Source: an uncultured bacterium (GTDB lineage Bacteria; Patescibacteriota; Gracilibacteria; BD1-5; UBA6164). From it: a stretch of DNA of 64,000 nucleotides. The translations under genes and the position numbers were made by a program. Positions within the stretch are counted from its first letter, which is position 1, and each line of letters begins with the position of its first letter. This document shows, in pieces, positions 1-64,000 of the stretch. The notes beneath the pieces were generated by a model. It was not told the DNA's origin. It searched no databases and saw only the letters and a list, made by a program, of their open reading frames with translations. The DNA is taken from NCBI GenBank assembly GCA_963922865.1, contig CAWUJK010000003.1, positions 1,947-65,946 of the forward strand, written 5' to 3'.

Positions 1-1386
1 GTTTTTGAATTATATATTGAAAAGAAAAATCTCGAGCAAGAAACCATAGCTTTGAAAAAACTTAAAAAGAATTTCGTAGTAAAAAAGAAAATATTAAATG
101 ATAAAAAAGAATTTAAAAAGAAAATACTGGAAATATCAAAAGGAAAAGACCTACTTTACAAAAAATATATAAAGCAAAAAGTTGATGTTGAAAAATCATT
201 GAGAATAAAAGCTTTTTCCGAAAGAGTTAAATTTTATAATACTTCTAAAAAACTATTACATAAATCAGGTTGTAAATTTATTGATGTATCTAAAAATACT
301 CCTAAAGTTAGAACTTTATCAGATAAATGTTATAATCTAAACAAAATAATATCTTTGGAAGCAAGACTTGAAGAAAATAAATCAAAAAACTCTAACAAAA
401 AGACTTACAACATATTTTCTTGGCCAGTTTTCCCAAAACAGTGAATATCTTCTTATTTTCATGATGTTGAATACAAAAAAGAGTTTGGTTCTGAGCACAA
501 GTGAGTAGACTTAATAGTTCCACAATGAACTAATATAGTAGCACCTAGTGATGCTTATGTAATACATCTAAAAGCACCTGTTGATGACTCTTATTCATAT
601 ATAGCACTTAAACACTCTGATTGAGATGTAACTATTTATTGACATGTAAGTGAAATTTTTGTTGATAAATATGATTATATAAAAGCTTGAGAAGTTTTTG
701 CTAAGACATGATGAACATTTTGAACATTTTGAGCATGATATATTACAACTTGAGCTCATTTACATTTTGAAGTTTTGAAAAATAAAATAAATGTTGACCC
801 TTTGAAATATATGGATTTAAGTTATCTTAACTTTAAAGATTTACCCGAATACTATAAACTGGACTTTTTAATAGATTATAGAAATAGAACTTGAAACGAA
901 TATACAAAAAAGCGAGATTTTACTTGAAAAATATTTAGTCTAGACTGAGCAAGTGAGATAGAAAGGCAAAGATCCCTTTTGGAAAAATATGCAAGGAGTG
1001 ATTTTGCTGATTGGAATATGTGGGTTGAAGAATCTCTTAGATGGAATGTAGATCCTACATTTATGATGTGTATTTGATTAGCTGAAAGTTGACTTTGAAG
1101 AAATTTAAAAACTTCGTATAATGTATGAAATGTATGAAATGTTGACTCTGGTTGAACTTGGACTATGAGTTCTCCTAGACAATGAATATGGTGGATGTGA
1201 CATACATTAAATAATAAATACCTGAGAAACTATAATAAAATATCTAGGTTAAGTTGATACTGAAGAAGATGAAATGATCCTATATACGCATCTGATCCTA
1301 TACATTGGCATAGAAATGTAGTTAAATGTATGTCAACTATTAAAGGGCAATATATACCAGATGACTATAACTTTAGAACATATTAA
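1..1386 (+). CDS. M23 (LytM-type) metallopeptidase with C-terminal glucosaminidase-like domain; the 5' end lies outside the window
   Basis: Frame 1 is open from nt 1 to TAA 1384-1386 once TGA is read as sense. The translation contains SEHKGVDLIVPQGTNIVAP and GAHLHFEV (M23 signature). The C-terminus reads CIGLAESGLGRNLKTSYNVGNVGN, which is muramidase/glucosaminidase-like. Confidence 0.8.
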
Positions 1387-1409
1387 ACTTATTAAATAAT
1401 AAAATAAAA

Positions 1410-2750
1410 ATGAAAAAAATAGTTAGTTATAAAGATATCTTTTCTAAATATAAAAAAAGTGATAAAAAAGCATTTCATTGGCTTTTTTCCACAATATTAA
1501 ATTTCGTTATTCCTATTGCTTTTTGATATTATTTTTTTGATAAATCTATAATTTTACTTGTTTTATCTATATTATTTGCTTCTTTTGCTTTGGTTAAACT
1601 TTTTACCATTCAACACGACTGTGGACATTATTCATTTTTTAAAACCAAAAAATATAATGAATATTGTTGAAAAATAATTAGTTTATTTACATTAACTCCA
1701 TATTCATACTGGAAACATCATCATAATAAGCACCATAGCCTTTTGTGAAATCTAGACTCTAGATGAGAAGATTGATTTGTTTGGGGTTATTATTGGACTT
1801 TGACAGTTGAAGAGTATAAAAAACTAAGTTTAGTAAATAAAATTTTATATATACTATATCATTATCCACTTTTTTTGGTATTTGTACTACCTATACTAAA
1901 TTTTTTAATAGCCAATCGTATACCTTTTTGATGAAATAAAAATAGAAAAGATGCGCTTAGTATAATCTATAATACTATTTTTTGTTTTGTTTTTTATTTA
2001 TCGGTTTATTTTTTAGTTTGAAATGAAGTTTTTTGGTATTTTATAGTGCCTATACTTTGTTGTTCTGCTATAATATGATGATGGCTATTTTTTGTTCAAC
2101 ATAACCATGAAGATGCTTATTGGGAGAGAAGTGAAAATTATAACTTTAATAAAGCTTCTTTAGAATGAAGTTCTTATTATGTTTTACCTAAATGGCTACA
2201 TTATATGACTTGAAATATTTCTTATCATCATATACATCACTATTCTGCCATGATACCAAGCTACAGTTTAGCAAAAGTTTACGAGCAATACGATTGCTTT
2301 AGATCAAAATGAATTACTATAAGTGATAGCTTTTCATATGTAAACCTTTGCTTATGGGATGAAAATAAAAATAAACTAGTATCTTTGAAACATTTTAGAT
2401 ATGTAACTTTGCTTTTATATACTTTTTTCTTATTTTTGTCTTTTAGTGCTTGATATTTAGATTTAAATATTTTTATACCTATAGTAGTCGCAATACTTAT
2501 ATTTGTATCATCTTTTCCGTTTATTTTTAAAAAAGAATCCTTGAAACCAACTTTTCTTTTATGGTTTACATGAGCTAATTTTCTATATTTTTATTTTATA
2601 TGAAACAATATCATGGATTTAGGTTATATTTATTATTTTTATACCATAGCTTTTACTTTGCTTTTCTTATTTTTTTATTTTTATAATATAATTTTGAAAA
2701 ATATATATTCTAGTGTAGAAAAACTTAAGTATATAAAAAAAATTTTTTAA
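1410..2750 (+). CDS. membrane fatty-acid desaturase family protein (446 aa)
   Basis: ATG 1410 to TAA 2748. Three histidine boxes are present: HDCGH, HHNKHH and HHIHH. The intervening segments are hydrophobic. Confidence 0.85.
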
Positions 2751-2953
2751 GCTCTTTTAAGATTTTATAAAAAATATGTAGAATATATTTAAATAAAATA
2801 AATTAAAAGAGTTAATCATGCTTTCAGTAATAAATTTACTATTTTGCAAAAAATTTGTCTTTATGCTAACATTGATATTAGAAAACTTACTGCAATTTAG
2901 GGGGTGAACTTATACAAATTTTTGCACAAAAAAAATATATATGTTAAAATATA

Positions 2954-3895
2954 ATGGTAATTTACTCTTATATTTTTTTTATGAGAAAACTTATTTATTT
3001 ACTTTTGTTTATTAATTTTAGCCAAACTTACGCTGTAGGCAGTTCAAAACAATTGGAAAAAACAAACGAAAACTCCAATTTTATACTAAACTTTTTTAGC
3101 GCAGAAATGTTTATAAATTTAGCTTTTGCTATTATTGTTGTTGTGCTAACATTTGCAATTATAAAGATAGTTGATATTAAAATAGCTAGTTTTATTGAGT
3201 CCTCTTGAAACTGAGAAAACAGGGAAGAATTATCTTGAGTTTTAAGAAGAACAGCACATATATCTATTTTAGCAGTATGATTTTCTATTACTCTTTGAAT
3301 ACTTTGAGTTGACATGTGAATATTTATGTGATGACTGTGATTTTGACTATGATTTACTCTAAAAATATTTTTATCAAATTTTATAGCTTGAGTTATAATG
3401 GTAACACAATGAAGCTACCATAATGGAGACTTAATAGAAATAGATTGAAAATCATGAAGTATCAGGAAAATTAATGCTCTTTTTACAGAAGTAGAACAAT
3501 TTGATTGAATAATATTTTTTGTTCCAAATGTAAAATTTCTTGAAAATAATGTTGAAAATTATCATAGAAACGCAACTAGGAGGATAGAAATAGAAGTTTG
3601 AGTTGATTATGATACAGATATAGTTAAATCTAAAAAGGTTATTTTTCAAGTTTTACAAAATTTTCCACAAATATTAAAATCACCAGATCCTGAAATATTT
3701 ATCACAAAATTTGATAGTAGTTCAATTAATCTAAGTATAAGGTTTTGGATAGATAGTAAAAATTGAAATTACTTTGTCACCAAATCCAATGTTACTGAAA
3801 CTATAAATCTAGCTTTCAAGCAAGCTGGTATAACTATCCCTTTCCCTCAAGTAACACTTAGCAATAGGAACGATTTTTCGGTAAAACATAGCTAA
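2954..3895 (+). CDS. mscS: small-conductance mechanosensitive channel (MscS family)
   Basis: The ORF is continuous under code 25. The translation GLGFTLKIFLSNFIAGVIMVTQGSYHNGDLIEIDGKSGSIRKINALFTEVEQFDGIIFFVPN matches the MscS pore helix plus beta domain. An alternative in-frame start is ATG 2981. Confidence 0.8.
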
Positions 3896-4028
3896 TATTA
3901 TCATATATATTTTTTAAAAAACATATAAATAACATAATTTTTATAGTAAAATATATTTGATTTTTATAGTAAATACTCTATAATTTTTATAGAGTATTTT
4001 TGTTTATTTTAAAGTATAATATATAAAT

Positions 4029-4814
4029 ATGAATTTTGACAAAATTGTTAATAAAATGTTGAAAAAATGATGAAAAGTCCTTTTTAAGGAAGATATTTTT
4101 GATATAATAGATCCAGAAAAAAAAATTAAATACCAAAGCAAAGTAGATAAAATAATATATAGGCTTAAAGCTTTATGAATAATAATTAATCTTAAAGCTT
4201 GAGTTTATATTGTTCCTGATATAGATGATAAAAATATCAATAAAGTAGACTTAATAGATAAATATTATCTTAAACTTTTAAAAAAATATATAACTTTTTA
4301 TGTTTGAAGTTCGTATTATATCTCTTGAAATAAATCTTTGGAGATACATAATAAGAACTTTAGTGTTGCAAATAAAATATTTATTATAAATAGAGATCTT
4401 AATAAAAAACTCAAATTTTTAAATTATGAGATTATTTTTAAAACGATTTCTTGTAAAAAAAATAATAAAACTATAAATTTATATTCTAAGTTTTCTAAAT
4501 TTGTGGATAAAAAAACTATATATTCCATAGATTTTAAGGTTTCTTGCTTAGAATTATCTTTAGTTGAGTCTGCTATTATTTGTGATAGTGATAATCCTTT
4601 TAATATATCTCTTATCACTAACACTATTAAAAAATATAATAAAGTATTTGATAAAGATGTATTTTATTTTATTTGAAATTACAAATATATAATGGCATTT
4701 AATAGACTTAAAGAGTTGTCAAAAAATGTGGATAAAGATTTATATAATATATTTTTAGATATAATCAAAAAAAACTGATGACTTTTTATATGAGAAGGTT
4801 TAAGATGAATTTAA
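4029..4814 (+). CDS. hypothetical protein (261 aa), possibly with an AbiEi-like N-terminal wHTH
   Basis: ATG 4029 to TAA 4812 with several sense TGA codons. It extends track ORF 4338..4676 in the same frame. I recognise no catalytic motif. Confidence 0.55.
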
Positions 4815-4945
4815 TTTTTATATTAATTTTTTAACTAAGTATAAAAATGTATTTAGTTTCTTTATTTTTGGAAACAGCTTCATATATTTTTCTGATTTAT
4901 TCGTATTGTATTTTTTTGTTTATATTAATTTTAGGATCAATAATT

Positions 4946-4979
4946 ACGCAAAATCTCTTTCTAGAAAGAGATTTTGCGT
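4946..4979. terminator. bidirectional intrinsic terminator hairpin between convergent genes
   Basis: Perfect 15-bp arms acgcaaaatctcttt / aaagagattttgcgt flank a ctag loop. Confidence 0.7.
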
Positions 4980-5003
4980 AAAAAGGTGATGAATAAACTT
5001 ATT

Positions 5004-6431
5004 TTAAGATTTTCTTCTCTTAGCTATAGTTATGAAGAATAATCAAGCAATAAGAGATATTATTAGCATTAATATTACTTCTGTTGGTCATGTTTGTATC
5101 TTTGTTGCTTGTGATAAATCTCAAACTATTATTTCTCATGAGTTTGTTTGTGTCTTAGCCTTTACTGCAAAATATTGATATTTTACTTTTTCACCAGTTA
5201 TTTCAACTTCAAATTTAGGATTATCTACATTTTTCAGAAACTCAAACTTTCCAGTATCTTTGTTTTTCTTAAATATATCGTAGCTTTTTGCATCATCAAC
5301 TTTATCCCATGTTAATATAGATTTACTTTTGAGCTTTACCAGTTTGAGTCATTTTATTTCTAGATTTGGTAATTCTGGCTTTATTTCTTCTTTTGGTTCT
5401 TCATTTTTTACTTCAACTCAAGTACTTGTCTCTTCTAAAGCTGAGTTTACCTCTACTAGAAAAACATTTATTTTTGCTACTTCTTTTTCAGTAACTGTAT
5501 GACCTAGCGTATCTACCATTACAACATCCATAGAAAATTCTCTTTCTTCGCTTGGTGTTTTAAAAATTCAACTATATTTTCACTCTTCTGTTTCCTCTAA
5601 ATTTATTACTCAGTCATTGAATAGTAGTTTTACTGATTTTAGTCATATATTTGCAAATACTACTACTTCTACTTCAGTATTTTCTTCAACTCTTCAATCT
5701 TGAGATATAGGTGATAGCTTTATACTTTTAAATTTTGGTTTGTTATCATCTATATTTATTATAACCTCACTAGATTCTCCAATTATATTTTCATCAGCAT
5801 CTAAAGTGAATGCTTTAATAACATTATTTCATGTTATTAGTCATTCTATTTGTTTTTCAAATATTCAATCAGAGTTTGATGTAGTTGAAAATTCTTGTTT
5901 ATTATTTATTTTAATTTTTACTTGATGGTTTTTCTTTGTAGCTCATGATACTTTTAGTTCACTTCTTGGCAATGTTGTATTTGATTCTGGACTTAGTATT
6001 TCTATTTCTACTGTTTTGTTTCATGTTTCAGTTTTTGTTATATTTATTTCTCATTTTCAAGTTATATTTTCATAATCATTTGCATCATATATACTTATAC
6101 TTTGTTCTCATGATGTATTAAATTTAACTCAATTTTCAAATTTTTTTACTCATCAATCTGATAACTTAAAACTATAACCATCATTGTTTGATAACTCTTC
6201 TGGTATCTCTATAGAATCATCAGTTTCTGAAAAACCAAAAACATTACCTGTATAATCTGTTACTATTTCATCATTTTTATCTAATGCTGTTATAGTTAAA
6301 TCTAATGCCTCTCAAACTCAAGTTACTTTTTTGTTAAACTCTACTTTAAAATTATCTACAGTTCAAGCAAAGGCGTAACTTAAATTGGAAGTAATTAACA
6401 AAACTAGAAGAATTTTTAACAATTTTTTCAT
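5004..6431 (-). CDS. secreted, C-terminally membrane-anchored hypothetical protein (475 aa)
   Basis: I scanned every codon in this frame and found no TAA or TAG. The N-terminus MKKLLKILLVLLITSNLSYA looks like a signal peptide. The C-terminus ILMLIISLIAGLFFITIAKRRKS looks like a TM anchor. The interior is repetitive and beta-rich. Confidence 0.75.
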
Positions 6432-6534
6432 AATTATTTTAAATAATGTTTTAATATACACTATAATATTATAGTTTTTGACAAAAAATGCTAATTATTT
6501 TACAAAAAATAGATTTACATTTTTGTATTTTATG

Positions 6535-7608
6535 TTATAGGAGAATTATATTTATATTTTTTTCATAATCTTTTCTTATGGAACTTATAAATGTTTGATA
6601 TCATTTTATACTTTTTAAAATTATATTTTTATGCTTTTCATCAATTTCACTAAGTAAATCATCTATTACTAAAATAGGCTTTTGTTTTAAAAATTGTTCT
6701 ATAAAACTTATTTCTAAAAGCTTCATTCATATAATTACTGATTTTACTTCTCATCTACTGGCAAATTCCACTAAAGATATTTTGTTTACATATATTTCAA
6801 AATCATCATTGTGTGGTCACATGCTTGTTGATCAAATGATTATATCTTTTTTTAAATTTTTTTCTAAATTTTCTAATATTTGTTTTTGTATATATTCTAT
6901 TTTTTCTTTTTTATTAAGCTTTTTATTGTTTAATATTTTTGTTTTATACTCAAAATTAATACTTGAAATTTTATTTTCGAAATAAACATCAAAAGTTGAT
7001 ATGTTTTCTTTGAAAAAATTTGTTATTCATATTCTATAATTGTATATTATGCTAGCTTGTTTTACAAATTGTTTATCCCAAAATTCTAACTCTGTTTTTT
7101 GAGAATTTCATTCTCTTATATTTTTCAAAATCTTATTTCTTGAGCTAAGTATTTTTTTGTATTTGCTTAATATTTCTTTATAATTTTCAAATACTCTTAT
7201 TAAAATATCATCTAAAAAGTCCCTTCTTAAATTAGGAGATAAATACATTATATTCATCATTATAGGAGAGAAAAATACTATTTTTTCTATTTTTGAGAAT
7301 AATTTTTTTTTAGCTACTTTTTTCCAGTTGTATTTATATATCTTTTTTTTACTTGTTTTTTCGTATGATAGGCTGATATTGTTTCATAATATATCCTCTA
7401 TTTCTATATACAATACTTCTTTGTTAAATTTTACTAAGTTATCAAAATCTATTTTTGATATGTTGGACAAATGCAGTAGAGATATCGCTTCTAGTATATT
7501 TGTTTTTCATTTACCATTTTCTCATATTATTGCATTTATTTTTTCATCAAAAAAAAACTGTGAATCATCAAAATTTCTAAAATTTTTTAATTTTAGTTTT
7601 TTTATCAT
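6535..7608 (-). CDS. recF: DNA replication and repair protein RecF (357 aa)
   Basis: The whole frame was scanned and has no TAA or TAG. The N-terminus reads MIKKLKLKNFRNFDD...GENGKGKTNILEAISLL (Walker A, with both G residues encoded by TGA). The length is typical of RecF. Confidence 0.9.
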
Positions 7609-7895
7609 TACTTCATTATATTAGATATAGCAATTTGATCAGCAATAATTTGTTGTTCACTACAGTTTAGTAATTGCTGTCTTGATATTTCTTTTTTAGT
7701 TAATTCATCTTTTCTTGGATTATTCTCTTTTGATATAACACAATATGTTGGTTCAATATTTTTGGTATCAACTTCATTTAATAGCTCAAAATATTTTAAT
7801 ATCTCATTTATTTGATTTTGTGTGTTTCAATCTTTCAAAGGTATTTTACTGAGTTTTTGTGAAATTTTTTTTATTTGTTCTTGTGTTAATGTCAT
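7608..7895 (-). CDS. gatC: Asp/Glu-tRNA amidotransferase subunit C (95 aa)
   Basis: The translation reads MTLTQEQIKKISQKLSKIPLKD...LNEVDTKNIEPTY...PRKDE. Its TAA stop overlaps the recF ATG by 1 nt. Confidence 0.75.
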
Positions 7896-7960
7896 TTTTT
7901 ATTATATTTAGTTGTAAGATTATTTTAGTTACTATATTTTTTATCTAAAAAAAATCAAGT

Positions 7961-8296
7961 ATGAATTACAAGCAAAACATATGGAAAGCATTTTCAGATA
8001 AGAAAACAATAGATTATTTTAGGTTTAAATCATCTATTTTCGTATTTGTTGTTACCAATTTTTTATTTTTTTTAAGCTATTTTTTTTATTGAGCTAACTT
8101 TCTTTATTCATATTCAATTTTATCTATACCTTATTTATCCTTACTTTTAGCATTATCTTCATGGTTTTTATTTTTTTTCTTTATAAGATATAAGTTTCCA
8201 AATTTATCTATTATTATTCAAATTACCTCTTTTGTTTTATTTGCTATTTTTATTTTGAGTTTGTCTGCTTTTATTTTTCTTTGAAAAATTTTTTAA
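7961..8296 (+). CDS. small integral membrane protein (111 aa)
   Basis: ATG 7961 to TAA 8294. The translation has three or four hydrophobic segments. Confidence 0.55.
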
Positions 8297-8307
8297 ATTT
8301 TATAATT

Positions 8308-8877
8308 ATGTTAAGAAAATTTTTTTTATTTTTTGTATTGTTGCTTTTGAGTTCTTGTTTCTCTTGAGCTGATGATTCAAACCAACCTTTAGTTTCTGGT
8401 TTTGATTGAGGTGATTTTACTATGAACATACCAAGTTCTTGGGAGCTACTGAAAAATACAAATACTATATTACCTAAACCAGCAAATTGAGATATAGTTT
8501 TTGATGCTGTTTCTAAAAAATTAAATGATGGGTTTTATAGAAATATGCTTGTTTTAAGACAAAATATTGATGAGGATATGTCCTCATTTGATTTTACTGT
8601 TTGAAATTATATTGCTTCTAAAAAAGAATACTTTTATACAAAACTTTTGGCTGAAAAAAATGTTATAATTGACTCTAAAAAAACCAAAATTTATCAATTT
8701 GAGGCTAGATATTCGGATTCTACACCTATATTAAAGTTTTTACAAACTTGAATTGTTTGTGAGAAAAAAGCTTTTTTAATTACTATTGCCATAGAAAAAT
8801 CTAACTCAAATATGAATAGATATGAAGGTTTACTTGCTAGTTTTGTTTGTAAAAATAAAGAAATAATAAATCAGTAG
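8308..8877 (+). CDS. lipoprotein (189 aa)
   Basis: The N-terminus MLRKFFLFFVLLLLSSC carries a lipobox. Confidence 0.65.
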
Positions 8878-8881
8878 TTTT

Positions 8882-9547
8882 ATGAAAAAAATATTATTTT
8901 TATTCTCAGTATTGTTTTTGCTTTTTTCTTGTTGAGAAAAAGAGTTTAACACCAAAATTTCTAAAAAAATTAATTCTTGAGAAAGCATAAAAATATTAGC
9001 TCTTTGAGATTCCATAACTTATGGTTATAAAGTTGATAAAGATAAATCATATCCTTCTCAATTAGAAAAAAAACTAAAAGATAACAACTATGATTATAAT
9101 ATAAAAAATTATTGAATTAACTGAGATAGCTCAAAATGATTGCTTGATAGATTAGATGATATCTTAAAAAATAACACAGATGCTGATATAGCTATTTTAA
9201 CTATTGGATGAAATGACGGATTAAGAAAAAGATCTATTTTAGAGATGAAAAAAAATATTTTGGCTATCATTGATAAGCTTGAACAAAAAGATATTGTAGT
9301 GGTTTTTTGTTGAATGAAGCTGCCTATACTTTTTGGTTGGGATTACTCCAATAGTTTTAATGATGTCTATGAAAATATATCTGATCAAAAGCAGGTTTAT
9401 TTTTACCCGTATTTTCTTGAATGAATTTGACTTAGTGTAGAAAATAATATGCCAGATAATATACACCCAACAGCTAAAGGTTATACTATTATTAGTAATA
9501 ATTTATATGAATTTTTAGATGAAAGTTGATTGCTTATAAAAAAATAG
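8882..9547 (+). CDS. SGNH/GDSL hydrolase (TesA-like lipase/esterase), lipoprotein
   Basis: The lipobox is LFLLFSC. The SGNH blocks are present: LALGDSITYGY, TIGGNDG and DNIHPT. Confidence 0.8.
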
Positions 9548-9555
9548 AATATATT

Positions 9556-10872
9556 TTATTTTTTATATTCTTGTCTTGCTATTTTTTGTGCTTTTTTATG
9601 ATCAACAATTAAGTTTATATAATTTAATTTATTATCTATTGGGTTATGTATTGATTTTATTTCTTGATTTTTTAGTTTTGGGATATATTTTCTTATAAAT
9701 TTAGCATTTTTATCAAATTTTTCTGATTGTAAACAAGGATTAAAAATTCTTAGAGGTTTTGGATCTGCTCAAACTGATGCTGACCATTGCCAGTTTCAAA
9801 AGTTTACATTTTCATCATAATCCAAAAGATATTTCCTAAAATGTTTTTCTCACAGTCTCCAATCTATCAATAAATCTTTTGTAAGAAAACTAGCAACTAT
9901 CATTCGAGCTCTACCATGCATCCAATTTGTTTCTTTTAATTGTTTCATTGAAGCATCTACTACGGGATAACCTGTTTCTCAATTACACCATTTTTTAAAT
10001 AATTTTAAATCATTTTTCCACTTTATATTTCTTCTTTTTTCCTGAAATTCATATTTTTTAGTGTAGGGAAAATTATAATTAATGTGTTGCCAAAATTCTC
10101 TCCATGCTAATTCAGAAATATATGAGTTTGATTTATTTATGGTTTTTAAATATATATCTCTTACTGAAAATATTCCAAATCTTAAAAAAACTGATAATTT
10201 TGATGTTCAATCTTTATCTAAATCATTTCTGAATATTTCATAGTTTTGAAAATCAAATTTTTTTAATCTTTTTTTCCCAAATTCTATTTTAAAATAGGGA
10301 TGTTTATCTCATTTTATTTTTTCATCTAAAAATTTATTTATATCAAATGTATTTTCTATGCAATTAAAATTACTTGGGTGTTCTGTTTTTATTTTTTTTT
10401 CTGCTATTTTTTTCTGCCAAAGTTTATAGTATGGTGTAAAAACTTTTCTTGTTTCAATCTCTTCTGGTTCATTTAATAGATAATCATTTTCGTCATAAAA
10501 AAATATATTATTCTCTAAACAAAATTTTTCTATTTTATCATCTCTTTTTTTTCAATAATTTGAATATGTTTTATTTGTAAATACCGCTTTTATATCATAT
10601 TTTTTTATTATTTTTTTTATTATTTCTTCTGGGTAATCATGATATATTATTAGGTTTCATCAAATTTTTTTAAGTTCTAAATCTAGGTTTAAAAGAGCTT
10701 CTTTTATAAAAAAAAATTTTTTGTCATCAAGCCCTAAAAAATCATCAATTATATTTTTATCAAGTATAAAAATAGGCAGTATTTTTTCACTGGACTCTAT
10801 AGCTTTTATAAGTCATTTATTATCAAATGTTCTTAGGTCTTGTCTAAACCAAAATATTGTATTTTTGTACAT
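9556..10872 (-). CDS. phrB: deoxyribodipyrimidine photolyase (438 aa)
   Basis: The translation reads [18 protein letters not shown]...[36 protein letters not shown]...NFGNWQW. Confidence 0.9.
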
Positions 10873-10909
10873 ACTTATATTTTTAAAATTTATTTTTGCT
10901 TATATTCTA

Positions 10910-11475
10910 TTATAATTTTATTTGTATTTCATCTTTAAAATTAGAATTTACAGCATATAGAAATATTTTTCTTGAATTTAAATCTAAATTACTAATTTTA
11001 CTTACTTCTTTTTTTATTATATTTTCAATGTTTTTCTTATGTTTTTCAAATACTACATTATCTTTTATTCTTAAAAAAGTTATATGAGAAGAGAAATCAA
11101 ATCTATTATCTTTTATATAATTTCTATTATATTTTTTATGTAAGACATTTCTAAAACTTTCTAGATTTAAGTTTGTTTGAATTGTAAAGTATAATATGAT
11201 TCTATTTCACTTTCATCTAAAGAAATAGTTAAATCAAGTAATAATTATTTTATCATCAATATCAAAATTTTTATAAACTCTTTTATATTTTTTTTATTAT
11301 CTTCTTCAATGTCTTTTTCTAAATAATATAGTGTAATATGAGGAGATAGAGGATTTTGAAATGATATAGAGTTTTCTATACTATTTTCTTTAATGTATTT
11401 ATAAACCTGTATAAAAATATCACAAAACAATTTAGATTTTATTTCGATTCATATGAAATGTGATGTGGTTTTCAT
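10910..11475 (-). pseudogene. thpR: 2H phosphoesterase (2'-5' RNA ligase, ThpR/LigT family) interrupted by a 1-nt frameshift
   Basis: The N-terminal part (ATG 11475 to TAA 11245-11247) carries HITL. The C-terminal part, in the adjacent frame (open 11293 down to TAA 10910-10912), carries HITF. The second frame has no ATG in the overlap. The total span of 566 nt is not a multiple of 3. The A5T4 run at 11264-11272 is the likely indel site. Confidence 0.7.
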
Positions 11476-11722
11476 GGGGCTTAAATTAATTTTAAATATA
11501 TATAAATCTATATTGTATTTTCTTCTATTTTTTCATAAATACTTTAAGAGATATTTAGTTAAACTCCAAATAAACTATACATACATTTATTAAAAATACA
11601 AAAAATACGAGCACTATTAATTTTTACTCGTATCTTTTTTTGGGTTTTTAAGCTAAACTTTATCTAAAAAATTTATTAATTACTATATAAGAATATTAAA
11701 AAAATTGAATTTTTAGATACAA

Positions 11723-11797
11723 TGGAGGTGCCTAGCGGAATTGAACCGCTGTAAATGGTGTTGCAGACCATTGTATAAACCACTCTACCAAGGCACC
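11723..11797 (-). tRNA. trnC: tRNA-Cys (GCA), CCA encoded
   Basis: I folded the cloverleaf by hand. The acceptor stem is GGTGCCT/AGGCACC and the anticodon arm is ATGGT-CTGCAAC-ACCAT. The T arm is AGCGG-TTCAATT-CCGCT. The U73 discriminator is typical of tRNA-Cys. Confidence 0.9.
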
Positions 11798-11920
11798 ATA
11801 TTTTATTATATGCACAAGAAATTATATAAACAAATAAAAAATATCAAATTTTTGTTTGACAAAAAATAAATAATATATACACTGAGTATATATTATATTA
11901 ACCTCTAATAAAAATATATT

Positions 11921-12550
11921 ATGCTAACAGATAAACAACAAATAGTTTTAGATAAGATAGTTGATTATATATCAAAATATTGAAAATCACCTACAATAGA
12001 AGAACTAACTCTAGTTTTAAATCAAAAATCTAAAAGGGGAGTAGTACAATATTTAGAATCTTTAGAAAAAAAATGATTTATAACAAGATGAAGATGATAT
12101 AGATCTATAACACTTTGAAATTGAGTATGATTTCAGACTACATTAAACATACCTATTTTATGATATGCGAACGCCTGAACACCATTAGTTGATGCTAAGC
12201 AGTCAGATTATTGAGTTCTTCCAGTTTCAAAAAAAATTATTTCAGGGAGTGAGCACAACTACTTTATTTTAAAAGTTGAGTGAACAAGTATGAACAATGT
12301 TGAGATAAAATGAAAAAATATAGATAATGGAAGCTATGTTTTAGTTAAAAAAGATGAATCTAGCCCTAACTCTAGAGATACATTTTTATTTACAGTAAAC
12401 TGATGAGCAACTATAAAAAAATATAAAAAAGACTGAGATAATGTTTATCTTATGCCAGAAAGTAGTGATGATTACCACAAACCAATAGTTTTATCTCAAA
12501 GTGATAATATATCTATTAATGGTAAAATCGTGGATGTTTTCAATTTTTAA
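11921..12550 (+). CDS. lexA: LexA repressor (209 aa)
   Basis: The N-terminal wHTH reads PTIEELTLVLNQKSKRGVVQYLESLEKKGFI. The S24 domain contains the GTSM serine and a downstream K (TIKKYKK). Confidence 0.85.
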
Positions 12551-12589
12551 ATTTTCTTGAAAAAATTTGCATTAGAAAAAAAAATCGTA

Positions 12590-12771
12590 TAATAAAGCTC
12601 AAAGCATTTGAGCAGAAAACAACTGTGAGCTCGAGGAAGAACGGATTAATCTTATTAGAACCTCGCGAAGCTGAGATACTTCGTTAAAAAGATAAAGTAG
12701 AGAAAAGCTTTAGGTGGCACCTTTCGTATATATTTAACGAACCAAAAGCACACAAATTTTGTGTGTTTTTT
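12590..12771 (+). promoter_or_regulatory. T-box riboswitch leader controlling aspS
   Basis: The T-box core is GGUGGCACC. Antiterminator helix A1 pairs 12707-12714 GCUUUAGG with 12742-12749 CCAAAAGC. The 7-nt bulge is UGGCACC (12715-12721). Helix A2 is UUCGU/ACGAA. The 3' strand of A1 overlaps the terminator stem (12744-12754 / 12760-12770). I could not place the specifier codon with confidence. Confidence 0.7.
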
Positions 12772-12794
12772 AATTTAATAATTAAAATTTTTTT

Positions 12795-14597
12795 ATGCTA
12801 AGAACTCATAAATGTGATGAACTATCCAAAAAAAATATTTGAGAAAAAGTAACCCTATCAGGTTGGGTAAGTAATAGAAGAGATCATTGATGAATAATTT
12901 TTATAGACCTAAGAGATAGATATTGATTAACTCAAATCGTTTTTGATCCAGTAGATAATAAAGAAACACATAAAATAGCAGATAGCTTTAGAAGTGAATT
13001 TGTTATAAAAGCTATATGAACAGTAAGAGCAAGACCAGAATGACAGGCTAATCCAAATATGCGTACATGAGAAATAGAAATAATTATTGATAATTCAGTA
13101 GAACTTTTATCCAAATCAAAAACACCCCCATTTGAAATTGATTGACACGGTGAACTAGCTTGAGAAGAGATAAGATATAAACATAGATATATTGATTTGA
13201 GAAGACCAAAAGCGCTAGAAAACATTAAATTTAGATCAAAGTTTTTAAATCTTACAAGAAACTGGTTTTTAAATAGAGAATTTTTAGATGTACAAACACC
13301 AATATTTACAGTTAGCTCACCAGAATGAGCAAGAGATTTTGTTATACCATCTAGATTACACCCAGGTAAATTTTATGCCCTACCACAAGCACCACAGCAA
13401 TATAAACAGTTATTAATGGTATGAGCAATAGATAAGTATTTTCAAATAGCACCATGTTTTAGAGATGAAGACCCTAGAGCTGATAGACACGCGTGTGAAT
13501 TTTATCAAATAGATTGTGAAATGTCATTTGTGCAACAAGAAGATATTTTCAAATTAGTAGAAGATTATTTTTTTCATATAATACCAGAGCTTAGCACAAA
13601 AAAAATCATGGATAATAAGTTTTATAGCATGAGTTTTAAACAATCAATGGAAACATACGGTGTAGATAAACCAGATTTAAGATATGATATGAAACTAATA
13701 GATGTAGCATCTATTTTTGCTAAATCAACAAATGAAATATTTTCAAAAATAGCCAATGACACACAAAACAATAGAATAAAAGCATTAAAAGTTCAAAAAT
13801 GAGATGAAATATTTTCTAAATCACAAATGAAAAATTTTGAGAAATATGTTAGACAATTCTGAGCACAATGACTTGGTTATTTTCAAATGACAGAAGAATG
13901 ACTCAAATGACCATTAAATAAGTTTTTTTCTCAAGAAGACCTAAAAGAAATAATAAAAACAACCCAACTTGAAATTGGAGATGTAGTATTTTTTTGAGCC
14001 TGAGATAAACAAACAGTGCTCAACTATATGTGAAAATTTAGGATACATCTAGCAGAGTTAATTGACGAAATAAAATCTTGACAATTTATAGACAAGAACA
14101 TGTTATCGCTTTGCTGGATAACTGATTTCCCAATGTTTGAAGAAAATGAAATAACAAAAAAAATAGATTTTTGACATAACCCTTTTTCTATGCCAAAATG
14201 ATGAATCAAAGAATTTGAAAAAGAAAATTTACTAGAAATAAATTCAGTACAATACGATTTAGCATGTAATTGATTTGAGATATTATCATGATCAATTAGA
14301 AATCATGATATAGATTCTTTAGTTAAAGCTTTTGAAAAAGTAGGTAGAACAGAAGAAGAAGTTAAAGAAAAATTTTGAGCAATGTATGAAGCATTTCAAT
14401 ATTGAGTACCACCACACTGATGATTTGCAATATGAATGGATAGACTAATAATGATATTAAAAGATGAAGACAATATAAGAGAAATTTATGCTTTTCCTAA
14501 ATCAGGAAAAGCTCAAGATGCTATGATGAACGCTCCAGCAATAATAGAAGAAAATCAATTAAAAGAATTAAGTATAGAAACAACACAAGAAAATTAA
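12795..14597 (+). CDS. aspS: aspartyl-tRNA synthetase, bacterial type (600 aa)
   Basis: Class II motifs are present: [35 protein letters not shown] and GGFAIGMDRLIM. It joins track ORF 13521..13802 in the same frame. Confidence 0.95.
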
Positions 14598-14601
14598 AAA
14601 A

Positions 14602-14635
14602 ATAAGTCAAAACATTTGTTTTGACTTATTTTTTT
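14602..14635 (+). terminator. intrinsic terminator after aspS
   Basis: The 13-bp stem ataagtcaaaaca/tgttttgacttat is followed by a T6 run. Confidence 0.8.
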
Positions 14636-14710
14636 AAAAGTTATACTATTATAATAGTAATAAAATATAATATTGCCATATTGATTTAATATATTAATTT
14701 TATTTGTTAT

Positions 14711-15493
14711 ATGAAAGAACTCATAACAAAAATCCAAAAATTATATACATTTTTTCCTTTAAATAATGTTATGTCAAAATCTTTGAAAGATTTTTTGGAT
14801 GTTAAATATAATTATAATTCTAATGCTATTGAATGAACTACTCTTACAGAAAAAGAAACAAGCTTAGTTTTGAAATGAGAAACAATTCCAAGACATAGTT
14901 TGATAGAACATTTTGAAGTTATAAACCATAAAAACGCTTTTAATTTTATATTCGAGTTAACAAACTGATTCAAATATTCCCCAAAAAAATTTGGAGAAAT
15001 ATTTACTGAAAAAAATATATTAAAAATACATAGCTTTATTTTAACAAATATAAATAATGATTTTGCTTGAGTATATAGAAGACAAAATGTAAGAGTAGCT
15101 TTTTCTAACACTATTTTTCCAAGATATGAAAAAGTAGCTACTTTGATGAAGAGTTTTTTTAAAGAAATATTAGAAAAATATGAGAAAATTGATATAGAAA
15201 ATAAATTAGATGTTTTAAAGTTTTGATATGATATACATTTAAAGTTCGTAAAAATACATCCATTTGTTGATTGAAATGGTAGAACGGCTAGATTAATAAT
15301 GAATTTATGGTATTTATATTCATTAAATAATTTAAACATAATATATTTTAAAAATAGAAAAGAATACATTGAAGCTTTAGAAGATTCGCAGAAAAATATC
15401 CAAAAATATTATGATTTTATGAATAAAAACTTTTTACAATTTAAAAACGAGGAATTAAAATTAATTGAAAATAAAGAAATTTATAAATATTAA
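14711..15493 (+). CDS. Fic domain protein (class II, N-terminal inhibitory helix)
   Basis: The Fic motif HPFVDGNGRTARL is present. An upstream SNAIEG matches the (S/T)xxxE(G/N) inhibitory motif. Confidence 0.85.
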
Positions 15494-15499
15494 AAAAAT

Positions 15500-16417
15500 A
15501 TGATAAGAGAACTAAAAATCTGAAAAATAAAATGGATAGATTCAGTATGAGCTAACAAAACGGAGATAGAAAACATACTTACCAAATATAATGCACATGA
15601 ACTTGACATAGAAGCTTGTATAGAATGAAACCAAAAAGCTAGAATAGATAGTTATCCTGAGTATTATTTTTTGATATTTCATTTTCCAAAATATAACCAA
15701 ATAAAAAAAACATATTCACTCAATGAATTTAATATATTTATGGATAAAGATACATTAATAACTTTTAGAGATAATCCATGAATACATATAAATAAAATAT
15801 TTGATCACTATAGTGATATCAAAATAACAACCAAAAAGAAAAACATAAAAGTAACAACATGATATATTCTTTACGAAATAACCCAAGTAATGCTTGAAAA
15901 AATGTTTAGAATAACCAAAAATATAACACTTGATATAAAAACAATTGAAACAAAAGTATTTGATTGAGATGACTCAACTAAACTAGTTAAGCAGATAATG
16001 ATACAAAAAAGAAATATAATTACCCTAAAACATATGTTTAAACCTCAAGTCTCATTATTAAAACAACTAGAAACAGTAGTTAATAAAATATATGCTTGAG
16101 AAATGGAGGTTTATTTTGAAGACCTAGAAGACAAACTTGATCAAATAGTTAGCGAAATAAATATACTAGAAGAATACATAGATTCTATAGAAGATGCTTT
16201 TAAATCAATAGTTGATATAAAAACCAATTCTGTAATTAAAATACTAACATCCTTTTCAGCATTTATGCTACCTCTCACACTTATAACAAGTTTTTATGGT
16301 ATGAATATTAACCTGGAACCATACAATAATATTAAAATAGTTTTATTTTTCTTAACTACAAGTTTATTTTTAATGTGAATTATATATATTTTTCTAAGAA
16401 AAAACTGAAGATTCTAA
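15500..16417 (+). CDS. corA: CorA-family magnesium transporter (305 aa)
   Basis: The C-terminus has two TM helices flanking the YGMN motif (FYGMNINLEP). Confidence 0.85.
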
Positions 16418-16527
16418 CTAATAAAATAAATCATAATTTAAAAACTATTAACCTTAAAATTTTAAAACTTGCCAAATCAAATAAAATCATATAATCCTTA
16501 AGATATAAAAATAATAAAAACTCAAAA

Positions 16528-17919
16528 ATGCTTTGAAAAATAACAATTATAGGTAGGCCAAATGTAGGTAAATCAAGTTTTTTTAATATGTACACATGAC
16601 ATAAAATAGCAATTATTGATGATGAATCTTGAACTACACGCGATATATCAGAATTTGAATATAGTGATAAACAAAATGATTTAAACTATATTTTATCTGA
16701 TTCATGATGACTTGATTTTGAAAATAAAAACGATGAAGTAGCCGAAGACATTATAATAAAAACAAAGCAAGCAATAAATGATTCAGATTTATTAGTTTGG
16801 CTTATAGAATATGATAAATTTACACAACTTGATGAAAAAATACTTAAACTATTAAAAAAGAAAAATTTTAATAATTATATACTGCTTGCCAATAAAGCTG
16901 ATAATGATTCAAAAATAATGGAATCTTGGAATTTATCAGGTTTATGAGAATTAGAATTTTTTCCTATATCAGTATCTCATAATTCTTGAATAAGCAAAGT
17001 AAAAAACTTTGTAGCAAAACATCTAAAAAAACTAGGATTAAATTATAAAATAGAAGATTTAGATGATAGTTTTGTAAAATTAGCAATGATAGGTAGACCA
17101 AATGTGGGGAAGAGTAGTATGATAAATTCTATTGTTGGTTTTGATAGGGTGATGGTAAAAGACTTAGCATGAACAACGCGTGATAGTATTGATACAAAAT
17201 TTCAGTATTCAAGTAAAAATGAGGTACAAAGCACAAACTTTGTTTTAATTGATACAGCTGGAATCAGAAGACTTAGTAAAGTTTGAACTAGAAATGTAGA
17301 AAACTGGTCTGTGATGAGAAGTCAAAGAGCTCTCAAAAGAGCAGATATAGTTGCTGTTGTAATAGACTGATATGAATGAGTTGTTTCTCAAGACTTATCT
17401 ATAATTAATCAAGTTTTAGAAGAAAATAAATGACTTATAATAGTTGTTAATAAATGGGATAAAGTTTTACAAAAACCTTGAATAAACAAAGAAAATATGA
17501 TGAACAGATATATTGACTATCTTCAAGAAAAAATAGAATTTATACCGTGGGTATCTGTTATATTTACTTCAGCAAAAGATAATAAAAGAGTAAATGAAAT
17601 TTTACAAAGAGCCAAAGAAATAAAACAAGAAAGACACAAAAGAGTAAAAACAGCAATATTAAATAATTTTTTAGAACAAGCTACTTATAAACATCCACCA
17701 ACTTGAAATAAAAAATCACATTCTCCGAAAATATATTATTCAACCCAAGCAGATACAAATCCACCAAAATTTGTTTTTTCAGTAAGCAACCCAGATCATT
17801 TTCATTTTTCATATAAAAGATATCTTGAAAATAGAATAAGAGACAATTTTTGATTTGAAGGTACACCTATAATTATTGAATATAGATGAAGATGAAAAAA
17901 TAAATGAAAAACTAAATAA
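16528..17919 (+). CDS. der: ribosome-associated GTPase Der/EngA (463 aa)
   Basis: There are two GTPase domains (GRPNVGKSS twice, SGTTRD/AGTTRD, NKAD/NKWD) and a KH-like C-terminus. The last 38 codons lie in the first 179-bp repeat copy. Confidence 0.95.
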
Positions 17920-17984
17920 TATATGTTTAATACATATATTTTTTATTAGCTTCATGCTCAGCATTATTTTTTCCATAATAAATT
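17806..17984. repeat. 179-bp direct repeat, copy 1 (der 3' end in use; mltG 3' end is a remnant here)
   Basis: It is base-for-base identical to 19471-19649 by my manual comparison. A further 16-nt match, taaataaaaccaatat, lies at 17991-18006 and 19670-19685. Confidence 0.9.
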
Positions 17985-18184
17985 ATTATTTAAATAAAAC
18001 CAATATCTATTTAAAATGAATTTTAGATATAGCTATGTTTAATAATAAATTAAGTTTAAAGTAGTAATAATAGAAAAGAATTGGTAGATTTATTAGACAA
18101 TATAAAAATATTAATTTTTTATTTGATTTTCATTTATCTTTAATATATAATAAACATTGTAATTTACATATAATGTAAAAAGAA

Positions 18185-18751
18185 ATGTCTAAAGATATTT
18201 TAAAATTATCAGAATCATCAAATTCTGTTTTAACATACTGAGAAATCTATTCCATAATAGAGGCAAATACGCCTTTTTATAAAAAAAGAAAAATAGACCT
18301 GTATGAAAAAAAATGAATTTTAAATAGAATAGTAAAATGATTCTACTGCCTAAATTGAAGAAAATACAATAAATTTGAATTAGTAAATAAAATGTACTCA
18401 CCAAGTTACATATCTTTGTTTTCAGCACTTTATAAGCATAAAATGATTTTTCAATTACCAGAATCTGTATTTTTAATATATACAAGAACATTTGAAAAAT
18501 ATATAGACAATACCCATATAGTATCTAAAAGATTAAAGGAAGATATACTTTTAAATATAGATGGCTTAGTTAATAAGGATAACTACACTATAGCATGTCC
18601 TGAAAGAGCTTTACTTGATACCATTTATTTTTATTGAGAAACATATATTGATAATCTTGATATGATAGACTGGGATAAAACTATTAGGCTATCTAAAATA
18701 TATAATAAAAAAACTCAAACAATAGTTAAATCCTACATTTCTAAATTGTAA
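18185..18751 (+). CDS. abiEi: AbiEi-like antitoxin / transcriptional regulator (188 aa)
   Basis: ATG 18185 to TAA 18749. It is a small protein immediately upstream of, and 4 nt from, a nucleotidyltransferase-type toxin. The motif PERALLD is typical of AbiEi C-domains. Confidence 0.6.
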
Positions 18752-18755
18752 ATAA

Positions 18756-19463
18756 ATGAATGCGATGATTAGTAAATTTTCAATAGAAAAACATAGGCAA
18801 ATAATGATTAAACTTCTTATTGCCATCTTTAAAGATGATATTTTATGAAAAAATCTAATATTTAAATGATGAACTGCACTATATTTATTTTATAGTTTAG
18901 ATAGATTTTCTACTGATCTAGATTTTGATCTTATTTTTGAAAATTTTGATAATAAGTTAATTATCTCTAAACTAAAACCAATAATGGAAAAATTTGGTAG
19001 TATCAAAGATTTAAGAATTAAAAAACACACTATTTTTTGACTATTGTCTTATTGAGAACTTGAACACAATATAAAAATTGAGATTTCTAAAAGATGAAAA
19101 AGTTGAGGATTTGAATCAAAAAATCTTTTTTGAAAAAATATATTGACTATGAAGTTATGAGATATGACAGCAAATAAATTGATTGCTCTGACTCATAGAA
19201 ATAAGCTTGCTAATAGAGATATTTATGATATATATTTTATTTTTAATAATAATTTACCAATTAATTATAAACTAATAGAAAAAAATACATGATATAAATA
19301 TAAAGACTTTATCCAAATGACAATAAATTTTTTAAAAAAATTACCAAAAAATTACAACATATTAGATTGATTAGGTTTGGTTTTATCTAATACTCAAAAA
19401 AACTTTGTAAAAAAATTGTTAATAGAGGAAACAATTTCTTACCTTTCAATTGAGCAATCATAA
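18756..19463 (+). CDS. abiEii: AbiEii/DUF1814 nucleotidyltransferase toxin (235 aa)
   Basis: The translation reads LIFKGGTALYLFYSLDRFSTDLDFD, an NTase GG...DxD core. ANRDIYDIYF lies downstream. Confidence 0.7.
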
Positions 19464-19470
19464 CTTTGAA

Positions 19471-19649
19471 TTTTCATATAAAAGATATCTTGAAAATAGA
19501 ATAAGAGACAATTTTTGATTTGAAGGTACACCTATAATTATTGAATATAGATGAAGATGAAAAAATAAATGAAAAACTAAATAATATATGTTTAATACAT
19601 ATATTTTTTATTAGCTTCATGCTCAGCATTATTTTTTCCATAATAAATT
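19471..19649. repeat. 179-bp direct repeat, copy 2 (mltG 3' end in use; der 3' end is a remnant here)
   Basis: It is identical to 17806-17984. It contains a promoterless copy of the last 38 der codons. Confidence 0.9.
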
Positions 19650-20593
19650 TTTCAAGTTTTTACATTATGTAAATAAAACCAATATTTAGTTTCTTGATGA
19701 TTTAGGGTTGAATCTATTGTTATATTATTTGGATTTGATATAGGAGTCTTGGGTAATCATAACATAGTTCTAGTATTATACTGAGATTTTTCATTGATAT
19801 ATTTTGATACTACCATCTTGCATTTTTGACTAGTTAGCTTATGTGCATAACATACTGTTATATCTGCTCAAATTTTCCATCCAGAATTTAATCTTTTTTT
19901 TAATATTCCTGCAACAATTCTCTTTTGGGAATTATTTTTTTCTTCTTTCTCAACTATACTAGCTAAATTAATTAGATCATAAATTTCATCATTTGTTAGT
20001 TTTTTTTCACTTAATATTTTTTCATAAACCTTTTTTTCAAAAGTATCAAGTTGTTTTATTACAAGCTCATTGATTTTTAATGGATATTTTAAAGAATATG
20101 TATCAGGATATAAGTATCATTCTAAACTTATAAAATCCTTATCCAAAAATTTATAAAATTTTGTTAAAGCTTCTATTTTACTATTACTATTTACATATTT
20201 TGTATATTCTCATTTTTTTATTAACCCTTTTTTATATAAATATTCATCTATATCATAAATATTCCATCATTCCAATATAGTTAAATTAATTTGCCTTTCT
20301 GCCATAGGATTTTCTAAAGAACTAATTATATTTTCTATATTAGACTCTTTTTTTATTTCAAACCTTCATACTAAAAGTTTGAAGTTTTCTTTGTTGTTTT
20401 TTATGTAGTGTTTTAAAAAATAATAATTTATATCTAGTTTATTAGCTAGATCTTTAACTGTATTTCAAGGTTTTATATCAATAATTTTTTTTGCATCAAT
20501 TAAAATATCATTTTTAAAATTATGATATGAATAAAACAAATAAGAAATTATAATAATAATCAATACACTAAGTAGCCTTGCTATATTTTTCAT
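19592..20593 (-). CDS. mltG: endolytic murein transglycosylase MltG/YceG (333 aa)
   Basis: It has an N-terminal TM segment. The motifs YLYPDTY, LASIVEKE, YNTRTMLGLPKTPISNP and NAEHEANKK are present. Confidence 0.85.
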
Positions 20594-20640
20594 TTTTAGT
20601 TTTTTATTTTCATTTTTTATCAATTATAGGCTAAAAAAAT

Positions 20641-20686
20641 ATTTAGCAAATAAAAAAGACTTCTTAGTCTTTTTTATTTGCTAAAT
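20641..20686 (-). terminator. strong intrinsic terminator (20-bp perfect stem) overlapping the last codons of the upstream gene
   Basis: The arms are atttagcaaataaaaaagac / gtcttttttatttgctaaat with a 6-nt loop. A U-run follows on the minus strand. Confidence 0.75.
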
Positions 20687-22944
20687 AAAGCAGGTGGAGA
20701 TATTTGTATATTTGGATTGTATTTTATAACTACTGGATATTTTTTTCCTGTTTTTGAATCTATTTGAACATCTCATCACTCTATTCATCTTCTTAGGTAA
20801 TTTAGATCATATTTTTGAGCTTCATCTAAACTACAGCTATTATTACTATATCAAAGATAAAATGGACATTTAGGAGTTTCTAATCTAGAACCTCATATAG
20901 TATTTTCAGAAAATAGTGAACCATTAATATATAATTGTTTTTTCAATCTATCATAATCTCAACCATTATTTGGTGAAATTTCTCACCAATTTGAATTATA
21001 ACTTATAGCTGATTTATCAGTATAAATTATTGATTTTATTTTTTCTACATTAGGATCTATGTATAAATTTCAACCATTTCATTTATCATCTTTTAACACA
21101 ATTAATCATCATAAATTCAAATTTCATTTTACATAAGCATTAGCTCATAAAATAACAATAGTCTTGTTGTCTCATAAATCTCAGTAAAAATTTTTTATTT
21201 TTTTTGTATGATTCCTATAGTCATAAAACTTTATTCTTCAATTCATCAAATCTATTCAATCTTTATCTGTTTTGATATTTTTTATTTTTTCTATAGCATT
21301 TTTTCTTATATCTTTTTTTAGACTAGATTTAGTTATTTCTCATGCTATATTTTTTACATCTTTATTATCTTGTTCATTATTCAAATCTCTTTGTTTTGAT
21401 TTATCTATATTTGTATTTCAGTAAACTTTAATTCCAAAATTATTTTGAGTATTTGTTTCTCATATACTACTTGATCTGTATAAAACAGATTTTCATTCTA
21501 TTTTATATCATATCCAAGATCTTAAATAAACATTTTTTATGTCATCAATAAATCATTTTGATCATGATTTTAATGTAAATAAACTTTTTATTTTATAATT
21601 TGTTGAATTTACAAAACCATTAACAAAACTATTCAAGCTATTTAATATACTTTTTTCTACTGGATTAATTCTAGCTTTTCAGTCAAATTCATCTTTTTTT
21701 TCTCAGTATTTTTGCAAATATATATATTTTGTAGCTTTTGAAACAAGATTATCACTTCAATATTTTGTTACATTTATACTACCAGATTGATTAGCTCATT
21801 CAACTAATCATTTATCTTGATTTCATGAGAAATTTAGATTGTATAATGGTTTAAAATTAAATTTTATATTAGATCATCACAAAACTAGATTTTGTCTATT
21901 TCATATATTTCAATTTATATCAACTTTTACATTATTTATAGTAAATTTATTTCAGTGTATGGTAGGAGAATATATTTTAAAGTTAAAAGGGTACTCTCCG
22001 TTAGATGATTTTAGAGAATCAAAATTGTTATTTTTTGTTAGTTTATTTGTATAATTTTTATCATTTGGAGTACTTAAGTATATTCAATCTCATATATTAC
22101 TATATTGGTTTCTTCTCAATTTATTTTCAACATCAAATTTAAAATCGATAGTTCTTTTTATAGCTATAGCTGGTATTATTTGATTTCAATAGATATCTTT
22201 AATTATTGCTTTTAACTCATGTACTATTCAGTTTGCTGATTTTCATGAAGTAAAGTCTATAGCTGAATTAAATTCTAGTTTTCCTAGTTTATTACTATTA
22301 GAATATACATTGTATTTATAGGTTTTTGGTAATCAAGCTATACAGTTTTCAGCTTCATCACAAACTTTATTTAATTCTAAAGAATATTCTCTATAAGATC
22401 AACTTGTCCTATCATTATCAACTTTTTTTATGTTTATATTGAATGATTTACCAGATAAATTTATATTATCCATTTTGTTTTTATTATCAAAATTTTCTAT
22501 TTTAGCTTTAAAAACTCATACTCAAGACTGATTTATTCAATAATTTATAGCAACATTAAATTTATCTATTGCCAAAACATTTCATCATAAGCTAGAAGCC
22601 TTTATTGAAGGTGGATCATCATCTCTTCTTTTACAATAAACTTTGTACTGACTTCATAAGTTAATTATCTTTGATGCGAATCTTTTATCAGGACAATTAA
22701 AATTATATCATTTGTTATAAGGTCAATACCAATCTCAAGAGTAATAACCATGATATTCGCATCTAAAACTTCATGAACTAGGTTTATTATTTGATATTGA
22801 ACTAGAGATAGCTTTTTGACCACTATTATTATTTGTAGTGTGACACGCTACATTATTTTTATTCCAACTTTTCCATAAAGCAAAGCTTTGATTTGGTAAA
22901 AACACTAAAACTATCATGACAATTAAACATATTTTTTTATTCAT
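20674..22944 (-). CDS. large secreted hypothetical protein (756 aa)
   Basis: The N-terminus MNKKICLIVMIVLVFLPNQSFA looks like a signal peptide. The N-terminal region is Cys-rich and the rest is Asn/Gly/Lys-rich. Start and stop are in the same frame under code 25. Confidence 0.7.
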
Positions 22945-23156
22945 AGTATTTTTAAATTATTTTTTATTCAATCCTATTATGTAATAGCTAAGCATATATT
23001 AATATTATCCCATAAATTTTAAAAAAAAGCAACTATTGAAATTTAAAAAGTTTTTAACATTTTTTGCTATTAAAAATAGCATTTTTTTTTGATTTTTGTT
23101 AATTAATAAATATATTATTTGTAATGTAATTTTATATAACTTAAAAAAATTGACCA

Positions 23157-23735
23157 ATGGAAGCTTTTTTAAAAAAAATTGTAGATTGAAATAAGTTTGA
23201 GTTAACTATTGATACTAAGATTTTTAGTAAAGATTTAGTATTAAAGACTTCTTATAATTTTTTAGATTTATGATATTTTTATTTTAAGATGTCTTGAAAC
23301 AATATTGTATTACAGCTTACAAAAAAATCTTGAGATAAAAGAGATTTAGAAGATATCATTTGAGATTTTTCAAGCTCTCTACTTGAGACTTATTTGAGAG
23401 ATAAACTAGAGCGTGATAATAAATCTATCAGAGAAGCTATAGTAGAAAAAGCTATTAATGGTCCTTTGGATGCTAATAATTTTGTTTCTCTTGACACTGA
23501 TAAATGACAAGAAGCTTGAGAACAAACACAGCAAAATCAAATAGACTTTGATAAAGATATAGATGAAATATTAAAAGAGATAGAAAATGATCCAGAGCTA
23601 AAAATAGACGAAGAAGAGATAGAAAAAATATTAAAAGAAATAGAAGAAGAAAGTGAAAGCGAAGCCTCAGCAAAACCTTCTATTAAAATTGATCCAAATG
23701 CTGTAAAAAATGCTAAGAAAAATTTTAAAAAATAA
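23157..23735 (+). CDS. hxsD: HxsD-like protein with acidic C-terminal extension (192 aa)
   Basis: The frame was scanned and is clean. The N-terminal ~100 aa end in SSLLETYLRDKLERD, resembling the LLNDYxLRE signature I recall for the HxsD family. It sits directly upstream of hxsB. Confidence 0.6.
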
Positions 23736-23756
23736 ATTAATATATACTAAGTATTT

Positions 23757-23954
23757 ATGGAAAAACAATATAAAATAGATGGTGATATATATAGTAATGA
23801 AATTATAAATGATGCGATTTCTAGTTTTTCTTGAGTTGCTGATATAAAATATGAAAATAATATGATTTCTATCAGTGCAAGTAATACTTCTGAAGTAGAA
23901 GAGATTTTCAATGAATTTATGAATTATTGTATACATTTAATTAATGAGATATAA
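23757..23954 (+). CDS. small HxsD-like or unknown protein (65 aa)
   Basis: The frame is clean. It ends 2 nt before the hxsB ATG. The C-terminus reads EEIFNEFMNYCIHLINEI. Confidence 0.5.
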
Positions 23955-23956
23955 AA

Positions 23957-25426
23957 ATGTTAGATATAAAAAAAATAAATAATGCAAACACTGATAAAAT
24001 ATGATTTTTTAGGTTCAAAAAATTTGATAAAAATAAGTATTTGATAACAAATGATGCTTGAAAATTTGCTTTTTTGAGTTTGAAAGATTTTGATATTTTT
24101 CTTTCTTGAGAAAAGTTAGAAAAATTAAAAAATTATGATGATTTATTAAAAAAAGGTTTTATCAAAACAGATGATTATAAAGAAAAAATGATATGAAGTG
24201 TTGCACAAAAAAATCATTTTGTATGAGTTGGTCCTACTTTACATATGATAGTCGTTACTCTTAGATGTAATCATAAATGTGAATATTGTCATGCAGCGGT
24301 TGCTCCTATGAGCGCTAAGGAGTTTGATATGAGTAAAGATACAGCTAAAAAAATTGTAGATACTATATTTTATACTAATTCTCCTGCTTTGACAATAGAG
24401 TTCCAAGGGTGAGAAGCTTTAGTTAACTACGAAGTTGTCCAATTTATAGTTGAATACTCTAAACAAAGGGCAGAGCATCTAAAAAAAGAGCTGTCTTTAG
24501 TTATGGTTTCAAATCTTACTTTGATGAGCGAAGAAAAACTGAGTTGGTTACTTGATAATGGTGTAGACGTTTGTACCAGTCTTGATTGAGATGAATTAAC
24601 TCATAATAATAATAGGACTTGATTTGATTGAAATTCTTTTGAAAAAGTTACTTATTGGATGAAAAGAGTTAACGAGGAAAAACAAAAAAGAAATATGTGA
24701 AAAGTTTGAGCCCTTTTAACTGTTACTAAAAAAACTATTCCAAATTATAAAAAAATAATAGATTCTTATATAAAATTGGGTCTTGATTGAATATTTCTTA
24801 GATGGTTAAATCCTTATGGTTTTGCAGCTGCTCAGTTGGATAAACTAGCTTATGAGTCAGATGATTGGATAGATTTTTATAAAAAATCTCTTGATTATAT
24901 TATAGAAATAAATAAAAAATGAACTTTTTTCAAAGAGAGTATAACTTCTGTTTATTTAATGAAGATTTTTAATCCTGTAGATCCGGGTTTTATGGACATA
25001 AGAAGTCCTAGTTGAATAGCTATTTGAGGTGTGGCATATAATTATGATTGAAAAATATACGCTTCTGATGAATCAAGGATGCTTGCTAGGATGTGAGATG
25101 ATGCGTTTTTAATGAGTGATTGAAGCTGAACTCCAGAAGAGAGTTATAGAGAAATGATAAATAGTGATGTAACCAAAGCTTCTGTGCAATCTAGTTGTTT
25201 AGATTGACTTCCTTGATACAATGAGCATGTCTATAAGCCTTATATTGGTGTTGATATCATTCATAATTATAAAGTTGCCTGAAGTTTGTTTAACCCTATA
25301 AAAAAGGATGAAAAGATGAAAATACAAATAGCTATACTTGATTATATATTTGAAAAACTTCAGGATAGTGAAGTTGAGAAAATTTTTATGAGTTGGATAG
25401 CTTGAAAAAATTGAGAAAATGATTAG
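23957..25426 (+). CDS. hxsB: radical SAM maturase, HxsB-like (489 aa)
   Basis: The whole frame was scanned. The triad is CNHKCEYC and the SAM motif is EFQGGEA (second G = TGA). The long C-terminal domain and the position next to the HxS-repeat peptides match the His-Xaa-Ser system architecture. Confidence 0.8.
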
Positions 25427-25444
25427 TATATAATATATAGATAT

Positions 25445-25795
25445 ATGCCGCATAAAAAAAAGAAAATTTTTCCAAAAATTAAAAAGAAATTAAAATGATT
25501 TTTAACTGATGAGAGTTGAAAAATTAGTAAAAAAGATGCATTGGGTTTAGCTGCTGGGAGTGTTTTATTGTGAGGTGCTGGAGAGGTATGAGCTCGAAAT
25601 TATTGAAATCATATAAGTGGTTGATTTAATCTACAAAGTGGTCACCTAAATGCATCTGCTTCTGCTATTTGTAATCATGCTAGTTGACTAATTAATGGGC
25701 ACTATAGTGTTACTCCTAGTGGAACTGCTAAAATTTCTGGACATGCTAGTCATGGTAGTCATGGTAGTCATGGTAGTCATGGTAGTAGGTGGTAG
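25445..25795 (+). CDS. hxsA: His-Xaa-Ser repeat precursor peptide 1 (116 aa)
   Basis: I translated it codon by codon. It has a Lys-rich leader. The core contains HIS, HAS, HYS, HAS and four HGS triplets, and ends HGSHGSHGSHGSRW. Confidence 0.85.
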
Positions 25796-25836
25796 TATAT
25801 CTTATTAGAACATTGTAATATCTTAATTTTGTTTAT

Positions 25837-26316
25837 ATGTGAAATAAAAAAACCAAAATTTTTCCAAAAATTAAAAAGAAATTAAAATGATTTTTAACTG
25901 ATGAGAGTTGAAAAATTAGCAAAAAAGATGCTTTATGATTGGCTACTGGTAGTATTTTATTAAGTTGAGCTGATGAAATTAGCGCTGGTCATTCAAACCA
26001 TGGTAGTCATAGTAGTTGACCTGGTTGACATTTGAATCAAGGTCACGCTAGTTGAAATTTAAGATCGTGACATGTTAGTGCTAATCCTGGTGCAGTAACT
26101 AAGACATCACATGCTAGTTGAATTGTGAATGGTCATTATAGTTCAACCCCTAATTGATGAGTTTATGATCCTGCTCATGCTAGTGGTTATGGTAATTGAT
26201 GACATTTAAATCAGTGAGCTGTTAATTGAAGACTTCATGCTAATCATGGTAATCATAGTAATCATGGTAGTCATGCTAGTCATGGAAGTCACGGTAGTCA
26301 CGGTAGTAGATGGTAA
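25837..26316 (+). CDS. hxsA: His-Xaa-Ser repeat precursor peptide 2 (159 aa)
   Basis: I translated it codon by codon. The leader is almost identical to that of peptide 1. It has about 12 HxS triplets plus HxN variants and the same HGSHGSHGSRW C-terminus. Confidence 0.85.
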
Positions 26317-26328
26317 ATTAAAGATTTT

Positions 26329-27267
26329 ATGCAAAATATTGATTTTAAAAATGTTAGTTGATTAGAAATTTCTTTATTGTATAAATGCAATGTAGGATGT
26401 GAGTTTTGTCACTTGTGAAATTTGAAAGAAGAACATGAACAAAGGTTATCCAAAGAGCAAGTATTTGATATATTAAAAAATTGATATGAACAATGAAAAA
26501 GATCAGTAATTTTTACTTGATGAGAGCCTACTTTGGAAGTAAACCTGCCAATTTATATACAAAAATCTAAAGATTTATGATTCCAACATATAAGAGTCCA
26601 CTCTAATGGTTTTGCTTTTCAAAATTATAGTTTTGTAAAAAATTTACATGATAAATGATTGACCTGAGTTACTATATCAGTTCATTGATACAAAATTATT
26701 CATGATTGTATAACAAAAACACCATGAAGCTTTGATGTTATATTTAAAAGTTTTATAAATTTTGAAAAAATAATTCTTAAAGATGATAGTTTTTCTGTTG
26801 ATACAAATACTATTATTTGCAGAAAAAATTATAAGTATTTAAAACAGCTTTTGATTTTTTTAATGAAATTTAGTATAAAAAGAAGAATGTTTACCTATAC
26901 ATTTAATACCGTCTTGTATCATGAGTTTTGAGATCTAAAAAGTATTATAGTTTCTTATGAAGAGTTGAAAAATCCCATAAATAAATTGCTTGAATTTTGT
27001 GAATTTAAGAAAATAAAAGATTTTGTATTAGATTCTATACCTTATTGTTTGATAAATGAAAAATATTGGCATTTTATAGAAGAAAATTATCTACCAGATA
27101 AACATTTTTATTTACTTGATTATTATGATTGAAATGATAATACTTACAATGATGGAAAAATAAAGTATATTGAATGTAGAGATTGTAAAAAAGATAAACA
27201 ATGTACATGATTTTCTGAGGATAATAATTTACTTTATTGAAAAATGAATTTTAATATTTTAACTTAG
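26329..27267 (+). CDS. hxsC: radical SAM maturase, HxsC-like by position (312 aa)
   Basis: The frame was scanned. The triad is CNVGCEFC. The SAM motif TGGEP is encoded as ACT TGA TGA GAG CCT at 26515-26529. The C-terminal tail is CRDCKKDKQC. Confidence 0.75.
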
Positions 27268-27272
27268 ATACT

Positions 27273-27959
27273 ATGAAAAAAATAATTATTCTATTCTTGC
27301 TTCTATTTTTTATCTTTTCTTGCTCCATATTTTGAGGCTGAAATAAAGATAATAATATAACAAAAACTAAAGAACTTAATGTTCAAAATTTAGTTTCAAC
27401 GTGATCTGAGCAATCAAATACCAATTCTACTAACGTACAAAAAGTTGATGTACAAAAAATTGATGAACAAAAAGGAATTCAGAGAGAAAAAAAATTGTAT
27501 TGAAATACTTTATCTGATATTATTAAAAACCCAAAAATTGATTTACATAAAAAGGAAAATCCAAATAAACAAGAATATTATTCTGAAAGGCTTAATGTTT
27601 ATGAGTTTTTTGTTTTTTGTAAAGGACTTATTGGTGTGGATATTTTAGATAAAGATTCTTTCATTGATTATTTAGATTTAAGAGTTCTTCATGATTATTT
27701 AAAAAAGAATAATTTTTCTTTAAATAAAAAGGATGAGCTTTTAAAATTTTTACAAAAAATAGATGGTGATTTCAATGAAGTTAACTCATTATTATACATA
27801 GAGTGAAAAATAACTAAAAAAGAATTATTTTGAAGTTTTACTAGTTCTTATCCTGATAGTATTTTGTATTTTAAAGCTTTGAAATTCAAGATAGAAAATA
27901 TTTTATCAAAAGAAAAATGTGAAAATATAGTTTTAGATAGTTGAATTAAACTAGATTAA
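27273..27959 (+). CDS. lipoprotein embedded in the maturase cluster (228 aa)
   Basis: The N-terminus is MKKIIILFLLLFFIFSC, which carries a lipobox. Confidence 0.65.
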
Positions 27960-27964
27960 TACCT

Positions 27965-28858
27965 ATGAAAATTTTTTCATCAAAAACAAATTACATAGAA
28001 TTTTTTATAAAAATTTGAAAAAAATGTCCTACAGATTGTACTAATTGTAGTTATGCAAAATCTAAGCTTGATTATTTCTCTTTAGATAATATTTTTGAAA
28101 GAATTGATTATTGAAAAAACCTTTTTTATTCTAAAGATTTTGTTTATTTTCTTTATGGTGTTGATTTTTTATGTCATCCTAAAGCATTTGATATTCTTGA
28201 ATATGTTAATAAAACGAGTAGAAAATTTAAGATTCAGATATGATTAGATAACCTACATAATAAACAAAATATTTTAGAAGAAATATATAAAAAGTACTGA
28301 TTTTTTGAAATAACTTTAGCCAATGAAGTGAATGATAATGAAGATGTAAAAAATGTATTTAAAGCAATATCTGTTTTTTCAAAAATGAAATACCTAAGAT
28401 TTAATGTTGATTTAATTATAGATATTGATTCTAATAAAATATTGGTAGACAAATTAAAATGATTGTTTTGAAACTATTTTATAGATAAAGTACATAAAAA
28501 CTTAAGCTTTGATGATGTATGAAATATAAATCTTTGAATTACTAATAAATTTTATTTTAAACCAAAATCAAAAGAAGTATTATGAGTTTTGTATGATAAC
28601 TGTGTTATGGATGATCTATTTGATATAAAAGATGATGTTATTTATTTTAATGATCATTTGGAGCTAGATTATGATTGAAATTTTATGCTTCATACTCCTC
28701 TTTGTTTTTTAGCCTATATAAAGATAGCTCATAAAAATGATAGTGAAGAAAAAATATTAAATAAGTTTAAAAAATTTAAAAAAGATGTATCAAAAATCTC
28801 TTCAAATATGTCAAATAAGTGTTATAGTTGTATTATAAATAATTACCCTTGAGTATAA
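27965..28858 (+). CDS. radical-SAM-like protein with degenerate SAM-binding motifs (297 aa)
   Basis: CPTDCTNC lies near the N-terminus. There is no clear GGEP. The C-terminus contains KCYSC. Confidence 0.55.
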
Positions 28859-29787
28859 TGAAAGAAATAGTTAAAAAATTTAACGATGTTGCTTTTGTTT
28901 GAACTTATGAATGTAATACTGATTGTGAGTATTGTTTTTCTTTTAAGTATATCAAACCTTATAAAGGTATTGCTATGTCTTTTGAGAATTACAAATTTGT
29001 TTTAGATACTATTATAAAAAATTGAGTTAATTCTATTTCTTTTATTGGTTGAGAACCTGCTTTGTGGAATAATATTAACAAAGCCATTTCTTATGCTAAA
29101 AATTTATGAATTAAAACAACAGTTTTTTCAAACTCAATGATTTGTTTGAAAGAATTACCAGATGTTTTTTACATTCATTTAAATGTTTTATTTTTTTTGA
29201 AAAACAAAAATATAATTAAAAACTTATATGAATATTCTAAAAATTCAAAAATAATTTTTATTTATAATGTTTATAATAGCAATAAATATTCTTTAAACTT
29301 ACTTATAAAAATATTAAAGAGTTTCAAGTTTGATTTTGCTATATCTTTTAATATTGCTTTTAATATCAATATGGATAAAAATTATTGAAACTTTATATAT
29401 AATGCTTATAGAATTATAGCAGAAGAAATGGGAAAAAATGTGCTATCTTCTTGACCTTTACCTCATTGTATTTTTACTGCTGAACAAATATGTTATCTAC
29501 AACAAAAATCTATTTTGGATAATTCCTATTGACCCCCTTGATTTGATAATACAGATGTTTTTTTTCCTGTAGTTAACCCAGATACTAAAACACTTTTACC
29601 TTGTGCACCCATAAATCTAGAAATAAATTCATCGTATTTACTTGAATGAAAATATGATGATTACAAATCATATTATTCCAAAAAATTTGAAAAATTTATT
29701 TATAAAAAAAATAATTTTTGCTGAAATTGTGATAAATTTAATAAAGATTGTCAGTACTGAGGACTCATTAATTTATATTCATTTTAG
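28858..29787 (+). CDS. radical SAM protein (309 aa)
   Basis: The motifs are CNTDCEYC, IGGEP and the tail FCGNCDKFNKDC. The start overlaps the upstream stop (TAATG). Confidence 0.8.
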
Positions 29788-29799
29788 ACTTTTATATTT

Positions 29800-30690
29800 A
29801 TGAATAATCTTTTGTTTGAAATAATAATGTCTAATCAATGTAATAGGAGATGTCCTTATTGCAAATTGGATTTTCATAATAAAATAATATCCCAAGAATA
29901 TCTTGATTCTATGGTTTATTTTTTAGAGTCAAATAAATCATCAATTTCAAACTGTATTATAAACTTTTTTGGTTGAGAACCACTTTTAAACTTTGATTGA
30001 ATAAAATATTTTGTAAGTAAAACTAAACATCTACCTTTTATAAAATATTCTATATGAACAAATTGAATCCTTTTAAATGAAAAAATTTTTAATTATTTAA
30101 ATGAAAATAATTTTCAAATTTATCTCTCAATTGATACTGAAATAGCAGATGTGATTTTAAAAAAAGATTTTTTGAAAAATAATTTAAAAAATATAAAGCT
30201 CAACTTTATAGTTAACCCTAATACAGTAGATAAATCTTTTTTGCTTTTTGATAAATGTATAGATTTTGGTTTTAAAAATATAAATATAATGCCAGTCATG
30301 TTCAGTATAAAATGGAATAAAAATTCTTTTTCTTTACTTAAAAAATTTATTGATACTAAAATAAAACCTTTTAAAAATTATGATATTAATTTAGTTTCAT
30401 ATTATAACTGATTTACCACTGATATACAATATGTTTTAGATTCTGATGGATTTGTATACTTAGATCTTGACAGTCTGCTTTGGATACAAAAACAATGATC
30501 TATCTTATCTTCTAAGTTAAAAGATAAGATACATAATTATACAAAAATATGAAAAATGCAAGATATAAGTTTCAAAAAATTAATTTCTTCTTATAATATA
30601 AAAGAAATTTTAAAATTAGTTTTAGAAATACCAAAATACCAATGATTTTTAAAAGATTATAAAGTAATATCTAAAATATTTAATGGATAA
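29800..30690 (+). CDS. radical SAM protein (296 aa)
   Basis: The motifs are CNRRCPYC and FGGEPLLN. It joins track ORF 30151..30411. Confidence 0.8.
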
Positions 30691-30724
30691 CAATAAACTA
30701 AATCTTTGGAAATATATTACTTAT

Positions 30725-32014
30725 ATGAGATTGAATATGATGAATTCATATTATTTTCCATTGGAACCATTTTATGAGAAAAATCTTAATATTTCAAAAG
30801 ATTTATTTATAAAGTCACTCAGATCAAAAAATAAATGATTATATATTCATATACCTTTTTGTATTACTGAATGTTCTTATTGTGCTTGTACTAAAATGCA
30901 ATTAAAAAATGGAATTTCTACATCAATTTATGTTGAATATTTAATAAAAGAACTTGAAATTTTTTATAAGCTAAACTCTAGAAAAAAACTTATTTTTAAT
31001 ACTCTTACTTTTGGTTGATGAACGCCATCAATATTATCAATTTCTGATATTGAAAATCTTTTTTCTTGAATATATAAATATGTAGAAAAAAAATTTATTA
31101 CTCAAATTAGTTTTGAAGCTGCACCCTATACTATAACAAATGAAAAAATAGATATTTTGAAATCTATGTGAGTAAATAGAATGTCATTTTGAATACAATC
31201 CTTAGACAAGCAGATACTAAAAAATAATAACAGACCATATATACCAAAACAAAAAATTAAAGCACTAGTAAAATATATACAAAGTTTATGAATTAGTATT
31301 GAAGCAGATTTGATTGTTTGAATAAAATCACAAACAATCAAATCTGTAATTGAAGATGTAAAATTTTTGTTGTCCATGTGATTAGATGATATAACCTTTA
31401 ATTATTTTTCACCTCATAGATTTTCAAAATATATAGATAATAAAGATACTATAAACTTGAAAGAAAAATTTAAACTTATAGATAAAAAATTAGTTGAAAA
31501 TTGACAGGTTAAATGATCTTATTGTTTTCAAGAAAGATATATTTACTCTGCTAGAAGATACACTATTATTGGTCTAGGATATGGTGCCACTTCAAATCTT
31601 TGAAATAGTTTTGTTTATGTAAAAGATTCTTTACAAGATTACTATGATTTGATTGATAAATGAAAAATACCAGCATCATCATGAATATATATGGATGACA
31701 ATTTTGAATATATAAGATATATTTATTGGCATATCATCAAATGAGAAATAGATTTGATTGAAATGAATAGAATTTTTTGAGTAGATGTATATAATAAATT
31801 TAAAAAAGAAATTGATTTTTTAGTTCTTGAAAAAATAATTGAATATGATGGAAAATCAATAAAAAATATAACATCTATTGACAATTTATTTATCCATTTA
31901 ACCGTTTTTATTGAAAACATAGTAGAAAATAGTATGTTTTCTAAATCACCTAAAAAACTACCAAAAAATATTGATATGATTCTCAAACAAATGATATATG
32001 ATTATGTAATTTAA
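30725..32014 (+). CDS. HemN/HemW-like radical SAM protein, paralog 1 (429 aa)
   Basis: The motifs are LYIHIPFCITECSYC, FGGGTPS and GVNRMSFGIQS. Confidence 0.8.
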
Positions 32015-32015
32015 A

Positions 32016-33335
32016 ATGAATAAAAAAAAGCTAGATTTTCGGAAATTTATGACATATAAAATGTTATCACTAAATTCATCTTTTGTATTTCCATTGGAGT
32101 TTTTTTTCAAACCTAATTTCAAACCAAATATATCTGAGATATCATCATACTTAAATAAAAAAAATAAGTGACTATATATTCATATACCTTTTTGTATTAA
32201 AATTTGTGATTATTGTGGTTGCTATAAACAAAAAGTATCAAAAAAAGATGATTTAGATAAATATGTTGATTATTTAATAAAAGAACTAGAGATTTATTAT
32301 GAGTTGAATAATTCAAAAAAACTAGAATTTACAACTATAATGTTTTGATGATGAACCGCTTCTATCCTAACGGTAAAGCAACTTGATAAATTATTTTATT
32401 GACTTTATAAATTAATAGATAGAACTAATCTCAAACAAATAAGTTTTGAATCTTCTATTTTTACATTGAATAATTCTAAAATAGATATTTTAAAAAAATA
32501 TGATGTTGATAGAATTTCTATTTGAATACAAAGCTTTGATAAAACTGTTTTGGAAAAGAATAATAGAGTATATATGGAATATTATAAGATAAAAAATATA
32601 GTAAACTATATAAAAAAATCATGAATTTTAGTTCAGGTTGATCTAATGATATGAATAAAATGACAAAATGAAAAAAATTGTATTAAGGATTTTAAAAAAA
32701 TGATAGAACTTTGAGTTGATAGCTACACAATGAACTATTATATAGCACATGATTATGCTAATTTTTCTGATACAAAAAAGGGATTGAATTTAAAGGAAAC
32801 AATGAAAAAACTAGACCATAAATATAATTTTATAGCAAAACATAAATGATCATATTTACTCCAAGAAGATTTAGTTTTCAATGATTTTAATTATTTTGTT
32901 GTATGACTTTGAGTTTGAGCAACTAGTAATATTTGAAATAAATATATTTATAGAAAAACCAATTTTTTAAATTATTATAAAAATATTGATAACAAAAAAA
33001 TAATTGCTGATAGCTGAGTTGTTGCTCCAACTAATTTTCCAGAGATAAAGTACATGTTTGAAAAATATAAAGACTGAGATATTGAGTTTGAAAACTTCAA
33101 AAATACTTTTTGAAAAGATATAAAGATTTTATTTAAAAAAGAATTGGAATTTTTAGCTTTAGAGGGTATTATAGATATAGGTGAAACTAATTTAAAATTT
33201 TTGAAAAATAAATATGAATCTAGAATATATCTAAATGTTTTCTTAGAAAATTTTTTTGAAAGTAAAAAAGATATAGAAATTCCAGTTTTGGATAAACAAT
33301 TCCATTTAGATTTAACATGACTTATATATGAGTAA
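32016..33335 (+). CDS. HemN/HemW-like radical SAM protein, paralog 2 (439 aa)
   Basis: The motifs are LYIHIPFCIKICDYC, FGGGTAS and DVDRISIGIQS. It starts 1 nt after the paralog 1 stop. Confidence 0.8.
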
Positions 33336-34002
33336 TATTATAAAATATGATAAAAATATAAAAATATCTTTATCTAACTGAAAAATTGTCAAAAAACATA
33401 AGTATTTTAATAATTATATAAGAGAGAAAAAAGCATACTTATTTTTTTCAAAAAATAATTTAGAAAATTTTAATATACCAAAAATAATTAAGTTTTATGA
33501 TAATAAAAAAATTATTGAGATGGAAAATATAGATTGATCTTACACTTGAGAAATACTAAAGTCTAAAATCAAAAATAATTTAGAATTTGCTATTAAGCTC
33601 TTTAAGAATTTAAATTCTTGACTTAAAAGTTTACATAATTTTGAAATCAGAGATTGATTTGATATAGATGAAATATTTCATTTTGATAGAAATAATCCAT
33701 ACATGAAGAATGTTTTTAAAAGTTTTGGTATACAACATTATCCTATTGAAAAGTGTTTTGTCCATTGAGATTTAACATTTGATAATATTATGTATAAAGA
33801 TGATAAATTATACTTTATTGATTTTACTGCTTTTTGTATCTCTGATAAATATTATGATTTTGTTTTTTATTATTGATTTGCTGAATTGTTAAGTTTGGAT
33901 ATATTATTAAAGTTAATAAAAATATTTTATTGAGATAAATTTAATTATAACAAATTTGAAACTTATGTTATATTGAAATGAATTAAAAGTTTAGATTTTT
34001 AA
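33328..34002 (+). CDS. small kinase of the aminoglycoside/choline-kinase (APH) fold (224 aa)
   Basis: The motifs are HGDLTFDNIMY and LYFIDFT (catalytic loop and DFx-like). It overlaps the upstream gene by 8 nt (ATGAGTAA). Confidence 0.6.
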
Positions 34003-34051
34003 TTTAAAAATATTTTACCTTTTAATTAGTTGTTATTAGAATTGATTTATA

Positions 34052-34939
34052 ATGAAAAATAATAATAAAAATGCTTTTGAATGTAGTGCTGTTACAAAAT
34101 GAATTGAGATAGAATTGACCAGCTATTGTTCTTTTAAATGCATAATATGTCCTAGAGAAAAGCTCCCTAAGTATCATTTTTTAGATTTTGATAATTTCAA
34201 GAAAATAATTGATTTAGTTAAACAATGAAATTATACAGAAATAATGGTATGTGGTTTATGAGATGCATTTTTGCATAAAGATATAAATAAATTTTTGGAT
34301 TATTTGTTTTTAAAACTTCCAAATATAAATTTTTTTATAATGACTAAATGACAAAGTATACAAAATAAACACCTTGAAAAAATATCTGAACTTCAAAAAA
34401 AATGATATAAAGTTTCCTTGACCTTTTCTATATTTTCTTTAAATAAACCTATTTATAACTATCTAACCTGATGAGATTTTTTTGATAAATTTATGCAAAT
34501 ATTTAAAAAAGTTATTTCTATGAATATAAATTATTCTTTGGAGTTTTTGCTTTCAACTTTGACCCTAAAAGAGTTAGATAGTTTCAAAAAATTTGCTTAT
34601 AAATTATGAAAAACAGATTATTGAATTTCACTTGTACATAATTGGTCCTGAGAGATACCACATTCTATCCATAAAAAACTTTTTAATGAAAAAAAATTAA
34701 AATGATTTTATCAAAAAAGAAAAAGTAATGATTTATGTGAGGCCATAAAATATGATTATCTTTACATAGATTCTTATTGAGATGTTTTCCAATGCTCTTT
34801 GAATGAATTACATAGAAAAGGACTTTTATGAAAACTATGAGATTATAGCTTAAAAGAATTCTTAAATAAAAAAAGAATGCTAAATTATAAAAAAACTTGT
34901 GAATGATGTTTTTATTTAGACTTTAAAACATTTTGTTAA
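34052..34939 (+). CDS. radical SAM protein (295 aa)
   Basis: The triad is CSFKCIIC, followed by VCGLGDAF. The C-terminal Cys residues are CEA...QCS...TCEGCFYLDFKTFC. Confidence 0.75.
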
Positions 34940-35700
34940 TGAACATAGCAATAATATGACTTTGAAACCACTGAAAAAAATATATAAATTTTTTTGAAAA
35001 AAAAGATTTAGAAGTTTTTTGAGCTTGTAAGACAAGAAAAACAAAAAATTATATAGAAAGTAATTATCATATTAAAGTATTTTTAGATTATAAAGAATTG
35101 ATAAAAACTCATAGACTTGATTTTATTGTTTTAGCTCTACCTCAAGAAATCCAATGAAAAATAGCTTTAAATATATTAAAAAAAGTATCTAAAAAAACCA
35201 AGATTCTTATTGAATTACCAGTTTGTGATTCAATCTCTGATAGAGAAGCTTTAGAAAAGTTTGAAAATGTATGATTTTTTATTGAAGAATATTATAGTTT
35301 ACTTTCAAGTTTTTTGAGAAAAATTGATATTTCAAATATATCTAGTATAAATGTTAGTATGTATGTGTCAGCTGAAGATTTTTGAGATGAAAAATCTCAA
35401 AATATTGATAAAATTCATTTAATGAATAACTTCGTATGACTTTGAATTGATTATAATATTTTTGATATAAAAATATATAAACATGATGATATAAATGTAT
35501 ATTTTGATATAAATTTTTCTTATTTGTGAAAAAAAATTAATTATAGCTTTTTTGAAAAAAAGATTTTAAAAATTTGAAATAAACAATTTATAGATAATTT
35601 TAATTTTGATGAAGTCATAAACAGTTTACTTGTTGATTTTTCACCTTCTTCTAAATCAAAAAAAGATTTTAATAGACTATTTAAAGAAATTAATTGATAA
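34939..35700 (+). CDS. NAD(P)-binding Rossmann oxidoreductase, Gfo/Idh/MocA-like (253 aa)
   Basis: The N-terminus is MNIAIIGLGNHGKKY. The start overlaps the upstream stop (TAATG). Confidence 0.55.
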
Positions 35701-35704
35701 AAAT

Positions 35705-37807
35705 ATGAAATATATTTGAGCAAATTTTATCACTAGCATAAAAGATTGGAGTTGTGTATTAATAGAGAATTGAAATTTAACTTGAGTTTCTTTGGACAAG
35801 TTAGATTCTTTTAAGTTTTCTCCCTATTTATCAGATCTTATTTTATATTCTATTCAATCAAAAAAGCAAGGAAAACAAAGCTCTCTTTTCCCTAATTTAT
35901 ATGAAAAAGATTTAATCAAAATCACTAAAAGTGCTAGAGATACTTTTAAAAACTATTTTAGCTTAACAAATTTTTATGAAAGTATTAATTTTGAAGGAAA
36001 AAATATAATAAATTACAAAAATAAACATGCTTATTATCATGTCTTATGAACCCACTTTTCAAGTCCTTTCAATGATTCTGTGTGAATTTGTATAGACTAT
36101 CTATGATACAATGATTTTTGAAATCATCAAGTTCAAACTATATGGAAATGTGGTAAAAATAATATTGATTTATTAGATGATTTTGATACAAGCTTAACTA
36201 TAAACAGGTGAATATGATTTACTTATTCTATTTTTGCTGATTTTTTTGATATTTATAAATATGATATTGCTTTTTTAGTCCCTTATTGAAATAAAAATTT
36301 ATTTTCTTGAATAGAATTATATGAATATAAAGATGGAAATGTTTTTTTGAAAAAAGATTTCTTGTATTGAGTTTCTCTACAAGCTGACTTATTACCTAAA
36401 ACTTTTTATGCATCAATAGAAGAAATACCATGAAATATGGATGCTATATATTCAAATATAAAAAGAATATTTAACATAAATGACAAACAAATAAATGATG
36501 CACATAAAGATTTGAAAAAATGAATTATAGCAAATTTACTAGCATATGTTCATGATGAAACTAGAAAAGCTTGTTTGTTCTTAACTAATAAGGCCTATGA
36601 ATTATGAAATTCTAAAAATTTAACTATATCAGGTTGGTTAGCATCAAATCATTTGCTTTGTAATGAAATAGTTAATAAATCTAGGTTTAAAAATTTTTAT
36701 TTTGAAGTTTCTCCAAACTATACTGGTATATCAGTTTGAGCTGCCTTTGAGTTATACAAAAAAAGTATATATTTAGAAAAAACATGATATTGAAAGCAGT
36801 ATTCAAATGAGGATATTTTCATAACTTTATCAAATTATTCAAATTATTTAAGTTTTGATTTATTAAGTGATATTGAGCAACAAAATAATCTAATCATAGA
36901 TAAATTGAAAAATAAAAAAATCATTTGATATTTTAAAGCAGGAAGCGAATTATGACCAAGAGCTCTATGAAATAGAAGTATATTATCAATTTGTGATTGT
37001 GAAGATTTATCTGATAAAATTAGATCTATTAAAAAAAAGCAAAACTGGAAAAGCTTTTCAATCTCAATTTTAGAAAATGAGCTTTGAACTTACTTTGAAG
37101 ATAATCATAAATCTATTTTTATGAGTTTATCATCGAAATTAAAAGATAAGTATAAAAAAGATTTTGTCTGAGTTAATTTTGATAACAATATTATCAGATA
37201 CCAAAGTATTTGAGAAAATAATAATAGATTTTTATATGATTTATTATGTAGTTACTCTAAAGTAACATGAAAGCCTTTCTTATTGAATACATCTTTAAAT
37301 TCATTTAAACAATCTATTGTTGAATGCCCTAAACAAGCTATAGAGCTTTTTTTATCCACAGATATAGATTATTTAGTGTTATGAGATTTTATTGTATCAA
37401 AAGATAAAACTTATGAAAAATTTAGCTTTGATTATGAAAAAGTAAAAACTCAAAAAAACATAGATTATTTCTCAACTAACAAAGATAGTTATAAGAACTA
37501 TGTTTCTATAAAAACTATTTTAGAAAAATTATTTTTTAAGTGATGCGAATTTAATATTAGTAACATAAAATATTTTGAAACAACTATTGATTTAGATTTT
37601 TTTTGAAATAAAATAAGTATTGAAAAGTTAAATAGTTGAAAGAAATATGATATGAAAACTAATAATGTTTGAATAAAAATTTTTAAACTTGAAAGTAGAA
37701 AAGAATTAATTATTTTTTACAAAAAATTAAAGCTATTGGATTATAAATTTGAATCTATATTTTCTAAATGAGAGTATTTTTTAAAAGATTTAACTAATTA
37801 TTTATAA
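35705..37807 (+). CDS. NodU/CmcH-family carbamoyltransferase paralog, divergent at several motifs (700 aa)
   Basis: It keeps GSELGPRALGNRSIL. It has NTSLNSFKQSIVECP and SGWLASNHLLCN where paralog 2 has NTSFNVSREPIVETP and GGVALN. Confidence 0.7.
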
Positions 37808-37814
37808 ATATATT

Positions 37815-39839
37815 ATGAAATATATTTGAGCTAACATTTATTCAACTACACATCTTTGGAGCGCTTGTTATTTAGATGAAAAAGGTATTTTGAAAGCCAT
37901 TGAACTTGAAAGATTAGATAGATATAAAAATTCTCCTAATCTTTCTAGTTTTTGATTGATTCCTAAACTAGATAATTATTTTAGAAAAAAAATAATTGAT
38001 TATTTTAGTATTAAATGAGAATATAAATCTATTAATTTTGATAAAAAAAATATAATTGAAAAGCATCACTATTTACATGCTTGTTCAGTATATTATTCAA
38101 ATAATATAGAAAAAGCTGCTGTCTTATGTATGGATAGAAATGGTTATGACTTGAATTTTTGAAATCAATTTCAAACTATATGGAAAGCAAAAGATATGCA
38201 TCTAGAACTTAAATATTCTACTCAAATTGATTCTCAACTTGATAGATGAATATGATTTGCTTACTATATTATTTCTGAGTTTTTAAAACTTTGAGAATGA
38301 TCAGTAATGTGATTATCTTCTTATTGAGATAAAAATATTTATAAAAATATAAAAATTTATGAATATAGGGATAATGGAGTTTATTTTAATAAAAAATTTT
38401 TACAAAGAACTATATATGATTTTTCAAATAATTCTACTTTTTTTAAGAGATATGATTCTTTTGATGAAATGTACTGAAATAGAGATATTATTTTTGAAAA
38501 TATAAAAAATATTTTTGGACTTAGTAATCAAGATTTAGAATTTGCTAAAAATAATATTGTAAATTCCAAATTTTCACATATTGCTGCACTACTTCAATAT
38601 CAAACAGAGGAAGCTATTTTATATTTAGCTAAAAAAGCATATAAATTATACCCATCAAAAAATCTTTGTTTAGCTTGATGAGTGGCATTAAATATTTTAG
38701 CAAATACTAGAATATTAAAAGAAACTAAGTTTGAAAATATTTTTATATCACCAGTATCTGAAGATATATGATTATCACTATGAGCTTTTTATCATTTATA
38801 TCACATTCAAGAAAAAAATATTACTAGAGTATTTTTAGAAAAAACTTGATATTGAAATAGTTATTCTAAAAGTATGATTTTAAAAACTTTGGATGAATTT
38901 TGAGATTATTTAACATATGAAAAACTAACACAGCATGATATTTATGAAAAAACTGCAAATAAACTTATGGAAAATAAAGTTTTATGATGGTTTCAGTGAT
39001 GAAGTGAATTTTGACCAAGAGCTTTGGGTAATAGATCAATTATAGCATCACCTTCTTGTCTAAAAATTAAAAATAAGATTAACAAAATAAAATCAAGAGA
39101 ACTTTGGAGACCTCTGGCTCCATCTATTTTAGAAGATAGTATAAAAGATTATTTTGATATAGATTTTTTATCCCCGTTTATGAGTTTTTCCTGAAATATC
39201 AAAAAATCAAAGCTGTGATTTATAGATTGAGTAACCCATATAGATAATACTTCTAGATATCAAAGTGTAGGGGAGGTAAATAATAAAAAATATTATGATT
39301 TAATTAAAAAATTTAAAGAGAAATCTTGAATACCTATTATTATAAATACTTCTTTTAATGTCTCTCGCGAACCTATAGTTGAAACTCCTATAGACGCTCT
39401 GAAAATGTTTTTATCCACAGATATAGATTATTTAATATTGGATAATTTTTTTATAAAAAAGAGCAAAAAAACTGATAAATTTAGATTTAACTATGAAAAT
39501 ATAAGATTAAAAAGGAATCTAGTATTTTCTAAGAATAAACAAGCTATAATAAATAGAAAATACCTAAACAATAAATTTGAAAAATTATTCAAAAATTATG
39601 ATTTTAAAATTTATAACAATTTTTATGATGAAAGCATATCTTTTTTTATAGATGGTTTTAAATATATTCTTGAATTTTTTTCCTCAAGTAGTAATTATTT
39701 ACATATTGAGAAAAAAACTTGATTAATTAAGTTATGAAGATATTCTATAAATGATGATAAAATTATAAATATCATTTATAAAAAAAGTGATATTATAGAT
39801 TTTATGTTTTCAAATGATTATGTAATAAAAGATTATTAA
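37815..39839 (+). CDS. NodU/CmcH-family carbamoyltransferase (674 aa)
   Basis: The motifs are HHYLHACSVYY, LAGGVALN, GGSEFGPRALGNRSII, RPLAPSIL, HIDNTSRYQSV and NTSFNVSREPIVETP. Confidence 0.85.
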
Positions 39840-41221
39840 TGATATCCCAAATATTTTATTCTCAAGTATTATTTCCTTCAATTACTTATGATAATTGGAT
39901 TGATTTTTGAAATATGAAATTAAAAAAAATTGAAGAATTATGTTTTTGAAAAATAAAAACCACTTTTATATGTAAAGAGAATTCAAATTACTTTCATGTG
40001 TATTTTCTTTATAAGGATCTAACTTTAAAAGAAAATATAAATACAAAAGAATGGTATGTTTATTGAGATGAATCACCTTTAGTAAAAGATGTTATTTCTA
40101 GAATAAATAATGGAGTAAAGAATCAAACAGAATTCAGTTTTTTTAAAGATAAAAAATTTTACGACAAGATACCTTTTTGAGTTGTTTTAACAATAACCAG
40201 TAAGTGTAATATATTTTGTAATTATTGTTTTAATGATTATGATTACCCCTTGAAAGATAGAAACCTAAGAAAAGGTCTATCTTGAAAAGATTATAAAAAA
40301 ATTATAGACATATTGTATGAATCTTGAACAAGGGATATAATTTTAACTTGATGAGAGCCCTTCATAGCACCTTATTTTTGGGAGTTGTTAGATTATTTAA
40401 AAGAAAAAAATATTTTTACTAGAGTTAATACAAACTGAACATTGTTATCTGATGAAACTTTAAAAAGACTAAACGATAATTATGTAGTTAATTTAATGGT
40501 ATCTATACATGAATTCAATCAAAAAGATTATTTTAAAGTAAATGAAGTCTGAGCTATAAACATACAATGACTAAAATCACTTAAAAATTTTGAAGATAAG
40601 TTTTATAAAAAAATTGTAGAATTAAGAAAAATAAAAAATTATAAAAACCTTAGTTTGGATATTATGACAATACTTGATACTAAAAATATATTAAATTTAG
40701 AGAAAATATATGAGTTTATACTTAGTAACTTTGAGGTTGAAGATTGGCATTTTTTTAGATTGTATTCTACTTGAACTACTTCCTGAATATCAAGACCAAT
40801 GATTTCTTTAGCTATTGCTAAATTATACAAATTGAATAAAATCTATAAAAGGAATTTCAAAATTGTTGATAGTGTTCCTTATTGTGCTAGTAGCAATCCT
40901 GAGATAGCAAGTAAAGTAATAGATTGAGAATTATCTGAAAATCACAATGTAAAAACTATTATAACAACAGACTGATTTATACAAATAATGTCAGCTTTTG
41001 ATACTAATTTGGGTAATATACTTGAAGAGGGAATAGAAAATATATGGAGATGAAATTTTGTTCAAAAAATGCTAAATCATTGATTTTTACCAAAACAATG
41101 TCAAGATTGTCTTTACAAAGACAGTTGTAGATGAGGTTCCAGGATGGATGCTAATATATATAATTGAAGTTATGATGCTTGGGACCCATTATGAGATGTA
41201 GATAATAAAGTTATTTGATAA
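39839..41221 (+). CDS. radical SAM / SPASM-type protein with N-terminal extension (460 aa)
   Basis: The motifs are CNIFCNYC, TGGEP and the C-terminal CQDCLYKDSCRGG. The start overlaps the upstream stop (TAATG). Confidence 0.8.
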
Positions 41222-41306
41222 TTGTTTAATTCAGATCTTATTGTTTTGAACTTTATTTTATAGAAAGATAACTATTTTTAGTTATAATACATGAAAAAAT
41301 ATAATT

Positions 41307-42599
41307 ATGGAAAAAGATAAATTTGTAAATATGATAAAAAAAACTAAAAATCCTTTTTTTATAAAAGATATTTTAATTATGTATTTAAAAAAATCTATAT
41401 TTTTAAAAAGAATTTATAAAAATATAGATTTTTTGTGAGTAAAACCGGAAAGTGAAAAAAAACTTGATGAAACTATAAATGATATTTCAAAAATTTCAGA
41501 TATTTTTTTAGATGAAAAATCTAGAGACATTTACTATAAAAAAAGATCTCCATGATGTACTTTTTGTACTTTTTGAAAATGATGTACGGTTGTTTTAAGC
41601 TATAAATGTCATAGAGATTGTTTTTTTTGTTATGAAGAAACCCCTCTAGATCCTAAAGTAGTTATTGATCCTTATGATAAAGAAGATATGAGTAAAATTT
41701 ATTCTATAATAGACTCTTCTTTTTCTAATCCAACCAATAAAACTTTGGCTATAACTTGATGAGAACCATTTTTATTTAAGGATAAGGTTTATGAAATTTT
41801 AGAATATGTAAACTCTAAATACCCTTGAAAACATACTAGAATATATACAACAGGAGATATAATGAATGATGAAATACTTACTAAACTTAAGAGTCTAGAA
41901 CTTGATGAGATAAGATATAGTATAAAACCTTGAGAAGAACCTAATTTAAAAATATATGCTTTAACTAAAAAATATATACCTACAGTTATGATTGAAATGC
42001 CTATTCAACCATTTTCAAAAGATTATATGATAGATATAATGAAAAAAATAGATGAGCACTGAAGTATAGATTGATTTAATTTGAATGAGCTTACCTTCAA
42101 TAACTTGAATCCAGAAAAATACAAAGAAGTATGATACAAATTAGATATACCCAAGTGAGATTCAAACTATATTTATCATAGATATTATGATGTTTCAAAA
42201 ATAGAAATTTGAGTCTATGGTAGTAAGATACTTTGTCTAGAACTTATAAAATATTTTTCAAAAAGAAAATCTAGTTTTTTTATGCATTATTGTGATTTAG
42301 ATACTGTTTCAACTCATCAATATATTTATAAAAAAAATAATGCCATTTCTATGAAACATCCATACTCTGAGATAACCAGATTTGCACTTCATAAGGTCTT
42401 AAGAGCATATTCTTGTCTTGAAAAAATAAAAGATTTATTCAAAGAAAATAACATAAATGAATTTTATACAAACTCCAATTATATAGAAACTAGTGTATCT
42501 CATAAAGAGTTACTTAAATCTACTGGATGTATTTTAGCTATAATTTATATGCATTTTGATTATAGTTACGCAGTTGATTTTGAAATTATAAATATTTAA
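41307..42599 (+). CDS. radical SAM protein (430 aa)
   Basis: The motifs are CHRDCFFC, preceded by CTFCTFGKGC, and ITGGEPF. It joins track ORF 42282..42599. Confidence 0.75.
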
Positions 42600-42600
42600 C

Positions 42601-42939
42601 ATGAGTGATTTTAACTACGAAAAAAGTTTTATAATAAATTGATTCAAGGCTTTGGATAAATCTTGAGTTAAATGGCCTGCTAAAAAAGTTGCTTTTCTAT
42701 TTGGTTATGAAAATCAAACAAAAGATTTTGTGAAATTGATAAATAAATCAAAAAATATTTGCAAAGTTAAATGAGTGGAGGTAGAAAATCATTTTTTTTG
42801 AGACATAAATGACTTGAACTCTTATTTTCTTACAAAATACTCTTGCTATTTAATTTCTGTTTTTGCTGATTTATCAAAAAAAAATGTTACTTACTCCAAG
42901 ACCTACTTTGATCTTGAAGTTAAAAATATGTATATTTAA
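42601..42939 (+). CDS. hypothetical protein (112 aa)
   Basis: ATG 42601 lies 1 nt after the upstream stop. I recognise no motif. Confidence 0.5.
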
Positions 42940-42941
42940 TT

Positions 42942-43793
42942 ATGATTAAAAACAATAATATTTTATCAGATTTGAGGATAGTAAATACTTGTTCTAATAA
43001 TTGTTTATATTGTCTTGAGCAATCTTATAGAAAAAAACAAAAATTTATTGATAAACAGTATATATTTGATTTGTTGAGTAAATCAAATACATGAACTAAT
43101 ATAAATTTTTATTGATGAAATCCACTTTTACATCCATATTTAATTGAAATAATAAAATTTTCAAGGACTAAATTTGAAAATATTTGATTATTAACTAATA
43201 CTTTTTGATTAAATAAAAATTTTTTAGATGAACTTATAAACTCTTGACTTAACTCTATTTGAGTTTATTTCAATAGCTTTTCAAAACATAAACATAAGCT
43301 GATAAATTGAAATTGAATTAGTTTAAAAGAGTTATTAGATAATATAAAACTCTTAAAAAATAATCCTATTTTTTATAAAATTATAATACATATAAATAAT
43401 CAAAATATTGATGAACTTTATAGAGACATTTTGATCTTAAATACTAAATTTTGAGTAAAAAATATAGAATTTATAAACTATTTTCCATTTGACAGACCTT
43501 ATCAAAATAAAAAAATATTAGAGTATAGTTTTTCTAAAAATAGACAAAATATAGATAATATATTCAAGATTATAGAAAAATTTAATATAAAAGTGAAGTT
43601 TATTAAATTTGATAAAAAATTTTTCTGAAAATATTTTAAATACTATGATTTTGATAACTGAATTGTAAGTCAAATTTGAGAAGAAGATTTCAAAAGACTT
43701 TCTTGAAAAAAAACTCCTTTTTGTTATACTGAACAAAGGTGTGATAATTGTTTTATAAAAGATAATTGTAGATTTTATGTACTTTGAAGCTAA
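42942..43793 (+). CDS. radical SAM protein (283 aa)
   Basis: The motifs are CSNNCLYC, YGGNP and the tail RCDNCFIKDNC. Confidence 0.8.
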
Positions 43794-44640
43794 TATATGA
43801 TATTTTTGTAAGAAAGATTGTATTTTTTGCTCAGAATGATGATATTGAAAACGAAATGTATTAGAGTTGAAGGATTTTAAAAAAATTATTATAAAAAAAA
43901 AATTTACAAAAGTAGTTTTAACTTGATGAGAACCTATTTTAAACCCAAATTTGATAGAGTACATAAATTTTTGTAAAGAAAATAATATTTATGTTTCACT
44001 CGTTACTGCATTTGAACCCTATTTGAGTGAAAATTTTATAGATTCTATTATTAATAGTTGATTAGATGAATTAATGCTTTCTATACAATGACCAGAAAAA
44101 ATACATGATTTCTTAATTAAACAAAAATGATCTTTTAAAAGTCAAATTTTTTTGTTAAACTATTTAAAGTATAGACCAAATAAATTCAGAGTCATTTTAC
44201 ATACTAATATAAACAAATTCAATTATAAAGTTTTGCCTTTTTTTATAAACAAAATGTTTTTTTTATTTCCTTATATCTCGGTTTATCATATTCAGGCTTT
44301 AGAATATGATTGAAGCGCAATTAAAAATAAAACAATTCTTTTTGATAAATATACAACACTTTTCTCTGTTTTTTTTAGTAAAGTTTCCAATATTAAAAAT
44401 TTAGATAGAATTAAGTTTTGAAGAATACCATATTGTGTTGTGGATCAAAAATATAGGTTTTTGATTTGAAATACACCTAAAACATTTAATAAGAGAGATT
44501 GATACTATAAACAAGATATGGTATATAAAGAATGAATATATGATGAAAAGTGTCATGGATGTAAATATTATTATTCATGTGATAAATTTACAAATGTTTA
44601 TGTTGAAAAATTTTGAGATGAAGAAATACAATTAATATAA
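43777..44640 (+). CDS. radical SAM protein (287 aa)
   Basis: CKKDCIFC begins 10 codons after the ATG. The other motifs are TGGEP and the tail KCHGCKYYYSC. It overlaps the upstream gene by 17 nt. Confidence 0.75.
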
Positions 44641-44646
44641 TTATTT

Positions 44647-45630
44647 ATGAATTATAAAAGACTTGAAATTTATTTATGATGGACATGTAATAATAAATGT
44701 CTATTTTGTATTGAAATGGCTACTATGGATAAAATGTGGAATAAAAAAGTAAGTGAAGCAGAAATACTTAAAAAACTTTTGAAATATAAGAAGCTATGAT
44801 ATAATCATGTCACATATTTATGATGAGAACCTTTTATCCAAGACAACTTTCTTTTTGCCTTAAAAACTTGAAAAAAACTTTGATACACTATAATGGTTAC
44901 AACAAATGGAAATTTAATTCAATATCACAAAGCTGCCAAAAAATATCTTTCATATATAGATGAACTTATAATATCCATTCCAATAATAGATCAAAAATTA
45001 CAATTAAAAATTAACAATACAAAATCTATTATTGATTTTAATAAGGTTTTTCAGAATATAGATAAGTATTGGAATTGAATTTTTTTGAAAGTAAATACTG
45101 TTATGAATCCTTTAAATATAGATCATATATATGATATAGTAAAATTTATACATAATTATGGTGTTAAAGAATTATCTTTAACATACCCTGATATAGATAC
45201 TTATAAATACAGTGATGAGCATATAAAAAAATATTTGATATTAAGGTATGAAGAAGTAATTAGAAAAATAGAAAAATCTTTTGTTTTTTCATTAAAATCA
45301 TGAATAAATATAAAACTAACTGATGTACCTTTCTGCTTTTTACCTAGTAAAAATTGGATAAAGCATACAGACGATTATGATTATGACTGAAGAACTAAAA
45401 TTATGTATCATTGATGAGAATTTAAAAGAAAATGAGCACTAGATAGGTTGAGTAATTTAGAGTCAGTTCTTGATAAAAATGAAGATGATAATGCGAAAGA
45501 AGTTATAAACCCTAGAATGAGAAAGTATTTAAAAGAGTGTTACAAATGTAAATATTTATGAAAATGTTGGTGAGTAGCGGATAGTTATGATCATTTTTAC
45601 AAGGATACTAAAATTAAACCCATTTTATAA
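44647..45630 (+). CDS. radical SAM protein (327 aa)
   Basis: The motifs are CNNKCLFC, LGGEP and the tail ECYKCKYLGKC. It merges track ORFs 44893 and 45085. Confidence 0.8.
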
Positions 45631-45633
45631 TCT

Positions 45634-46629
45634 ATGTCTGAAATTGAAAATAAATTTGAACATTTTATAAATGAAATTATAAGAATCAATTATAAATGTA
45701 ATTGGAAATGTAATTTTTGTAATGTATGACTTGTAAATAACTATTGAGATAAAGATATAAATCACAAAGAAGTAATTTATAAGATTTTGACTTTGGGTAA
45801 GAAATATTCTTTAAAAGAGAAGTCGAATTTAGTATTATCTTTTTCATGATGAGAACCCACTTTGAATAAAAATTTATTTAATTACATAAAATTAGCAAAA
45901 AATATATGAATTTGAAGAATACAAATTCAGACTAACTGAAGTTTACTTTATTTAAATCACTCCCTTTATGATAAATTATTTTCTGCGTGATTGAATGAGA
46001 TTTTTTTAGCACAACATTCAGAAAATTTAGAAACAAATATGGAAATGTGATGTTATTATGATTTCAATGATTTCTTAAGTTGGTTTAATTATGTAAGAAA
46101 TAGTAGAAAAAATATAAAGATTTATTTAAATATAGTTATTACGAAAATTAATATAGAGTTTTTATATAAGTTTATAATTAAACTTATAGATATATGATTT
46201 ATAAAACATATATGAAATAAAATATCTTTTTGATTTTGTCAACCAAACTGATATGCTTGGGATAATAAGGAAGATACCTTACTTGTTTTTGATGATTATC
46301 AGATTAATTTGATTAATAAAGTAATAAATTATTGTAAAAGTAGGGATATTTATTTGGATTTTCATTATACTTCACCTCCAATTTGTATATTACAAAACCC
46401 TGAATATAATCTTGAATATAAAAAGCTTAAGATTTTAAAAAATAATAAAAATATAAGCACTTTTAATCTAAATAGTTTCAAGTTTTTATGGAAAGAAAAA
46501 AGTAAGTTAAGTATTTGTAAGACTTGTAGGTATGATAATTATTGTCTTTGATTCTACAAAAATTGGATAAAATACATATGAAAAGACATATTAATACAGA
46601 GGGTTAAAGACTTTTTATCAAAATATTAG
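45634..46629 (+). CDS. radical SAM protein (331 aa)
   Basis: The motifs are CNWKCNFC, SGGEP and the tail ICKTCRYDNYC. Confidence 0.8.
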
Positions 46630-46673
46630 CTTGTACTATTTAGAATCCTTTTTTAAACATAACTTTATTTAAC

Positions 46674-47915
46674 ATGAAAATTGACTTATATGATGATTTT
46701 CTAAGCATATTTGTTTTAATATATTCAGATTTCCATTTAGTAGATCTTTATACTTATGAAAATTATAATAAATTATTTAAAATTGAAATAAAAAATATAA
46801 ATAATAATTTTTTTGATTTTTTACATGTCTCAGTAGTAAAAAATAAGTTTATAGTTATTAGAAAAAAGAAAAATCAATATTTAGATTTTTTCATTGATAT
46901 TTTAAATGAAAATAGTTCTTGAATAGAAAATTCAAAAACATATAAGAATATGTCTCATTATAAAATAAAGACAGACTTTAGAAATCATTTGCGTCTATTA
47001 TTTTCTTTGATAATAGAAACTTGATTAAGAGATAATACTAATTTTGATAAGCAATTATCATATTTTAAGCAAAATAACTTAACATCTTATCTTGTTCTTA
47101 GCACATTATTAAAATGATTTAGGTGAGATATGAATTTGCTACAGTGAGTTAAATATAATAACTTGTTGATAAAAAAATATCCCAATATTTCTTCTTTTTA
47201 TACTTGGCGAGTTAGAAATGTTTTTTTCCATTACATTCAAAAAGTTTTATGACATGAACTTTATTATAAGCTTTTAGAAAATAATAAACAAAAACTTTTA
47301 AGTTCTTACTATATGAAACTTATTTTTTACGATTTAGAAAAATCAAAAAAACTTAATAAAAATAATTATATTACTTACATGTTTGAGTGACATATATATT
47401 TATATTTATGAGATGATAAATGAATATGAATATTAAAGTGACTTAAATGAAAGATATCAGATTCATTGTATAGTAAGGATGTGTTAGTTTGGATATGAAA
47501 TTATTATCTTTGGAAAAAAGATTATGAACTTGCTGAAAAATACTTATTAAATAGCGATATAAAAGATAATTTTAGATTTTATAGAAAAATAATACCAGTA
47601 TATATATTATCATGACAAAAAAACAAGCTAATATCAATTTTTAATGAATTAATTAATAAATGATATAAGATATTTTTATTTAATAGGAAACATGATGTTG
47701 AATGAAGTTATTTGTTGGGTGAAAATTATATAAAAAATGAAGATATGAACATACCTATAGATATTTGACATGAAACATTTAAAAGTATTGTTGAATTAAT
47801 ATGAAAGAAATCTATTAATGTAGATTCATCTATGTTATTTTATAAATATTTTAGAAAAAATTATAATAAGTACTTTTTAGATGACTGTAATTATAGTCTA
47901 ATTTTTCAAAAATAG
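46674..47915 (+). CDS. hypothetical protein, possibly helical-repeat (413 aa)
   Basis: The whole frame was scanned and has no TAA or TAG. I recognise no motif. Confidence 0.6.
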
Positions 47916-47954
47916 ATTCTCAAAAAATTTTACTTTGAATTTCAAAACAATAAA

Positions 47955-48257
47955 CTAAGTAATTCTACTAATATTTTCTTTTATTTTTTTAAAATATGCT
48001 TCTCATAAATCTTTTATATCATATAAATTTGAGAGCTGGAGAGTATATAGTAGTAATTCTGGAACTACTTCATCTTTAATAATTTCTTTTGATAACTTCT
48101 TTTTATGTTCTTGCCTTTCACAATACAAGGATAATTTTCCCATTATCATTCACATGTGTAGAGTTATATGTCTAATTTTTTCTTGTTCTGATCAATTATG
48201 TGCCCAGTATTTTTTGTCATACTCTTTTTGAAATACTTGTAAATCTTTTATTTCCAT
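47955..48257 (-). CDS. MazG-like nucleotide pyrophosphohydrolase family protein (100 aa)
   Basis: The translation reads MEIKDLQVFQKEYDKKYWAH...HITLHMGMIMGKLSLYCERQEH...PELLLYTLQLSN. Confidence 0.45.
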
Positions 48258-48502
48258 TTGGTATTTTTAGTATTATATAGTAGTTTTTATTAGTTTTATG
48301 ATAATTTTTTGTATTTAAATTAGTATATATTTAAGTATAATTATAATAGTTTAAAGTCAAATGGAATTTATTTTAGATCTTGTTTTTAATTTTTAGCTAT
48401 TTTTTTATAGAAATATTAGTTTATATACTTTATACTAAAAATTTAATTTTGATAATTTTTTATTGTTAATTATAATTTCATTAAGTTTTTTAAATTTTTT
48501 TG

Positions 48503-49411
48503 ATGCAAAAATTTAGTATAATATCACATATTACCACTTCTTGTAATTACAATTGTTCGTATTGTGATGTTATTAAAGATGGTAAAAAATTAAAACTAGA
48601 ACATAGGAATGAAATAGTTGATTTTATAGTTAAAAATCAAAATTATATATGAGATTTTAAGTTTTTTGGTTGAGAACCACTGTTAGCTTTTCCGGATGTA
48701 AAATATATAGTAAGTAATTCAAAAAACAAAATAAAAAATGATTTTTTTGAACTAGTTACCAACACATCTCTTATAAAAAAAGAACACTTAGAATATTTCT
48801 CAAAAAACCTTAAAACCCTTTACTTTAGTGTAGATAATGAAAACATATTTAGAGAAAATTTGTTTTTAGATATAATAAAAAATTATCCAGCCTTAGAAAG
48901 AAAAATTTATATAAATCTTATAATAGATCCTAAAAAAATAAAACAATCAAAACAACTTTTTGATAGATTATATGATATATGATTTTATTGATATAATTTA
49001 TTACCAATATATTTTACTAAAATTTGGGATAAACAAGAACTTCAAGAGCTATCAGTTTTCATAAAGTATATTCTTGATTTATCAATCAAAGAAAATAAAC
49101 TTAGGATGTATTGATTTATGAATGGTAAATGATGAGAATCAAAACTTTCATATAATTCTCTTTTCATAAATATTGACAAAAAAATTTATTACTCAGATAT
49201 GGTATCAACATTTATGTGAGCTAAGATTAAGAATGAATTATACATTTGAGAAACTGATAAACTTAAATTAGAAAAACTAAACAACTTTGAGCTTGAGAAT
49301 AAAAAAGAAATTTTGAGAAACTTGGAACAAGAAGTTACAAATAAAGTTAAATGACAAAAACAATTACAAAAACTTATGGATTATTTTTCATTATATTTAA
49401 ATAATAAATAA
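48503..49411 (+). CDS. radical SAM protein (302 aa)
   Basis: The motifs are CNYNCSYC and FGGEPLLA. Confidence 0.8.
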
Positions 49412-49497
49412 AAAACATTTAAAAACAATTACAAAAACTTGTAAATCCCTAAATTATATATATTATGGGGATAATAATACCTAAATTTACCATTATT

Positions 49498-50628
<1,131 letters not shown>

Positions 50629-50686
50629 ATATATTTTTAATATAAAATATGAAATAATATACTATTTTTTGTATTTAAAAATTATA

Positions 50687-51976
50687 ATGGAAAACAAACA
50701 AAACCTACTATCCAAAGAAAAAACCCAAAAACAAAATAGAATATGGGTTAGAATAGCTTCAGCTTGTAACAACAAGTGTATTTTTTGTTTGGACAGTGAC
50801 GCACAAAACTGAACATTTCCAGATGAAAATAAAATAAAAAAAGAAATAAAAAATTGATATAAAAACTGATTTGAAAATAGAGTAATTATATCTTGATGAG
50901 AAGCAAGTATAAATCCCAAGTTTCATGAATATATAAGATACTCAAAACAAATTTGATATGATAGAGTACAAACAGTTACAAATTGAAATATGTTTTTTCA
51001 TGAAAAATTTTGTGAAAAAGTTTTTGCAGCTTGATTGGAAGAAGTTACTTTTTCTTTTCATTGACATAATTCAAAACTTCATGATTATCTTGTAGCTACA
51101 CCTTGAGCTTTTAAAAAGTCTTTAAAATGACTTATTTATATCAAAAAACATTTTCCAAAAATTATTATAAATATAGACATAGTTGTAAATAAAGTAAATG
51201 TTAGATATTTACCAGAAATCGTTAAATTTTTTATGAAATTAGGGGTATATGAATTTGATATATTGCAAATAATACCATTTTGAAGATGATTTAAAGAACA
51301 TAAAAATACTCTTTTTTATAATATATCAAAAAATATAAAATATTTGCAAGATACTTGGAAATTATCTAAAATACCCTGAATGTATATGTGGACAAATAGA
51401 TTTCACAGCGAAGCATTTGAATGATTTGAAGATCTTATACAAGATCCAAGAAAAATAAAATCAGAAGTTATGTGAGAAAGTAGGGAAATGTTTGAACCAT
51501 TTATAAAATCAAAATGAAAAATAAAACCAGAATGTTTTTGAGAGAGATGTAAATATTGTTTCATAAACCAATATTGTCATGGTTATTTAGAAAGTATTAA
51601 AAACCCTTTATTACTAAAAAATAATAATCAAAAAAAAGATTATATTATAGTAAATTGAGAAGAATTTCCAAGTCAAGTTTATGAAAAATATTGAGAAACA
51701 TGAGAAGACTTTAAAAATTATTTGAAAAGTTTGAAAAAAGATATAATAAATATCCCAAAATGTTTATGATGAACTTGAGTGTATCAAAATTATAACGATT
51801 TAATAAGAAAAAGAACCCTAGAAGACTATACCAGTAAATATATAAAAAATTTATATAGAAAAAAATCTTTGAGATGTGAGAATTGTAAATATTATAATAA
51901 TTGTGAATGAATACATCTAAATTTTATAAGAAGTTATTGATTTGATATTTTAGAGCCAATTTTATGAAACAATTAG
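50687..51976 (+). CDS. radical SAM protein with two C-terminal Cys clusters (429 aa)
   Basis: The motifs are CNNKCIFC, SGGEA, ERCKYCFINQYC and RCENCKYYNNC. Confidence 0.8.
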
Positions 51977-52181
51977 TATTATTTTGTTTATTATTTATAT
52001 TCTTTACGAATAAAGTTTATGCATTACCTATTTCTGCATTATTTTTGTGATTAGATTTTATACTTTTCTTAGTTCCATGAGTATTATTGTTATTTTCAAC
52101 TCTATATTTTTATTTTAAAAAATATATTTTACACTTTAATCTATTTTTAATAGTTCTATTTTTTGTTAATTATATATTTCA

Positions 52182-53291
52182 CTATAATATTACAAATGAA
52201 ATATTATTTTTCTTGTATTCTTTTTTATATTCTTCTAAATATGAAAAAGCTATATATTTTTGTTTTTCTAATTTTAGAAAACATCTAGTTATAAAATTTG
52301 TTTTGTAATCAAAATTTAAATCTAAATTACTTTTATTTTTTAATAAAAAACTATATTTATGGTTTGTAAAAAACTTAATTAATATATTTTTATTTAATTT
52401 TTGTAAAAGGAATAATTTAATTATATTAAATATAATCTTTTTAAATAAGTATCTTTTGTAATTTTTATAAAATAAAATTAAATTAATATTTTGAGTTTTT
52501 ATATTTCTAAATGAAAAATATGGAATTAGTTTACTTTTAAAATATAAATTTCAATCCAAGTATATCAAGTTAAAAATATTTTTCAGTACCTTATATGAAA
52601 AATAATCTTGCTTATCTCACAATTCATCAAAATCTAACTTTTTGTAAACTCAATTAAATTTAATTATTTCAGAAAAATCATAAATAGTATTATTTCATGT
52701 TGTTATATTTCTTGTTTGTAAGATAATGATTTTTCAATTTTGTATACAAAACTCTATATTTTGTGGAAAGTTTAATAATGTTTCCAATTTTTTTCATAAT
52801 AATTCTAATTCTTTTTTTAAACTAAAATTTAAGTTATATTTTTTATTGCCTCTCCCAGAAGTTACATCATCATATTTTTTTCAAATTTCATAGAATCATT
52901 TTTTTAATATATTTTTAGGCGATCGAGAGAAGTACACTCAGTATATTTCTGTTTCTATAAATTCTTGTATTATTACTGATAACAAAATTTTATTTTGTCA
53001 TCAAAACCATTTTGTGTTATCATTATCTGTTAATATTTTTTTTATTTCTTGTATGTCATGTGGTATTATACTATTGAAAAATCAAGCATAACTAATGTTA
53101 GTTCAATCTTCTAATTTAAAACTTGGTCTTAAAATATATTTTTTGTTTCTTTTTAATAGATTAAAGTCAAAATTTTTTGTTTCTTGTATGTTTATTATAA
53201 ACGTTTTTGGAATTAAAAAATCATTTTTGTATAGTTTAATAATATTACTTGCTTTATTTCAAACATCTTTTTTATTTCAAAATACTTTCAT
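52182..53291 (-). CDS. PEP/pyruvate-binding (PPDK_N-type ATP-grasp) domain protein (369 aa)
   Basis: The whole frame was scanned. The motifs are GNKASNIIKLYKNDFLIPKTFII, VIIQEFIETEIYGVYFSRSP and ILQTRNIT. Confidence 0.55.
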
Positions 53292-53355
53292 TTTTTGTTT
53301 ATATTAATATAATTTAGCTTATTATATAATAAAAAATAAATTTTAAAATAATTTT

Positions 53356-54300
53356 ATGGCAAATATATGATACATACAAGTAAACAGGCATTGCAATAAT
53401 TGATGCCATTTTTGTAGTAACCCAAGTAATGGAAATAATATTAGCTATAATCGATGAATAGAGCTTATAGATGATTTTATAGAAAAAAAATACAATTGAA
53501 TAATATTTACATGATGAGAACCAACATTATCACCAGACCTAGCAAAATGGATAGAGTATGCCAACCAAAAAGGCATACACTCTAGAATGATATCAAATGG
53601 AATGATGTGTGCAAACCCAGATTTTATACAAAAATTAGCAGATTCTTGACTAGAATTAATACACTTTTCAGTTTACTCTTGTTATGAAAAAGTACATGAT
53701 TTTTTAACAGATACCCCATGAAGTTGGAAAAAACTTATGATGAGTATAACAAACGCACTAAACTCTTGAATAAGAGTACAAATAAATACAGTTATAAATC
53801 ATTATAATGAAACACACCTTGATAAAACTATTAAATTTCTATCAAAAACATTCCCTCCAATAAAACATTTTGTTTGGAATAACTTAGATCCAGAAATGAT
53901 GAGAAAAACAGATATAGCACGGTCTACTTTACCAAATTTTGATAATTTTAAACCATCTTTGAATAGAGCTATGGATTATCTTGATTCACTGTGAAAAACA
54001 TATAGAGCAGAAAAAATGCCACTTTGTTATATAAGATGACATGAATGGTGTTCTACAGAAACAAGAAAAATAGTAAAAGATGAGGAAAGAATAGTACATT
54101 TTCTAGATTTCAGAGAAACTATTCATGAAGTAGAGTGGTGACATGAAAAATTACCTGAATGTAGTGAATGTGATCTGAACAGTATATGTTCTTGAGTTTA
54201 TGAATATGAAAGATATTATAATTTTGTAAAAGTATACCCACAAAAGCTAGAAAAAAAGGAAAAACAAGAAATTATTGATAAAATAAAATGAACTTTTTAG
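53356..54300 (+). CDS. radical SAM protein (314 aa)
   Basis: The motifs are CNNGCHFC, TGGEP and the tail ECSECDLNSIC. Confidence 0.8.
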
Positions 54301-54329
54301 CTTTTATAAATTAATAAAAGCTTTTTATT
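54299..54329 (+). terminator. terminator hairpin after the last radical SAM gene
   Basis: The 9-bp stem agcttttat/ataaaagct is followed by a T-run. It overlaps the 3' end of the convergent gene. Confidence 0.5.
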
Positions 54330-55642
54330 AAATTTACAATCATACTTATAATAATTTTGAATATTTTATCTTCTAGAAAAAAAGTAATCATAAATCATAA
54401 TATTATATATGGAGAAAATGAAAAAGTATTTAATATTTTTATTTTAGTTGTATTACTATATCATTTTGTTTTTCTATTTTTATGATATAAATTAACTATA
54501 TCATAACACTTCTTTATGATTTCTAATTCTTCTTTATCTATTGTTCTACTAATATTATTAAAAAATTTTTTTGGACTGGGAAATAAAATAGCATCTTTTT
54601 TATGTTTTATGCTTTCTGTTTCATAATGTCATAATATATATTGAGTACCAAAAGCATTAACTAAAAACTCTTTATCAACAATATCACCCTCTTTTAAATC
54701 CTTAATATTTATATAATTTGTTTCAGCAATACCAAAAGTGATTTTATAACTATAAAAAAGAATTTTAAAGATTATGTAAATAGCAATATACAAAGTGAAT
54801 ACCCTGATTAAAAGACTAGTAATTTCCTCTTTATTACTAAAAAATTCTCATAAAATAAACCCATTAAGCCCAACAAATAATATCAAAATAAATATAGTTT
54901 CAATATTGTTTTGCTTTGTTTTAAAAATTTTAGATATTGTACTTTTTACTCTATTAATTATTATTACAATGAGATAATAAGCAATTAAGAAAATAATAAT
55001 GCTAGCAACTATTAAATAAACTCAATAATTTTCTACAATATTTTTTAATAAACTGAAATTTTCAGCATTTTCAAATACTCAATTTAATAAATAAATCCTA
55101 CTCAACCTAATACTCACAAAAATTATCAAAAAAACAACTATCCATTTTAAAATAACAATTAAATTATTACCCCCTTTGTTATTTTTGTACACTTTCCATT
55201 TTTCCCTCAAATCATTAACAACATTTTTCCATAAATCCCTAGCAAAGCTTCTTTGAAAAAGACACTTACCAAAATAAAACCACAAGAAATACCCAATCAA
55301 ATAGGCAATAGTGACAAGAGCAATATTTCAAATAAAAGCAACAACCCCGATATAGGGAATAAATAAACTCAAAACAAGCAGATATTTAGCGTCTCATGCA
55401 GCCCATATACCAAAATAATATAAAATAAAACTAACAAAAAGAGTGATAAAAATTTGTAGAACAAACATTATATAGTTTATTTCTGGAAAACTAAAAAATA
55501 TATAAACATAATAAACAGGAACAATCATTAACAAGTAAACTAAAAGCTTATTTGGAATAATTTTGAATTTCAAATCAGAAATAATAATTTTATAGTTTAT
55601 ATATAAGAAAGCAATAGCCATTAAGTATAAAATATATTGCAT
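54311..55642 (-). CDS. A24 (prepilin-peptidase-like) aspartic membrane peptidase with a long C-terminal extension (443 aa)
   Basis: It joins track ORFs 55394 and 55079 in one frame. ISDLKFKIIPN and GIWAAGDAKYLLVL resemble the two Asp motifs. It has many TM segments. Confidence 0.45.
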
Positions 55643-55698
55643 TTAGTTTTGAAAATTATATAATTATCTTTAGTAAAATTATATCAAAATATATATTT

Positions 55699-56814
55699 AT
55701 GCAAAATTTAAAATACTATGTTTTATGAACAAAAAACTCACCACTTTTGAAGCAATACCTAGATAAGTTTTACAATAAACTTTTAGAAAATCTAAAAACG
55801 ATAAAAAACTCTAAAATTGGTAATAAAACCCTCTCAGAAAACATAGAAAAATTACTTAAAAATAATCAAAACAGAAAATTTATTTTAGACTGAGATAATT
55901 CATCACTCATAAACTCTATAATAATAGACAAAAACATAGACTCTATAAAAAAATTAGAGCAAGAAATAACAATATTTTTAGAAGAATGACCACAAAGCGG
56001 AAAACTCACTCAAAACAAATGAATAAAAATAGCATGAACAAATATAAGACTTACCATAAAAGACAATAATCCATATAGATTTCACCAAGCACACCCTGAA
56101 CATGCAATTAATTGATGAGTATTATGATGGGGAGAAAAAACTCAAAGCAATTGGTTAGAAGTTTATGAAAAAACCTTCAAACTATTAAAAAAAGTTGATG
56201 AATGAATATATGATGAACTAAATGAAATAATAACAAAAATAATACCACTGTGAACAGCAAGATCAATGCACAACTCATCAAGCTATAAAGAGTGCATATG
56301 ACATCTATACCTTTGATACACCATAGATAGCAGCAGTCCAGAAATTAATAATTTAGAAGCAATCATACACGAATCATCACACAATAAATTAAACCTAATC
56401 ATGCAATTTGACCCTGTAGTATTAAACGATAAACAAGAAAAATATTATTCAGCAATAAGACCAGATGCTAGACATATGCACGGTATACTTTTGGGTTATC
56501 ACGCATTCGCTCCAACCATGTATATTATGATGAAAACCTATGTAGATTGAATTTTTTGAAATGACCAATGATGGTTAGAAAAAATAGTACTTTATTATAT
56601 GAAAGTAAAATTTTTGCAAAAAGTCATGAAAAAACATGCTAAATTTACCAAACTATGAAATGAAATAAATGATGAAATGGATTATGTAGTATCCCAAATG
56701 GATATACTTTTTAAAAAATTATCACCCAGTAAGCAAATAATACTTAGAGCAAAACAAAGACAAACACAACATTTTTTGGAAGTTAATCAAAACTACCCAA
56801 AACTAGAATATTAG
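55699..56814 (+). CDS. HExxH-motif peptide-modification family protein (371 aa)
   Basis: It contains IIHESSHNKLNL with a downstream HAFAP. Its size and context resemble the HExxH proteins that accompany rSAM/SPASM maturases. Confidence 0.55.
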
Positions 56815-56838
56815 AATAATTCAATAATAAATAAGAAA

Positions 56839-58023
56839 ATGTCACAAAATATAATATGTCCTAACTGTTCAACACAAATAAACCTAGACTTAATAGCAGA
56901 AGAAAAATACAAAAACATGCTAGAAATAAAAGAAAAAGAACTAAAACAAGAAATGAACGAGCAAGCCATTAAATGGGCAGAAGAAAAAGCAGAAAAACTA
57001 TTAAAACAAAAACAAGAAAAAGACTCTATAGAAATGCAAGATCTAAAAAATAGACTTGTAGAACAAGAAAAACAAGCAGAAATATTACAAAAACAAGAAT
57101 TAGAAATAAGAAAACAAAATAGACAACTTGAACAAAAAAACAAAAACAATGAACTAGAAATGATAAGAAAATTAGATGAACAAAAAAAGAAAATAGAAGA
57201 AAAAATTAACTTAGAACTCAATCAAAAACAGGCTAAAGAATTAGATAATAAGATGAAAGAAATACAGCAAGACTTTAGAAAAAAAGAACTTGAATACATG
57301 AAACAAAACGATCAAATGAAAAGAGCCCTTGATGATGCTAAAAGAAAAGCAGAACAATCAAGTCAGCAAATACAATGAGATATAAGTGAAGATGATTTAA
57401 AAAATACCCTAATTCAAGCTTTTCCAGTAGATGATATACAAGACATAGCAACATGAATAAAATGAGCAGACCTAATACAAACAGTAAAAAATAATCTATG
57501 AATAAACTCATGAATAATAGTTTGGGAATCAAAAAACACAAAATCCTGGACAGACTCTTGGATAATGAAGTTGAAAGAAGATAAGCTAAAAGTAAATTGA
57601 AACATAGCAGTATTAGTTACTAAAACCCTACCAAAAAATATAGAAAAATTTTGATTATTAGATGATATAATGGTCTGTCTACCAGAATTTGCTGTCTGAG
57701 TTTCAGCAATACTTAGAGATAAATTAATTTCTATATCAAAATTAGAAAAATCCATGCAATGAAAAGATATAAAAATGGAAATGTTATATAAATACCTATC
57801 CTCACAAGAATTTTCATCTAAAATATCTATGATGGTAGATGTGTTTGCAAATTTAAAAACTTGAATAGAAACAGAAAGAAGAGCAATGGAAAAAAATTGG
57901 AAAAAAAGAGAAAAAGACCTTCAAAGCGCCAGCTTAGCAGTAACACATATGTATTGAGAACTTGAATCCTTGATGTGACAATCACTACCATGATCTGAAA
58001 AACTAGAGCTACCAGAAGGATAG
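56839..58023 (+). CDS. DUF2130 domain protein (394 aa)
   Basis: The N-terminus has CPNC, followed by a long coiled coil. The C-terminus reads GADLIQTV...GIIVWESKNTKSWTDSWIMKLKEDK. Confidence 0.7.
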
Positions 58024-58139
58024 AAATTATAAGCCCAAAATAAACACTAAGCAGCAAATATATTTAATTAACTAAAAATTTGATTTGACAAACTTATTTA
58101 ATAAAATGTAGTTATTAATTAACCAAAAATACCATAATC

Positions 58140-58544
58140 ATGAAAAAAATACTTATAATACTTTGTATTTTTATATCTATAAGTTCTTGTACATACAAAG
58201 AAAACAAAGAAGATAAAAAAGAAGATAAAAAAATACAAAACATAAAAAAACAAGAAAAATTTTGAATACTAACCAAATATATAAAACTAGATATAACCGA
58301 TGAAGAAAGCTCAAAACTACAAAAAATAATAAAACAAAGAAATAAAACACTTATAGAAATAAAAGATATGATGGAAACAAGTACAAAAGAAAATAAAGAT
58401 GAAACATACAAAAAAATATCATCAAAAAGAAACGAAATATTTTCTAAAATATTAGTATATGTAGCCGAAGAAAAAAAACAAAGCTTTGAGAGATACTATG
58501 AAAAAATAAACACAATGATAAAAAATAAATTATATAATAAATAA
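58140..58544 (+). CDS. lipoprotein (134 aa)
   Basis: The N-terminus is MKKILIILCIFISISSC. Confidence 0.6.
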
Positions 58545-58548
58545 AAAA

Positions 58549-60135
58549 ATGGATTACTCTAAAGAGTCTATTGATAGACAAGAAAAAATCAGCTTAATGA
58601 AAAAAGCATGAATAATTTGCTATGCCAATAAATTTGAAGAAAAACAAGATATAAAAAAAATAAGAAATTCTTCTGAAAACATGTATAAAGAAGTTGAAGA
58701 ATTAATGGAAAAATGAGCTTCAAATAAATTTAAAACAGCTTGAAGACTTATATCAAGCAGATCAATGTGAAAACTTTTGTTTGCTAAACTACTAGATAAT
58801 ACATCCAGCATTCAAATATGTTTTATGAAAAATAAAATAAATTTTAATACATGAAAAAAAATAGTTGAGAACATTGAAATATGATGAGAAGATAAAAACG
58901 CATTTAAAGTAGCTGAAAAATTTTGCCAAGTATGAGACTATATATGAGTAAAATGAGACTTATTTGTAACAAAACATGGAGAACTAACAATATTTGTTAG
59001 CGAATTTCAAATACTAAGTAAAGCAGTTAGACCACTGCCAGAGAAATTTCATGGCATAAAAGATAGAGAAAGCATATATAGACAAAGATACCTTGATTTG
59101 ATAATGAATGAAAAAAGCTATGAAAGATTTATTTTTAGAAGTGAATATATAAAACACACAAGAAATTTTTACTTACAAAAAGACTTTATAGAAATAGAAA
59201 CACCTATTTTATGAAACGCAGCAAGCTGAGCTGCTGCTCAACCCTTTATAACCCATCACAACGATTTTGATGAAGATTTTTTCTTGAGAATAGCACCTGA
59301 AACCGCTCTTAAAAAAGCTACAGTTTGAAGATTTGAAAGAGTATTTGAAATATGAAAAAATTTTAGAAACGAATGATCAGACCCTTCTCATATGCAAGAA
59401 TTTTCAGTTGTTGAACACTATGCTGCTTGGTGGAATTTTGAGGATAATATGAAATTTATAGAAGAAATGTTTGATTATATTTTTGATAAAATGAAATTAG
59501 ATAAAAAAGTAAAAATCAAAGACAAAGAAGGTATAGAAAAAGAAGTAGATTTCACAACACCATGGATTAGAGTTGATTATATAGATTGAGTGAAAGAAAA
59601 ATCTGGTATTGATGTTTCAAAATATTGATCAAATGATGAAGCCAAATTAAGAAAAGATATAAAAGAAGCATGATTTACTTGGGAATGAATTGATAATCAA
59701 GGAACAACAACAATGATAGATTATCTTTATAAAAAAGTTTTAAGACCTAGTATTGTATGACCTGCTTTTGTTTACAACTATCCAAATACTATGCAACCTC
59801 TAGCAAGAGAATCTGATGAAAATGAAAACATAGTAGAACAATTTCAAGTTGTTTTAAACGGTTGGGAAATAATAAAAGCTTACTCAGAACTTGTAGATCC
59901 AAAGCTACAGAAAGAAAAATTTGATGAACAATCTTGAGCTATAGAAGCTTGAGATGAAGAGGCAACATCTGGAGATGATGATTTTGTTTTAGCTATGGAG
60001 TATGCTATGCCTCCTCAGTCAGGGTTGGGTATCTGATTTGATAGAATAATATCACTTCTAACATGACAAGAAAACCTGAGAGATGTTGTTTTATTTCCTT
60101 TGATGAAAGAAGATAGCAACGAGAAAAATGATTAA
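58549..60135 (+). CDS. lysS: lysyl-tRNA synthetase, class II (528 aa)
   Basis: The motifs are [35 protein letters not shown] and GLGIGFDRI. Confidence 0.95.
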
Positions 60136-60328
60136 AGTTAAAATAAATTATAATAGAGTGTTAAAAATATTTTTATAATGGAGTACTCAAAAAAGTGTGT
60201 AAATATAAATTTTGTATATTAATTAATAGTAATTTTAAGAATTATTTTTATTATTATACTATATAATTTCTAATAAAATTCTATTTACACACTTTTTTGT
60301 ACACTATTTATTTTTTAAATATCCCTAA

Positions 60329-60442
60329 ATTCTCTAAATATATTAAATTTTTTTCTTTTTGAAAACGATTTTGGATATTTTTATATGATTTTCAAGTTTT
60401 ATTGCCGCTCAAAAACAAAAAAATTTAATATATTTAGAGAAT
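60329..60442. repeat. ~114-nt hairpin element (26-bp arms), inverted relative to the 63131 copy
   Basis: The arms are attctctaaatatattaaattttttt / aaaaaaatttaatatatttagagaat. The reverse complement of the core aligns with 63153-63216 (tttttgagcggc...atccaaaa.cg.tttcaaaaa). Confidence 0.75.
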
Positions 60443-60490
60443 GAGAGTTTTTTGAGTTTGTATTTTGATATTTTTGTGTTATAATCTAAT

Positions 60491-60535
60491 AAAAAAAGTA
60501 TTGAACATAGCATGCTATGTTCAATACTTTTTTTT
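60491..60535. terminator. bidirectional terminator (32-nt perfect palindrome flanked by A- and T-runs)
   Basis: The palindrome is agtattgaacatagcatgctatgttcaatact. Confidence 0.8.
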
Positions 60536-60547
60536 AGTATCGCTTAT

Positions 60548-61393
60548 TTATTCTAGATAACTATTTATAAAATTTACTATTTTATCAGAAATTATATGTG
60601 TACTTCATCTTTTTTGATTGAAAAATTCTTCCATATCTTCATGAACTATAACTGGAGTTGTCTCTATTAATCAAGGCTTCCAAGGCTCATCCACATATAT
60701 ATCATTTATAGAGTAAGGCTCTCCTCATCTTATATATCTTGAGAATCTAGATATAAATCCATCAGGGGATGTGTATAGCTTACTACCTTGTTTAAATTCT
60801 TCTTTTATCTTCTTTATAGCCTTAAAAATTATTTCTAATTGTTTTGAAGAATAGCTGCCTGGTATAGATATTTTTTTTCATTTTTCATTTATCATGAATA
60901 TAGCATCTCACTCTTTTTTTATATCTATATTATTTTTTTCTCATAAAGTAATTACTTTTTTTATATATCTATCTCTATCTTCTATATTATCCTTAGCTTT
61001 TTCTGTTTCAATTTCTTTATATATATCTATATTTTTAATATCTATATCAAGTAATTTTTTTATTTCATTTGATTCATCTTTTATGGAGTAATCATTTTTA
61101 ATTTCTTCTAAAACCCTTTTAAACAATTCATTTATGCGACCATTTTGTTCCCAACTTAATTTTTCATTTAAAAATCTTTTATAATATTTATTCAAATTTT
61201 TAAGCTCTTCTAGTTGTGATTTTAATAAATTTTTCTTATCACAATCTTTTTCATTATTTATTTTGTATATTAATTCATTTTGAGCCATTTTCATTAATGA
61301 TAAAGATCATTTACTGTTATTTTTTTCTAAATCAAGATTTTCAGCTAAATGATTTAAATCTTTATAGCATGATTTGTTAGCTATTTCTCACAT
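60548..61393 (-). CDS. hypothetical protein, paralog A (281 aa)
   Basis: I checked the upstream extension of track ORF 60941..61294 codon by codon. The N-terminus is MGEIANKSCYKDLNHLAENLDLEKNNSKGSLS. Confidence 0.65.
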
Positions 61394-61493
61394 AATACTT
61401 TTTAAAGGGTATAAAAATCCTACTTTTTAAATCCTTTTACCAATTATAACATAAAAATTAGTATTATACAAAAAATTTAACAAAATATAGTTT

Positions 61494-62327
61494 TTATTTT
61501 AGAAATTCATTTATCAAATTTATGATTTCTTGAGTTTTATCATGAGTATCAATTTTTCTTCATTTTAGAAAAATATCTCTTATTTGTTTATTTGTTAATA
61601 CAGTTTCTTCATCCCAAGAAGGCCGCCAATCATCTTCTATTCAAATATTATTATATCTTTTGTGATGAGTTTCTATATCAATGAAAGATTTAGGAAATTC
61701 TAAATATGAATATATAAATTTATTATCATAAGTATATAGCTTCCCATTTGGATACTGCTTTTTTATTTTATGTATTATTTTTAAAATAGTCTCTATTTGT
61801 TTTTTGTTATAATAACTTATATAAAACCCAATACCTTTATCATTTATCATATATCTTCCTGTGGAATCATACTCTATTTTTATCCCATACTTTTCGCCCA
61901 ATCTTATAAATTCAAGTTCATAATTTATTTTTTCTTTTTCGATATTTTTTTTAATATTAGCAATTATATCCTTTTTCATGTTAAGAGTATCTTTTATCTC
62001 TTCCAATTCATAATCTATACTATGACCTTTTTCTATTTGTTTTAATATTTTTTCAAATAAATAAACTAATCTTGTGTTTTGGTGTTTATTTAATTTTCTA
62101 TTTAAAAAATCTCTATAAGGAGAATCTAGTTTTGATAAAACATCTAGTTGATTTTGTAAAATATTTCTTTTATCACAATTATTTCCATCTTTTATTTTTT
62201 TTATTAAAAGATTTTTGGAACGCTGTAATATTGACAGAGATCAATTACTATTTTTTTCCTTTAAATCAAGATTTTCAGCAGAAGCCAAAATATCTGAGTT
62301 ACATGATATACTTTCTATGTTTCACAT
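61494..62327 (-). CDS. hypothetical protein, paralog B (277 aa)
   Basis: I checked the upstream and downstream extensions of track ORF 61641..62006 codon by codon. The N-terminus MGNIESISCNSDILASAENLDLKEKNSNGSLS is homologous to paralog A. Confidence 0.65.
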
Positions 62328-62510
62328 ATTAATTTAAAAATATTTTTATTAAACTATAACATATTATCATAAAAATTATTTTAATACAAAAAAAGTCTTC
62401 TAAAAAAATAAAAATATATTTGTCAACAAAAAAAATGTTTATTTTCTTGTTTTTTCAGACTAATTTATGTTATAGTTATAATACATTTAGAATTTTATAA
62501 CTAAAAACAA

Positions 62511-63092
62511 ATGGAAAGTTCAAGTTTTTTAAGTACAAGCATCAAGAATTTAGAAAGTAAAATATTAAATGATTTCAATAAATCCCTAGTTAGAATCTCT
62601 TATTTTGATTTATGATATAAAATTTTTAAATTTTTTGGCAGAAATTTAGAACTTTTTTCTTATAAAAAATCCAGGAAAAACTTTATTTTTTACAAAGATA
62701 AAAAATGAGTAAACAATCATATAGCAGTATACAAAGCTTTGGATAAAAATGATTTTAGCTCTTGAACAGTGATTGAAATTCTAATTTGAGAAACAAACAA
62801 AAAAGATATAATTTTTCTCTCAGAAAATAAAATTTACAACATAATAGAAAACAAATGGGGTAAAGTATTAGATTCTAGTATAATAGAAGACCAAGAAAAA
62901 ATACAAAAACTACTTAGTTTTATAGAGCAAGATATAAATTATATTACAAATAAAACTAGAAAATATCAATCTAAACTTAGACAAAAATGAGTTTTAGATA
63001 AACAAATAAAACAAACCCAAATAGATAAATTTAAGATAAATTTTGATGAAAATATACTCAAAAAAAGTTTAGAAAAACCCCTTGTAGTTTAA
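62511..63092 (+). CDS. hypothetical protein (193 aa)
   Basis: ATG 62511 to TAA 63090 under code 25. Confidence 0.55.
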
Positions 63093-63130
63093 ACATATTT
63101 ACACATTTGTAAGACCAATATAAGACCAAT

Positions 63131-63238
63131 CCAAAAAATATATTTAATTTTTGAGTTTTTGAGCGGCTATATTCTTGAATAATATTTAAAACATCCAAAA
63201 CCGCTTTCAAAAATGAAAAAATTAAATATATTTTTTGG
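63131..63238. repeat. ~108-nt hairpin element (22-bp arms), homologous to 60329-60442 in the opposite orientation
   Basis: The arms are ccaaaaaatatatttaattttt / aaaaattaaatatattttttgg. Confidence 0.75.
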
Positions 63239-63497
63239 GTTTTGGGGGTTTCTAATTTTTTGTTAAATAAAAAATTGAGTACATATTTTTAAATAAACCT
63301 CTTTCAAAAAAAGAAAAAAATTAAATATATTTTTTGGATTTTGAGTTTTTCTAATTTTTTGTTAACCAAAGAATTTAATTACATATTTTTAGACAAACCG
63401 CTTTCAAAAAAGAGAAAATTAAATATATTTTTTGGATTTTGAGGTTGTTTAATTTCCTATTAAACAAAAGAAGATAAGTATATATTTTTAAATAAAA
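63201..63497. repeat. three tandem ~97-100-bp repeats
   Basis: The units start at 63201, 63298 and 63398. Each begins cc(g/t)ctttcaaaaa...attaaatatattttttgg...ttaa...atatttttaaataaa. The landmark attaaatatattttttgg recurs at 63221, 63320 and 63418. Confidence 0.8.
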
Positions 63498-63516
63498 TTG
63501 GAAAAAAAGAAAAAAA

Positions 63517-63539
63517 AAGTAATATCATATTACTTTTTT
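63517..63539 (+). terminator. small hairpin plus T-run after the tandem repeats
   Basis: The stem is aagtaatat / atattactt, followed by ttttt. Confidence 0.45.
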
Positions 63540-63560
63540 AAAAACCATATTTTAATAAAC

Positions 63561-64000
63561 ATGAAAAACCTAGTAATAATTTGAGGAAGTGATGGTTTTG
63601 GTAGCTGGCTTGCTTGGTATATCAAAAAAAATTTTAAAGACAATATAAACCTAACCATCACCTGAAGAAATCAAAGCAAACTTGAAAAAACCTCAAAAAA
63701 AATTTGATGTAATTTTTCAACCAACAATACAGAAACTATAAAAAAATCAGATATAACTGTATTTTGTGTACCCGTATCAAAAACAGAAGAAATCATAGAA
63801 AAATATGCACCACAACTTAAAAAATGAAGCGTAGTTTTGGATGTAACATCTATAAAAAAATGACCCTCACTAGCATTAAAAAAATTTTCACCCAAATGAG
63901 TGCTTATTATCCCAACCCACCCTATGTTTTGACCATTTGTATCAACAATATCATGACAAATAATAGTTTTAACAGCTGAAAAAGAAACACAAAAAGACCC
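63561..64000 (+). CDS. tyrA: prephenate dehydrogenase (TyrA family), 3' end outside the window
   Basis: The motifs are MKNLVIIGGSDGFGSW (Rossmann), VPVS and THPMFGP. Confidence 0.7.

Follow-up and report, generated by a model that had tools for sequence, protein, structure and literature searches.

The window, i.e., the whole stretch of 64,000 nucleotides that was analyzed (1..64000, taken without strand), lies in a genome of about 1.24 Mb with 24% GC, the assembly of which is 93% complete. When open reading frames (ORFs) were called under both codes, the window gave 2 ORFs of 150 aa or more with table 11 versus 58 with table 25, in line with the original prediction that conserved genes fragment under the standard code. 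The fraction of the window that lies within ORFs of 100 aa or more is 7.3% under table 11 versus 91.3% with TGA as sense. In-frame TGA occurs in all 58 ORFs, which contain 815 TGA versus 232 GGN codons. Genome-wide, ORFs of 120 aa or longer give a coding density of 4.9% with table 11 versus 83% with TGA as sense, and 15,762 in-frame TGA codons are distributed over 940 of 948 ORFs. The window ORFs terminate at TAA (43) or TAG (14), as had been claimed for all called genes, but this uniformity is a consequence of the ORF-calling procedure. Independent support for TAA and TAG ends comes from RecF, Der and AspS, the matches of which extend to the final positions of the NCBIfam profiles.

The main test gene is aspS, encoding aspartate–tRNA ligase (12795..14597, + strand; NCBIfam NF001750, 766.8 bits, cut-off 443), which bears 30 in-frame TGA codons. 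AspS motif 3, GGFAIG, was expected to use TGA and is written in frame as TGA TGA TTT GCA ATA TGA (14418..14435, + strand); the three TGA columns are invariant Gly in 16 standard-code orthologues. The der/engA gene (16528..17919, + strand; TIGR03594, 424.8 bits, cut-off 306.7) bears 18 in-frame TGA codons, one of which specifies the Gly of the G2 motif ES-G-TTRD; this TGA lies in frame exactly where it had been placed (16630..16632, + strand), and the assignment is backed by structure alignment. In recF (6535..7608, - strand; TIGR00611, 250.7 bits, cut-off 172), the Walker A motif g-E-N-G-K-g-K-T (7501..7524, - strand) contains in-frame TGA at the first and third of its three Gly residues, but the middle Gly is GGT. 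Similarly, TGA is present in frame in the G-g-N-D-G block of an SGNH hydrolase (9206..9220, + strand; GGA TGA AAT GAC GGA), but encodes one of the three Gly residues only.

The radical-SAM motif GGEP had been predicted to appear as TGA TGA GA(A/G) CC in at least seven genes. Exactly seven copies of TGATGAGARCC are present in the window, all in frame and on the + strand, versus 0.02 expected by chance: TGA TGA GAG CCT at 26518..26529 (in ORF 26329-27267), TGA TGA GAG CCC at 40349..40360, TGA TGA GAA CCA at 41757..41768 and 53512..53523, TGA TGA GAA CCT at 43924..43935 and 44821..44832, and TGA TGA GAA CCC at 45847..45858. The ORF of each of the seven copies also contains a CxxxCxxC motif.

Residue comparisons consistently point to glycine as the meaning of these codons. 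Comparison of scores under tables 4 and 25, proposed with the original prediction as a check, favored code 25 in all 14 Pfam domain matches. When each of the 20 residues was placed at TGA in the AspS Pfam scan, Gly gave the highest summed domain score (495), 50 bits ahead of the next (S 445, A 444, W 399). Among the residues aligned to UGA, Gly predominates and Trp does not occur: in solved structures, TGA positions face Gly at 21 of 29 aligned positions in P. aeruginosa AspRS and at 10 of 14 in B. subtilis EngA (for Der). In the 16 standard-code AspS orthologues, Gly occupies 76% of the cells in the 30 TGA columns versus a background of 6.8%, and is the majority residue in 24 of them. In homologues, residues other than Gly stand at about one quarter of the TGA columns, which is expected for variable positions. 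In AspS of 58 recoded relatives, TGA is exchanged with GGN (421 TGA and 981 GGN cells). Codon-pair likelihood calculated with complete relatives (6,526 sites) places Gly ahead of Ser by 9,026 bits, and the same comparison with G034, which together with G068 is a complete genome of the same GTDB family as the present genome (G000), places Gly ahead of Ser by 11,725 bits.

The decoding machinery agrees with these comparisons. The tRNA(UCA), the detection of which had been suggested as a further check, was found at contig C32:12499-12577 and carries G1:C72, C2:G71, G3:C70 and U73, all the glycine identity criteria given in PMC8629427. Its closest paralogue in the genome is tRNA-Gly(UCC). The tRNA(UCA) is kept with an intact anticodon and 84-99% identity in all 22 sampled genomes of the order, in three of which it adjoins tRNA-Gly(GCC). 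In principle, U34 of the UCA anticodon could also read UGG, an ambiguity raised in PMC8629427. The prfA gene (RF1) is present (428 bits, cut-off 423), as it is in G068 and G034. The anticipated absence of prfB (RF2) was borne out, in that there is no match above the cut-off in the genome (the best, 237 bits versus a cut-off of 370, is the prfA gene itself) or in any of the 22 genomes sampled from the order, complete G068 and G034 included; with an assembly that is 93% complete, the case for a missing RF2 in this genome depends in part on these complete relatives.

Genetic code 4, in which UGA is Trp as in Mycoplasma, Spiroplasma and some insect endosymbionts, would share with this genome the 24% GC, the sense UGA and the missing RF2, all three of which are common to code-4 organisms. 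This reading was rejected on the residue tallies at TGA and is extremely improbable: no TGA column faces Trp in the structures or standard-code orthologues, Trp is among the four worst residues in the AspS scan, and its codon-pair likelihood falls 28,778 bits below that of Gly. TGA is never found in place of TGG in the recoded relatives (none at TGG columns). In terms of composition, Gly would make up 1.5% of residues from GGN alone and 6.1% from GGN plus TGA, and Trp would reach 5.2% from TGG plus TGA. Also, U73 and G1:C72 of tRNA(UCA) are elements of Gly rather than Trp identity, and the genome has a separate tRNA-Trp(CCA) with G73 and A1:U72. A reading in which UGA is not reassigned at all, and the in-frame codons reflect selenocysteine, programmed readthrough, pseudogenes or assembly errors, might draw on the label 'SeC' that ARAGORN gives to the UCA tRNA, but this label comes from the anticodon alone. 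The tRNA is 79 nt in length, its acceptor stem has 7 bp and its variable arm is short, unlike that of a selenocysteine tRNA, and in the search of the genome selA was not found and selB matches were under the cut-off. Given in addition the 15,762 codons in 940 of 948 ORFs, and TGA positions that, in dozens of independent assemblies, are either kept or swapped with GGN, this reading was also discarded and is even less probable than code 4.

Thus, each check favors the original prediction that UGA specifies glycine across the window, and UGA is almost certainly read as glycine throughout this genome, as judged from sequence comparisons. The codon–residue correspondence, the tRNA gene with its identity elements and the lack of an RF2 match are direct observations. 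A dedicated tRNA(UCA), resembling tRNA-Gly(UCC) of the same genome, would decode UGA; we infer its charging by GlyRS and its behavior in vivo. RF1 would terminate translation at UAA and UAG, and the loss of RF2 would leave no termination at UGA. Strong AT pressure may have made UGA the main glycine codon: its share of glycine codons is 75% genome-wide, at the high end of the range in AspS of relatives (0-88%, median 33%). The predicted lineage is supported by the nearest AspS orthologues (about 75-80% identity), the records of which are titled Candidatus Gracilibacteria. By its sequence, the window belongs to a Gracilibacteria (BD1-5) genome that uses the known SR1/Gracilibacteria code.

A second, less certain layer concerns CGG. 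This codon is one of the three rarest in the genome (about 62-65 copies; 62 among 343,245 codons) and occurs three times in the window. The CGG at 53920..53922 (+ strand), codon 189 of the radical-SAM gene 53356-54300, probably specifies Trp, because the orthologues have TGG in three cases (including a same-genus genome), Leu in four, Met in one and Tyr in one, with Arg or Lys in none. The CGG at 32040..32042 (+ strand), codon 9 of the HemN-like radical-SAM gene 32016-33335, is also probably Trp; no orthologue of this gene was found among 40 sampled relatives of the order, and the evidence comes from the adjacent paralogue 30683-32014, in which Trp is aligned to this codon (KLDF[x]KF versus KLNL[W]KY). 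The third, at 61623..61625 (- strand), is codon 235 of ORF 61494-62327, for which the order yielded no orthologue; the sole comparison is a 38%-identical in-window paralogue with Lys at this position.

Genome-wide, CGG sites with an orthologue correspond to TGG in a relative at 16 of 21 sites. In pairwise terms, 7 of 13 sites compared with G068 are TGG and 4 are CGG, and 15 of 18 sites compared with G034 are TGG, with no Arg in either set. Codon-pair likelihood at CGG places Trp ahead of Arg by 154 and 141 bits, based on 21-23 informative sites.

The genome has a tRNA(CCG) at contig C4:48413-48489, which is Trp-like in having A1:U72 and G73. This tRNA is present in 10 genomes, all with A1:U72 and G73, and with compensatory changes in the stem. 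The published criterion for a Trp-type tRNA(CCG) is G73 and not A20, with A/G1:U72 as supporting evidence (Shulgina & Eddy 2021). The D-loop of this tRNA(CCG) is unusual (AAUUAGAA) and has no G18-G19, so that position 20, the main ArgRS determinant, is not assigned with confidence and may still be A; G73 is thus the half of the criterion that is found. An Arg-type tRNA(UCG) was not detected in G000 or in complete G068 with ARAGORN, the only detector used, and a low-threshold scan for an Arg-type tRNA reading CGG gave implausible matches only. As the sole Arg tRNA of the CGN box found in this genome has the anticodon GCG, CGA is without an obvious decoder.

These observations have to be weighed against plain NCBI table 25, in which CGG would still be Arg or effectively unassigned and the CGG/TGG pairs would be nonsynonymous C-to-T changes under AT pressure. 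A single transition does separate the two codons, the informative CGG sites are few, and both the A20 that the tRNA(CCG) D-loop may keep and the Lys facing one in-window CGG would fit this reading. However, an Arg codon faces CGG at none of the 21 sites, whereas the share of aligned sites with Arg is roughly 50-67% for CGA, CGT, AGA and AGG. G000 and G068 share CGG at four sites for which G034 has TGG, and with CGG masked three sites face a conserved Trp in solved structures of distant standard-code proteins (an M3 oligopeptidase, B. subtilis Rel and ABCA nucleotide-binding domains). The tRNA(CCG) has G73 as in tRNA-Trp, in contrast to A73 in all genuine Arg tRNAs of G000, G068 and G034. Moreover, in G034, which has a tRNA-Arg(UCG) with A73 and no tRNA(CCG), CGG is used 349 times and faces Arg or Lys at 120 of 175 sites. 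Plain table 25 is therefore unlikely for CGG, and tryptophan is very probably the meaning of this codon in the present genome. The atypical tRNA(CCG) would decode CGG as Trp, and CGA, CGU, CGC, AGA and AGG would remain arginine codons. Because CGG is very probably Trp rather than Arg, code 25 would not be the whole code of this organism.

The family itself appears to be split, in that CGG seems to mean Arg in higher-GC G034 but Trp in G000 and G068, with 24-25% GC. On balance, these comparisons favor a boundary between the Arg and Trp meanings of CGG that runs between genera of one Gracilibacteria family. If so, these complete genomes would show a codon box partway through a split, in addition to an older capture of a stop codon, and CGA would stay an Arg codon without a detectable cognate tRNA.

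With respect to UGA, the present genome uses the already known code 25 and differs from it in nothing of kind. Code 25, the SR1/Gracilibacteria code with UGA as Gly, has been described (Campbell et al. 2013; Rinke et al. 2013; both through PMC8629427), and peptide evidence for UGA as Gly is available from another BD1-5 bacterium (Hanke et al. 2014; PMC4032931). The likeness includes sense UGA as Gly, a tRNA(UCA) with the same four elements, the absence of RF2, a small, low-GC genome of the CPR type and nearest relatives named Gracilibacteria; the difference is that CGG in this genome would depart from table 25. Code 4 of Mycoplasmatales, Entomoplasmatales and some insect endosymbionts is similar in that an AT-rich, reduced genome has lost RF2 and gained a sense codon from a stop codon, but here the amino acid is Gly, and the new tRNA is similar to tRNA-Gly rather than a duplicate of tRNA-Trp.

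For CGG, the Trp meaning has already been predicted for 'some Gracilibacteria' (Shulgina & Eddy 2021). The present genome resembles CPR bacteria with this predicted meaning in its rare CGG, its low GC, the position of CGG at Trp columns and a tRNA bearing G73 and A1:U72. It resembles other CPR bacteria in that Arg(GCG) would serve CGU and CGC. It differs in that CGG alone would be affected, with CGA still facing Arg, and in that both states of CGG would be found within one GTDB family (Arg in G034; Trp in G000 and G068). Absconditabacteria are described as using tRNA(UCG) and tRNA(CCG), unlike G000 and G068, in which no tRNA(UCG) was detected. A change of CGG to Trp is also reported for Anaerococcus and RFN20 Bacilli (Shulgina & Eddy 2021), which belong to another phylum, the Firmicutes, and in which CGA is read by tRNA-Arg(ICG), in contrast to the sole Arg(GCG) found here. 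These Bacilli and Anaerococcus nonetheless share with the present genome a dedicated tRNA(CCG), a missing tRNA(UCG), low GC and very rare CGG. With a dedicated tRNA(CCG) and no tRNA(UCG), CGG can change its meaning independently of CGA.

Under table 25, in which UGA is glycine, 58 ORFs of at least 150 aa are found in the 64-kb window, tightly packed and mostly in one orientation, compared with 2 under the standard bacterial table 11. When a simple non-overlapping ORF caller is applied with a minimum of 100 aa, 7.3% of the window is covered under table 11; accepting TGA as a sense codon raises this to 91.3%. None of the 58 ORFs is free of in-frame TGA, and together they hold 815 TGAs and 232 GGN codons. 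The same holds for the whole assembly (G000; 1.24 Mb in 54 contigs, 24% GC, 93% complete): the coding fraction is 4.9% under table 11 and 83% with TGA as sense, 15,762 in-frame TGAs are spread over 940 of 948 ORFs, and TGA makes up 75% of glycine codons (78% in the window). In the 756-aa ORF at 20674–22944 (minus strand), in-frame TGA accounts for 52 codons, about 7% of the total; its product is a glycine-rich protein and has no match in Pfam or NCBIfam.

Open frames do not distinguish code 25 from code 4, in which UGA is tryptophan, and five tests therefore addressed the encoded residue directly. When 10 ORFs were translated under both codes, the glycine version scored above the tryptophan version in 14 of 14 Pfam domain matches. 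Because tryptophan is a heavily penalised residue, all 20 amino acids were also tried in turn at the 30 TGAs of AspS; summed over three domains, the scores are 495 bits for Gly, 445 for Ser, 444 for Ala and 399 for Trp. In structure alignments with TGA masked as X, 21 of 29 masked positions of AspS face Gly in Pseudomonas aeruginosa AspRS, as do 10 of 14 masked positions of Der in Bacillus subtilis EngA; Trp is faced at none in either protein. Among 80 AspS loci taken from GTDB genomes, 16 come from organisms judged to use the standard code (Campylobacter, Peribacteria-type and others) by zero in-frame TGA and a gene that stays open throughout under table 11. Across these 16 orthologues, Gly fills 76% of the cells in the 30 TGA columns (background 6.8%); it is the majority residue in 24 columns and invariant in 15, and Trp occurs in none. 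Across 58 recoded relatives, these columns contain TGA in 421 cells and GGN in 981, and TGA occurs at none of the window's AspS TGG columns. As for overall composition, glycine content is 1.5% from GGN only and 6.1% from GGN plus TGA, and reading TGG and TGA together as Trp would mean an implausible 5.2% Trp. Code 4 is thus rejected by the domain scores, the AspS residue scan and the AspS orthologue columns. Insertion of selenocysteine at UGA is likewise rejected, as selA was not found in G000 and selB matches fall below the cut-off.

A codon-pair test was also carried out using reciprocal-best orthologues in G068 (1.18 Mb, 25% GC) and G034 (1.01 Mb, 35% GC), both complete genomes from the GTDB family of G000. 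TGA, CGG and CGA were masked to stop the tested codons from biasing the alignments, and for each tested codon a score was computed against every amino acid's empirical substitution profile. The controls are assigned correctly (CGT and AGG to Arg, TGG to Trp, GGT to Gly). TGA is best assigned to Gly: at 6,526 sites, Ser trails by 9,026 bits and Trp by 28,778 bits; in the comparison with G034, Gly leads Ser by 11,725 bits.

The original prediction that UGA is glycine throughout the window is borne out by the five residue tests, the codon-pair test, a UCA-anticodon tRNA and the failure to find RF2. The radical-SAM GGEP motif is indeed written TGA TGA GAG CCT in frame at 26518–26529, and TGATGAGARCC has 7 copies in the window (0.02 expected by chance). 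The TGA in the Der G2 motif at 16630 and the three in AspS GGFAIG (14418–14435) are also in frame. The RecF Walker A motif and the SGNH block, proposed as further cases, do use TGA, but only for two of three and one of three glycines, respectively. The names RecF, Der, AspS, LysS and HxsB hold under code 25, each exceeding its NCBIfam cut-off. The phenomenon is the already known code 25: UGA as glycine is established in Gracilibacteria and Absconditabacteria and has its own NCBI table.

The GGEP motif belongs to a region (23157–54300) with 17 ORFs carrying the radical-SAM motif CxxxCxxC, including an HxsB equivalog (ORF 23957–25426; TIGR03978, 487 bits, cut-off 370). The region also contains two carbamoyltransferase paralogues (35630–39839), a GFO/IDH/MocA oxidoreductase, an APH-like kinase and a PPDK_N protein. 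Over the co-oriented radical-SAM block at 24001–48000, GC skew takes strongly positive values (0.16–0.18); elsewhere in the window it is about zero.

The single UCA-anticodon tRNA detected by ARAGORN, tRNA(UCA), is 79 nt long (contig C32, 12499–12577). Its acceptor stem (GCGGG/CCCGC) and U73 are those of tRNA-Gly(UCC), its closest paralogue, and it has G1:C72, C2:G71, G3:C70 and U73, the glycine features used by Shulgina and Eddy (PMC8629427). A distinct tRNA-Trp(CCA) has A1:U72 and G73. All 22 genomes sampled from the order carry a homologue of tRNA(UCA) with 84–99% identity, of unchanged length and anticodon and with compensatory changes in the anticodon stem; BLAST gave no match beyond the order, a sensitivity-limited result that is not evidence of absence. 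In three same-order relatives (loci L108, L109 and L110 of G171, G129 and G088), no more than about 25 nt separates tRNA(UCA) from tRNA-Gly(GCC), an arrangement that fits its having arisen from a duplicated glycine tRNA gene.

The genome encodes one class-I release factor, which matches the prfA model at 428 bits (cut-off 423) and the prfB model at 237 bits (cut-off 370). prfB exceeds its cut-off in 146 of 201 sampled genomes of the class and in none of 22 of this order, the complete G068 and G034 included. RF2 is also absent from 22 of 22 sampled genomes of family f13, presumably the Absconditabacteria-like branch, where a diverged form of tRNA(UCA) is surely present. The nearest orthologues are titled Candidatus Gracilibacteria, and peptide-level support for UGA as glycine comes from another BD1-5 bacterium (PMC4032931). 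As for other tRNA genes, the window has only tRNA-Cys(GCA) (11723–11797, minus strand), and G000 has 30 compared with 34–37 in complete relatives, with Val, Phe, Gly(GCC) and Arg(UCU) among those missing from the assembly. A 74-nt 'tRNA-Stop(tta)' reported by ARAGORN at position 71054 of G068 (within locus L114) is probably a false positive, because its acceptor stem pairs poorly (UAAGUUA with CUAUAAC).

Usage of TGA shows a large spread among close relatives. Its share of AspS glycine codons in recoded relatives is 0–88% and is lower at higher GC (Spearman -0.71), a correlation that is descriptive only, the relatives not being independent. The aspS genes of three close relatives (L003, L008 and L029; about 78% identity) contain zero TGA, compared with 12–36 in equally distant peers. 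Reversion to the standard code at these loci is rejected, as neighbouring genes need UGA as sense (coverage of 0.45–0.60 under code 11 and 0.86 under code 25).

The meaning of CGG came into question because an atypical tRNA with anticodon CCG has tryptophan-like ends, the codon is rare and no Arg faces CGG of G000. CGG is among the three rarest codons (62 per 343,245). Its counterparts in G068 are TGG (7), CGG (4), Tyr (1) and Leu (1), with no Arg codon, and in G034 TGG at 15 of 18 sites and Arg at none. Among 21 sites with an orthologue, TGG is found in at least one relative at 16 and Arg at none; all four sites with CGG in both G000 and G068 are TGG in G034. The likelihood prefers Trp over Arg by 154 and 141 bits in two comparisons, and CGA stays Arg. 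Masked CGG (x) also lies opposite conserved Trp in oligopeptidase A (YSYM-x-A against YSYKWA), in B. subtilis Rel (NPF-x-L against SQDWV) and in ABCA nucleotide-binding domains (RKST-x-SFL against RRAIWDLL, RRLLWDTV, RRSIWDLL and RRMLWNVI).

Within the window, the CGG at 53920–53922 faces TGG three times, Leu four times, Met and Tyr once each, and Arg or Lys never in its orthologues. The other two CGG genes have no orthologue among 40 sampled relatives of the order, and therefore only paralogues could be compared: the adjacent paralogue has Trp at 32040–32042, and the sole paralogue has Lys at 61623–61625 (minus strand). G034 uses CGG 349 times, and at 120 of 175 sites these codons are opposite Arg or Lys of G000. 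Among orthologues of one radical-SAM gene, CGG is mostly at Arg, Lys or polar columns in family f3 and in genus g2, and at Trp or hydrophobic columns in G000 and G164. Taken from a small number of informative sites, CGG is very probably read as Trp in this organism.

The CCG-anticodon tRNA, tRNA(CCG) (contig C4, 48413–48489), is labelled Arg by ARAGORN and has A1:U72 and G73, as in tRNA-Trp; genuine Arg tRNAs of G000, G068 and G034 have A73 throughout. Its distances to Trp, Arg, Met and Gln tRNAs are roughly the same. Ten genomes of the family retain it with the same anticodon, A1:U72 and G73 and with compensatory stem changes, and the same conserved gene flanks it in G000 and G068. A BLAST search gave no match beyond the family, which, being sensitivity-limited, is not evidence of absence. 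The D-loop AAUUAGAA without the usual G18-G19 and the T-loop UGCAAUU with G in place of conserved U55 are also kept in the 10 genomes (homologues L172–L180); A20, on which ArgRS recognition mainly depends, may still be present in the D-loop. G034 has no tRNA(CCG) and an ordinary tRNA-Arg(UCG) with A73, at a locus other than that of tRNA(CCG). CGA (96 codons in G000) pairs with Arg in orthologues. Searches of G000 and the complete G068 (L111–L170) revealed no tRNA with a CGA-reading anticodon (UCG or ACG/ICG); the only Arg tRNA of the CGN box found there has anticodon GCG, and at a lowered ARAGORN threshold only implausible 'tcg' matches appear, oddly long or overlapping other tRNAs.

Annotation of the window with table 11 or table 4 gives errors at over 800 positions. 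Table 25 renders UGA correctly, but inserts Arg where the cell in all likelihood uses Trp; this concerns 3 codons in the window and about 65 genome-wide, of which some fall on conserved Trp positions, for example the one in the YSY-x-W motif of the M3 peptidase. Other findings in the window, for example the radical-SAM/His-Xaa-Ser island and glycine-rich precursor peptides, hinge on the right code. That three quarters of glycines come from UGA illustrates the extent a captured stop codon can reach, and close complete genomes with differing CGG meanings provide material for studying sense-codon change.

UGA as glycine and CGG as tryptophan are both previously described or predicted, and the surprise is modest. 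Reassignment of CGG to Trp was already predicted for some Gracilibacteria, and reassignment of CGA and CGG to Trp is described in Absconditabacteria (Shulgina and Eddy, 2021; PMC8629427). What is new for this genome is the site-by-site support, in sequence comparisons, for the probable CGG reassignment. Only CGG is affected, CGA not, and the change has a new tRNA correlate, an undetected tRNA-Arg(UCG) together with the G73-bearing tRNA(CCG). The evidence also points to both CGG states within one family, tracking GC content. Five AspS loci of about 54% identity (L065, L073, L076, L079 and L080), one of them (L076) titled Absconditabacterales, have CGA and CGG at conserved Trp columns, a pattern that agrees with the published reassignment of both codons in Absconditabacteria.

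Follow-up and report, generated by a model that had tools for sequence, protein, structure and literature searches.

Gene content of the locus

The locus lies in a 64,000-nt (64-kb) stretch of DNA, referred to below as the window. The genome reads TGA as glycine, i.e. it uses genetic code 25 (Gracilibacteria). Gene calling with table 11 gave fragments only and was replaced by translation under code 4/25, the choice of code 25 being settled by the positions of conserved glycines. A list of table-11 open reading frames is meaningless here, because the frames emerge only when TGA is taken as a sense codon; in der, TGA falls on the conserved Gly residues of the G motifs. Under code 25 the order of the genes is der, abiEi, abiEii, mltG (Table 1). 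These identities had been proposed in an earlier reading of the sequence made without database searches (the sequence-only reading), and they hold: der and mltG are recognized by Pfam, AbiEii by Pfam as well as by PADLOC, and AbiEi by PADLOC.

The stop codons of der and mltG are 7 nt apart and lie within an AT-only hairpin, a second copy of which is found at 19578-19610. The fold of the hairpin has a z-score of -2.4, and the hairpin is kept in the relative L173 described below. It probably serves as a shared bidirectional terminator of der and mltG.

Table 1. Features of the der/mltG locus (positions in the window; translations under code 25).
Feature	Position	Strand	Remarks
der (EngA GTPase), CDS	16528..17919	+	Pfam MMR_HSR1 (two) and KH_dom-like; last 114 nt within copy 1
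Repeat copy 1, perfect core	17806..17984	.	live der 3' end, 7-nt spacer, dead mltG 3' end; identical to 19471-19649
AT-only hairpin	17913..17945	.	9-bp stem with 4 outer pairs, then T-run; overlaps both stops
Decayed extension of copy 1	17985..18012	-	dead mltG fragment; 14-nt deletion and 3 substitutions
Leader of the insert, 110 nt	18013..18122	+	
Candidate cassette promoter, TTGATT-17-TATAAT	18123..18151	+	consensus match alone, 10/12
7-3-7 palindrome, TTTACAT-ATA-ATGTAAA	18163..18179	+	between -10 box and AbiEi ATG
abiEi (predicted antitoxin/autorepressor), 188 aa	18185..18751	+	PADLOC AbiEi 6.9e-29
abiEii (predicted DUF1814 nucleotidyltransferase toxin), 235 aa	18756..19463	+	PF08843 9.5e-22; PADLOC 1.3e-56
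Repeat copy 2, perfect core	19471..19649	.	dead der 3' end, spacer, live mltG 3' end
mltG (YceG-like lytic transglycosylase), CDS	19592..20593	-	Pfam YceG 2.3e-51
Ancestral counterpart of the copy-1 extension	19650..19691	-	inside functional mltG

The AbiE cassette

The insert is a 1.46-kb unit formed by the 110-nt leader, the candidate promoter, abiEi and abiEii, and it has no terminator of its own. Its two genes encode AbiEi and AbiEii, which bears out the earlier claim that an AbiE-type module is all the insert encodes. The leader shows no homology to mltG, to L173 or to other cassettes beyond weak matches at chance level.

abiEi directly precedes abiEii on the same strand with a gap of 4 nt, so that the pair has the bicistronic layout known for abiEi-abiEii (Dy et al. 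2014, PMC3985639). Residues 6-179 of AbiEi match the PADLOC profile of 186 positions, and 18 further AbiEi profiles match as well; a comparison of AbiEi with Pfam gave no match. AbiEii is a DUF1814 protein with nucleotidyltransferase motifs I-IV, as in the described AbiE systems. With the motif definitions hG[GS]..DhD, K..A...R and [KR]DxxD (PMC3985639), the motifs are G38 G39-x14-D54 L D56, K141..R148 and R154 D155..D158, and their columns are invariant across 36 homologues. The catalytic GG is encoded TGA-TGA. The cargo is, by its sequence, a type IV toxin-antitoxin/abortive-infection module with AbiEii as the predicted toxin and AbiEi as the predicted antitoxin and autorepressor. It differs from the characterized AbiE systems in being strongly diverged, in the missing Pfam AbiEi domain, and in having its glycines (those of the catalytic motif included) encoded by TGA.

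The promoter layout is common to related cassettes, which carry a longer palindrome at the position equivalent to 18163-18179. A palindrome between promoter and start codon is also a feature of AbiE as described (PMC3985639), and AbiEi of S. agalactiae binds inverted repeats of its promoter (PMC3985639). By analogy, it is possible that the palindrome is the operator of AbiEi.

The duplicated der/mltG junction

Positions 17806-17984 and 19471-19649 of the window are identical over 179 nt, as the sequence-only reading stated, and the exact match does not grow on either side. This pair is the sole long perfect repeat in the window, where its sequence is present twice. Copy 2 begins 7 nt past the stop codon of abiEii. 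The content of the repeat, earlier given as 38 codons of der, a 7-nt spacer and 19 codons of mltG, was found as described with one more nucleotide of mltG: in copy 1 the der part (17806-17919) comprises the last 38 codons including the stop and continues the frame that starts at 16528, the spacer (17920-17926) is 7 nt long, and the mltG part (17927-17984, minus strand) comprises the last 19 codons and 1 nt. The code-25 reading frames likewise agree with the proposal that der uses copy 1 and mltG copy 2. The ends of der and mltG within the repeat match those of orthologues and are the native C-termini.

The homology does not stop at the border of the perfect core. Positions 17985-18012 are 25/28 identical to 19664-19691, a score reached by none of 300 shuffles, and directly before this 28-nt stretch copy 1 has cleanly lost 14 nt relative to copy 2. 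An indel-containing stretch had been described here (17985-17990 against 19650-19669); the homology is real, and its structure is now refined to the 14-nt deletion followed by 28 nt. Past this extension, as well as to the left of the repeat, no homology was found. The decayed extension and the deletion imply that the duplicated target was about 221 nt long; der contributes 114 nt of it, the spacer 7 nt and mltG 100 nt, and the hairpin is included. The direct repeats flanking the insert exceed 30 bp by any count: 179 nt exact, and 207 or 221 nt with the extension.

The perfect identity of the copies had been taken to imply a recent event or gene conversion. In the dead 28-nt extension there are 3 substitutions and the deletion, against no change in 171 nt of equally dead repeat sequence. 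All of the decay thus falls in the extension, and perfect identity does not by itself establish that the event was recent. Confinement of the decay to the extension points to either gene conversion between the copies or a scar of the junction.

The empty site in a relative

The comparison with an empty site that the sequence-only reading had called for was made with L173 (GCA_029935855.1). This genome is fully syntenic (CorA-der-mltG-large protein-HxsD-radical SAM), der and mltG are directly convergent in it, AbiE is absent and the duplicated segment is single-copy. Positions 3040-3231 of L173 align both to 17806-17984 and to 19465-19660 of the window. An empty junction with a single copy of the segment means that a true insertion took place at der/mltG. 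Moreover, L173 retains the 14 nt and matches copy 2 at all 3 of the substitution sites; polarized in this way, 4 of 4 changes in the extension arose on the side of the dead copy.

L173 is a relative at roughly genus level, with ~73% nucleotide identity to the window. The empty site was drawn from this distance because no strain of the same species is recorded: the best-matching Der outside the source contig has 81% identity, and the repeat had no exact match in JGI metagenomes. In the first five relatives considered (L002-L007), der and mltG are separated by other genes, or mltG is not nearby, and it seemed that the der/mltG junction itself was derived; this was dropped once L173 showed the same synteny with the site empty. 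A rearrangement in which the large secreted protein beside mltG would be the orthologue of a 765-aa gene of L004 was also rejected, the two having no similarity.

Recurrence around related cassettes

Locus-specific direct repeats bracket related AbiE cassettes at 18 of 73 genome loci, compared with 11 of 221 controls (p=7e-6). In the replication set of metagenome loci the figures are 12/63 and 7/88, with p=0.04 only. The repeats hug the unit in half of the repeat-positive loci (15/30; expectation ~0.4), and in most of the tightly bracketed loci the unit has been pared down to about the stretch between the -35 box and the stop codon. The repeats differ between loci, are about 23-220 nt long at many different targets, and frequently cover the 3' ends of adjacent genes or terminators. 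Relative to the stop codon, the cassette junctions lie anywhere between -25 and +29 nt. For a second cassette (L016) a relative with the empty site (L177) was found. The arrangement at der/mltG is thus not a one-off but part of a recurrent, already named insertion mode.

Some of the bracketing repeats (L022/L024) count against this, being multi-copy paralogous ends and not target duplications; since the "repeat" is multi-copy in the locus, these cases were also discarded as evidence of an old insertion with a homogenized repeat. A Fic gene considered as a further case of such an insertion has a 12-nt repeat at chance level only.

The recurrence bears on the assembly as well. The scaffold comes from a short-read-style metagenome assembly, the 179-nt repeat is longer than the usual k-mer sizes, and two passes through one collapsed node would suffice to yield identical copies. 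With a repeat of this length, a de Bruijn graph fits equally well an empty der/mltG chromosome accompanied by a 1665-bp circle; the second molecule might also belong to another strain. However, the cassette side holds its own decayed mltG fragment (17985-18012), which means that the molecule with the cassette was derived from this very der/mltG junction, and a circle of 1.7 kb would lack a replication gene. The same architecture is further seen with repeats of about 23-47 nt, below any k-mer, in numerous assemblies from different pipelines. An artefact or a mixture is very unlikely as the source of the arrangement.

Signatures of mobility

The insert and about 10 kb of flanking DNA on each side contain neither integrase nor transposase, so that their absence, claimed earlier for the insert, extends to its neighborhood. 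No terminal inverted repeats are present at the insert ends: end-versus-end alignments at 10 loci gave p of 0.23-0.99 against shuffles. The repeat contains no attC core sites (RYYYAAC/GTTRRRY) on either strand, and there is no tRNA and no Rfam match.

Some Mycoplasma and Mycobacterium IS elements (IS1634, IS1549) make long, variable duplications, and toxin-antitoxin cassettes are common in integrons. The duplications of IS1630 are 19-26 bp (cited in PMC2853133). These precedents would suit a non-autonomous transposon (mobile insertion cassette) of IS1634/IS1630-like type moved in trans, or an integron cassette bounded by attC sites. Both are contradicted by the missing inverted repeats (all p>0.2) and core sites, by a repeat that consists of the ends of housekeeping genes and by junctions that fall at no fixed position of the cassette, and we ascribe to them practically no probability.

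Integrase-mediated insertion typically leaves an island between direct repeats by which the 3' end of the target is restored, and long repeats do occur at tRNA targets (PMC2853133). The copies might accordingly be read as attL and attR of an integrase-less island of the CIME type, moved by a site-specific recombinase encoded elsewhere, and such islands share with the present locus direct repeats around the insert and preserved ends of the target genes. Here, however, neither an integrase nor a tRNA accompanies the insert, the repeats are wholly different among loci, and the junctions shift by tens of nucleotides with no conserved core. There is also no room for att arm sites, because in most of the tightly bracketed loci the unit occupies little more than the span between the -35 box and the stop. 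Such an origin is scarcely credible.

Mode of insertion

The 1.46-kb AbiE unit was most probably inserted where der and mltG converge, in the mode called "insertion with long target duplication". About 221 nt of target sequence would thereby have come to lie on both sides of the unit, leaving der to end in copy 1 and mltG in copy 2, each with its own hairpin, and the AbiE operon may borrow the hairpin of copy 2 as its terminator. The joins would be illegitimate, with no part played by an element-encoded or site-specific recombinase. The duplication itself would most likely arise either by fill-in of a staggered break or by a template switch during replication, with re-entry into the chromosome upstream of the exit point. 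Insertions of the duplication type are the expected survivors, because a plain insertion would cut the shared hairpin or truncate der or mltG; a compact genome with overlapping gene ends would favor their survival. Addiction to AbiE would in turn penalize loss of the cassette by recombination between the copies.

A Campbell-type integration has an identical end product, homology-insert-homology being exactly what a single crossover leaves, and it is reversible by recombination between the copies. It would involve a circular non-replicating DNA that carries AbiE with a captured der/mltG junction of ~207 nt, and one RecA-dependent crossover within the 179 nt. Members of the candidate phyla radiation (CPR) are thought to take up DNA, and the decayed extension directly adjoins the insert, as it would had it arrived with the donor. 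But the donor must carry homology to the target, which requires a previous host with the cassette lodged in mltG at 99 nt from the end of the gene, followed by illegitimate circularization. It is odd that such a donor would be 11% diverged in the extension yet 0% over the 179 nt, and the differing locus-specific repeats of related cassettes (about 23-220 nt) at many targets are left unexplained. A small plasmid as the donor is further disfavored by the lack of a circular signature or terminal overlaps in all 21 short AbiE contigs. We consider a Campbell-type event unlikely.

Comparison with known systems

About 25 years have passed since insertion with long target duplication became known, and the documented cases all concern genes of restriction-modification (RM) systems (Nobusato et al. 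2000, Gene 259:99; Furuta, Abe & Kobayashi 2010, PMC2853133); within the literature searched, it is known for RM genes and not for toxin-antitoxin systems. The RM cases resemble the present one in the small gene complex without a mobility gene, in direct repeats that are long (>30 bp), variable and specific to the locus, are single-copy at the empty site and frequently overlap the 3' ends of the neighbors, and in the addictive nature of the cargo (post-segregational killing). They differ in cargo, which is here the type IV toxin-antitoxin/Abi pair AbiEi/AbiEii without a nuclease, and in host, here a CPR bacterium with code 25; in addition, the unit is trimmed to promoter-to-stop at many of the related AbiE loci. 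Double-strand breaks made by the cargo were suggested as the driver in the RM case (PMC2853133). They cannot drive the insertion of AbiE, because AbiE has no nuclease.

In Neisseria minimal mobile elements, gene cassettes are swapped between conserved flanking genes by transformation. The der/mltG cassette is similar in being recombinase-free, in its place between conserved genes and in belonging to a lineage presumed competent. In contrast to the present case, the exchange of minimal mobile elements is a homologous replacement without target duplication.

Implications

AbiE provides a nuclease-free cargo for this mode of insertion, repeated across CPR genomes and with two independent cases where an empty site is at hand. 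A cargo without a nuclease means that the mode is not tied to DNA breaks made by the cargo, and the AbiE loci supply a natural set of junctions for work on the mechanism. Two warnings follow from the locus: perfect identity of repeats is no proof of a recent insertion, and in a short-read metagenome assembly perfect repeats are no proof of the assembled topology either.

The AbiE family stabilizes plasmids (Dy et al. 2014, PMC3985639). Tentatively, and with more doubt than confidence, promoter-to-stop AbiE units may be regarded as self-sufficient "selfish" cassettes that spread by long target duplication in CPR/Patescibacteria and in other uncultivated lineages. The route would be a general one driven by the host, e.g. 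DNA uptake with template switching, and would be visible mainly with addictive cargo, because recombination between the flanking repeats, which would otherwise remove the cassette rapidly, is blocked by addiction. If this is true, the cassettes would have a mobility independent of the cargo-made breaks proposed for restriction-modification systems. Insertion with long target duplication could also plausibly explain the gain of defence genes by ultra-compact genomes, with their overlapping essential genes left undamaged.

Genetic code and gene content

The G+C content of the window is 22.6%. Translation with table 11 yields only fragments across it; with TGA as a sense codon, the ORFs are long and dense. 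TGA occupies the positions of the conserved glycines in the G motifs of Der (DTGG, GxTRD) and of the catalytic GG in AbiEii; therefore the genetic code is code 25 (TGA = Gly), as in Gracilibacteria/Absconditabacteria, and gene calls under table 11 are meaningless for this DNA. TGA accounts for 67-90% of the Gly codons in the window genes checked, and those Der relatives that bear names are Candidatus Gracilibacteria. Public protein sets list these genes with TGA translated as W (code 4), which results in a spurious ~95-96% identity to the true protein.

Genes and repeats of the window
Feature	Position (nt)	Strand	Evidence or description
Fic	14711-15493	+	Pfam Fic
CorA	15500-16417	+	Pfam CorA
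der	16528-17919	+	MMR_HSR1 x2 and KH_dom-like
Copy 1, core	17806-17984		179 nt
Hairpin and T-run	17913-17945		AT-only stem
Copy 1, extension	17985-18012		28 nt
AbiEi	18185-18751	+	PADLOC 6.9e-29; no Pfam match
AbiEii	18756-19463	+	PF08843 9.5e-22; PADLOC 1.3e-56
Copy 2, core	19471-19649		179 nt
Copy 2, counterpart of extension	19664-19691		28 nt
mltG	19592-20593	−	YceG 2.3e-51
HxsD-like gene	23145-23735		part of the next feature
His-Xaa-Ser-type cluster	23145-27270		HxsD, two radical SAM genes, small ORFs
Short repeats in small ORFs	25715-26316		9-nt CATGGTAGT-type, coding for H-G-S / H-A-S runs
Tandem repeat near window end	63209-63504		~99-nt unit x3, 68-73% identity, apparently non-coding

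The coding content of the insert is limited to AbiEi and AbiEii, and the Pfam and PADLOC matches agree in this with the sequence-only reading. The Fic gene, which lies between AspRS and CorA and is not present in the relatives L173, L002 and L004, is a second accessory insertion in the window; the only repeat around it is 12 nt long, which is at chance level and not significant.

Repeat at the der/mltG junction

The two 179-nt cores are identical without a mismatch, exactly as the sequence-only reading had claimed; the exact match stops at both ends, and the 64-kb window contains no other long perfect repeat. The claimed contents are also recovered under code 25: the last 38 codons of der including the stop, then 7 nt of spacer, then the final 19 mltG codons. 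As proposed, copy 1 supplies the end of der and copy 2 that of mltG. The C-termini of both proteins match those of orthologues, so the gene ends within the repeat are the native ones. The AT-only hairpin with its T-run overlaps the stop codons of both genes and would likely serve as their common terminator.

The indel-containing stretch that had been noted past the repeat is real and can be described more precisely. Directly right of the core, 14 nt present in copy 2 are missing from copy 1, and past this gap 25 of 28 positions match (0 of 300 shuffles scored as high). The duplicated target is therefore about 221 nt long, of which copy 1 keeps 207 nt. Comparison of the two copies revealed no homology beyond the extension on the right or to the left of the core.

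Among the genes up to about 10 kb to the left and right of the insert, no integrase or transposase was found, which extends the earlier statement of their absence. Likewise, no tRNA was found near the insertion site, the ends of the insert carry no terminal inverted repeats, the repeat has no attC-type core sites, and the Rfam search gave no match.

Empty site in a relative

No genome of the same species is on record: Der has 81% identity to its best match besides the source contig, and a search of JGI metagenomes for the exact repeat gave no match. In the Der relatives at 77-81% identity the interval after der differs from genome to genome. This interval is a variable spot in the clade (L002-L007, L174-L175), occupied by PBP1 with an alpha-2-macroglobulin-like gene, by a ~765-aa protein or by peptidase M3, depending on the genome.

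The empty site that the sequence-only reading suggested looking for is present in the relative L173 (GCA_029935855.1). Its gene order is that of the window (CorA-der-mltG-large protein-HxsD-radical SAM), with der and mltG directly convergent and without AbiE; the His-Xaa-Ser-type cluster adjoins mltG there as well. Window 15491-17984 aligns with L173 790-3231, and window 19465-20548 with L173 3040-4151. Both window stretches align over L173 3040-3231; therefore this segment is single-copy in L173 and double in the window, and the AbiE cassette is a true insertion. L173 retains the 14 nt missing from copy 1 and has the copy-2 base at each of the three mismatches; thus the decay is all derived and lies in the dead extension of copy 1.

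Recurrence around related cassettes

Loci encoding relatives of the window AbiEii (80 from species-representative genomes and 80 from metagenomes) were searched for a direct repeat shared by the sequences upstream of AbiEi and downstream of AbiEii, with shifted pseudo-cassettes within the same loci as controls. A repeat score ≥20 was reached by 18/73 cassettes against 11/221 controls in the genome loci (Fisher p 7e-6) and by 12/63 against 7/88 in the metagenome loci (Fisher p 0.04). Half of the positive loci (15/30, with about 0.4 expected by chance) show tight bracketing: the end of copy 1 is 560-800 nt upstream of the AbiEii start, and copy 2 starts <=30 nt from the AbiEii stop.

The bracketing repeats are unrelated between loci, about 23-220 nt long and 84-100% identical, and are often the 3' end of a neighbouring gene or a terminator hairpin. 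The position of the right junction relative to the stop codon varies between -25 and +29 nt, and three loci draw their stop or last codons from the repeat. In several loci the distance from the left junction to the -35 box downstream of it is 0-60 nt, and in L040 the box straddles the junction. In most tightly bracketed loci, therefore, the unit amounts to a minimal transcription unit that lacks a terminator of its own and leaves no space for recombinase sites. The window insert differs in having an extra 110-nt leader upstream of the -35 box.

In locus L016 the repeat consists of the 3'-terminal 116 nt of the gene for a UDP-glucose dehydrogenase (113/116 identical), and L177 provides the corresponding empty site, where 6 nt separate the two flanking genes and the segment occurs once. 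L039 and L040 carry 80%-identical cassettes next to the same left neighbour with different duplications. A second, distantly related AbiEi/AbiEii pair on contig L075 (5763-7698) is also bracketed by a direct repeat (105/106 nt; >160 nt in all, as a mosaic in which a strongly diverged patch interrupts identical blocks).

A few further small accessory units lie between repeats in the same manner, which means that the mode is not confined to this AbiE subfamily; it may be general in these genomes. They encode a 355-aa protein, possibly RhuM-like by sequence reading (L032 5547-6951, repeat 49/56), a SWIM-type 597-aa protein (L033 9083-10973, 36/36) and an anti-sigma kinase with a STAS protein (L078 1-1415, 73/74), each between unique direct repeats. 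Among the closest AbiE relatives on long contigs, one (L010 / L011 6289-7559, 58% identity) has no flanking repeat; its surroundings, with numerous small ORFs and a DnaD-like replication gene, suggest a phage or plasmid context.

The arrangement in the window could be an assembly artefact, the true molecules being an empty chromosome and a 1665-bp circle: in a short-read assembly a 179-nt repeat threads either way, and a collapsed node would by construction give identical copies. Against this, the decayed mltG fragment is borne by the cassette side itself, and other loci show the same architecture with repeats far below any k-mer. In L163 the contig end coincides with the end of a perfect 109-nt cassette-bracketing repeat (3846-3954). 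This fits assemblies breaking at such repeats, which may also account for the large number of AbiE-only contigs of ~1.1-1.7 kb in public assemblies.

Age and origin of the cassette

The perfect 179 nt contain no change, whereas the 28 dead nt next to them have 3 substitutions; at the rate of the extension, the calculated probability that the other 171 dead nt would all stay unchanged is about 4e-9. It is possible that the core was homogenised by gene conversion from which the 14-nt deletion isolated the extension; alternatively, the changes in the extension may be a junction scar made during insertion. The mosaic repeat of L075 favours conversion as a process occurring in such repeats. The perfect identity, taken earlier to mean a recent event or gene conversion, is not a safe sign of a recent event; the insertion may be recent or older.

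The cassette is indistinguishable from the host in G+C content (20.7%) and in the TGA share of Gly codons (79-83% versus 67-90% in host genes), and the catalytic GG of AbiEii is encoded by TGA-TGA. Therefore it comes from, or has long resided in, code-25 hosts. Its closest relative has only 73% identity.

Mechanism of insertion and relation to known systems

The observation and the interpretation of the sequence-only reading hold. The cassette was inserted with long target duplication and without recombinase signature, and junction positions vary across its family. The joins would be illegitimate, with the duplication arising by staggered-break fill-in or by a replication template switch re-entering upstream. 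Compact genomes would keep mainly those events that spare both neighbours and their terminator; a plain insertion at the der/mltG junction would cut the hairpin. The main rival is Campbell-type integration of a circle with captured junction sequence. Its product would be identical to that seen, but it needs an intermediate with the cassette inside mltG and leaves the many different targets unexplained. The addictive cargo would counter-select cassette loss through recombination between the copies, and addiction may be the reason why such structures appear with restriction-modification (RM) and toxin-antitoxin (TA) cargo.

AbiE is a characterised bicistronic family of type IV TA/abortive-infection systems, with a GTP-binding, NTase-like toxin (motifs I-IV) and an antitoxin that acts as an autorepressor on promoter inverted repeats; the family can stabilise plasmids (PMC3985639). 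All four motifs are present in the window AbiEii.

The architecture is that of the "insertion with long target duplication" of RM gene complexes, described first in H. pylori and then in many bacteria (PMC2853133). Those inserts carry no other mobility genes, occur mostly in naturally competent species and are flanked by repeats of 30 to about 420 bp, single-copy in empty-site genomes and often overlapping the 3' ends of neighbouring genes; the authors tie this mode to the DNA-breaking activity of the cargo, the mechanism being still unknown (PMC2853133). Among 32 searched papers that use this phrase, no application to TA or Abi systems was found, TA reviews cite it for RM only, and a search for AbiEii with flanking repeats returned nothing relevant. 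The window insert is a new cargo class and a new lineage for a known, mechanistically unexplained kind of insertion. Its interest comes chiefly from the recurrence and from the nuclease-free cargo, which bears on the proposed mechanism of cargo-induced breakage.

Follow-up and report, generated by a model that had tools for sequence, protein, structure and literature searches.

A predicted Hxs-type protein-maturation island with 17 radical-SAM genes in a Gracilibacteria bacterium

The DNA analysed here (the window, 64,000 nucleotides from an uncultured bacterium) carries a 31-36 kb gene block of a Gracilibacteria bacterium with a tiny genome, and we consider it rather likely that this block is an expanded Gracilibacteria-type Hxs protein-maturation island, in which a conserved core surrounds a fast-evolving cassette. 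The predicted core is composed of HxsD, HxsD', HxsB, one or two HxsA-like precursors, the radical-SAM (rSAM) enzymes 50687 and 53356, a PPDK_N-type protein, an A24-type protease and an aKG-HExxH hydroxylase (genes are designated by their lower coordinate in the window). Beside extra rSAMs, the predicted tailoring set of the cassette contains two carbamoyltransferases, an NAD-dependent oxidoreductase and a kinase. Such an island would point to an unusually elaborate chemical decoration of an exported protein.

Results

Genetic code, extent and density of the island

Under table 11, only 12 ORFs (4.6 kb) reached 100 aa, and 75 did so when UGA was read through. Since UGA occupies invariant Gly positions of Der/EngA and AspRS (GTTRD and DTGGL), code 25 (UGA = Gly) applies, which bears out the assignment of UGA to Gly in the earlier note. 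Of the 31 genes (31.1 kb) between 23157 and 54300, 17 are rSAM genes, which together cover 18.2 kb. The complete chromosomes of relatives are 1.0 and 1.49 Mb in size, and the island therefore represents 2-3% of the genome, in agreement with the previous estimate of about 3% of a genome of about 1 Mb. The 28 consecutive genes between 23157 and 47915 are all on the plus strand and are spaced by -17 to +85 nt, resembling a single transcription unit. Neighbouring genes overlap by 1 nt at 28858, 34939 and 39839, by 8 nt at 33328 and by 17 nt at 43777; the co-directional arrangement with tiny gaps or overlaps is thus as described before. Operon limits were not defined by promoter and terminator scans of the island. 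The gaps between island genes held no further precursor-like ORFs, which leaves the HxS proteins as the only recognizable substrates, as had been proposed.

Table 1 Features of the island and its flanks in the window, with scores in bits
Predicted product	Coordinates	Strand	Support
Large secreted protein, 756 aa	20674..22944	-	N-terminal signal-like segment; no Pfam match
HxsD	23157..23735	+	TIGR03976 56.9, cut-off 50
HxsD-like small protein (HxsD')	23757..23954	+	NF038315 41.9, cut-off 41
HxsB rSAM maturase, core	23957..25426	+	TIGR03978 486.8, cut-off 370, full-length alignment
HxsA-like precursor 1, 116 aa, 8 HxS motifs	25445..25795	+	HxsA3 26.6, below cut-off 65
HxsA-like precursor 2, 159 aa, 12 HxS motifs	25837..26316	+	HxsA3 38.9, below cut-off 65
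HxsC-like rSAM adjoining precursors	26329..27267	+	PF04055 60.1; CX2CX5C tail
Lipoprotein-like protein, 228 aa	27273..27959	+	Signal-like segment plus Cys; hydrophobic residues 1-24
Divergent rSAM-fold protein, degenerate GGE motif	27965..28858	+	PF04055 19.3, below 29.5
rSAM, CX2CX6C tail	28858..29787	+	PF04055 38.3
Short PapB-like rSAM without auxiliary Cys	29800..30690	+	PF04055 43.4; PapB 81, below cut-off
HemN-like (class C type) rSAM	30683..32014	+	PF04055 69.6
HemN-like rSAM, paralogue of 30683 (42% identity)	32016..33335	+	PF04055 64.7
APH-type kinase-like protein	33328..34002	+	PF01636 32.3, cut-off 23.2
rSAM with SPASM domain	34052..34939	+	PF04055 50.7; PF13186 22.4, cut-off 21.5
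GFO/IDH/MocA-type NAD-binding oxidoreductase	34939..35700	+	PF01408 40.4
Carbamoyltransferase (NodU/CmcH/TobZ family), weaker N-terminal domain	35705..37807	+	PF16861 136.7; PF02543 34
Carbamoyltransferase	37815..39839	+	PF16861 205.7; PF02543 89
rSAM/SPASM enzyme, N-terminal extension of about 115 aa	39839..41221	+	PF04055 70.3; PF13186 23.2
rSAM, extra N-terminal CX2CX5C	41307..42599	+	PF04055 42.5
Small protein, 112 aa	42601..42939	+	Weak Bro-N match only, below cut-off
HxsC-like rSAM	42942..43793	+	PF04055 68.4; CX2CX5C tail
HxsC-like rSAM	43777..44640	+	PF04055 53.3; top NCBIfam HxsC4 and HxsC, below cut-off
HxsC-like rSAM	44647..45630	+	PF04055 60.2; HxsC4 71.5
HxsC-like rSAM	45634..46629	+	PF04055 51.1
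Protein of 413 aa	46674..47915	+	No Pfam or PADLOC match
Short PapB-like rSAM, paralogue of 29800	48503..49411	+	PF04055 44.4
AAA_14/DUF4143 ATPase	49465..50628	+	PADLOC PDC-S01 504; PF13173 and PF13635 matches
Core rSAM, HxsC4-like, two CX2CX5C motifs	50687..51976	+	PF04055 64.7
PPDK_N (ATP-binding, PEP-synthase-like) domain protein	52182..53291	-	PF01326 43.6
Core rSAM, best counterpart of canonical HxsC	53356..54300	+	PF04055 85.8
Polytopic membrane protein, prepilin-peptidase (A24) domain	54311..55642	-	PF01478 29.9, cut-off 26.5
aKG-HExxH-type peptide hydroxylase	55699..56814	+	TIGR04267 59, cut-off 40; HESSH motif

The rSAM set

All 17 ORFs for which a CxxxCxxC triad had been claimed were present at the starts given for them, with exact triads. 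From the Cys frequency, 0.03 triads would be expected, and shuffled proteins gave a mean of 0.12 and a maximum of 2 triad-bearing proteins versus 18 observed. When the ORFs were checked against rSAM thresholds, as the earlier note had suggested, most of them passed: in the Pfam search, 16 of the 17 scored 38-86 bits with PF04055 (Radical_SAM; gathering score, 29.5 bits), and 27965 was the sole failure (19.3 bits). The family models gave a mixed outcome, in that HxsB passed but none of the other ORFs passed a family-specific rSAM threshold; in the NCBIfam search, no ORF passed the HxsC models or reached the HxsC4 cut-off. A GGEP-type motif, previously ascribed to most of the enzymes, was found in 15 of the 17 (10 GGEP, two GGEA, and GGTP, GGTA and GGNP) and is absent from 27965 (YGVD) and 34052. 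SPASM/twitch-type tails had been proposed for about ten, and a C-terminal CX2CX5-6C was indeed counted in 10 of the 17 rSAMs (26329, 28858, 39839, 42942, 43777, 44647, 45634, 50687 and 53356; 50687 has a second copy), but Pfam SPASM matches were obtained for only two of the 17. In the family of 27965, the triad and four further Cys are invariant, and the top PDB matches of its AlphaFold model (pLDDT 84) are all rSAM proteins (MoaA, SuiB, DesII, EpeE and BlsE). According to this model, 27965 is an rSAM fold despite its sub-threshold PF04055 score.

Head of the island and HxS-repeat precursors

The island is built around a His-Xaa-Ser system, as recognized earlier, and HxsB, HxsD and the HxsD-like protein all exceed their NCBIfam cut-offs (Table 1). 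HxsD orthologues of 40-69% identity stand at the head of every related locus, HxsD' is kept between HxsD and HxsB in these loci, and HxsB, which scores 46.7 bits with PF04055, is 64-79% identical in relatives. In the HXS system of E. coli, mutation of the auxiliary-cluster cysteines of HxsB abolishes defence (PMC13128918), whereas HxsB here lacks these cysteines, and in all five Gracilibacteria HxsB examined the five SPASM Cys columns of PVC-group HxsB are replaced; the chemistry of HxsB must therefore differ here.

The two HxsA-like precursors share 59% identity, have cores consisting of 61-66% H/S/G/N, and both terminate in HGSHGSHGSRW. Precursor 1 has a conserved leader (FLTDESGKISKKDALG), a hydrophobic stretch and an (HGS)4-RW tail, which is encoded by five copies of a 9-nt tandem repeat (CATGGTAGT), and the leader, core motif and tail are common to precursor 2 and about 20 homologues in other contigs. 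In contrast to E. coli HxsA, the precursors have no peptidoglycan-binding domain (no Pfam match). The position preceding the site at which A24 cleavage is proposed is occupied by G, N, S, A or Q rather than strictly by Gly.

Cassette genes

The extra rSAMs of the cassette are of three kinds, namely HxsC-like with a C-terminal Cys motif, HemN-like, and SPASM. The first of them, 26329, scored 85 bits with HxsC4 and 63 bits with HxsC, both below cut-off, and its positional homologues (31-38% identity) follow HxsA in L007, L010, L020 and L030 (L-numbers denote the related loci compared). For the lipoprotein-like 27273, no family match was found in NCBIfam or Pfam; an orthologue of about 29-30% identity is present in L019, and in L003, L006 and L009 HxsA is likewise followed by a protein of about 230 aa with a membrane anchor. 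Orthologues of 28858 show 63% (L019) and 45% (L030) identity. The PapB-like enzymes 29800 and 48503 are paralogues with 29% identity, and the latter has orthologues in five relatives (45-48%). In the HemN-like pair, 30683 scored 125-138 bits with the HemN, ChuW/HutW and STM4012 models, all below cut-off, and matched HemN (1e-20) and NocN (7e-13) in the PDB, and 32016 has an orthologue in L019 (69%); the pair is similar to NocN, a RiPP methyltransferase. Orthologue identities are 39-78% for 34052, 52-72% for 39839 (NirJ2 and AhbD-like models below cut-off), 62-63% for 41307, 45-72% for 44647 and 47-54% for 45634, and the small protein 42601 has an orthologue in L019 (55%). In the sampled relatives, no clear orthologue of 43777 and no orthologue of 33328 or 46674 was found.

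The oxidoreductase 34939 has homologues within the islands of L010, L019, L020 and L030. The carbamoyltransferases 35705 and 37815 share 35% identity; the former has an orthologue in L019 (66%), and the latter has only about four close full-length relatives. Domains homologous to 37815 are joined to rSAM domains in L019 and L020: in L019, an orthologue of 42942 (68% identity) forms a fusion with a carbamoyltransferase, and in L020 so does a 29800-type rSAM (42% identity). Through these two independent fusions, the tailoring enzymes are linked to the rSAM set at the level of gene structure.

Tail and flanks

The ATPase 49465 is missing at the corresponding position of other islands and is probably an inserted defence-type gene outside the pathway. 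Among all ORFs, the top HxsC4 score belongs to 50687 (135 bits, below the cut-off of 500), which is 61-78% identical in seven relatives, and the top HxsC score to 53356 (101.7 bits, below the cut-off of 267.9). The HxsC genes of canonical PVC-group loci also find their best window match in 53356, which has 1402 database homologues, the best 120 of the 1402 being at least 66% identical; the model of its orthologue comprises the rSAM core and a C-terminal domain. Homologues of 52182 lie within the islands of L001, L008, L016 and L020. Both catalytic Asp motifs are conserved in 54311, and genes of this type occur in three arrangements overall, adjoining the 53356 orthologue (L001, L005, L015, L016, L018 and L021), HxsB (L008) or an HxsA-like gene (L028); this A24-type protein is a candidate processing protease for HxsA. 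The hydroxylase 55699, located outside the interval of the earlier note (23157-54300), has island-linked orthologues of 40-67% identity in five loci (L001, L008, L015, L018 and L021), and a RiPP tailoring enzyme of the aKG-HExxH family has been shown by experiment (PMC12636437). On the other flank, 20674, whose sole hydrophobic segment spans residues 1-24, probably belongs to the envelope as an associated protein and may be a component of the system; in L001, L018 and L021, its homologues (30-36% identity) adjoin the tail of the island and follow the 55699 orthologue.

Conservation among Gracilibacteria

When the genomic comparison proposed in the earlier note was made, the homologues were found not to be scattered; they are linked to HxS peptides in a head-cassette-tail layout in more than 10 independent Gracilibacteria contigs. 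An HxsD-D'-B-A head followed by an rSAM train is present in L003-L010, L016, L025, L030 and L031. In L001, L015, L016, L017, L018, L020 and L021, the train ends in orthologues of 50687/53356 and is followed by an opposite-strand A24-like gene, the train end being scored only where the contig extends far enough. Complete islands are found in OZ245768.1 (about 24.6 kb), Ga0210025_1000060 (about 17 kb, 12 rSAMs, collinear with the window) and ctg52610 (about 11 kb, 4 rSAMs); complete islands elsewhere hold 4 to 12 rSAMs, and the 17 here are the highest number seen. HxsB, 50687 and 53356 are 61-81% identical across genomes, and this conservation of the core rSAMs equals or exceeds that of a neighbouring aminoacyl-tRNA synthetase (73%). 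In contrast, the cassette rSAMs are 19-78% identical and variably present, and diverge faster than the head and tail. As judged from the sequences, the island is vertically inherited, and the extra rSAM genes are no chance neighbourhood. Canonical PVC-group loci are arranged as (D)-B-C-A, and the cassette here lies inside the Hxs unit.

Discussion

The statement that Hxs has no characterised product is outdated, since Li et al. (Nat Commun 2026) reported the canonical four-gene HxsD-B-C-A as an anti-phage system (PMC13128918). There, the maturation of HxsA by HxsB and HxsC comprises processing at the N-terminus and a mass shift of +8 Da on SHRSS, and the matured HxsA is a periplasmic anti-phage effector; this HxsB/C/D-dependent maturation and export of HxsA serves as an experimental precedent (PMC13128918). 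The canonical Hxs is a two-enzyme system, whereas the island described here has 17 rSAMs plus other tailoring enzymes.

The locus could also be composite, so that a small Hxs core (HxsD, HxsD', HxsB, HxsA and one to three HxsC-type rSAMs) matures HxsA, and the embedded cassette is a separate pathway that makes or modifies something else, for example a nucleoside- or sugar-like small molecule or a different envelope protein (of the 20674 secreted type or the 27273 lipoprotein type, for instance). The cassette is optional, as in the minimal island ctg52610, and it contains a carbamoyltransferase, an oxidoreductase (GFO/IDH/MocA) and a kinase (APH), enzymes typical of the tailoring of small molecules in sugar and nucleoside pathways. 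The nearest solved relatives of the HxsC-like group, by sequence and fold, include the small-molecule enzymes BlsE, viperin, MoaA and DesII; the 20674-type protein is repeatedly island-linked, and Pfam detected no RiPP recognition domain in the cassette rSAMs. However, the cassette separates the precursors from the HxsC-type genes and is joined by stop codons that overlap with start codons, distant genomes show a collinear order of its genes, and the protein-modifying HxsC itself belongs to the same MoaA-like group. Moreover, family searches found no glycosyltransferase, sugar-nucleotide enzyme, transporter or scaffold-building enzyme among the island genes, and we regard a composite locus as conceivable but rather unlikely.

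It is highly improbable that the island is a gathering of separate anti-phage enzymes beside Hxs, for example viperin-like producers of chain-terminating nucleotides, although canonical HXS is anti-phage (PMC13128918) and defence-type genes are present in or near these islands (the PDC-S01 candidate inside, AbiEii upstream, and toxin-antitoxin modules and a diversity-generating retroelement inserted in related islands). The PADLOC pVip profiles match in part, with up to 86 bits, but these matches span only the generic rSAM core, and the NCBIfam prokaryotic viperin model gives at most 67 bits (44647) against a cut-off of 180. Independent defence genes shuffle, whereas the genes here are tightly coupled and collinear across genomes, the core rSAMs are vertically inherited with housekeeping-like conservation, and no Gracilibacteria-type copy was found on viral contigs. 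The same inheritance, unlike that of a sporadic defence system, would suit retention of the maturation machinery for another role, in which the exported His-rich product binds or acquires metal or serves in contact with host or prey and is no phage barrier. The cores of the HxS proteins contain 14-17% His, and their (HGS)n tails have 3-16 repeats with Trp at the end; large secreted proteins and pilin-like genes flank the system in sampled relatives. Nevertheless, anti-phage activity is the one experimental datum available for any Hxs system, insertions of defence-type genes are seen within and near the islands, and the island contains no metal transporter or regulator, so that we consider such a role improbable.

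In the preferred reading, an expanded protein-maturation island, modification would take place in the cytoplasm, where the rSAMs would act on several sites of the HxS and SGIVNGHYS types in both His/Ser/Gly/Asn-rich HxsA-like proteins. An N-terminal extension able to act as a recognition domain is lacking in the HxsC-like rSAMs; HxsD and HxsD' would probably bring these enzymes to the substrate, because HxsC binds HxsD in E. coli. Further decoration may include hydroxylation, carbamoylation and phosphorylation, and the HxS proteins may be the substrates of all 17 enzymes, with a product that might be heavily cross-linked, as supposed in the earlier note. The product would be exported via a signal-like N-terminus, which is long and basic, would undergo trimming, for which the A24-type protease is a possible agent, and would finally reside in the envelope. 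If it works like E. coli HXS, it may prevent phage DNA from entering; instead, as suggested by its vertical, core-gene-like conservation, it could be a permanent part of the envelope, with diversifying selection acting on its chemistry.

Radical-SAM genes of the island

All 17 radical-SAM (rSAM) ORFs proposed in the earlier note were recovered with their CxxxCxxC triads exactly at the positions named there, and the gene overlaps it described were correct. Its wording of a GGEP-type motif in most ORFs and a C-terminal Cys tail in about ten agrees with 15 of the 17 and, for CX2CX5-6C, 10 of the 17. From Cys frequency, about 0.03 triads would be expected by chance; after shuffling, 0.12 proteins on average had a triad and never more than 2, compared with the 18 observed in the window. 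The 18th (CNISCSKC) lies in a 63-aa Ser/Cys-rich low-complexity ORF (568-759, - strand), which is probably not a gene. Of the 31 genes in the interval 23157-54300, 17 are rSAM genes, and they take up 58% of its DNA. The 28 genes of 23157-47915 are all co-directional, and the distances between them range from -17 to +85 nt.

The assignment to the rSAM superfamily also held when the ORFs (named here by their start in the window) were scanned with the Pfam model Radical_SAM (PF04055), as 16 of the 17 scored 38-86 bits against a gathering threshold of 29.5. The exception is 27965, which scored 19.3 bits and has no GGE motif. Its small family keeps an invariant triad and four more invariant Cys, and the top PDB matches of an AlphaFold model of the family (pLDDT 84) are all rSAM enzymes (MoaA, SuiB, DesII, EpeE and BlsE). 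Profile-profile comparison with the 53356 family gave E = 0.033, with shallow profiles. Since the 27965 family matches rSAM structures, all 17 ORFs are rSAM-fold proteins, 27965 by structure prediction.

At the level of families, HxsB is the sole rSAM ORF above a family-specific threshold, and the SPASM model (PF13186) exceeds its cut-off in 34052 and 39839 only. With the HemN, HutW and STM4012 models, the two HemN-like ORFs reached 110-138 bits without passing any of the cut-offs, and their PDB matches were HemN (1e-20) and NocN (7e-13). The model of P0002, a database orthologue of 53356 (pLDDT 81), matched rSAM cores with C-terminal auxiliary domains (BlsE, GDGT-MAS, viperin, anSME, SuiB, SkfB and MoaA; TM 0.5-0.64) and its alignments to anSME and SuiB covered most of the model (TM 0.63-0.64). 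On this predicted structure the fold class of 53356 is confirmed, with no close solved relative.

Features of the island and its surroundings in the window
Position	Feature	Remarks
11723-11797	tRNA-Cys (GCA)	- strand
18185-18751	188-aa ORF	no Pfam match
18756-19463	AbiEii toxin gene	PF08843, 78.5 bits
23757	HxsD-like small protein (HxsD')	
23957-25426	HxsB	rSAM
25445-25795	HxsA-like precursor	116 aa
25837-26316	HxsA-like precursor	159 aa
26329, 42942, 43777, 44647, 45634, 50687, 53356	HxsC-like rSAM group	mutual identity 22-30%; nearly all with CX2CX5C tail
27965, 28858, 41307	ungrouped rSAMs	
29800, 48503	short PapB-like rSAM pair	
30683, 32016	HemN-like rSAM pair	42% identical
34052, 39839	SPASM-positive rSAMs	PF13186, 22.4 and 23.2 bits
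27273, 42601, 46674	proteins without family match above cut-off	
33328	APH-type kinase	
34939	GFO/IDH/MocA-type oxidoreductase	
35705, 37815	two carbamoyltransferases	
49465-50628	AAA_14/DUF4143 ATPase	PADLOC candidate defence family PDC-S01, 504 bits
52182	PPDK_N protein	opposite strand
54311	polytopic membrane protein with prepilin-peptidase (A24) domain	opposite strand; outside 23157-54300
55699	aKG-HExxH peptide hydroxylase	59 bits, cut-off 40; outside 23157-54300
60548-61393, 61494-62327	adjacent paralogues, ~280 aa	- strand; similar N-termini MGxI...SC...AENLDL; no Pfam match for 60548, the one of the pair scanned

The A24-like gene adjoins the 53356 orthologue in six contigs, HxsB in the related locus L008 and an HxsA-like gene in the related locus L028. 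Its product retains both catalytic Asp motifs, and gene linkage makes it a candidate leader protease. The aKG-HExxH family was found by experiment to consist of RiPP tailoring enzymes (PMC12636437). No exporter gene is present in the island. The ATPase at 49465, which lies between two island rSAM genes, looks like an insertion, and two similar genes are found just past the island on the chromosome OZ245768.1. Upstream of the island, the 188-aa ORF that precedes the AbiEii gene could be its AbiEi partner.

The Hxs head and the precursor family

The island starts with a head of HxsD, HxsD', HxsB and the two precursors. HxsD (TIGR03976, 56.9 bits, cut-off 50) and HxsB (TIGR03978, 486.8 bits, cut-off 370, aligned over 3-466 of 466) were both above their cut-offs, and HxsD' passed that of NF038315. 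No ORF passed the HxsC model (TIGR03977, cut-off 267.9), for which 53356 scored 101.7, 50687 scored 77, 26329 scored 63 and 44647 scored 59 bits. Likewise, no ORF passed HxsC4 (NF038332, cut-off 500), and the best was 50687 with 135.3 bits. The best HxsC4 and HxsC scores of the window therefore belong to 50687 and 53356, respectively. The precursors reached 26.6 and 38.9 bits on HxsA3 (NF038309, cut-off 65). Among the family models, HxsA3 scored best with the precursors, HxsC4 with 50687 and 26329, and the HxsD-like model with the 23757 protein. The precursors and the HxsC4-like ORFs, being far under the cut-offs, are relatives of the HxsA3 and HxsC4 families, not members.

Five Cys columns in the SPASM region are kept in HxsB of Lentisphaerota, Kiritimatiellae and Akkermansia. 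In the five Gracilibacteria HxsB sequences compared (the window and the loci L003, L008, L009 and L016), the residues in these columns are without exception G, Y, H, I/L and M/I/N. Gracilibacteria HxsB must thus function without the auxiliary cluster, for which other rSAMs with a C-terminal Cys motif may compensate.

The two precursors contain 8 and 12 HxS motifs and C-terminal (HGS)3-4 tandem repeats, and no Pfam domain, including a peptidoglycan-binding domain, was found in either. Together with about 20 homologues of 116-194 aa, they share a common leader, a variable core and a repeat tail. The N-terminus is basic (IFPKIKKKLxxFLTDESGKI[ST]KKDALG) and is followed by a Gly/Ala-rich hydrophobic stretch with a V-x-A-like site at its end; it looks like an export signal. 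More speculatively, a twin-arginine motif may be seen in the SKKDALG segment (RRED in L008), and a prepilin cleavage site at the G-F junction of xGFLTDE; the residue preceding the Phe of FLTDE is G, N, S, A or Q, not strictly Gly. The core is rich in His, Ser, Gly and Asn and carries one to three SGIVNGHYSxTP-type motifs, and the tail consists of 3-16 HGS repeats, usually with Trp as the last residue. At the DNA level, this tail is a 9-nt tandem repeat in which the Gly codon is GGT, not UGA. The locus thus combines a gene-encoded precursor, a conserved leader with a variable core, and adjacent modifying enzymes, as RiPP biosynthetic clusters do. No further precursor ORFs were found in the gaps of the island. 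A second HxsA-like gene occurs in the locus L021 (9989-20364, Ga0210025_1000060), right after the first island and a gene like 20674, which encodes a large secreted protein in the window. It encodes 130 aa ending in SGGWC and is accompanied by three more rSAM genes and a second A24-like gene.

Comparative genomics

A search with 53356 gave 1402 homologues, and among the best 120, at >=66% identity, those with a named source were all from Gracilibacteria. Scanning species-representative genomes with HxsB gave eight Gracilibacteria loci (54-75% identity) and three PVC-group loci (36-37%), and scanning metagenome contigs with the precursor alignment gave 12 additional loci; all were annotated under code 25 against the window. 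In each Gracilibacteria locus from the HxsB scan, HxsD and HxsB precede an HxsA-like gene, and HxsD' is present in all except L009. Wherever the contig extends further, an rSAM train follows the head, and on contigs of sufficient length the last rSAM genes of the train are orthologues of 50687 and 53356, followed by the A24-like gene on the opposite strand. The HExxH hydroxylase is usually next, often with a homologue of 20674.

The cassette, the genes between the precursors and 50687/53356, varies in gene content between genomes. Complete islands are ~11 kb with 4 rSAMs (ctg52610, a 1.0 Mb chromosome), ~11 kb with 7 rSAMs (JAHDGX010000006.1), ~17 kb with 12 rSAMs (Ga0210025_1000060) and ~24.6 kb with about 8-10 rSAMs (OZ245768.1, a 1.49 Mb chromosome), and the 17 of the window are the highest count among the islands compared. 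Ga0210025_1000060 is collinear with the window for 26329, 27965, 28858, 29800, 34052, 39839, 42942, 48503, 50687 and 53356. The closest relative, L019 (ERZ930066), is orthologous to 27273-45634 in the same order with proteins 55-78% identical, except for a weaker 27273-like gene (~30%). Between genomes, HxsB, 50687 and 53356 are 61-81% identical, a conservation similar to that of the neighbouring aminoacyl-tRNA synthetase (73% in OZ245768.1), whereas cassette rSAMs are 19-78% identical and vary in presence.

The PVC-group loci are compact, with the order (D)-B-C-A, two rSAMs and an HxsA of 85-93 aa. Because their HxsC has its best window match in 53356, and because 50687 and 53356 have the best HxsC4 and HxsC scores, the Gracilibacteria cassette is internal to the Hxs unit, with the precursors on one side and the HxsC-type genes on the other. 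In addition, a carbamoyltransferase is fused to a 42942-type rSAM in L019 (15029-17692, 887 aa, 68% identity) and to a 29800-type rSAM in the related locus L020 (6571-9249, 892 aa, 42%), and these two independent fusions tie the carbamoyltransferases to rSAM enzymes. In L019, a nitroreductase gene is located directly after the fusion gene.

Several loci contain other elements. In L018 (5115-9862; GCA_028688895.1, JAQTXG010000001.1), a diversity-generating retroelement (bAvd and reverse transcriptase) lies between the 50687 and 53356 orthologues and adjoins a 712-aa pilin-like N_methyl/Fib_succ_major protein. Small modules of toxin-antitoxin type break up the Hxs head of L003 (9485-14294, OZ245768.1): a DUF4160/DUF2442 pair between HxsD' and HxsB, and two nucleotidyltransferase/NTase_sub_bind (HEPN-like) pairs with an AbiEii fragment between HxsB and HxsA. 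This head directly follows orthologues of window genes 5004-8877 (L003 4510-8554). The window has ~14 kb in between, with tRNA-Cys, AspRS, Der, AbiEii, YceG, 20674 and, by N-terminal sequence, photolyase-like and LexA-like genes, and this difference indicates that the left boundary of the island has been rearranged. On viral contigs, the HxsB scan gave a single distant HxsB, at 37% identity, the scan with the HxsA alignment gave no gene of HxsA3 type, and no copy of the Gracilibacteria type was found there.

Relation to known systems and interpretation

The remark in the earlier note that canonical Hxs lacks a characterised product is outdated, as an HxsA effector has been reported (PMC13128918). 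HxsD-HxsB-HxsC-HxsA is a broad anti-phage system that blocks phage DNA entry (Li et al., Nat Commun 2026, PMC13128918). In this system HxsC binds HxsD, Cys mutations in either cluster motif of HxsB or HxsC abolish defence, the second Fe-S cluster motif of E. coli HxsB is C399/C402, the E. coli system makes a +8 Da change on SHRSS, and mature HxsA acts in the periplasm (PMC13128918). Of the canonical systems, 99.7% are in Pseudomonadota, with transfer between genera suggested by the authors, and 99.8% are four-gene systems in which HxsB and HxsC are neighbours (PMC13128918).

Compared with this system, the island has several common features, namely HxsB and HxsD above cut-offs, a substrate that has HxS repeats and starts with a signal-like segment, rSAMs of HxsC type in which a second Cys motif is present, co-directional genes and, presumably, maturation of the substrate in the cytoplasm before export. 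There are also differences. The island has 31-34 genes instead of four and 17 rSAMs instead of two, HxsB (end 25426) and the best HxsC counterpart (start 53356) are ~28 kb apart, there is an extra HxsD-like gene and a second precursor, and HxsB has no auxiliary-cluster Cys. Unlike E. coli HxsA, the precursors have no peptidoglycan-binding domain and have their own conserved leader and core motif. The A24-type protease, aKG-HExxH hydroxylase, PPDK_N protein, carbamoyltransferases, kinase and oxidoreductase are additions absent from canonical HXS, and the island, found in Gracilibacteria, looks vertically inherited.

The island also resembles multi-rSAM RiPP pathways (those with SPASM maturases of sactipeptide, ranthipeptide and streptide type, with class C rSAM methyltransferases like NocN or with rSAM epimerases like EpeE) in its ribosomal precursor with a conserved leader, its SPASM-type and Cys-tail rSAMs, HemN-like enzymes, hydroxylase and candidate protease, and in the fold matches to SuiB, anSME, SkfB and EpeE. 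However, its substrate is not a short peptide but a protein, 116-194 aa long and signal-like at the N-terminus, and there is no dedicated exporter. To our knowledge, 17 rSAM enzymes are far more than in characterised RiPP clusters. In architecture only, the island is like O-antigen and capsule loci, having conserved flanks and a fast-diverging central block of variable content, but it encodes radical-SAM and peptide-tailoring enzymes for a presumed protein substrate, and no glycosyltransferase or sugar-nucleotide genes are present in it.

The best-supported reading is that of an expanded Hxs-type protein-maturation island with a conserved core and a variable cassette, acting on two HxsA-like proteins before export. 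The computations show the gene identities, the conserved synteny, a cassette placed within the Hxs unit, the fusions, a core better conserved than the cassette, and the precursor architecture common to the family. In the proposed mechanism, HxsD and HxsD' would present the substrate to the HxsC-like paralogues, which carry no N-terminal extension able to serve as a recognition domain; all cassette enzymes would act on HxsA, and the A24-like protein would trim its N-terminus. A rival reading is that the locus is composite and the cassette an independent small-molecule pathway. The strongest argument for the cassette belonging to the system is its position inside the Hxs unit, as judged from sequence matches to HxsC. 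A second rival, that the rSAMs are independent viperin-like effectors, could draw on the PADLOC pVip matches, which are limited to the rSAM core; it was rejected on the NCBIfam cut-offs, the best ORF on the viperin model NF038283 (cut-off 180) being 44647 with 67.2 bits, and on synteny.

By analogy with canonical HXS, the biological role may be anti-phage, and the PDC-S01 gene inside the island, AbiEii upstream, the toxin-antitoxin modules in the OZ245768.1 head and the retroelement in the L018 tail give weak context for this. On the other side, a typical defence system is disfavoured by the core genes, whose inheritance looks vertical and whose conservation is like that of housekeeping genes, and the scans of viral contigs found no Gracilibacteria-type copy. 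A further rival is a role in metal binding or cell contact. Be it phage exclusion, an envelope function or host-cell contact, the role must be important, since the island costs 2-3% of coding capacity and many Fe-S clusters. More tentatively, and with more doubt than confidence, we suggest that the locus serves to diversify protein decoration: a vertically inherited three-rSAM Hxs core would bracket a rapidly changing cassette of up to 14 additional rSAMs with carbamoyl-, phospho- and hydroxyl-transfer enzymes, which would write lineage-specific radical modifications on an exported His/Ser/Gly-rich envelope protein and so create a variable surface or gatekeeper layer. If this is true, the product would act against phages or in prey contact, and the locus would do for a protein what O-antigen diversification does for a polysaccharide.

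Hxs systems as such are known. This variant is marked by a scale of up to 17 rSAMs, the three core rSAMs, the extra HxsD-like gene, the HxsB without auxiliary-cluster ligands, the linked A24 protease, HExxH hydroxylase and carbamoyltransferases, and its conservation across Gracilibacteria. We found no description of the island or of this variant in the searchable literature that links radical SAM with Gracilibacteria, Absconditabacteria, BD1-5 or Patescibacteria. Islands with between 4 and 17 rSAMs and a common substrate family form a natural series, from which individual radical reactions on His/Ser/Gly-rich sequences could be assigned. The carbamoyltransferase-rSAM fusions and HxsB without auxiliary ligands point to enzyme combinations new to description. 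Hxs behaves here like a conserved core locus in a reduced genome of ~1-1.5 Mb, and we believe that it is of high interest for radical-SAM/RiPP enzymology and for the biology of reduced-genome bacteria.

Genetic code and sequence context

Under table 11, just 12 ORFs of >=100 aa are found in the window (total ~4.6 kb), whereas 75 such ORFs tile it when UGA is read through. Because UGA falls on invariant Gly of Der/EngA and AspRS (e.g. GTTRD and DTGGL), the code is code 25, that of Gracilibacteria/Absconditabacteria, as had been assumed at the outset. Close homologues of the window proteins are annotated as 'Candidatus Gracilibacteria bacterium'. In the public proteins of this contig (P0001, P0121 and P0241), UGA is rendered as Trp (code 4), not Gly, and P0001 has 14 differences from the code-25 translation of 53356, all G to W. 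In this way GGEP becomes WWEP, apparent identities fall by ~4% and motifs can be hidden. With public entries mistranslated in this way, the island largely escapes standard pipelines.

A stretch identical to the window is found at ~20,343-84,342 of the 85.7-kb ENA contig DRIS22-1_SAMN24661207_METAG-scaffold_4. L002, a candidate independent close relative, was rejected since it is the window's own contig with 0 mismatches, and its "96% identity" is an artefact of 14 UGA codons translated as Trp.

The tRNA-Cys gene is the sole RNA gene in the window (ARAGORN, Rfam), and the Rfam scan gave no riboswitch or other RNA in the island. Promoter and terminator scans gave counts equal to the shuffle expectation at 22% GC, so operon limits are not defined by these scans. 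Overall G+C is 22.6%; it is 28.7% over HxsB and the precursors (24000-26000) and 19-23% over most of the cassette (28000-50000), and GC skew is positive along the whole co-directional block.

What the first reader, a model, noticed from the sequence alone, without database searches (positions are those of the whole stretch)
23157..27267. Core hxsD-hxsB-hxsA-hxsA-hxsC locus in a CPR bacterium, with duplicated hxsD-like and precursor genes
The gene order is:
- an HxsD-like gene (SSLLETYLRDKLE, compare the LLNDYxLRE family signature) with an added Asp/Glu-rich tail;
- a second 65-aa HxsD-like ORF;
- a 489-aa HxsB-like rSAM;
- two HxS-repeat peptides;
- a 312-aa second rSAM.

This reproduces the four-component His-Xaa-Ser system defined by comparative genomics. 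As far as I recall, that definition came mostly from Proteobacteria. Here it appears in a recoded candidate-phylum genome with two precursors. I am not aware of that having been described.
Basis: partly seen in the sequence, partly recalled or inferred. Interest (0 to 1): 0.8.

Follow-up and report, generated by a model that had tools for sequence, protein, structure and literature searches.

The report
Variant HXS peptide-maturation locus in Gracilibacteria
A recoded (UGA = glycine) Gracilibacteria genome carries a diverged, apparently vertically inherited version of the His-Xaa-Ser (HXS) radical-SAM peptide-maturation system, recently shown in E. coli to block phage DNA entry; here it lacks a true HxsC, its HxsB has lost the auxiliary iron-sulfur ligands, and it heads a 31-kb run of 17 radical-SAM genes.

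Summary
Read with genetic code 25, window 23157-27267 encodes six genes in this order:
- HxsD (TIGR03976, 56.9 bits, cutoff 50)
- a 65-aa HxsD-like protein (NF038315, 41.9, cutoff 41)
- HxsB (TIGR03978, 486.8, cutoff 370)
- two His-Xaa-Ser-repeat peptides
- a 312-aa radical-SAM protein

- The 312-aa enzyme is not HxsC by the curated test (63 bits, cutoff 268). It is one of about six distant HxsC-like paralogues. The most HxsC-like and best conserved of these lies 26 kb downstream (53356-54300).
- The peptides fail all the HxsA models (HxsA to HxsA4) and lack the peptidoglycan-binding domain.
- Gene order differs from the canonical D-B-C-A.
- HxsB across this clade (120 of 120 homologues) has lost the CxxCx5C auxiliary-cluster cysteines.

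The D-D'-B-A core is present in all 13 Gracilibacteria loci examined. HxsB forms its own clade and uses UGA-Gly as housekeeping genes do, so descent looks vertical rather than a recent transfer. NCBI already names HxsB in Gracilibacteria genomes, so mere presence is not new. The architecture and the attached array of 17 radical-SAM genes appear undescribed in the literature searched. I rate it a new variant of a known kind, of moderate interest.

The parts
23157..23735 (+). HxsD (192 aa): N-terminal HxsD domain (res 18-101) plus a clade-conserved acidic tail (res 102-170, net charge -19)
   Evidence: TIGR03976 56.9 bits, cutoff 50. PF27806 precomputed on the identical gene. Tail charge. Tail conserved in L001 and L002.
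23757..23954 (+). HxsD-like small protein (65 aa)
   Evidence: NF038315 HxsD_rel 41.9 bits, cutoff 41, borderline pass. A 61-69 aa gene sits at the same position in all Gracilibacteria loci and in L023.
23957..25426 (+). HxsB radical-SAM maturase (489 aa). Keeps CxxxCxxC and GGE but lacks the four auxiliary-cluster cysteines.
   Evidence: TIGR03978 486.8 bits, cutoff 370. Alignment columns 457/460/466/490 are Cys in the PVC, Aeromonas and Nostoc HxsB and Y/H/I/M here. 0 of 120 clade members have CxxCx5C.
25445..25795 (+). HxsA-like precursor 1 (116 aa): about 50-aa conserved leader, HASGLINGHYSVTP core motif, C-terminal HAS-(HGS)4-RW
   Evidence: Best family HxsA3 NF038309, 26.6 bits, cutoff 65. 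9-bp tandem repeat 25742-25786. Family consensus.
25837..26316 (+). HxsA-like precursor 2 (159 aa), 59% identical to precursor 1, 12 HxS triplets, ends HGSHGSHGSRW
   Evidence: HxsA3 38.9 bits, cutoff 65. Tandem repeat 26235-26307. blastp. About 100 unnamed homologues.
26329..27267 (+). HxsC-like radical-SAM protein (312 aa) with C-terminal CxxCx5C.
   Evidence: HxsC4 85.1 (cutoff 500), HxsC 63.1 (cutoff 267.9). hhalign to 5 canonical HxsC: probability 99.2, score 142. Only 32-34% identical to its positional counterparts in L007 and L010.
27273..27959 (+). Small lipoprotein-like protein (228 aa, N-terminal hydrophobic segment then Cys), no family
   Evidence: No NCBIfam or Pfam hit. A membrane or secreted protein of 217-237 aa sits next to HxsA in L001, L002 and L023; the similarity is by position only.
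27965..49411 (+). Variable part of the array. Twelve further CxxxCxxC genes start at 27965, 28858, 29800, 30683, 32016, 34052, 39839, 41307, 42942, 43777, 44647, 45634 and 48503. Also an APH-like kinase (33328), a GFO/IDH/MocA oxidoreductase (34939), two carbamoyltransferases (35705, 37815) and three unknowns.
   Evidence: Motif scan, Pfam, NCBIfam. Paralogues are only 22-30% identical, so the duplications are old. Several genes are shared with L010.
50687..51976 (+). Conserved HxsC4-like radical-SAM protein (429 aa)
   Evidence: HxsC4 135.3 bits (cutoff 500), HxsC 77.3. 66% identical to its L018 orthologue, against 64% for HxsB.
53356..54300 (+). The most HxsC-like and best conserved radical-SAM protein of the locus (314 aa)
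   Evidence: TIGR03977 101.7 bits, the top hit (cutoff 267.9). hhalign probability 99.6, score 171. More than 120 clusters at 66-82% identity, all named only 'radical SAM protein'. Linked to the hxs core in L018, L021 and L022.

Best explanation
This is a Gracilibacteria-lineage variant of the HXS radical-SAM peptide-maturation system, inherited vertically within the class.

Shown:
- The operon-like block encodes HxsD, HxsD-like, HxsB and two HxsA precursors.
- The precursors share a strictly conserved leader of about 50 aa: a basic N-region, an invariant FLTDESGKI[ST]KKDALGL motif, a short hydrophobic stretch and V-x-A.
- After the leader comes a conserved H[AS]SG[IV]VNGHYS..P motif, then a C-terminal (HGS)n run ending in Trp.

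Inferred mechanism:
- In the cytoplasm the leader is bound by the maturation machinery. HxsB's N-terminal region and the two HxsD-type proteins are the likely binders.
- The -19 acidic tail of HxsD plausibly pairs with the +9 basic start of the leader.
- HxsB, working without an auxiliary cluster, and one or more HxsC-like rSAMs install radical modifications in the His/Ser-rich core. The candidates are 26329 next door and the conserved pair at 50687 and 53356.
- The hydrophobic stretch plus V-x-A then serves as an export and cleavage signal. This would release a modified His/Gly/Ser-rich peptide of 66 or 109 aa at the cell envelope.

Function. By analogy with E. coli HXS, the mature peptide may obstruct phage DNA entry. 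This step is the least secure. The peptide has no peptidoglycan-binding domain, and I assume, without testing it, that Gracilibacteria lack a classical periplasm. Conservation also looks more like a core function than a defence gene.
For: Family membership of D, D' and B by curated cutoffs.

HxS tandem repeats.

The D-D'-B-A core is present in all 13 distinct Gracilibacteria loci examined. It sits next to housekeeping genes such as the ATP synthase operon and rpsF-ssb-rpsR.

Evidence for vertical descent:
- HxsB forms one Gracilibacteria clade, 54-76% identical internally against 32-37% to the PVC, Proteobacteria and Cyanobacteria sequences.
- TGA-Gly use is 73-88% in hxsD, hxsB and the 312-aa gene, against 67-84% in aspS, der and lysS.

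Leader and core boundary:
- 81 of 82 homologues carry FLTDES.
- Conservation collapses right after V(+29)-x-A(+31), which is Ala50.

Charge complementarity between the HxsD tail and the HxsA leader. It is also visible in the non-recoded relative L023.

Experimental precedent from E. coli (PMC13128918):
- HxsC binds HxsD.

No other peptide-sized candidate gene lies in the 31-kb array.
Against: - No canonical HxsC is present.
- Which rSAM partners HxsB is unknown. The adjacent 312-aa gene is poorly conserved (32-34%), while the conserved ones lie 24-27 kb away.
- HxsB lacks the auxiliary-cluster ligands that SPASM/twitch maturases normally need, so its chemistry may differ or it may serve as a scaffold.
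- The peptides fail every HxsA model and have no peptidoglycan-binding domain.
- Export and cleavage at V-x-A is inferred from conservation alone.
- No expression, mass-spectrometry or phage data exist for this clade.
- Wide, syntenic conservation in 1.0-1.5 Mb genomes is atypical for a defence system.
Confidence: 0.75

Rival explanations
1. One large biosynthetic cluster. The hxs genes are only the first module of a 31-kb operon-like cluster (17 rSAMs, two carbamoyltransferases, a kinase, an oxidoreductase) that builds one very heavily modified peptide or peptide-conjugate natural product. Such a product might be a toxin or adhesion factor for the episymbiotic or predatory lifestyle.
For: - All 17 CxxxCxxC genes are on the + strand with gaps of a few bases from 23157 to 47915.
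- HxsA1 and HxsA2 are the only peptide-sized candidates.
- rSAM genes follow the hxs core in every Gracilibacteria locus and in the non-recoded L023.
- Part of the gene set (30683, 27965, 34939, 29800 and 34052 types) recurs in L010.
- The array ends at the same rSAM-rSAM-pilD block in the 1.49-Mb genome, 21 kb from hxsB.
Against: - The content and size of the array vary greatly between relatives, about 9 kb in HOT-871 against 31 kb here, while the core is constant.
- A candidate defence ATPase (PDC-S01) and, in L002, toxin-antitoxin pairs are inserted inside it. That suggests a permissive variable region rather than one pathway.
- The paralogues are ancient, at 22-30% identity.
- Carbamoyltransferases, kinase and oxidoreductase could equally act on a sugar or nucleoside.
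Confidence: 0.3
2. Housekeeping role. The matured His-rich peptide is a metal-binding or redox cofactor-like molecule, with logic like the PQQ or mycofactocin systems (small precursor, chaperone, SPASM-family rSAM), and is needed by all Gracilibacteria rather than serving as immunity.
For: - HxsB (54-76% identity) and the 53356-type rSAM (66-82%) are conserved like core genes across more than 120 sequence clusters.
- The locus is present in complete or near-complete 1.0-1.5 Mb genomes beside the ATP synthase or ribosomal genes.
- The peptide has a conserved terminal aromatic residue: W in the last two positions in 52 of 81, and Y at the end in about 10. This recalls the C-terminal Tyr chemistry of mycofactocin (my own knowledge, not tested).
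- The peptide is rich in His, with 9 and 18 His in the predicted mature parts.
Against: - The leader carries a signal-peptide-like h-region and V-x-A, which points to export rather than an intracellular cofactor.
- No partner enzyme that would use such a cofactor is evident.
- The 53356 orthologue is not among close hits for the oral clade (HOT-871 type) contigs.
- The only experimental precedent for HXS is antiphage.
Confidence: 0.2
3. A canonical four-component HXS defence system recently acquired by horizontal transfer from Proteobacteria.
For: - HXS is often plasmid-borne and mobile in Proteobacteria: 414 plasmid records, 327 of them conjugative.
- Defence-type genes lie nearby (AbiE, PDC-S01).
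Against: - There is no canonical HxsC or HxsA, and the gene order differs.
- HxsB is only 32-37% identical to non-Gracilibacteria HxsB and forms its own clade.
- The genes use TGA-Gly as heavily as housekeeping genes do.
- The locus is syntenic across the class.
Confidence: 0.03

Closest known systems
Canonical HXS antiphage system, HxsD-HxsB-HxsC-HxsA. Defined by comparative genomics as TIGR03976-03979; function shown in E. coli by Li et al., Nat Commun 2026 (PMC13128918).
   Same: - HxsD and HxsB are family members by curated score.
- The substrate carries tandem His-Xaa-Ser repeats near its C-terminus.
- A small HxsD-type protein accompanies the rSAM enzymes.
- The substrate has an N-terminal segment likely removed on export.
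   Different: - No HxsC family member is present.
- There is an extra HxsD-like gene.
- Gene order is D-D'-B-A-A-(C-like), against D-B-C-A in 99.6% of known systems.
- HxsA is short, has no peptidoglycan-binding domain and has a long conserved basic leader.
- HxsD has a -19 acidic tail.
- HxsB lacks the four auxiliary-cluster cysteines.
- The locus is chromosomal, syntenic and conserved across the clade rather than patchy or plasmid-borne.
- The host is a code-25 CPR bacterium.
NCBIfam variant models HxsA3 (NF038309), HxsA4 (NF038313), HxsC4 (NF038332) and HxsD_rel (NF038315)
   Same: - HxsD_rel is passed, narrowly.
- The HxsA leader aligns to the first ~45 positions of HxsA3 in every Gracilibacteria copy tested.
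- HxsC4 is the top hit for five of the array rSAMs.
- A non-recoded relative (L023) has the same D-D'-B-x-A-rSAM layout, with HxsA3 at 54.9 bits and HxsC4 at 167.6.
   Different: - All Gracilibacteria peptides (26-43 bits, cutoff 65) and rSAMs (up to 135 bits, cutoff 500) fall well below the cutoffs.
- I could not see which organisms those models were built from.
SPASM/twitch RiPP maturases with a solved structure (CteB/SCIFF 5wgg, anSME 4k37)
   Same: HxsB's closest solved relatives: CteB at E 4.5e-17 over residues 54-246, and anSME. They share the rSAM core and a peptide-maturase type N-terminal region.
   Different: Those enzymes bind one or two auxiliary [4Fe-4S] clusters through C-terminal cysteines. 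This HxsB has only 5 Cys in total, and none in the CxxCx5C position.

Membership tests
HXS system (canonical, TIGR03976-03979) | HxsD: TIGR03976 score at or above the curated cutoff of 50 bits | tested here: met
   56.9 bits, residues 18-101 on profile 1-85/90. PF27806 precomputed.
HXS system (canonical, TIGR03976-03979) | HxsB: TIGR03978 score at or above 370 bits | tested here: met
   486.8 bits, full length 3-466/466.
HXS system (canonical, TIGR03976-03979) | HxsB auxiliary-cluster cysteines (CxxCx5C plus a downstream Cys), kept in all five non-Gracilibacteria HxsB aligned and in L023 | tested here: not met
   Replaced by Y, H/S, I/L/F and M/I in all 10 Gracilibacteria loci. 0 of 120 homologues have CxxCx5C while 120 of 120 keep CxxxCxxC. 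L023 keeps them.
HXS system (canonical, TIGR03976-03979) | HxsC: TIGR03977 score at or above 267.9 bits | tested here: not met
   26329: 63.1 bits. The best in the window is 53356 at 101.7. Positive control, the 288-aa Lentisphaerota HxsC: 315 bits.
HXS system (canonical, TIGR03976-03979) | HxsC sequence signatures CxxxCxMCxQPP and SISDWK...CxxCx5CCG, seen in all five canonical HxsC retrieved | tested here: not met
   No match in any code-25 ORF of the window. Only the generic C-terminal CxxCx5C is shared.
HXS system (canonical, TIGR03976-03979) | HxsA: TIGR03979 score at or above 121.65 bits | tested here: not met
   No TIGR03979 hit at E<=1 for either peptide.
HXS system (canonical, TIGR03976-03979) | Substrate carries tandem His-Xaa-Ser repeats | tested here: met
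   HAS-(HGS)4 and H[GA]S x5 at the C-termini; 8 and 12 HxS triplets; 9-bp DNA tandem repeats.
HXS system (canonical, TIGR03976-03979) | HxsA peptidoglycan-binding domain (PMC13128918) | tested here: not met
   No Pfam domain in either peptide. They are 116 and 159 aa, against 192 aa in Aeromonas.
HXS system (canonical, TIGR03976-03979) | Gene order HxsD-HxsB-HxsC-HxsA, with HxsB and HxsC adjacent (99.6% of systems) | tested here: not met
   The order here is D-D'-B-A-A-rSAM. The canonical order was confirmed in Aeromonas and Nostoc plasmids and three PVC loci.
HXS system (canonical, TIGR03976-03979) | Blocks phage DNA entry; rSAM-dependent +8 Da modification and processing of HxsA | not testable with these tools
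   Needs experiments. The precedent exists only in E. coli.
NCBIfam HXS variants (HxsD_rel, HxsA3, HxsA4, HxsC4) | HxsD_rel NF038315 at or above 41 bits | tested here: met
   41.9 bits, borderline. The L023 counterpart scores 45.1.
NCBIfam HXS variants (HxsD_rel, HxsA3, HxsA4, HxsC4) | HxsA3 NF038309 at or above 65 bits, or HxsA4 NF038313 at or above 55 bits | tested here: not met
   Window peptides score 26.6 and 38.9 (A3) and 17.3 (A4). Five other Gracilibacteria HxsA score 28-43.8.
NCBIfam HXS variants (HxsD_rel, HxsA3, HxsA4, HxsC4) | HxsC4 NF038332 at or above 500 bits | tested here: not met
   85.1 for 26329 and 135.3 for 50687, the best in the window.
Radical SAM superfamily | CxxxCxxC cluster motif and PF04055 above the gathering score | tested here: met
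   17 genes carry the motif. 15 have PF04055 above threshold or precomputed without a weak mark. 27965 and 28858 are weak.

The most novel reading that the evidence does not exclude
Gracilibacteria as a class carry an ancient, vertically inherited HXS-derived 'super-locus'. It comprises an auxiliary-cluster-less HxsB, two HxsD-type chaperones, a private HxsA precursor family with a dual maturation and export leader, and two conserved HxsC-like rSAMs (the 50687 and 53356 types). The locus also acts as a landing pad for a variable array of up to 17 radical-SAM genes. Its product would be a heavily modified, secreted His-rich peptide that is part of the core biology of these episymbionts, for example surface or host interaction, metal handling or constitutive envelope immunity, rather than an accessory defence gene.
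Probability: 0.3. Interest if true: 0.8.

Novelty: new variant of a known kind. Interest (0 to 1): 0.55.

Why it matters
HXS was given a function only in 2026, as the first system reported to block phage DNA entry, and was described as 99.7% confined to Pseudomonadota.

A deeply diverged, clade-wide version in a recoded CPR class would show three things:
- The D/B/HxS-peptide core is much older and broader than the proteobacterial system.
- The core can work without a canonical HxsC, without the peptidoglycan anchor, and without HxsB's auxiliary cluster.
- It offers natural 'mutants' for working out which parts carry the still-unknown +8 Da chemistry.

It also flags two other points:
- About 100 HxsA-type peptides sit in public databases as unnamed hypothetical proteins, many mistranslated with UGA = Trp.
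- A genome of roughly 1-1.5 Mb devotes 17 adjacent genes to radical-SAM enzymes of unknown function.

Tried and rejected
I reached the source contig through homologue P0001 instead.

2. Prepilin-peptidase idea. The leader motif K-G-F-L-T-D-E resembles a type IV pilin G|FxxxE site, and a Peptidase_A24 gene is a conserved neighbour. I rejected it for two reasons. The residue before Phe is not conserved: Gly (or TGA mistranslated as Trp) in only about 57%, otherwise N/S/D/K. The segment after Phe is polar, not the pilin hydrophobic helix.

3. The promoter and terminator scan was uninformative: 38 promoter-like sites against 37.7 expected, and no terminator inside the locus.

4. Rfam and tRNA scans found nothing near the locus.

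5. PADLOC gave only weak pVip hits to the N-terminal rSAM core of many paralogues (34-86 bits). I treat these as generic rSAM similarity and not evidence for viperin-type defence. PADLOC 2023 predates HXS.

6. Literature searches for Gracilibacteria, Absconditabacteria, BD1-5 or Vampirococcus together with radical SAM, rSAM or RiPP found nothing relevant.

7. The genome-contig scan returned only 12 loci because it relies on exact peptide patterns. It cannot be used to estimate prevalence.

8. The local Pfam copy lacks PF27806, so HxsD Pfam membership rests on the precomputed annotation.

9. I did not attempt structure prediction. Only HxsB, HxsA and 53356 homologues were eligible inputs, and no solved HXS structure exists to compare with.

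Full report
**1. The observation**

The window is about 22% G+C, and under the standard bacterial code the region is a litter of short ORFs. Allowing TGA as a sense codon raises the sequence in ORFs of 100 aa or more from 10.9 kb to 75.5 kb. TGA falls at invariant glycine positions: the radical-SAM GGEP motif appears as XXEP, and the same is seen in the EngA G-motifs and in AspRS and LysRS. The code is therefore table 25 (UGA = Gly). The nearest homologues are named Candidatus Gracilibacteria.

Read this way, the finding's coordinates exactly frame six genes on the + strand:
- 23157-23735 (192 aa)
- 23757-23954 (65 aa)
- 23957-25426 (489 aa)
- 25445-25795 (116 aa)
- 25837-26316 (159 aa)
- 26329-27267 (312 aa)

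The window is identical to ENA metagenome scaffold ERZ23492089 DRIS22-1_SAMN24661207_METAG-scaffold_4.

**2.

Against NCBIfam:
- The 192-aa protein is HxsD (TIGR03976, 56.9 bits, cutoff 50).
- The 65-aa protein just passes the 'HxsD-like' model NF038315 (41.9, cutoff 41).
- The 489-aa protein is clearly HxsB (TIGR03978, 486.8, cutoff 370, full length).
- The two peptides hit only the HxsA3 model, and below its cutoff (26.6 and 38.9, cutoff 65). They have no hit to the canonical HxsA model.
- The peptides do end in genuine His-Xaa-Ser runs, encoded by 9-bp tandem repeats (CATGGTAGT x5 and x8). They hold 8 and 12 HxS triplets.

The 312-aa enzyme is a real radical-SAM protein but not HxsC:
- It scores 63.1 bits on TIGR03977 (cutoff 267.9) and 85.1 on HxsC4 (cutoff 500). 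That is comparable to its MoaA score of 69.2.
- As a control, a 288-aa HxsC from a Lentisphaerota locus scores 315 bits, so the model is not merely penalising short proteins.
- Canonical HxsC proteins retrieved from Aeromonas, Nostoc, Akkermansia, Kiritimatiellae and Lentisphaerota all share CxxxCxMCxQPP and SISDWK...CxxCx5CCG. No ORF in the window has either motif.

**3.

The six genes are the head of a much longer same-strand array.
- Between 23957 and 54300 there are 17 genes with the CxxxCxxC motif and none elsewhere in the window. Fifteen are confident PF04055 members.
- Interspersed are two carbamoyltransferases, an APH-like kinase, a GFO/IDH/MocA oxidoreductase, two HemN-like enzymes and a few unknowns.
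- Six of the rSAMs (26329, 43777, 44647, 45634, 50687, 53356) have HxsC or HxsC4 as their top NCBIfam hit, all far below cutoff. They share a C-terminal CxxCx5C.
- They are old paralogues, at 22-30% identity.
- In profile-profile comparison with five canonical HxsC, the 53356 group scores best (probability 99.6, score 171). The 26329 group follows (99.2, 142), then 50687 (98.7, 120).

**4. Comparative genomics**

HxsB has more than 120 sequence clusters at 61-95% identity. Several are already named 'His-Xaa-Ser system radical SAM maturase HxsB [Candidatus Gracilibacteria bacterium]' by NCBI, including the complete oral genome HOT-871.

I examined 13 distinct Gracilibacteria loci: the window, L001/L019, L002, L004-L010, L018, L020 and L022.
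- Every one has HxsD (177-192 aa, with the acidic tail), a small 61-69 aa gene, HxsB and at least one HxsA-type peptide in that order.
- The flanks are housekeeping genes: the ATP synthase operon in the oral clade, rpsF-ssb-rpsR in another genome, and gatC-recF near L002 and in the window.
- What follows the core always includes rSAM genes but differs in content and length, about 9 kb in HOT-871 and about 31 kb here.
- In L002, toxin-antitoxin pairs are even inserted between hxsD', hxsB and hxsA.

The gene directly after hxsA is an orthologue-like rSAM only in L007 and L010, and only at 32-34% identity. By contrast:
- The 50687- and 53356-type rSAMs are 66-67% identical in L018, where HxsB is 64%.
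- The 53356 family has more than 120 clusters at 66-82% identity, all labelled just 'radical SAM protein'.
- This pair stays linked to the hxs core through rearrangements. It lies 5-9 kb downstream in L018, 21 kb downstream in the 1.49-Mb genome (L021), and immediately upstream in L022. Each time it sits next to a Peptidase_A24 gene on the other strand.
- The pair is the better candidate for the conserved partners of HxsB, but I could not find close orthologues in the HOT-871-type loci.

**5. Features that define the clade**

(a) Loss of the auxiliary-cluster cysteines in HxsB.
- In an alignment with HxsB from the PVC bacteria, Aeromonas and Nostoc, four cysteines (CxxCx5C plus one downstream) are invariant in the outgroups. 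In all Gracilibacteria copies they are replaced by Tyr, His/Ser, Ile/Leu/Phe and Met/Ile.
- Among the 120 closest homologues, 120 keep CxxxCxxC and none has CxxCx5C anywhere.
- A non-recoded relative (L023, 32.6% G+C, standard code) has the same surrounding motif with the cysteines intact: LDNLPGCSVCVYKPYCG against LDGLPGYNEHVYKPYIG. The loss therefore appears specific to the Gracilibacteria sequences examined.

(b) Charge complementarity. HxsD carries a conserved acidic tail (residues 102-170, net -19) that the 96-110 aa canonical HxsD lack. The HxsA leader begins with a +8/+9 lysine-rich stretch.

(c) HxsA is a private family of about 100 unnamed proteins, many mistranslated with TGA = Trp in public databases.
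- 81 of 82 carry the invariant FLTDES.
- The consensus leader is KKKK-I-F-P-K-[IL]-K-K-K-L-K-x-FLTDESGKI[ST]KKDALGL-x-x-G-A-x-LL.
- Conservation then collapses right after V-x-A, which is Ala50 in both window peptides.
- 69 of 81 have the core motif H[AS]SG[IV]VNGHYS..P.
- 52 of 81 end with Trp in the last two residues.

**6. Descent**

- HxsB of Gracilibacteria forms one clade in a neighbour-joining tree, separate from the PVC, proteobacterial and cyanobacterial sequences. Identity to those is 32-37%.
- The hxs genes use TGA for 73-88% of glycines, like aspS, der and lysS at 67-84%.
- Together with the conserved synteny, this argues for long residence and vertical descent, not recent transfer.

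**7. Mechanism**

The only experimental anchor is the E. coli study (PMC13128918).
- HxsB, HxsC and HxsD are all needed for N-terminal processing, a +8 Da modification in the last HxS repeat, and export of HxsA.
- HxsC binds HxsD.
- Mature HxsA is anchored to peptidoglycan and blocks phage DNA entry.

Transferring the logic, I infer the following for this locus.
- The conserved leader is the handle for the maturation machinery.
- HxsB, now without an auxiliary cluster, and one or more HxsC-like rSAMs modify the His/Ser-rich core.
- The hydrophobic stretch plus V-x-A acts as the export and cleavage signal, releasing a peptide of 66 or 109 aa at the envelope.

The final function is open. Antiphage gatekeeping is possible, and defence genes such as AbiE and PDC-S01 are nearby. 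Against it, the peptide has no peptidoglycan-binding domain and the locus behaves like a core gene set. Rival readings are one large biosynthetic pathway, or a metal or cofactor peptide. Both remain live.

**8. Novelty and verdict**

- Presence of HxsB and HxsD in Gracilibacteria is already recorded by NCBI and Pfam annotation, and NCBIfam contains variant models (HxsD_rel, HxsA3, HxsA4, HxsC4).
- No paper I could find describes it. The 2026 survey, which searched by HxsA, places 99.7% of systems in Pseudomonadota.
- As far as I can tell, these features are new: no canonical HxsC, a cysteine-less HxsB, a tailed HxsD, a private HxsA family, two conserved HxsC-like rSAMs, and a variable array of up to 17 rSAM genes.
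- I class it as a new variant of a known kind, of moderate interest.

Noticed in passing
window 23957-54300 (+ strand): Seventeen radical-SAM genes (CxxxCxxC) sit in one 31-kb same-strand array with tiny intergenic gaps. Interspersed are two carbamoyltransferases (35705-37807, 37815-39839), an APH-like kinase (33328-34002), a GFO/IDH/MocA oxidoreductase (34939-35700) and two HemN-like enzymes (30683, 32016). No rSAM gene lies elsewhere in the window, and the array's function is unknown.
   Followed up: partly
window 17795-17987 and 19460-19652, flanking 18185-19463: A 193-nt direct repeat (97% identical) brackets an AbiEi-like/AbiEii toxin-antitoxin (abortive infection) cassette. The first copy includes the 3' end of der/engA. 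It looks like an insertion with target duplication.
   Followed up: partly
window 49465-50628 (+): An AAA_14/DUF4143 ATPase matches the PADLOC candidate defence family PDC-S01 at 504 bits and is inserted inside the rSAM array. Similar AAA_14 genes flank the array end in L021.
   Followed up: no
window 52182-53291 (-) and 54311-55642 (-): A PPDK_N-like ATP-binding protein and a Peptidase_A24 (prepilin peptidase-like) membrane protein flank the conserved 53356 rSAM. The same neighbourhood recurs in L018, L021, L022 and, for pilD, in L001. I found no evidence that the peptidase cuts HxsA.
   Followed up: partly
P0001, P0121-P0200 (public copies of HxsB and HxsA of this clade): Many database entries for these code-25 genes are translated with TGA = Trp. 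For example, P0121 reads MWNKK...LKWFLTDESWK where the window gives MGNKK...LKGFLTDESGK. This inflates Trp and obscures Gly and the HxS repeats. None of about 100 HxsA homologues has a name.
   Followed up: yes
L023 (Logan ERR15087771_6477, 12.4 kb, 32.6% G+C, standard code): A non-recoded organism has the same layout: HxsD, HxsD_rel, HxsB, a secreted protein, HxsA, then four or more rSAMs including a 921-aa B12-binding fusion. Its HxsB retains the auxiliary cysteines and its HxsA nearly reaches the HxsA3 cutoff (54.9, cutoff 65). The organism is unidentified.
   Followed up: partly
L002/L003 9485-14294 (1.49-Mb Patescibacteria genome OZ245768.1): Toxin-antitoxin-type pairs are inserted between hxsD', hxsB and hxsA without disrupting them. 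They include DUF4160/DUF2442, NTase_sub_bind/Polbeta and HicA-like genes.
   Followed up: no
window 60548-61393 (-) and 61494-62327 (-): Two tandem paralogous genes (281 and 277 aa, both starting MGxIxxxSC...AENLDL) with no function assigned.
   Followed up: no
window 14711-15493 (+): A Fic-domain protein lies between aspS and corA (Pfam PF02661, precomputed on the identical contig).
   Followed up: no

Follow-up and report, generated by a model that had tools for sequence, protein, structure and literature searches.

Twin histidine-rich peptides with UGA-encoded glycines in a Gracilibacteria genome as probable substrates of a divergent His-Xaa-Ser system

Two adjacent small genes in the genome of an uncultured Gracilibacteria bacterium raise the question of what is made from a pair of peptides that are alike at both ends and diverge in the histidine-rich part between them. 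They are located on the plus strand of a 64,000-nt stretch of contig CAWUJK010000003.1, here called the window, and were named pepA (25445..25795, 116 aa) and pepB (25837..26316, 159 aa). A preliminary description had proposed paired precursor peptides, read in code 25, with a conserved leader and tail, a diversified core of His-x-Ser (HxS) triplets and UGA-encoded glycines, and this picture was confirmed. Positions 25463-25539 and 25855-25931 share a 77-nt tract with a single mismatch (T/C at 25528/25920, synonymous in a Ser codon), which encodes KIFPKIKKKLKGFLTDESGKISKKD, and the identity of the peptides continues through ...ALGLA. Both also contain an NGHYS(V/S)TP(S/N)G block and the C-terminus HGSHGSHGSRW, as had been described. 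The core triplets, previously given as about 8 and about 12 HxS plus HxN variants, number 8 HxS and 1 HxN in pepA, and 12 and 6 in pepB. Shuffled core residues gave means of 1.7 (pepA) and 3.05 (pepB) HxS, and none of 20,000 shuffles reached the observed count. In both tails, CATGGTAGT is repeated in tandem as a 9-nt unit, with 5 copies in pepA (His-Gly-Ser array, 25742-25786) and 8.1 in pepB (His-x-Ser/Asn array, 26235-26307). What the earlier reading overlooked was the decisive neighbourhood of hxsD, hxsB and an HxsC-like radical-SAM gene.

The conserved leader comprises about 50 residues (25445-25594 in pepA, residues 1-50; 25837-25986 in pepB) and has three parts: a Lys-rich, near-invariant K-I-F-P-K-x-K-K-K-L-x-x-F-L-T-D-E-S-G-K-I-S/T-K-K-D stretch, a weakly hydrophobic Gly/Ala-rich signal-like segment, and a [V/I/A]-x-A site. 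A Tat signal was considered, as S-K-K-D-A-L resembles S-R-R-x-F-L and RR is found in three relatives, but this RR lies one position off the KK pair, and the term signal-like was kept. No further leader copies were detected in a six-frame code-25 search of the window. Pfam found no peptidoglycan-binding or other domain in either peptide, in local scans that also missed the HxsD family (PF27806).

Three genes upstream of the peptides, on the same strand, pass the curated NCBIfam cut-offs. These are hxsD (23157..23735, 192 aa; TIGR03976 HxsD, 56.9 bits against a cut-off of 50), a small hxsD-like gene (23757..23954, 65 aa; NF038315 'HxsD-like protein', 41.9 against 41) and hxsB, encoding a radical-SAM maturase (23957..25426, 489 aa; TIGR03978 HxsB, 486.8 against 370). 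The public record assigns PF27806 HxsD to the window hxsD. The 65-aa product had no Pfam hit and showed no similarity to HxsD by BLASTP, but it did match the HxsD-like family HMM. The HxsB match spans profile positions 3-466 of 466, its CX3CX2C motif is C104/C108/C111, and the peptide genes start 18 nt past the end of hxsB.

Downstream of pepB lies a gene for a 312-aa HxsC-like radical-SAM protein (26329..27267, plus strand), with CX3CX2C at residues 20-27 and a C-terminal C...CxxCx5C. Its best NCBIfam matches, HxsC4 (NF038332; 85 bits, cut-off 500) and HxsC (TIGR03977; 63 bits, cut-off 267.9), are both below threshold. HxsC4 is the best match of several radical-SAM paralogues in the window, with every HxsC-like protein at or below 135 bits against 500, and all radical-SAM proteins of the window stay below the HxsC cut-off, the highest score being 101.7 against 267.9 for the gene at 53356-54300, 27 kb away.

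With hxsD, hxsB and an HxsC-like gene as neighbours, the peptides fall into the known His-Xaa-Ser (HXS) system, and the locus is a divergent version of this system rather than a new kind of system. We put at about 80% the probability that pepA and pepB are paralogous HxsA-type substrates of the Gracilibacteria version. The best NCBIfam match of both peptides is HxsA3 (NF038309; 26.6 bits for pepA and 38.9 bits, E = 5e-10, for pepB, cut-off 65), in an alignment of residues 9-81, with the leader included, to profile positions 2-69; pepA scores 17.3 on HxsA4 (NF038313, cut-off 55). Counting against the assignment, neither peptide reaches the cut-off of any curated NCBIfam HxsA model, and searches with HxsA (TIGR03979) and HxsA2 (NF038296) returned nothing at E <= 0.01. 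As the peptides and the HxsC-like proteins fall below the cut-offs, the NCBI pipeline would leave them unnamed.

The maturase itself has diverged. The window HxsB contains 5 Cys in total and no C-terminal SPASM cysteines, and at the six C-terminal Cys columns of the Verrucomicrobia/Lentisphaerota HxsB all 9 Gracilibacteria proteins have T/G/Y/H/I/M instead, so that the chemistry may differ. To our knowledge, an E. coli-type periplasm is not known in Gracilibacteria, and the 'periplasmic gatekeeper' of E. coli is therefore not literally transferable.

The gene set is conserved beyond this genome (compared loci are given L numbers). The triad of hxsD, hxsB and a peptide gene is found again in at least 8 Gracilibacteria genomes, whose HxsB identities are 54-79%, and on further metagenome contigs; the nearest HxsB loci belong to Gracilibacteria/Patescibacteria MAGs. 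hxsD is kept upstream of hxsB in L001-L008, and an hxsD-like gene of 61-64 aa also lies between the two in L014 and L015. Orthologues of the 312-aa HxsC-like protein, with 32-34% identity, are found immediately 3' of the peptide gene in L005 and L008. A peptide profile retrieved 158 database relatives with the same leader and HGS tails, whose names, where a source gives one, are always 'hypothetical protein', and the VNGH motif was present in 99 of the 120 relatives listed; against metagenomes, the profile found at least 7 short loci. How often twin copies occur was judged from about 17 loci. The repeats are retained by homologues in related genomes, where substitutions favour synonymous changes, so that both findings named in advance as refuting the preliminary description failed to appear. 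The peptide family is under purifying selection, with a dN/dS of about 0.19 (0.19 between pepB and its L014 orthologue, leader and core alike). The pepB core shares 82% identity with the L014 peptide and 65% with the core of pepA, although the L014 HxsB is just 58% identical to the window HxsB; the two paralogue types are therefore old or have been exchanged.

The function of HXS was first assigned in 2026, when the E. coli system (HxsA/B/C/D) was described as an antiphage system that blocks phage DNA entry (Li et al., Nat Commun 2026, PMC13128918). In E. coli, SHRSS carries a +8 Da change that is genetically dependent on HxsB, HxsC and HxsD (PMC13128918). By homology, a course of events can be proposed for the window. 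The hxsD, hxsD-like, hxsB, pepA, pepB and HxsC-like genes, which lie on the same strand with gaps of 2-41 nt, are probably co-transcribed, and they are translated with UGA as Gly. The leader, conserved as it is, could be both the docking site of the maturases and a signal for export and cleavage. In the cytoplasm, HxsB, HxsD, the HxsD-like protein and the HxsC-like enzyme would covalently modify His and Ser of the HxS triplets, the likeliest targets including the invariant VNGH(Y)S. The leader would then be cut off and the His-rich product would reach the cell envelope, where it may act as an antiphage effector that disturbs phage DNA entry, which is the least secure step. At the level of the genes, the twins are best explained as old paralogues with different cores in which a recent conversion re-homogenised 77 nt of the leader, and whose His-Gly-Ser tails expand and contract as 9-nt tandem repeats. 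A promoter and terminator scan of 22900-27400 gave 32 promoter-like sites (32.8 expected) and 0 terminators, and was uninformative at 22% G+C.

The least secure step has a competitor, in which the product is not an antiphage effector but a heavily modified, secreted RiPP, such as a metal-binding or antimicrobial peptide rich in His that serves an episymbiotic or predatory lifestyle. On this view the conserved N-terminus would serve as a RiPP leader of the classical type. We consider this possible but on the whole doubtful. A conserved leader with a hypervariable core is the typical pattern of RiPP precursors, one leader is common to two precursors, and neither peptide has the peptidoglycan-binding domain found in E. 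coli HxsA. The tailoring enzymes would be those of a radical-SAM-rich island directly downstream (27965..54300, plus strand with a few minus-strand genes), in which family scans found about 15 further radical-SAM genes, including 2 HemN-like and 5 more HxsC-like, as well as 2 carbamoyltransferases, a kinase-like protein and a GFO-type oxidoreductase; overall, the island is counted as about 17 radical-SAM genes. It may be linked to the Hxs genes, and part of it is conserved together with hxsD-hxsB-hxsA in L008 (HxsC-like, rSAM2, rSAM4, GFO and HemN-like genes), L001, L003 and L007; unrelated genes are also included, e.g. at 52182-53291. Between the HxsC-like gene and the island, a 228-aa protein with an N-terminal hydrophobic, lipoprotein-like segment (27273..27959, plus strand) is an uncertain member of the system. 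It matched nothing in family scans including Pfam, and membrane-anchored proteins of 229-265 aa also follow the peptide gene in L001, L014 and L015, with mutual identities of 15-22%. Radical-SAM crosslinking of His side chains is known in RiPPs, with HtkB and HaaB as examples (PMC11499958).

Against a RiPP, defence is the function of the one Hxs system characterised by experiment (PMC13128918), and next to the peptides family scans detected neither a protease nor an ABC-exporter gene of the kind usual in RiPP clusters. Leader removal would leave 66-109 residues, which is long for a diffusible RiPP. Defence-type genes are close by, namely AbiEi/AbiEii (18185-19463) and a PDC-S01 candidate (49465-50628). 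PADLOC (2023) has no Hxs model and thus gives no independent defence call; its matches to HxsB and the HxsC-like protein were of a generic viperin-like radical-SAM kind. Visual inspection of the L001 locus showed insertions that resemble toxin-antitoxin cassettes.

A further and quite tentative reading, which we hold to be unlikely, is that of a lineage-specific, expanded HXS. In it, hypervariable multi-copy HxsA peptides with a common leader, a SPASM-less HxsB and up to about 17 clustered radical-SAM enzymes would yield a heavily modified His-rich envelope peptide, and the diversification of the core, the slippage of the tail and the conversion of the leader would be signs of an arms race against phages or hosts. 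If so, the product would be a radical-SAM-matured effector of defence or interaction in a bacterium of the candidate phyla radiation without a periplasm of the E. coli type, and its mechanism would be unlike the 'periplasmic gatekeeper' of E. coli.

How the twins arose can be addressed from their synonymous sites. The preliminary description had suggested a recent tandem duplication, with leader and C-terminal tag held alike by purifying selection while the cores diversify fast, and pepA and pepB are indeed adjacent, on the same strand and of the same architecture, with leader amino acids that are strongly conserved across genomes. Nucleotide alignment of the twins recovered the 77-nt tract but showed saturated synonymous divergence elsewhere. 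Within codons 7-31, 1 of 25 synonymous opportunities differs, whereas in the next 17 codons, still in the leader, 8 of 12 identical-residue codons differ synonymously (Fisher p = 1e-4). Outside codons 7-31, dS is about 0.9-1.1; overall it is about 0.9, as large as between genomes, which speaks against a recent duplication. Selection on the protein cannot hold synonymous sites, and orthologues vary there freely (6-13 of 19-24 of the same leader codons differ synonymously). Purifying selection stands for the leader across genomes, but fails as the cause of the identity between the twins. Moreover, pepB is closer to its relative in another genome than to pepA, as the core identities show. A recent tandem duplication is accordingly improbable. 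Since low synonymous change is confined to codons 7-31 and the remainder is saturated, the 77-nt tract is best read as a patch of recent gene conversion on an old duplicate pair, and protein-level selection does not explain it. The similarity of the tails is partly a property of the 9-nt tandem repeat. Concerted evolution of leaders as a general rule was rejected, as the L015 twins have 9 synonymous differences in the 29 identical-residue leader codons compared.

It is very improbable that pepA and pepB encode ordinary secreted or surface proteins rich in His, with metal binding as one example of a role, that happen to neighbour radical-SAM genes without being substrates of the enzymes. The signal-like N-terminus and the resemblance of the His-Gly-Ser tail to metal-binding tags would fit such proteins, and modification in this lineage is so far predicted. 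Nevertheless, the adjacency to hxsD-hxsB is strict in every Gracilibacteria locus examined, HxS-repeat proteins also adjoin HxsB in the Verrucomicrobia/Lentisphaerota loci L009-L011, and HxsA models are the best family matches of the peptides.

In pepA and pepB, UGA is read as Gly and not as Trp. TGA accounts for 7 of the 20 Gly codons of pepA and 16 of the 30 of pepB, in line with the many UGA-encoded glycines described before, and TGA-encoded residues also occur in the GGEP/GGGTP motifs of the radical-SAM proteins. Where Gracilibacteria HxsB has TGA, the aligned residue in standard-code orthologues is Gly in 203 cases and Trp in none, and the same peptide positions alternate between TGA and GGN among orthologues. 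With TGA taken as stop, the window would code for 3,382 instead of 23,503 aa (ORFs of at least 80 aa). tRNA and Rfam scans of the window found a tRNA-Cys only, and no tRNA-Gly(UCA) gene was detected. Standard-code pipelines had been expected to miss both peptides, which holds for code-11 pipelines, but the public ENA assembly with this scaffold has both genes called; the stored pepB (P0002) carries Trp at every UGA position. Such Trp-for-Gly translations hide the Gly-His-x-Ser repeat and weaken the detection of the family. Apart from this stored Trp, which favours it, the idea that the ORFs are UGA read-through artefacts, or that UGA is Trp (code 4) and the proposed proteins wrong, can be dismissed as practically negligible given the collapse of coding capacity, the Gly columns, the TGA/GGN interchange and the dN/dS of 0.19, which argues against artefact ORFs.

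Set beside the E. coli system, the HXS locus of the window shares HxsB and HxsD above the cut-offs, an operon opening with hxsD-hxsB, a substrate with tandem His-x-Ser and an N-terminal segment that resembles an export signal, and a second radical-SAM gene of HxsC type. The gene order D-(D-like)-B-A-A'-C-like, with two substrate genes, differs from the D-B-C-A found in 99.6% of reported systems, and 99.7% of these are from Pseudomonadota (PMC13128918), whereas the host here is a code-25 Gracilibacteria genome. E. coli HxsA has at least 214 aa, 5 repeats and a peptidoglycan-binding domain that is required (PMC13128918), in contrast to peptides of 116 and 159 aa that carry 8-12 HxS and a conserved leader of some 50 aa and lack this domain. 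Gracilibacteria HxsB is without the auxiliary-cluster cysteines (C399/C402 in E. coli), and the 26329..27267 protein is missing about 80-90 residues at the N-terminus, an extension implied by the numbering of the E. coli HxsC cluster (Cys 105/108).

The His-Xaa-Ser models TIGR03976-TIGR03979 are attributed to Haft and Basu in PMC9062424. With that definition the locus shares an HxS-repeat protein, paired radical-SAM proteins and a small HxsD, and TIGR03978 and TIGR03976 score above cut-off; TIGR03977 (HxsC) and TIGR03979 (HxsA) do not, and the peptide leader is lineage-specific. Among the NCBIfam variants HxsA3, HxsA4, HxsD-like and HxsC4, the 65-aa gene passes HxsD-like, and the peptides and HxsC-like proteins are well below. 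Radical-SAM RiPPs with short repeated motifs, such as triceptides (three-residue cyclophanes) and the products of the His-crosslinking enzymes HtkB and HaaB (PMC11499958), are similar in having a radical-SAM enzyme, a leader-bearing peptide and repeated three-residue motifs starting with an aromatic residue or His. Unlike in these RiPPs, however, the Hxs products are larger and protein-like, the change reported for Hxs is +8 Da in E. coli, and the enzymes belong to a different family, as the window HxsB scores 50.7 bits on YhhB and 105 on PapB against 486.8 on HxsB. In prochlorosin-type lanthipeptides, several precursors with near-identical leaders and divergent cores are served by one enzyme set. 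The window differs from such loci in having just two copies, unrelated enzymes and a leader identity that stems from one local conversion tract, with no such tract in the L015 twins.

The locus and its relatives thus represent a conserved, divergent branch of HXS in ultra-small, code-25 bacteria of the candidate phyla radiation. Three changes affect features that are relevant in E. coli: the peptidoglycan-binding domain, the auxiliary-cluster cysteines of HxsB, and HxsC, whose place is taken by short paralogues. Should the system still be functional, this would narrow down the essential parts of HXS chemistry, and the small, repeat-rich substrates would be useful for working out the modification of His and Ser.

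The pepA and pepB genes lie in tandem on the plus strand (25445-25795 and 25837-26316) and encode peptides of 116 and 159 aa under table 25. The best NCBIfam matches of both are His-Xaa-Ser (HXS) repeat models, HxsA3 and HxsA4, under their cut-offs, with HxsA3 (NF038309, cut-off 65) giving 26.6 bits for pepA and 38.9 for pepB. The leaders share a tract identical at 76 of 77 nt (25463-25539 against 25855-25931), the lone mismatch being a synonymous serine codon (AGT/AGC), and the peptides share the block NGHYS(V/S)TP(S/N)G and the terminus HGSHGSHGSRW. Each leader contains a hydrophobic segment (13-residue Kyte-Doolittle mean 1.5-1.7) preceded by a net charge of +8 or +9, and V-G-A or I-S-A at residues 48-50. 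HxS motifs number 8 in pepA and 12 in pepB, and HxN motifs 1 and 6; shuffled cores had mean HxS counts of 1.7 and 3.05, and 0 of 20,000 shuffles reached the observed values. Both tails repeat the 9-nt unit CATGGTAGT (His-Gly-Ser) in tandem, 5 times in pepA and 8.1 times in pepB. A Pfam scan detected no peptidoglycan-binding domain in either peptide. The preliminary description of leader match, shared block, tails, HxS/HxN cores and UGA-encoded glycines was accurate throughout.

Both genes are part of an operon-like arrangement that runs on one strand from hxsD to an HxsC-like gene, with intergenic gaps of 2-41 nt. Three products belong to known families: HxsD (23157-23735; TIGR03976, 56.9 bits, cut-off 50), a 65-aa HxsD-like protein (23757-23954; NF038315, 41.9 bits, cut-off 41) and HxsB (23957-25426; TIGR03978, 486.8 bits, cut-off 370). 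The HxsC-like radical-SAM protein encoded next to pepB (26329-27267, plus strand), whose CX3CX2C motif begins at residue 20, reached 85 bits for HxsC4 (cut-off 500) and 63 for HxsC (cut-off 268), and five other HxsC-like paralogues in the window (43777, 44647, 45634, 50669 and 53356) are also below cut-off. All six C-terminal SPASM auxiliary-cluster cysteines are missing from HxsB in the window and in eight Gracilibacteria relatives (9/9), yet HxsB of this form scores 487 bits on its family model; the window protein has only C104/C108/C111 and two scattered cysteines, and standard-code Verrucomicrobia/Lentisphaerota HxsB retain the six. We consider pepA and pepB to be HxsA-type substrates of an Hxs maturation system, with a probability of about 0.8.

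A 228-265 aa protein whose N-terminal segment is membrane- or lipoprotein-like recurs beside the peptide genes (window 27273-27959; relatives' loci L001 14783-15472, L014 3083-3793 and L015 9197-9994), with pairwise identities of 15-22% and often a Cys-containing K/V-C-K-x-F motif at its C-terminal end.

The genetic code of this organism is code 25, with UGA read as glycine. The window (G+C ~22%) is coding-dense only with TGA as sense, since open reading frames of at least 80 aa then total 23,503 aa; treating TGA as stop reduces the total to 3,382 aa. TGA columns of Gracilibacteria HxsB correspond to Gly 203 times and to Trp never in standard-code orthologues (Lentisphaerota, Kiritimatiellae, Akkermansia), the same glycine profile as at GGN-encoded columns, and TGA codons fill the radical-SAM GGEP and GGGTP motifs, which together establish the glycine assignment. 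TGA encodes 7 of 20 glycines in pepA and 16 of 30 in pepB. Both genes are called in the ENA assembly ERZ23492089, whose scaffold_4 (85.7 kb) contains the window, and the public pepB protein (P0002) has Trp stored at UGA positions. Many public translations of the family (P0002, P0005 and others) likewise carry Trp at UGA codons, as in code 4 instead of 25, so that Gly-His-x-Ser repeats become Trp-rich sequences, which probably weakens detection of the family.

A genome scan queried with HxsB recovered eight Gracilibacteria/Patescibacteria MAGs (HxsB identity 54-79%), each with hxsD-hxsB and one peptide of the pepA/pepB family, usually encoded directly 3' of hxsB. The family leader, K-I-F-P-K-[IL]-K-K-K-L-x-x-F-L-T-D-E-S-G-K-I-[ST]-K-K-D-A-L-G-L, is followed by a hydrophobic stretch rich in Gly and Ala, a [V/I/A]-x-A site and a variable His/Ser/Gly/Asn-rich core; VNGH is invariant in the MAG peptides, mostly as VNGHYS, itself an HxS motif, and their tails end in His-Gly-Ser repeats and a terminal W or GGWC. 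A peptide profile search matched 158 proteins, none with a Pfam domain, and every source-given name among them was 'hypothetical protein'. Among the best 120 of the 158, the S/T-K-K motif was present in 107 and VNGH in 99. Standard-code HxsB loci of Verrucomicrobia/Lentisphaerota (L009-L011) encode a short HxsA whose signal peptide is ordinary and whose HxS repeats lie at the C-terminus, indicating that a signal plus an HxS tail is the general design.

Two main C-terminal classes were seen among these 120 members, ...HGSHGS-R-W / Q-W (~27) and ...S-G-G-W-C (~39), and the two copies in L015 fall in different classes. In one member (P0105, 304 aa) the family leader and His/Ser core are fused to a C-terminal domain of ~150 aa, starting with Cys and ending in ...VHN, that by eye looks like a Hint/intein-type autoprocessing domain; many other members stop at the equivalent point, in GGWC.

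The peptides are conserved as coding sequences under purifying selection. Between pepB and its L014 orthologue dS was 0.91 and dN 0.17 (dN/dS 0.19), with similar ratios in leader (0.18) and core (0.195); homologues carry the repeats and substitutions are synonymous-biased, the opposite of the findings that would have refuted the preliminary reading. The proposed recent tandem duplication did not hold, as twin dS is 0.92 overall (1.13 in the core) and low only in codons 7-31, where 1 of 25 identical-residue codons differs synonymously, against 8 of 12 in codons 32-48 (Fisher p = 1e-4). Between orthologous leaders, 6-13 of the 19-24 codons with an identical residue in this segment show synonymous differences, so codon bias or nucleotide-level constraint does not account for the leader identity. 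This pattern is most simply explained if the gene duplicated long ago, or a second type was acquired, and a tract of ~77 nt then underwent recent conversion. The pepB core is closer to the single L014 peptide (82% identity) than to pepA (65%), which fits old paralogy, and the L014 HxsB is only 58% identical to that of the window. Two peptide copies, separated by a membrane-protein gene, are also found in L015 and L016, with one L016 copy truncated and no conversion tract in the L015 twin pair, indicating that copy number is dynamic and conversion a local event.

The HXS system was defined by Haft's TIGRFAM/NCBIfam models and is credited to Haft and Basu (PMC9062424). In E. coli it blocks phage DNA entry (Li et al., Nat Commun 2026, PMC13128918): a +8 Da modification was located at an SHRSS motif, matured HxsA goes to the periplasm, and none of the signal peptide, the peptidoglycan-binding domain or the five HxS repeats of HxsA is dispensable. 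Pseudomonadota account for 99.7% of reported HXS systems, and the gene order is D-B-C-A in 99.6% (PMC13128918), whereas the window has D-(D-like)-B-A-A'-C-like. The Gracilibacteria form lacks several features that proved important when tested in E. coli. In the window the substrates are short, with a leader of ~50 residues and without the required peptidoglycan-binding domain, and the HxsC-like protein next to pepB scores far under the HxsC cut-off, with a cluster motif from residue 20 rather than at Cys 105/108 (PMC13128918).

By homology with E. coli, HxsB, HxsD, the HxsD-like protein and an HxsC-like enzyme would modify His/Ser in the HxS motifs in the cytoplasm, after which the leader would be removed and the peptides exported. 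The Lys-rich leader segment may be the maturase docking site, and the hydrophobic segment with V-G-A / I-S-A a putative export and cleavage signal. The same homology makes an antiphage role conceivable, at odds approaching even. The main rival, that the products are secreted, heavily tailored RiPPs, appears rather unlikely. The genes nearby tilt mildly towards defence: a type IV toxin-antitoxin (abortive infection) pair, AbiEi/AbiEii (18185-19463; PADLOC 98.7 and 190 bits, Pfam AbiEii 78.5 bits) lies 4 kb upstream of hxsD, and an AAA-type ATPase matching candidate defence family PDC-S01 (49465-50628; PADLOC 504 bits) lies within a radical-SAM island.

This island (23957-54300) is unusually dense, with ~17 radical-SAM genes, nearly all on the plus strand, starting at 23957, 26329, 27965 (motif only), 28849, 29800, 30683 and 32016 (both HemN-like), 34052, 39839, 41241, 42942, 43777, 44647, 45634, 48500, 50669 and 53356. 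It also contains an APH-like kinase (33328-34002), a GFO-type oxidoreductase (34933-35700) and two carbamoyltransferases (35630-39839), and parts of it are conserved together with the hxs triad in the loci L008, L001, L003 and L007. Under code 25, positions 47916-48499 (584 nt) lack any ORF of 40 aa or longer, and neither Rfam nor tRNA scans gave a match there. Synteny between 5004-8877 and the closest relative genome, L001 (OZ245768.1, 4510-8554), ends after the gene at 8281-8877 and restarts at hxsD, indicating that ~14 kb (8882-23156) is extra in the window; this segment includes tRNA-Cys (11723-11797), the AbiE pair and a protein of 756 aa that looks secreted. In L001, two small genes (9485-9998) replace the hxsD-like gene, and ~2.8 kb of small cassettes (11534-14294) separates hxsB from the peptide gene; by eye these look toxin-antitoxin-like, resembling fragments of HEPN/nucleotidyltransferase, HicAB-like and AbiEii-like genes, and they too point mildly to defence. 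In L014 (2487-2588), 33 aa left over from the first L001 cassette gene occupy the same place.

HXS systems as a kind are already known, with family models years old and a function shown in 2026, and the twin-precursor observation, although correct, is mostly explained by them. The Gracilibacteria form is lineage-specific and has no name in databases, and a literature search found no paper on it. It is of real interest because HxsB has no SPASM cysteines and an HxsC orthologue is missing, and also for how the leader is built, for the conversion tract and for the island of radical-SAM genes.
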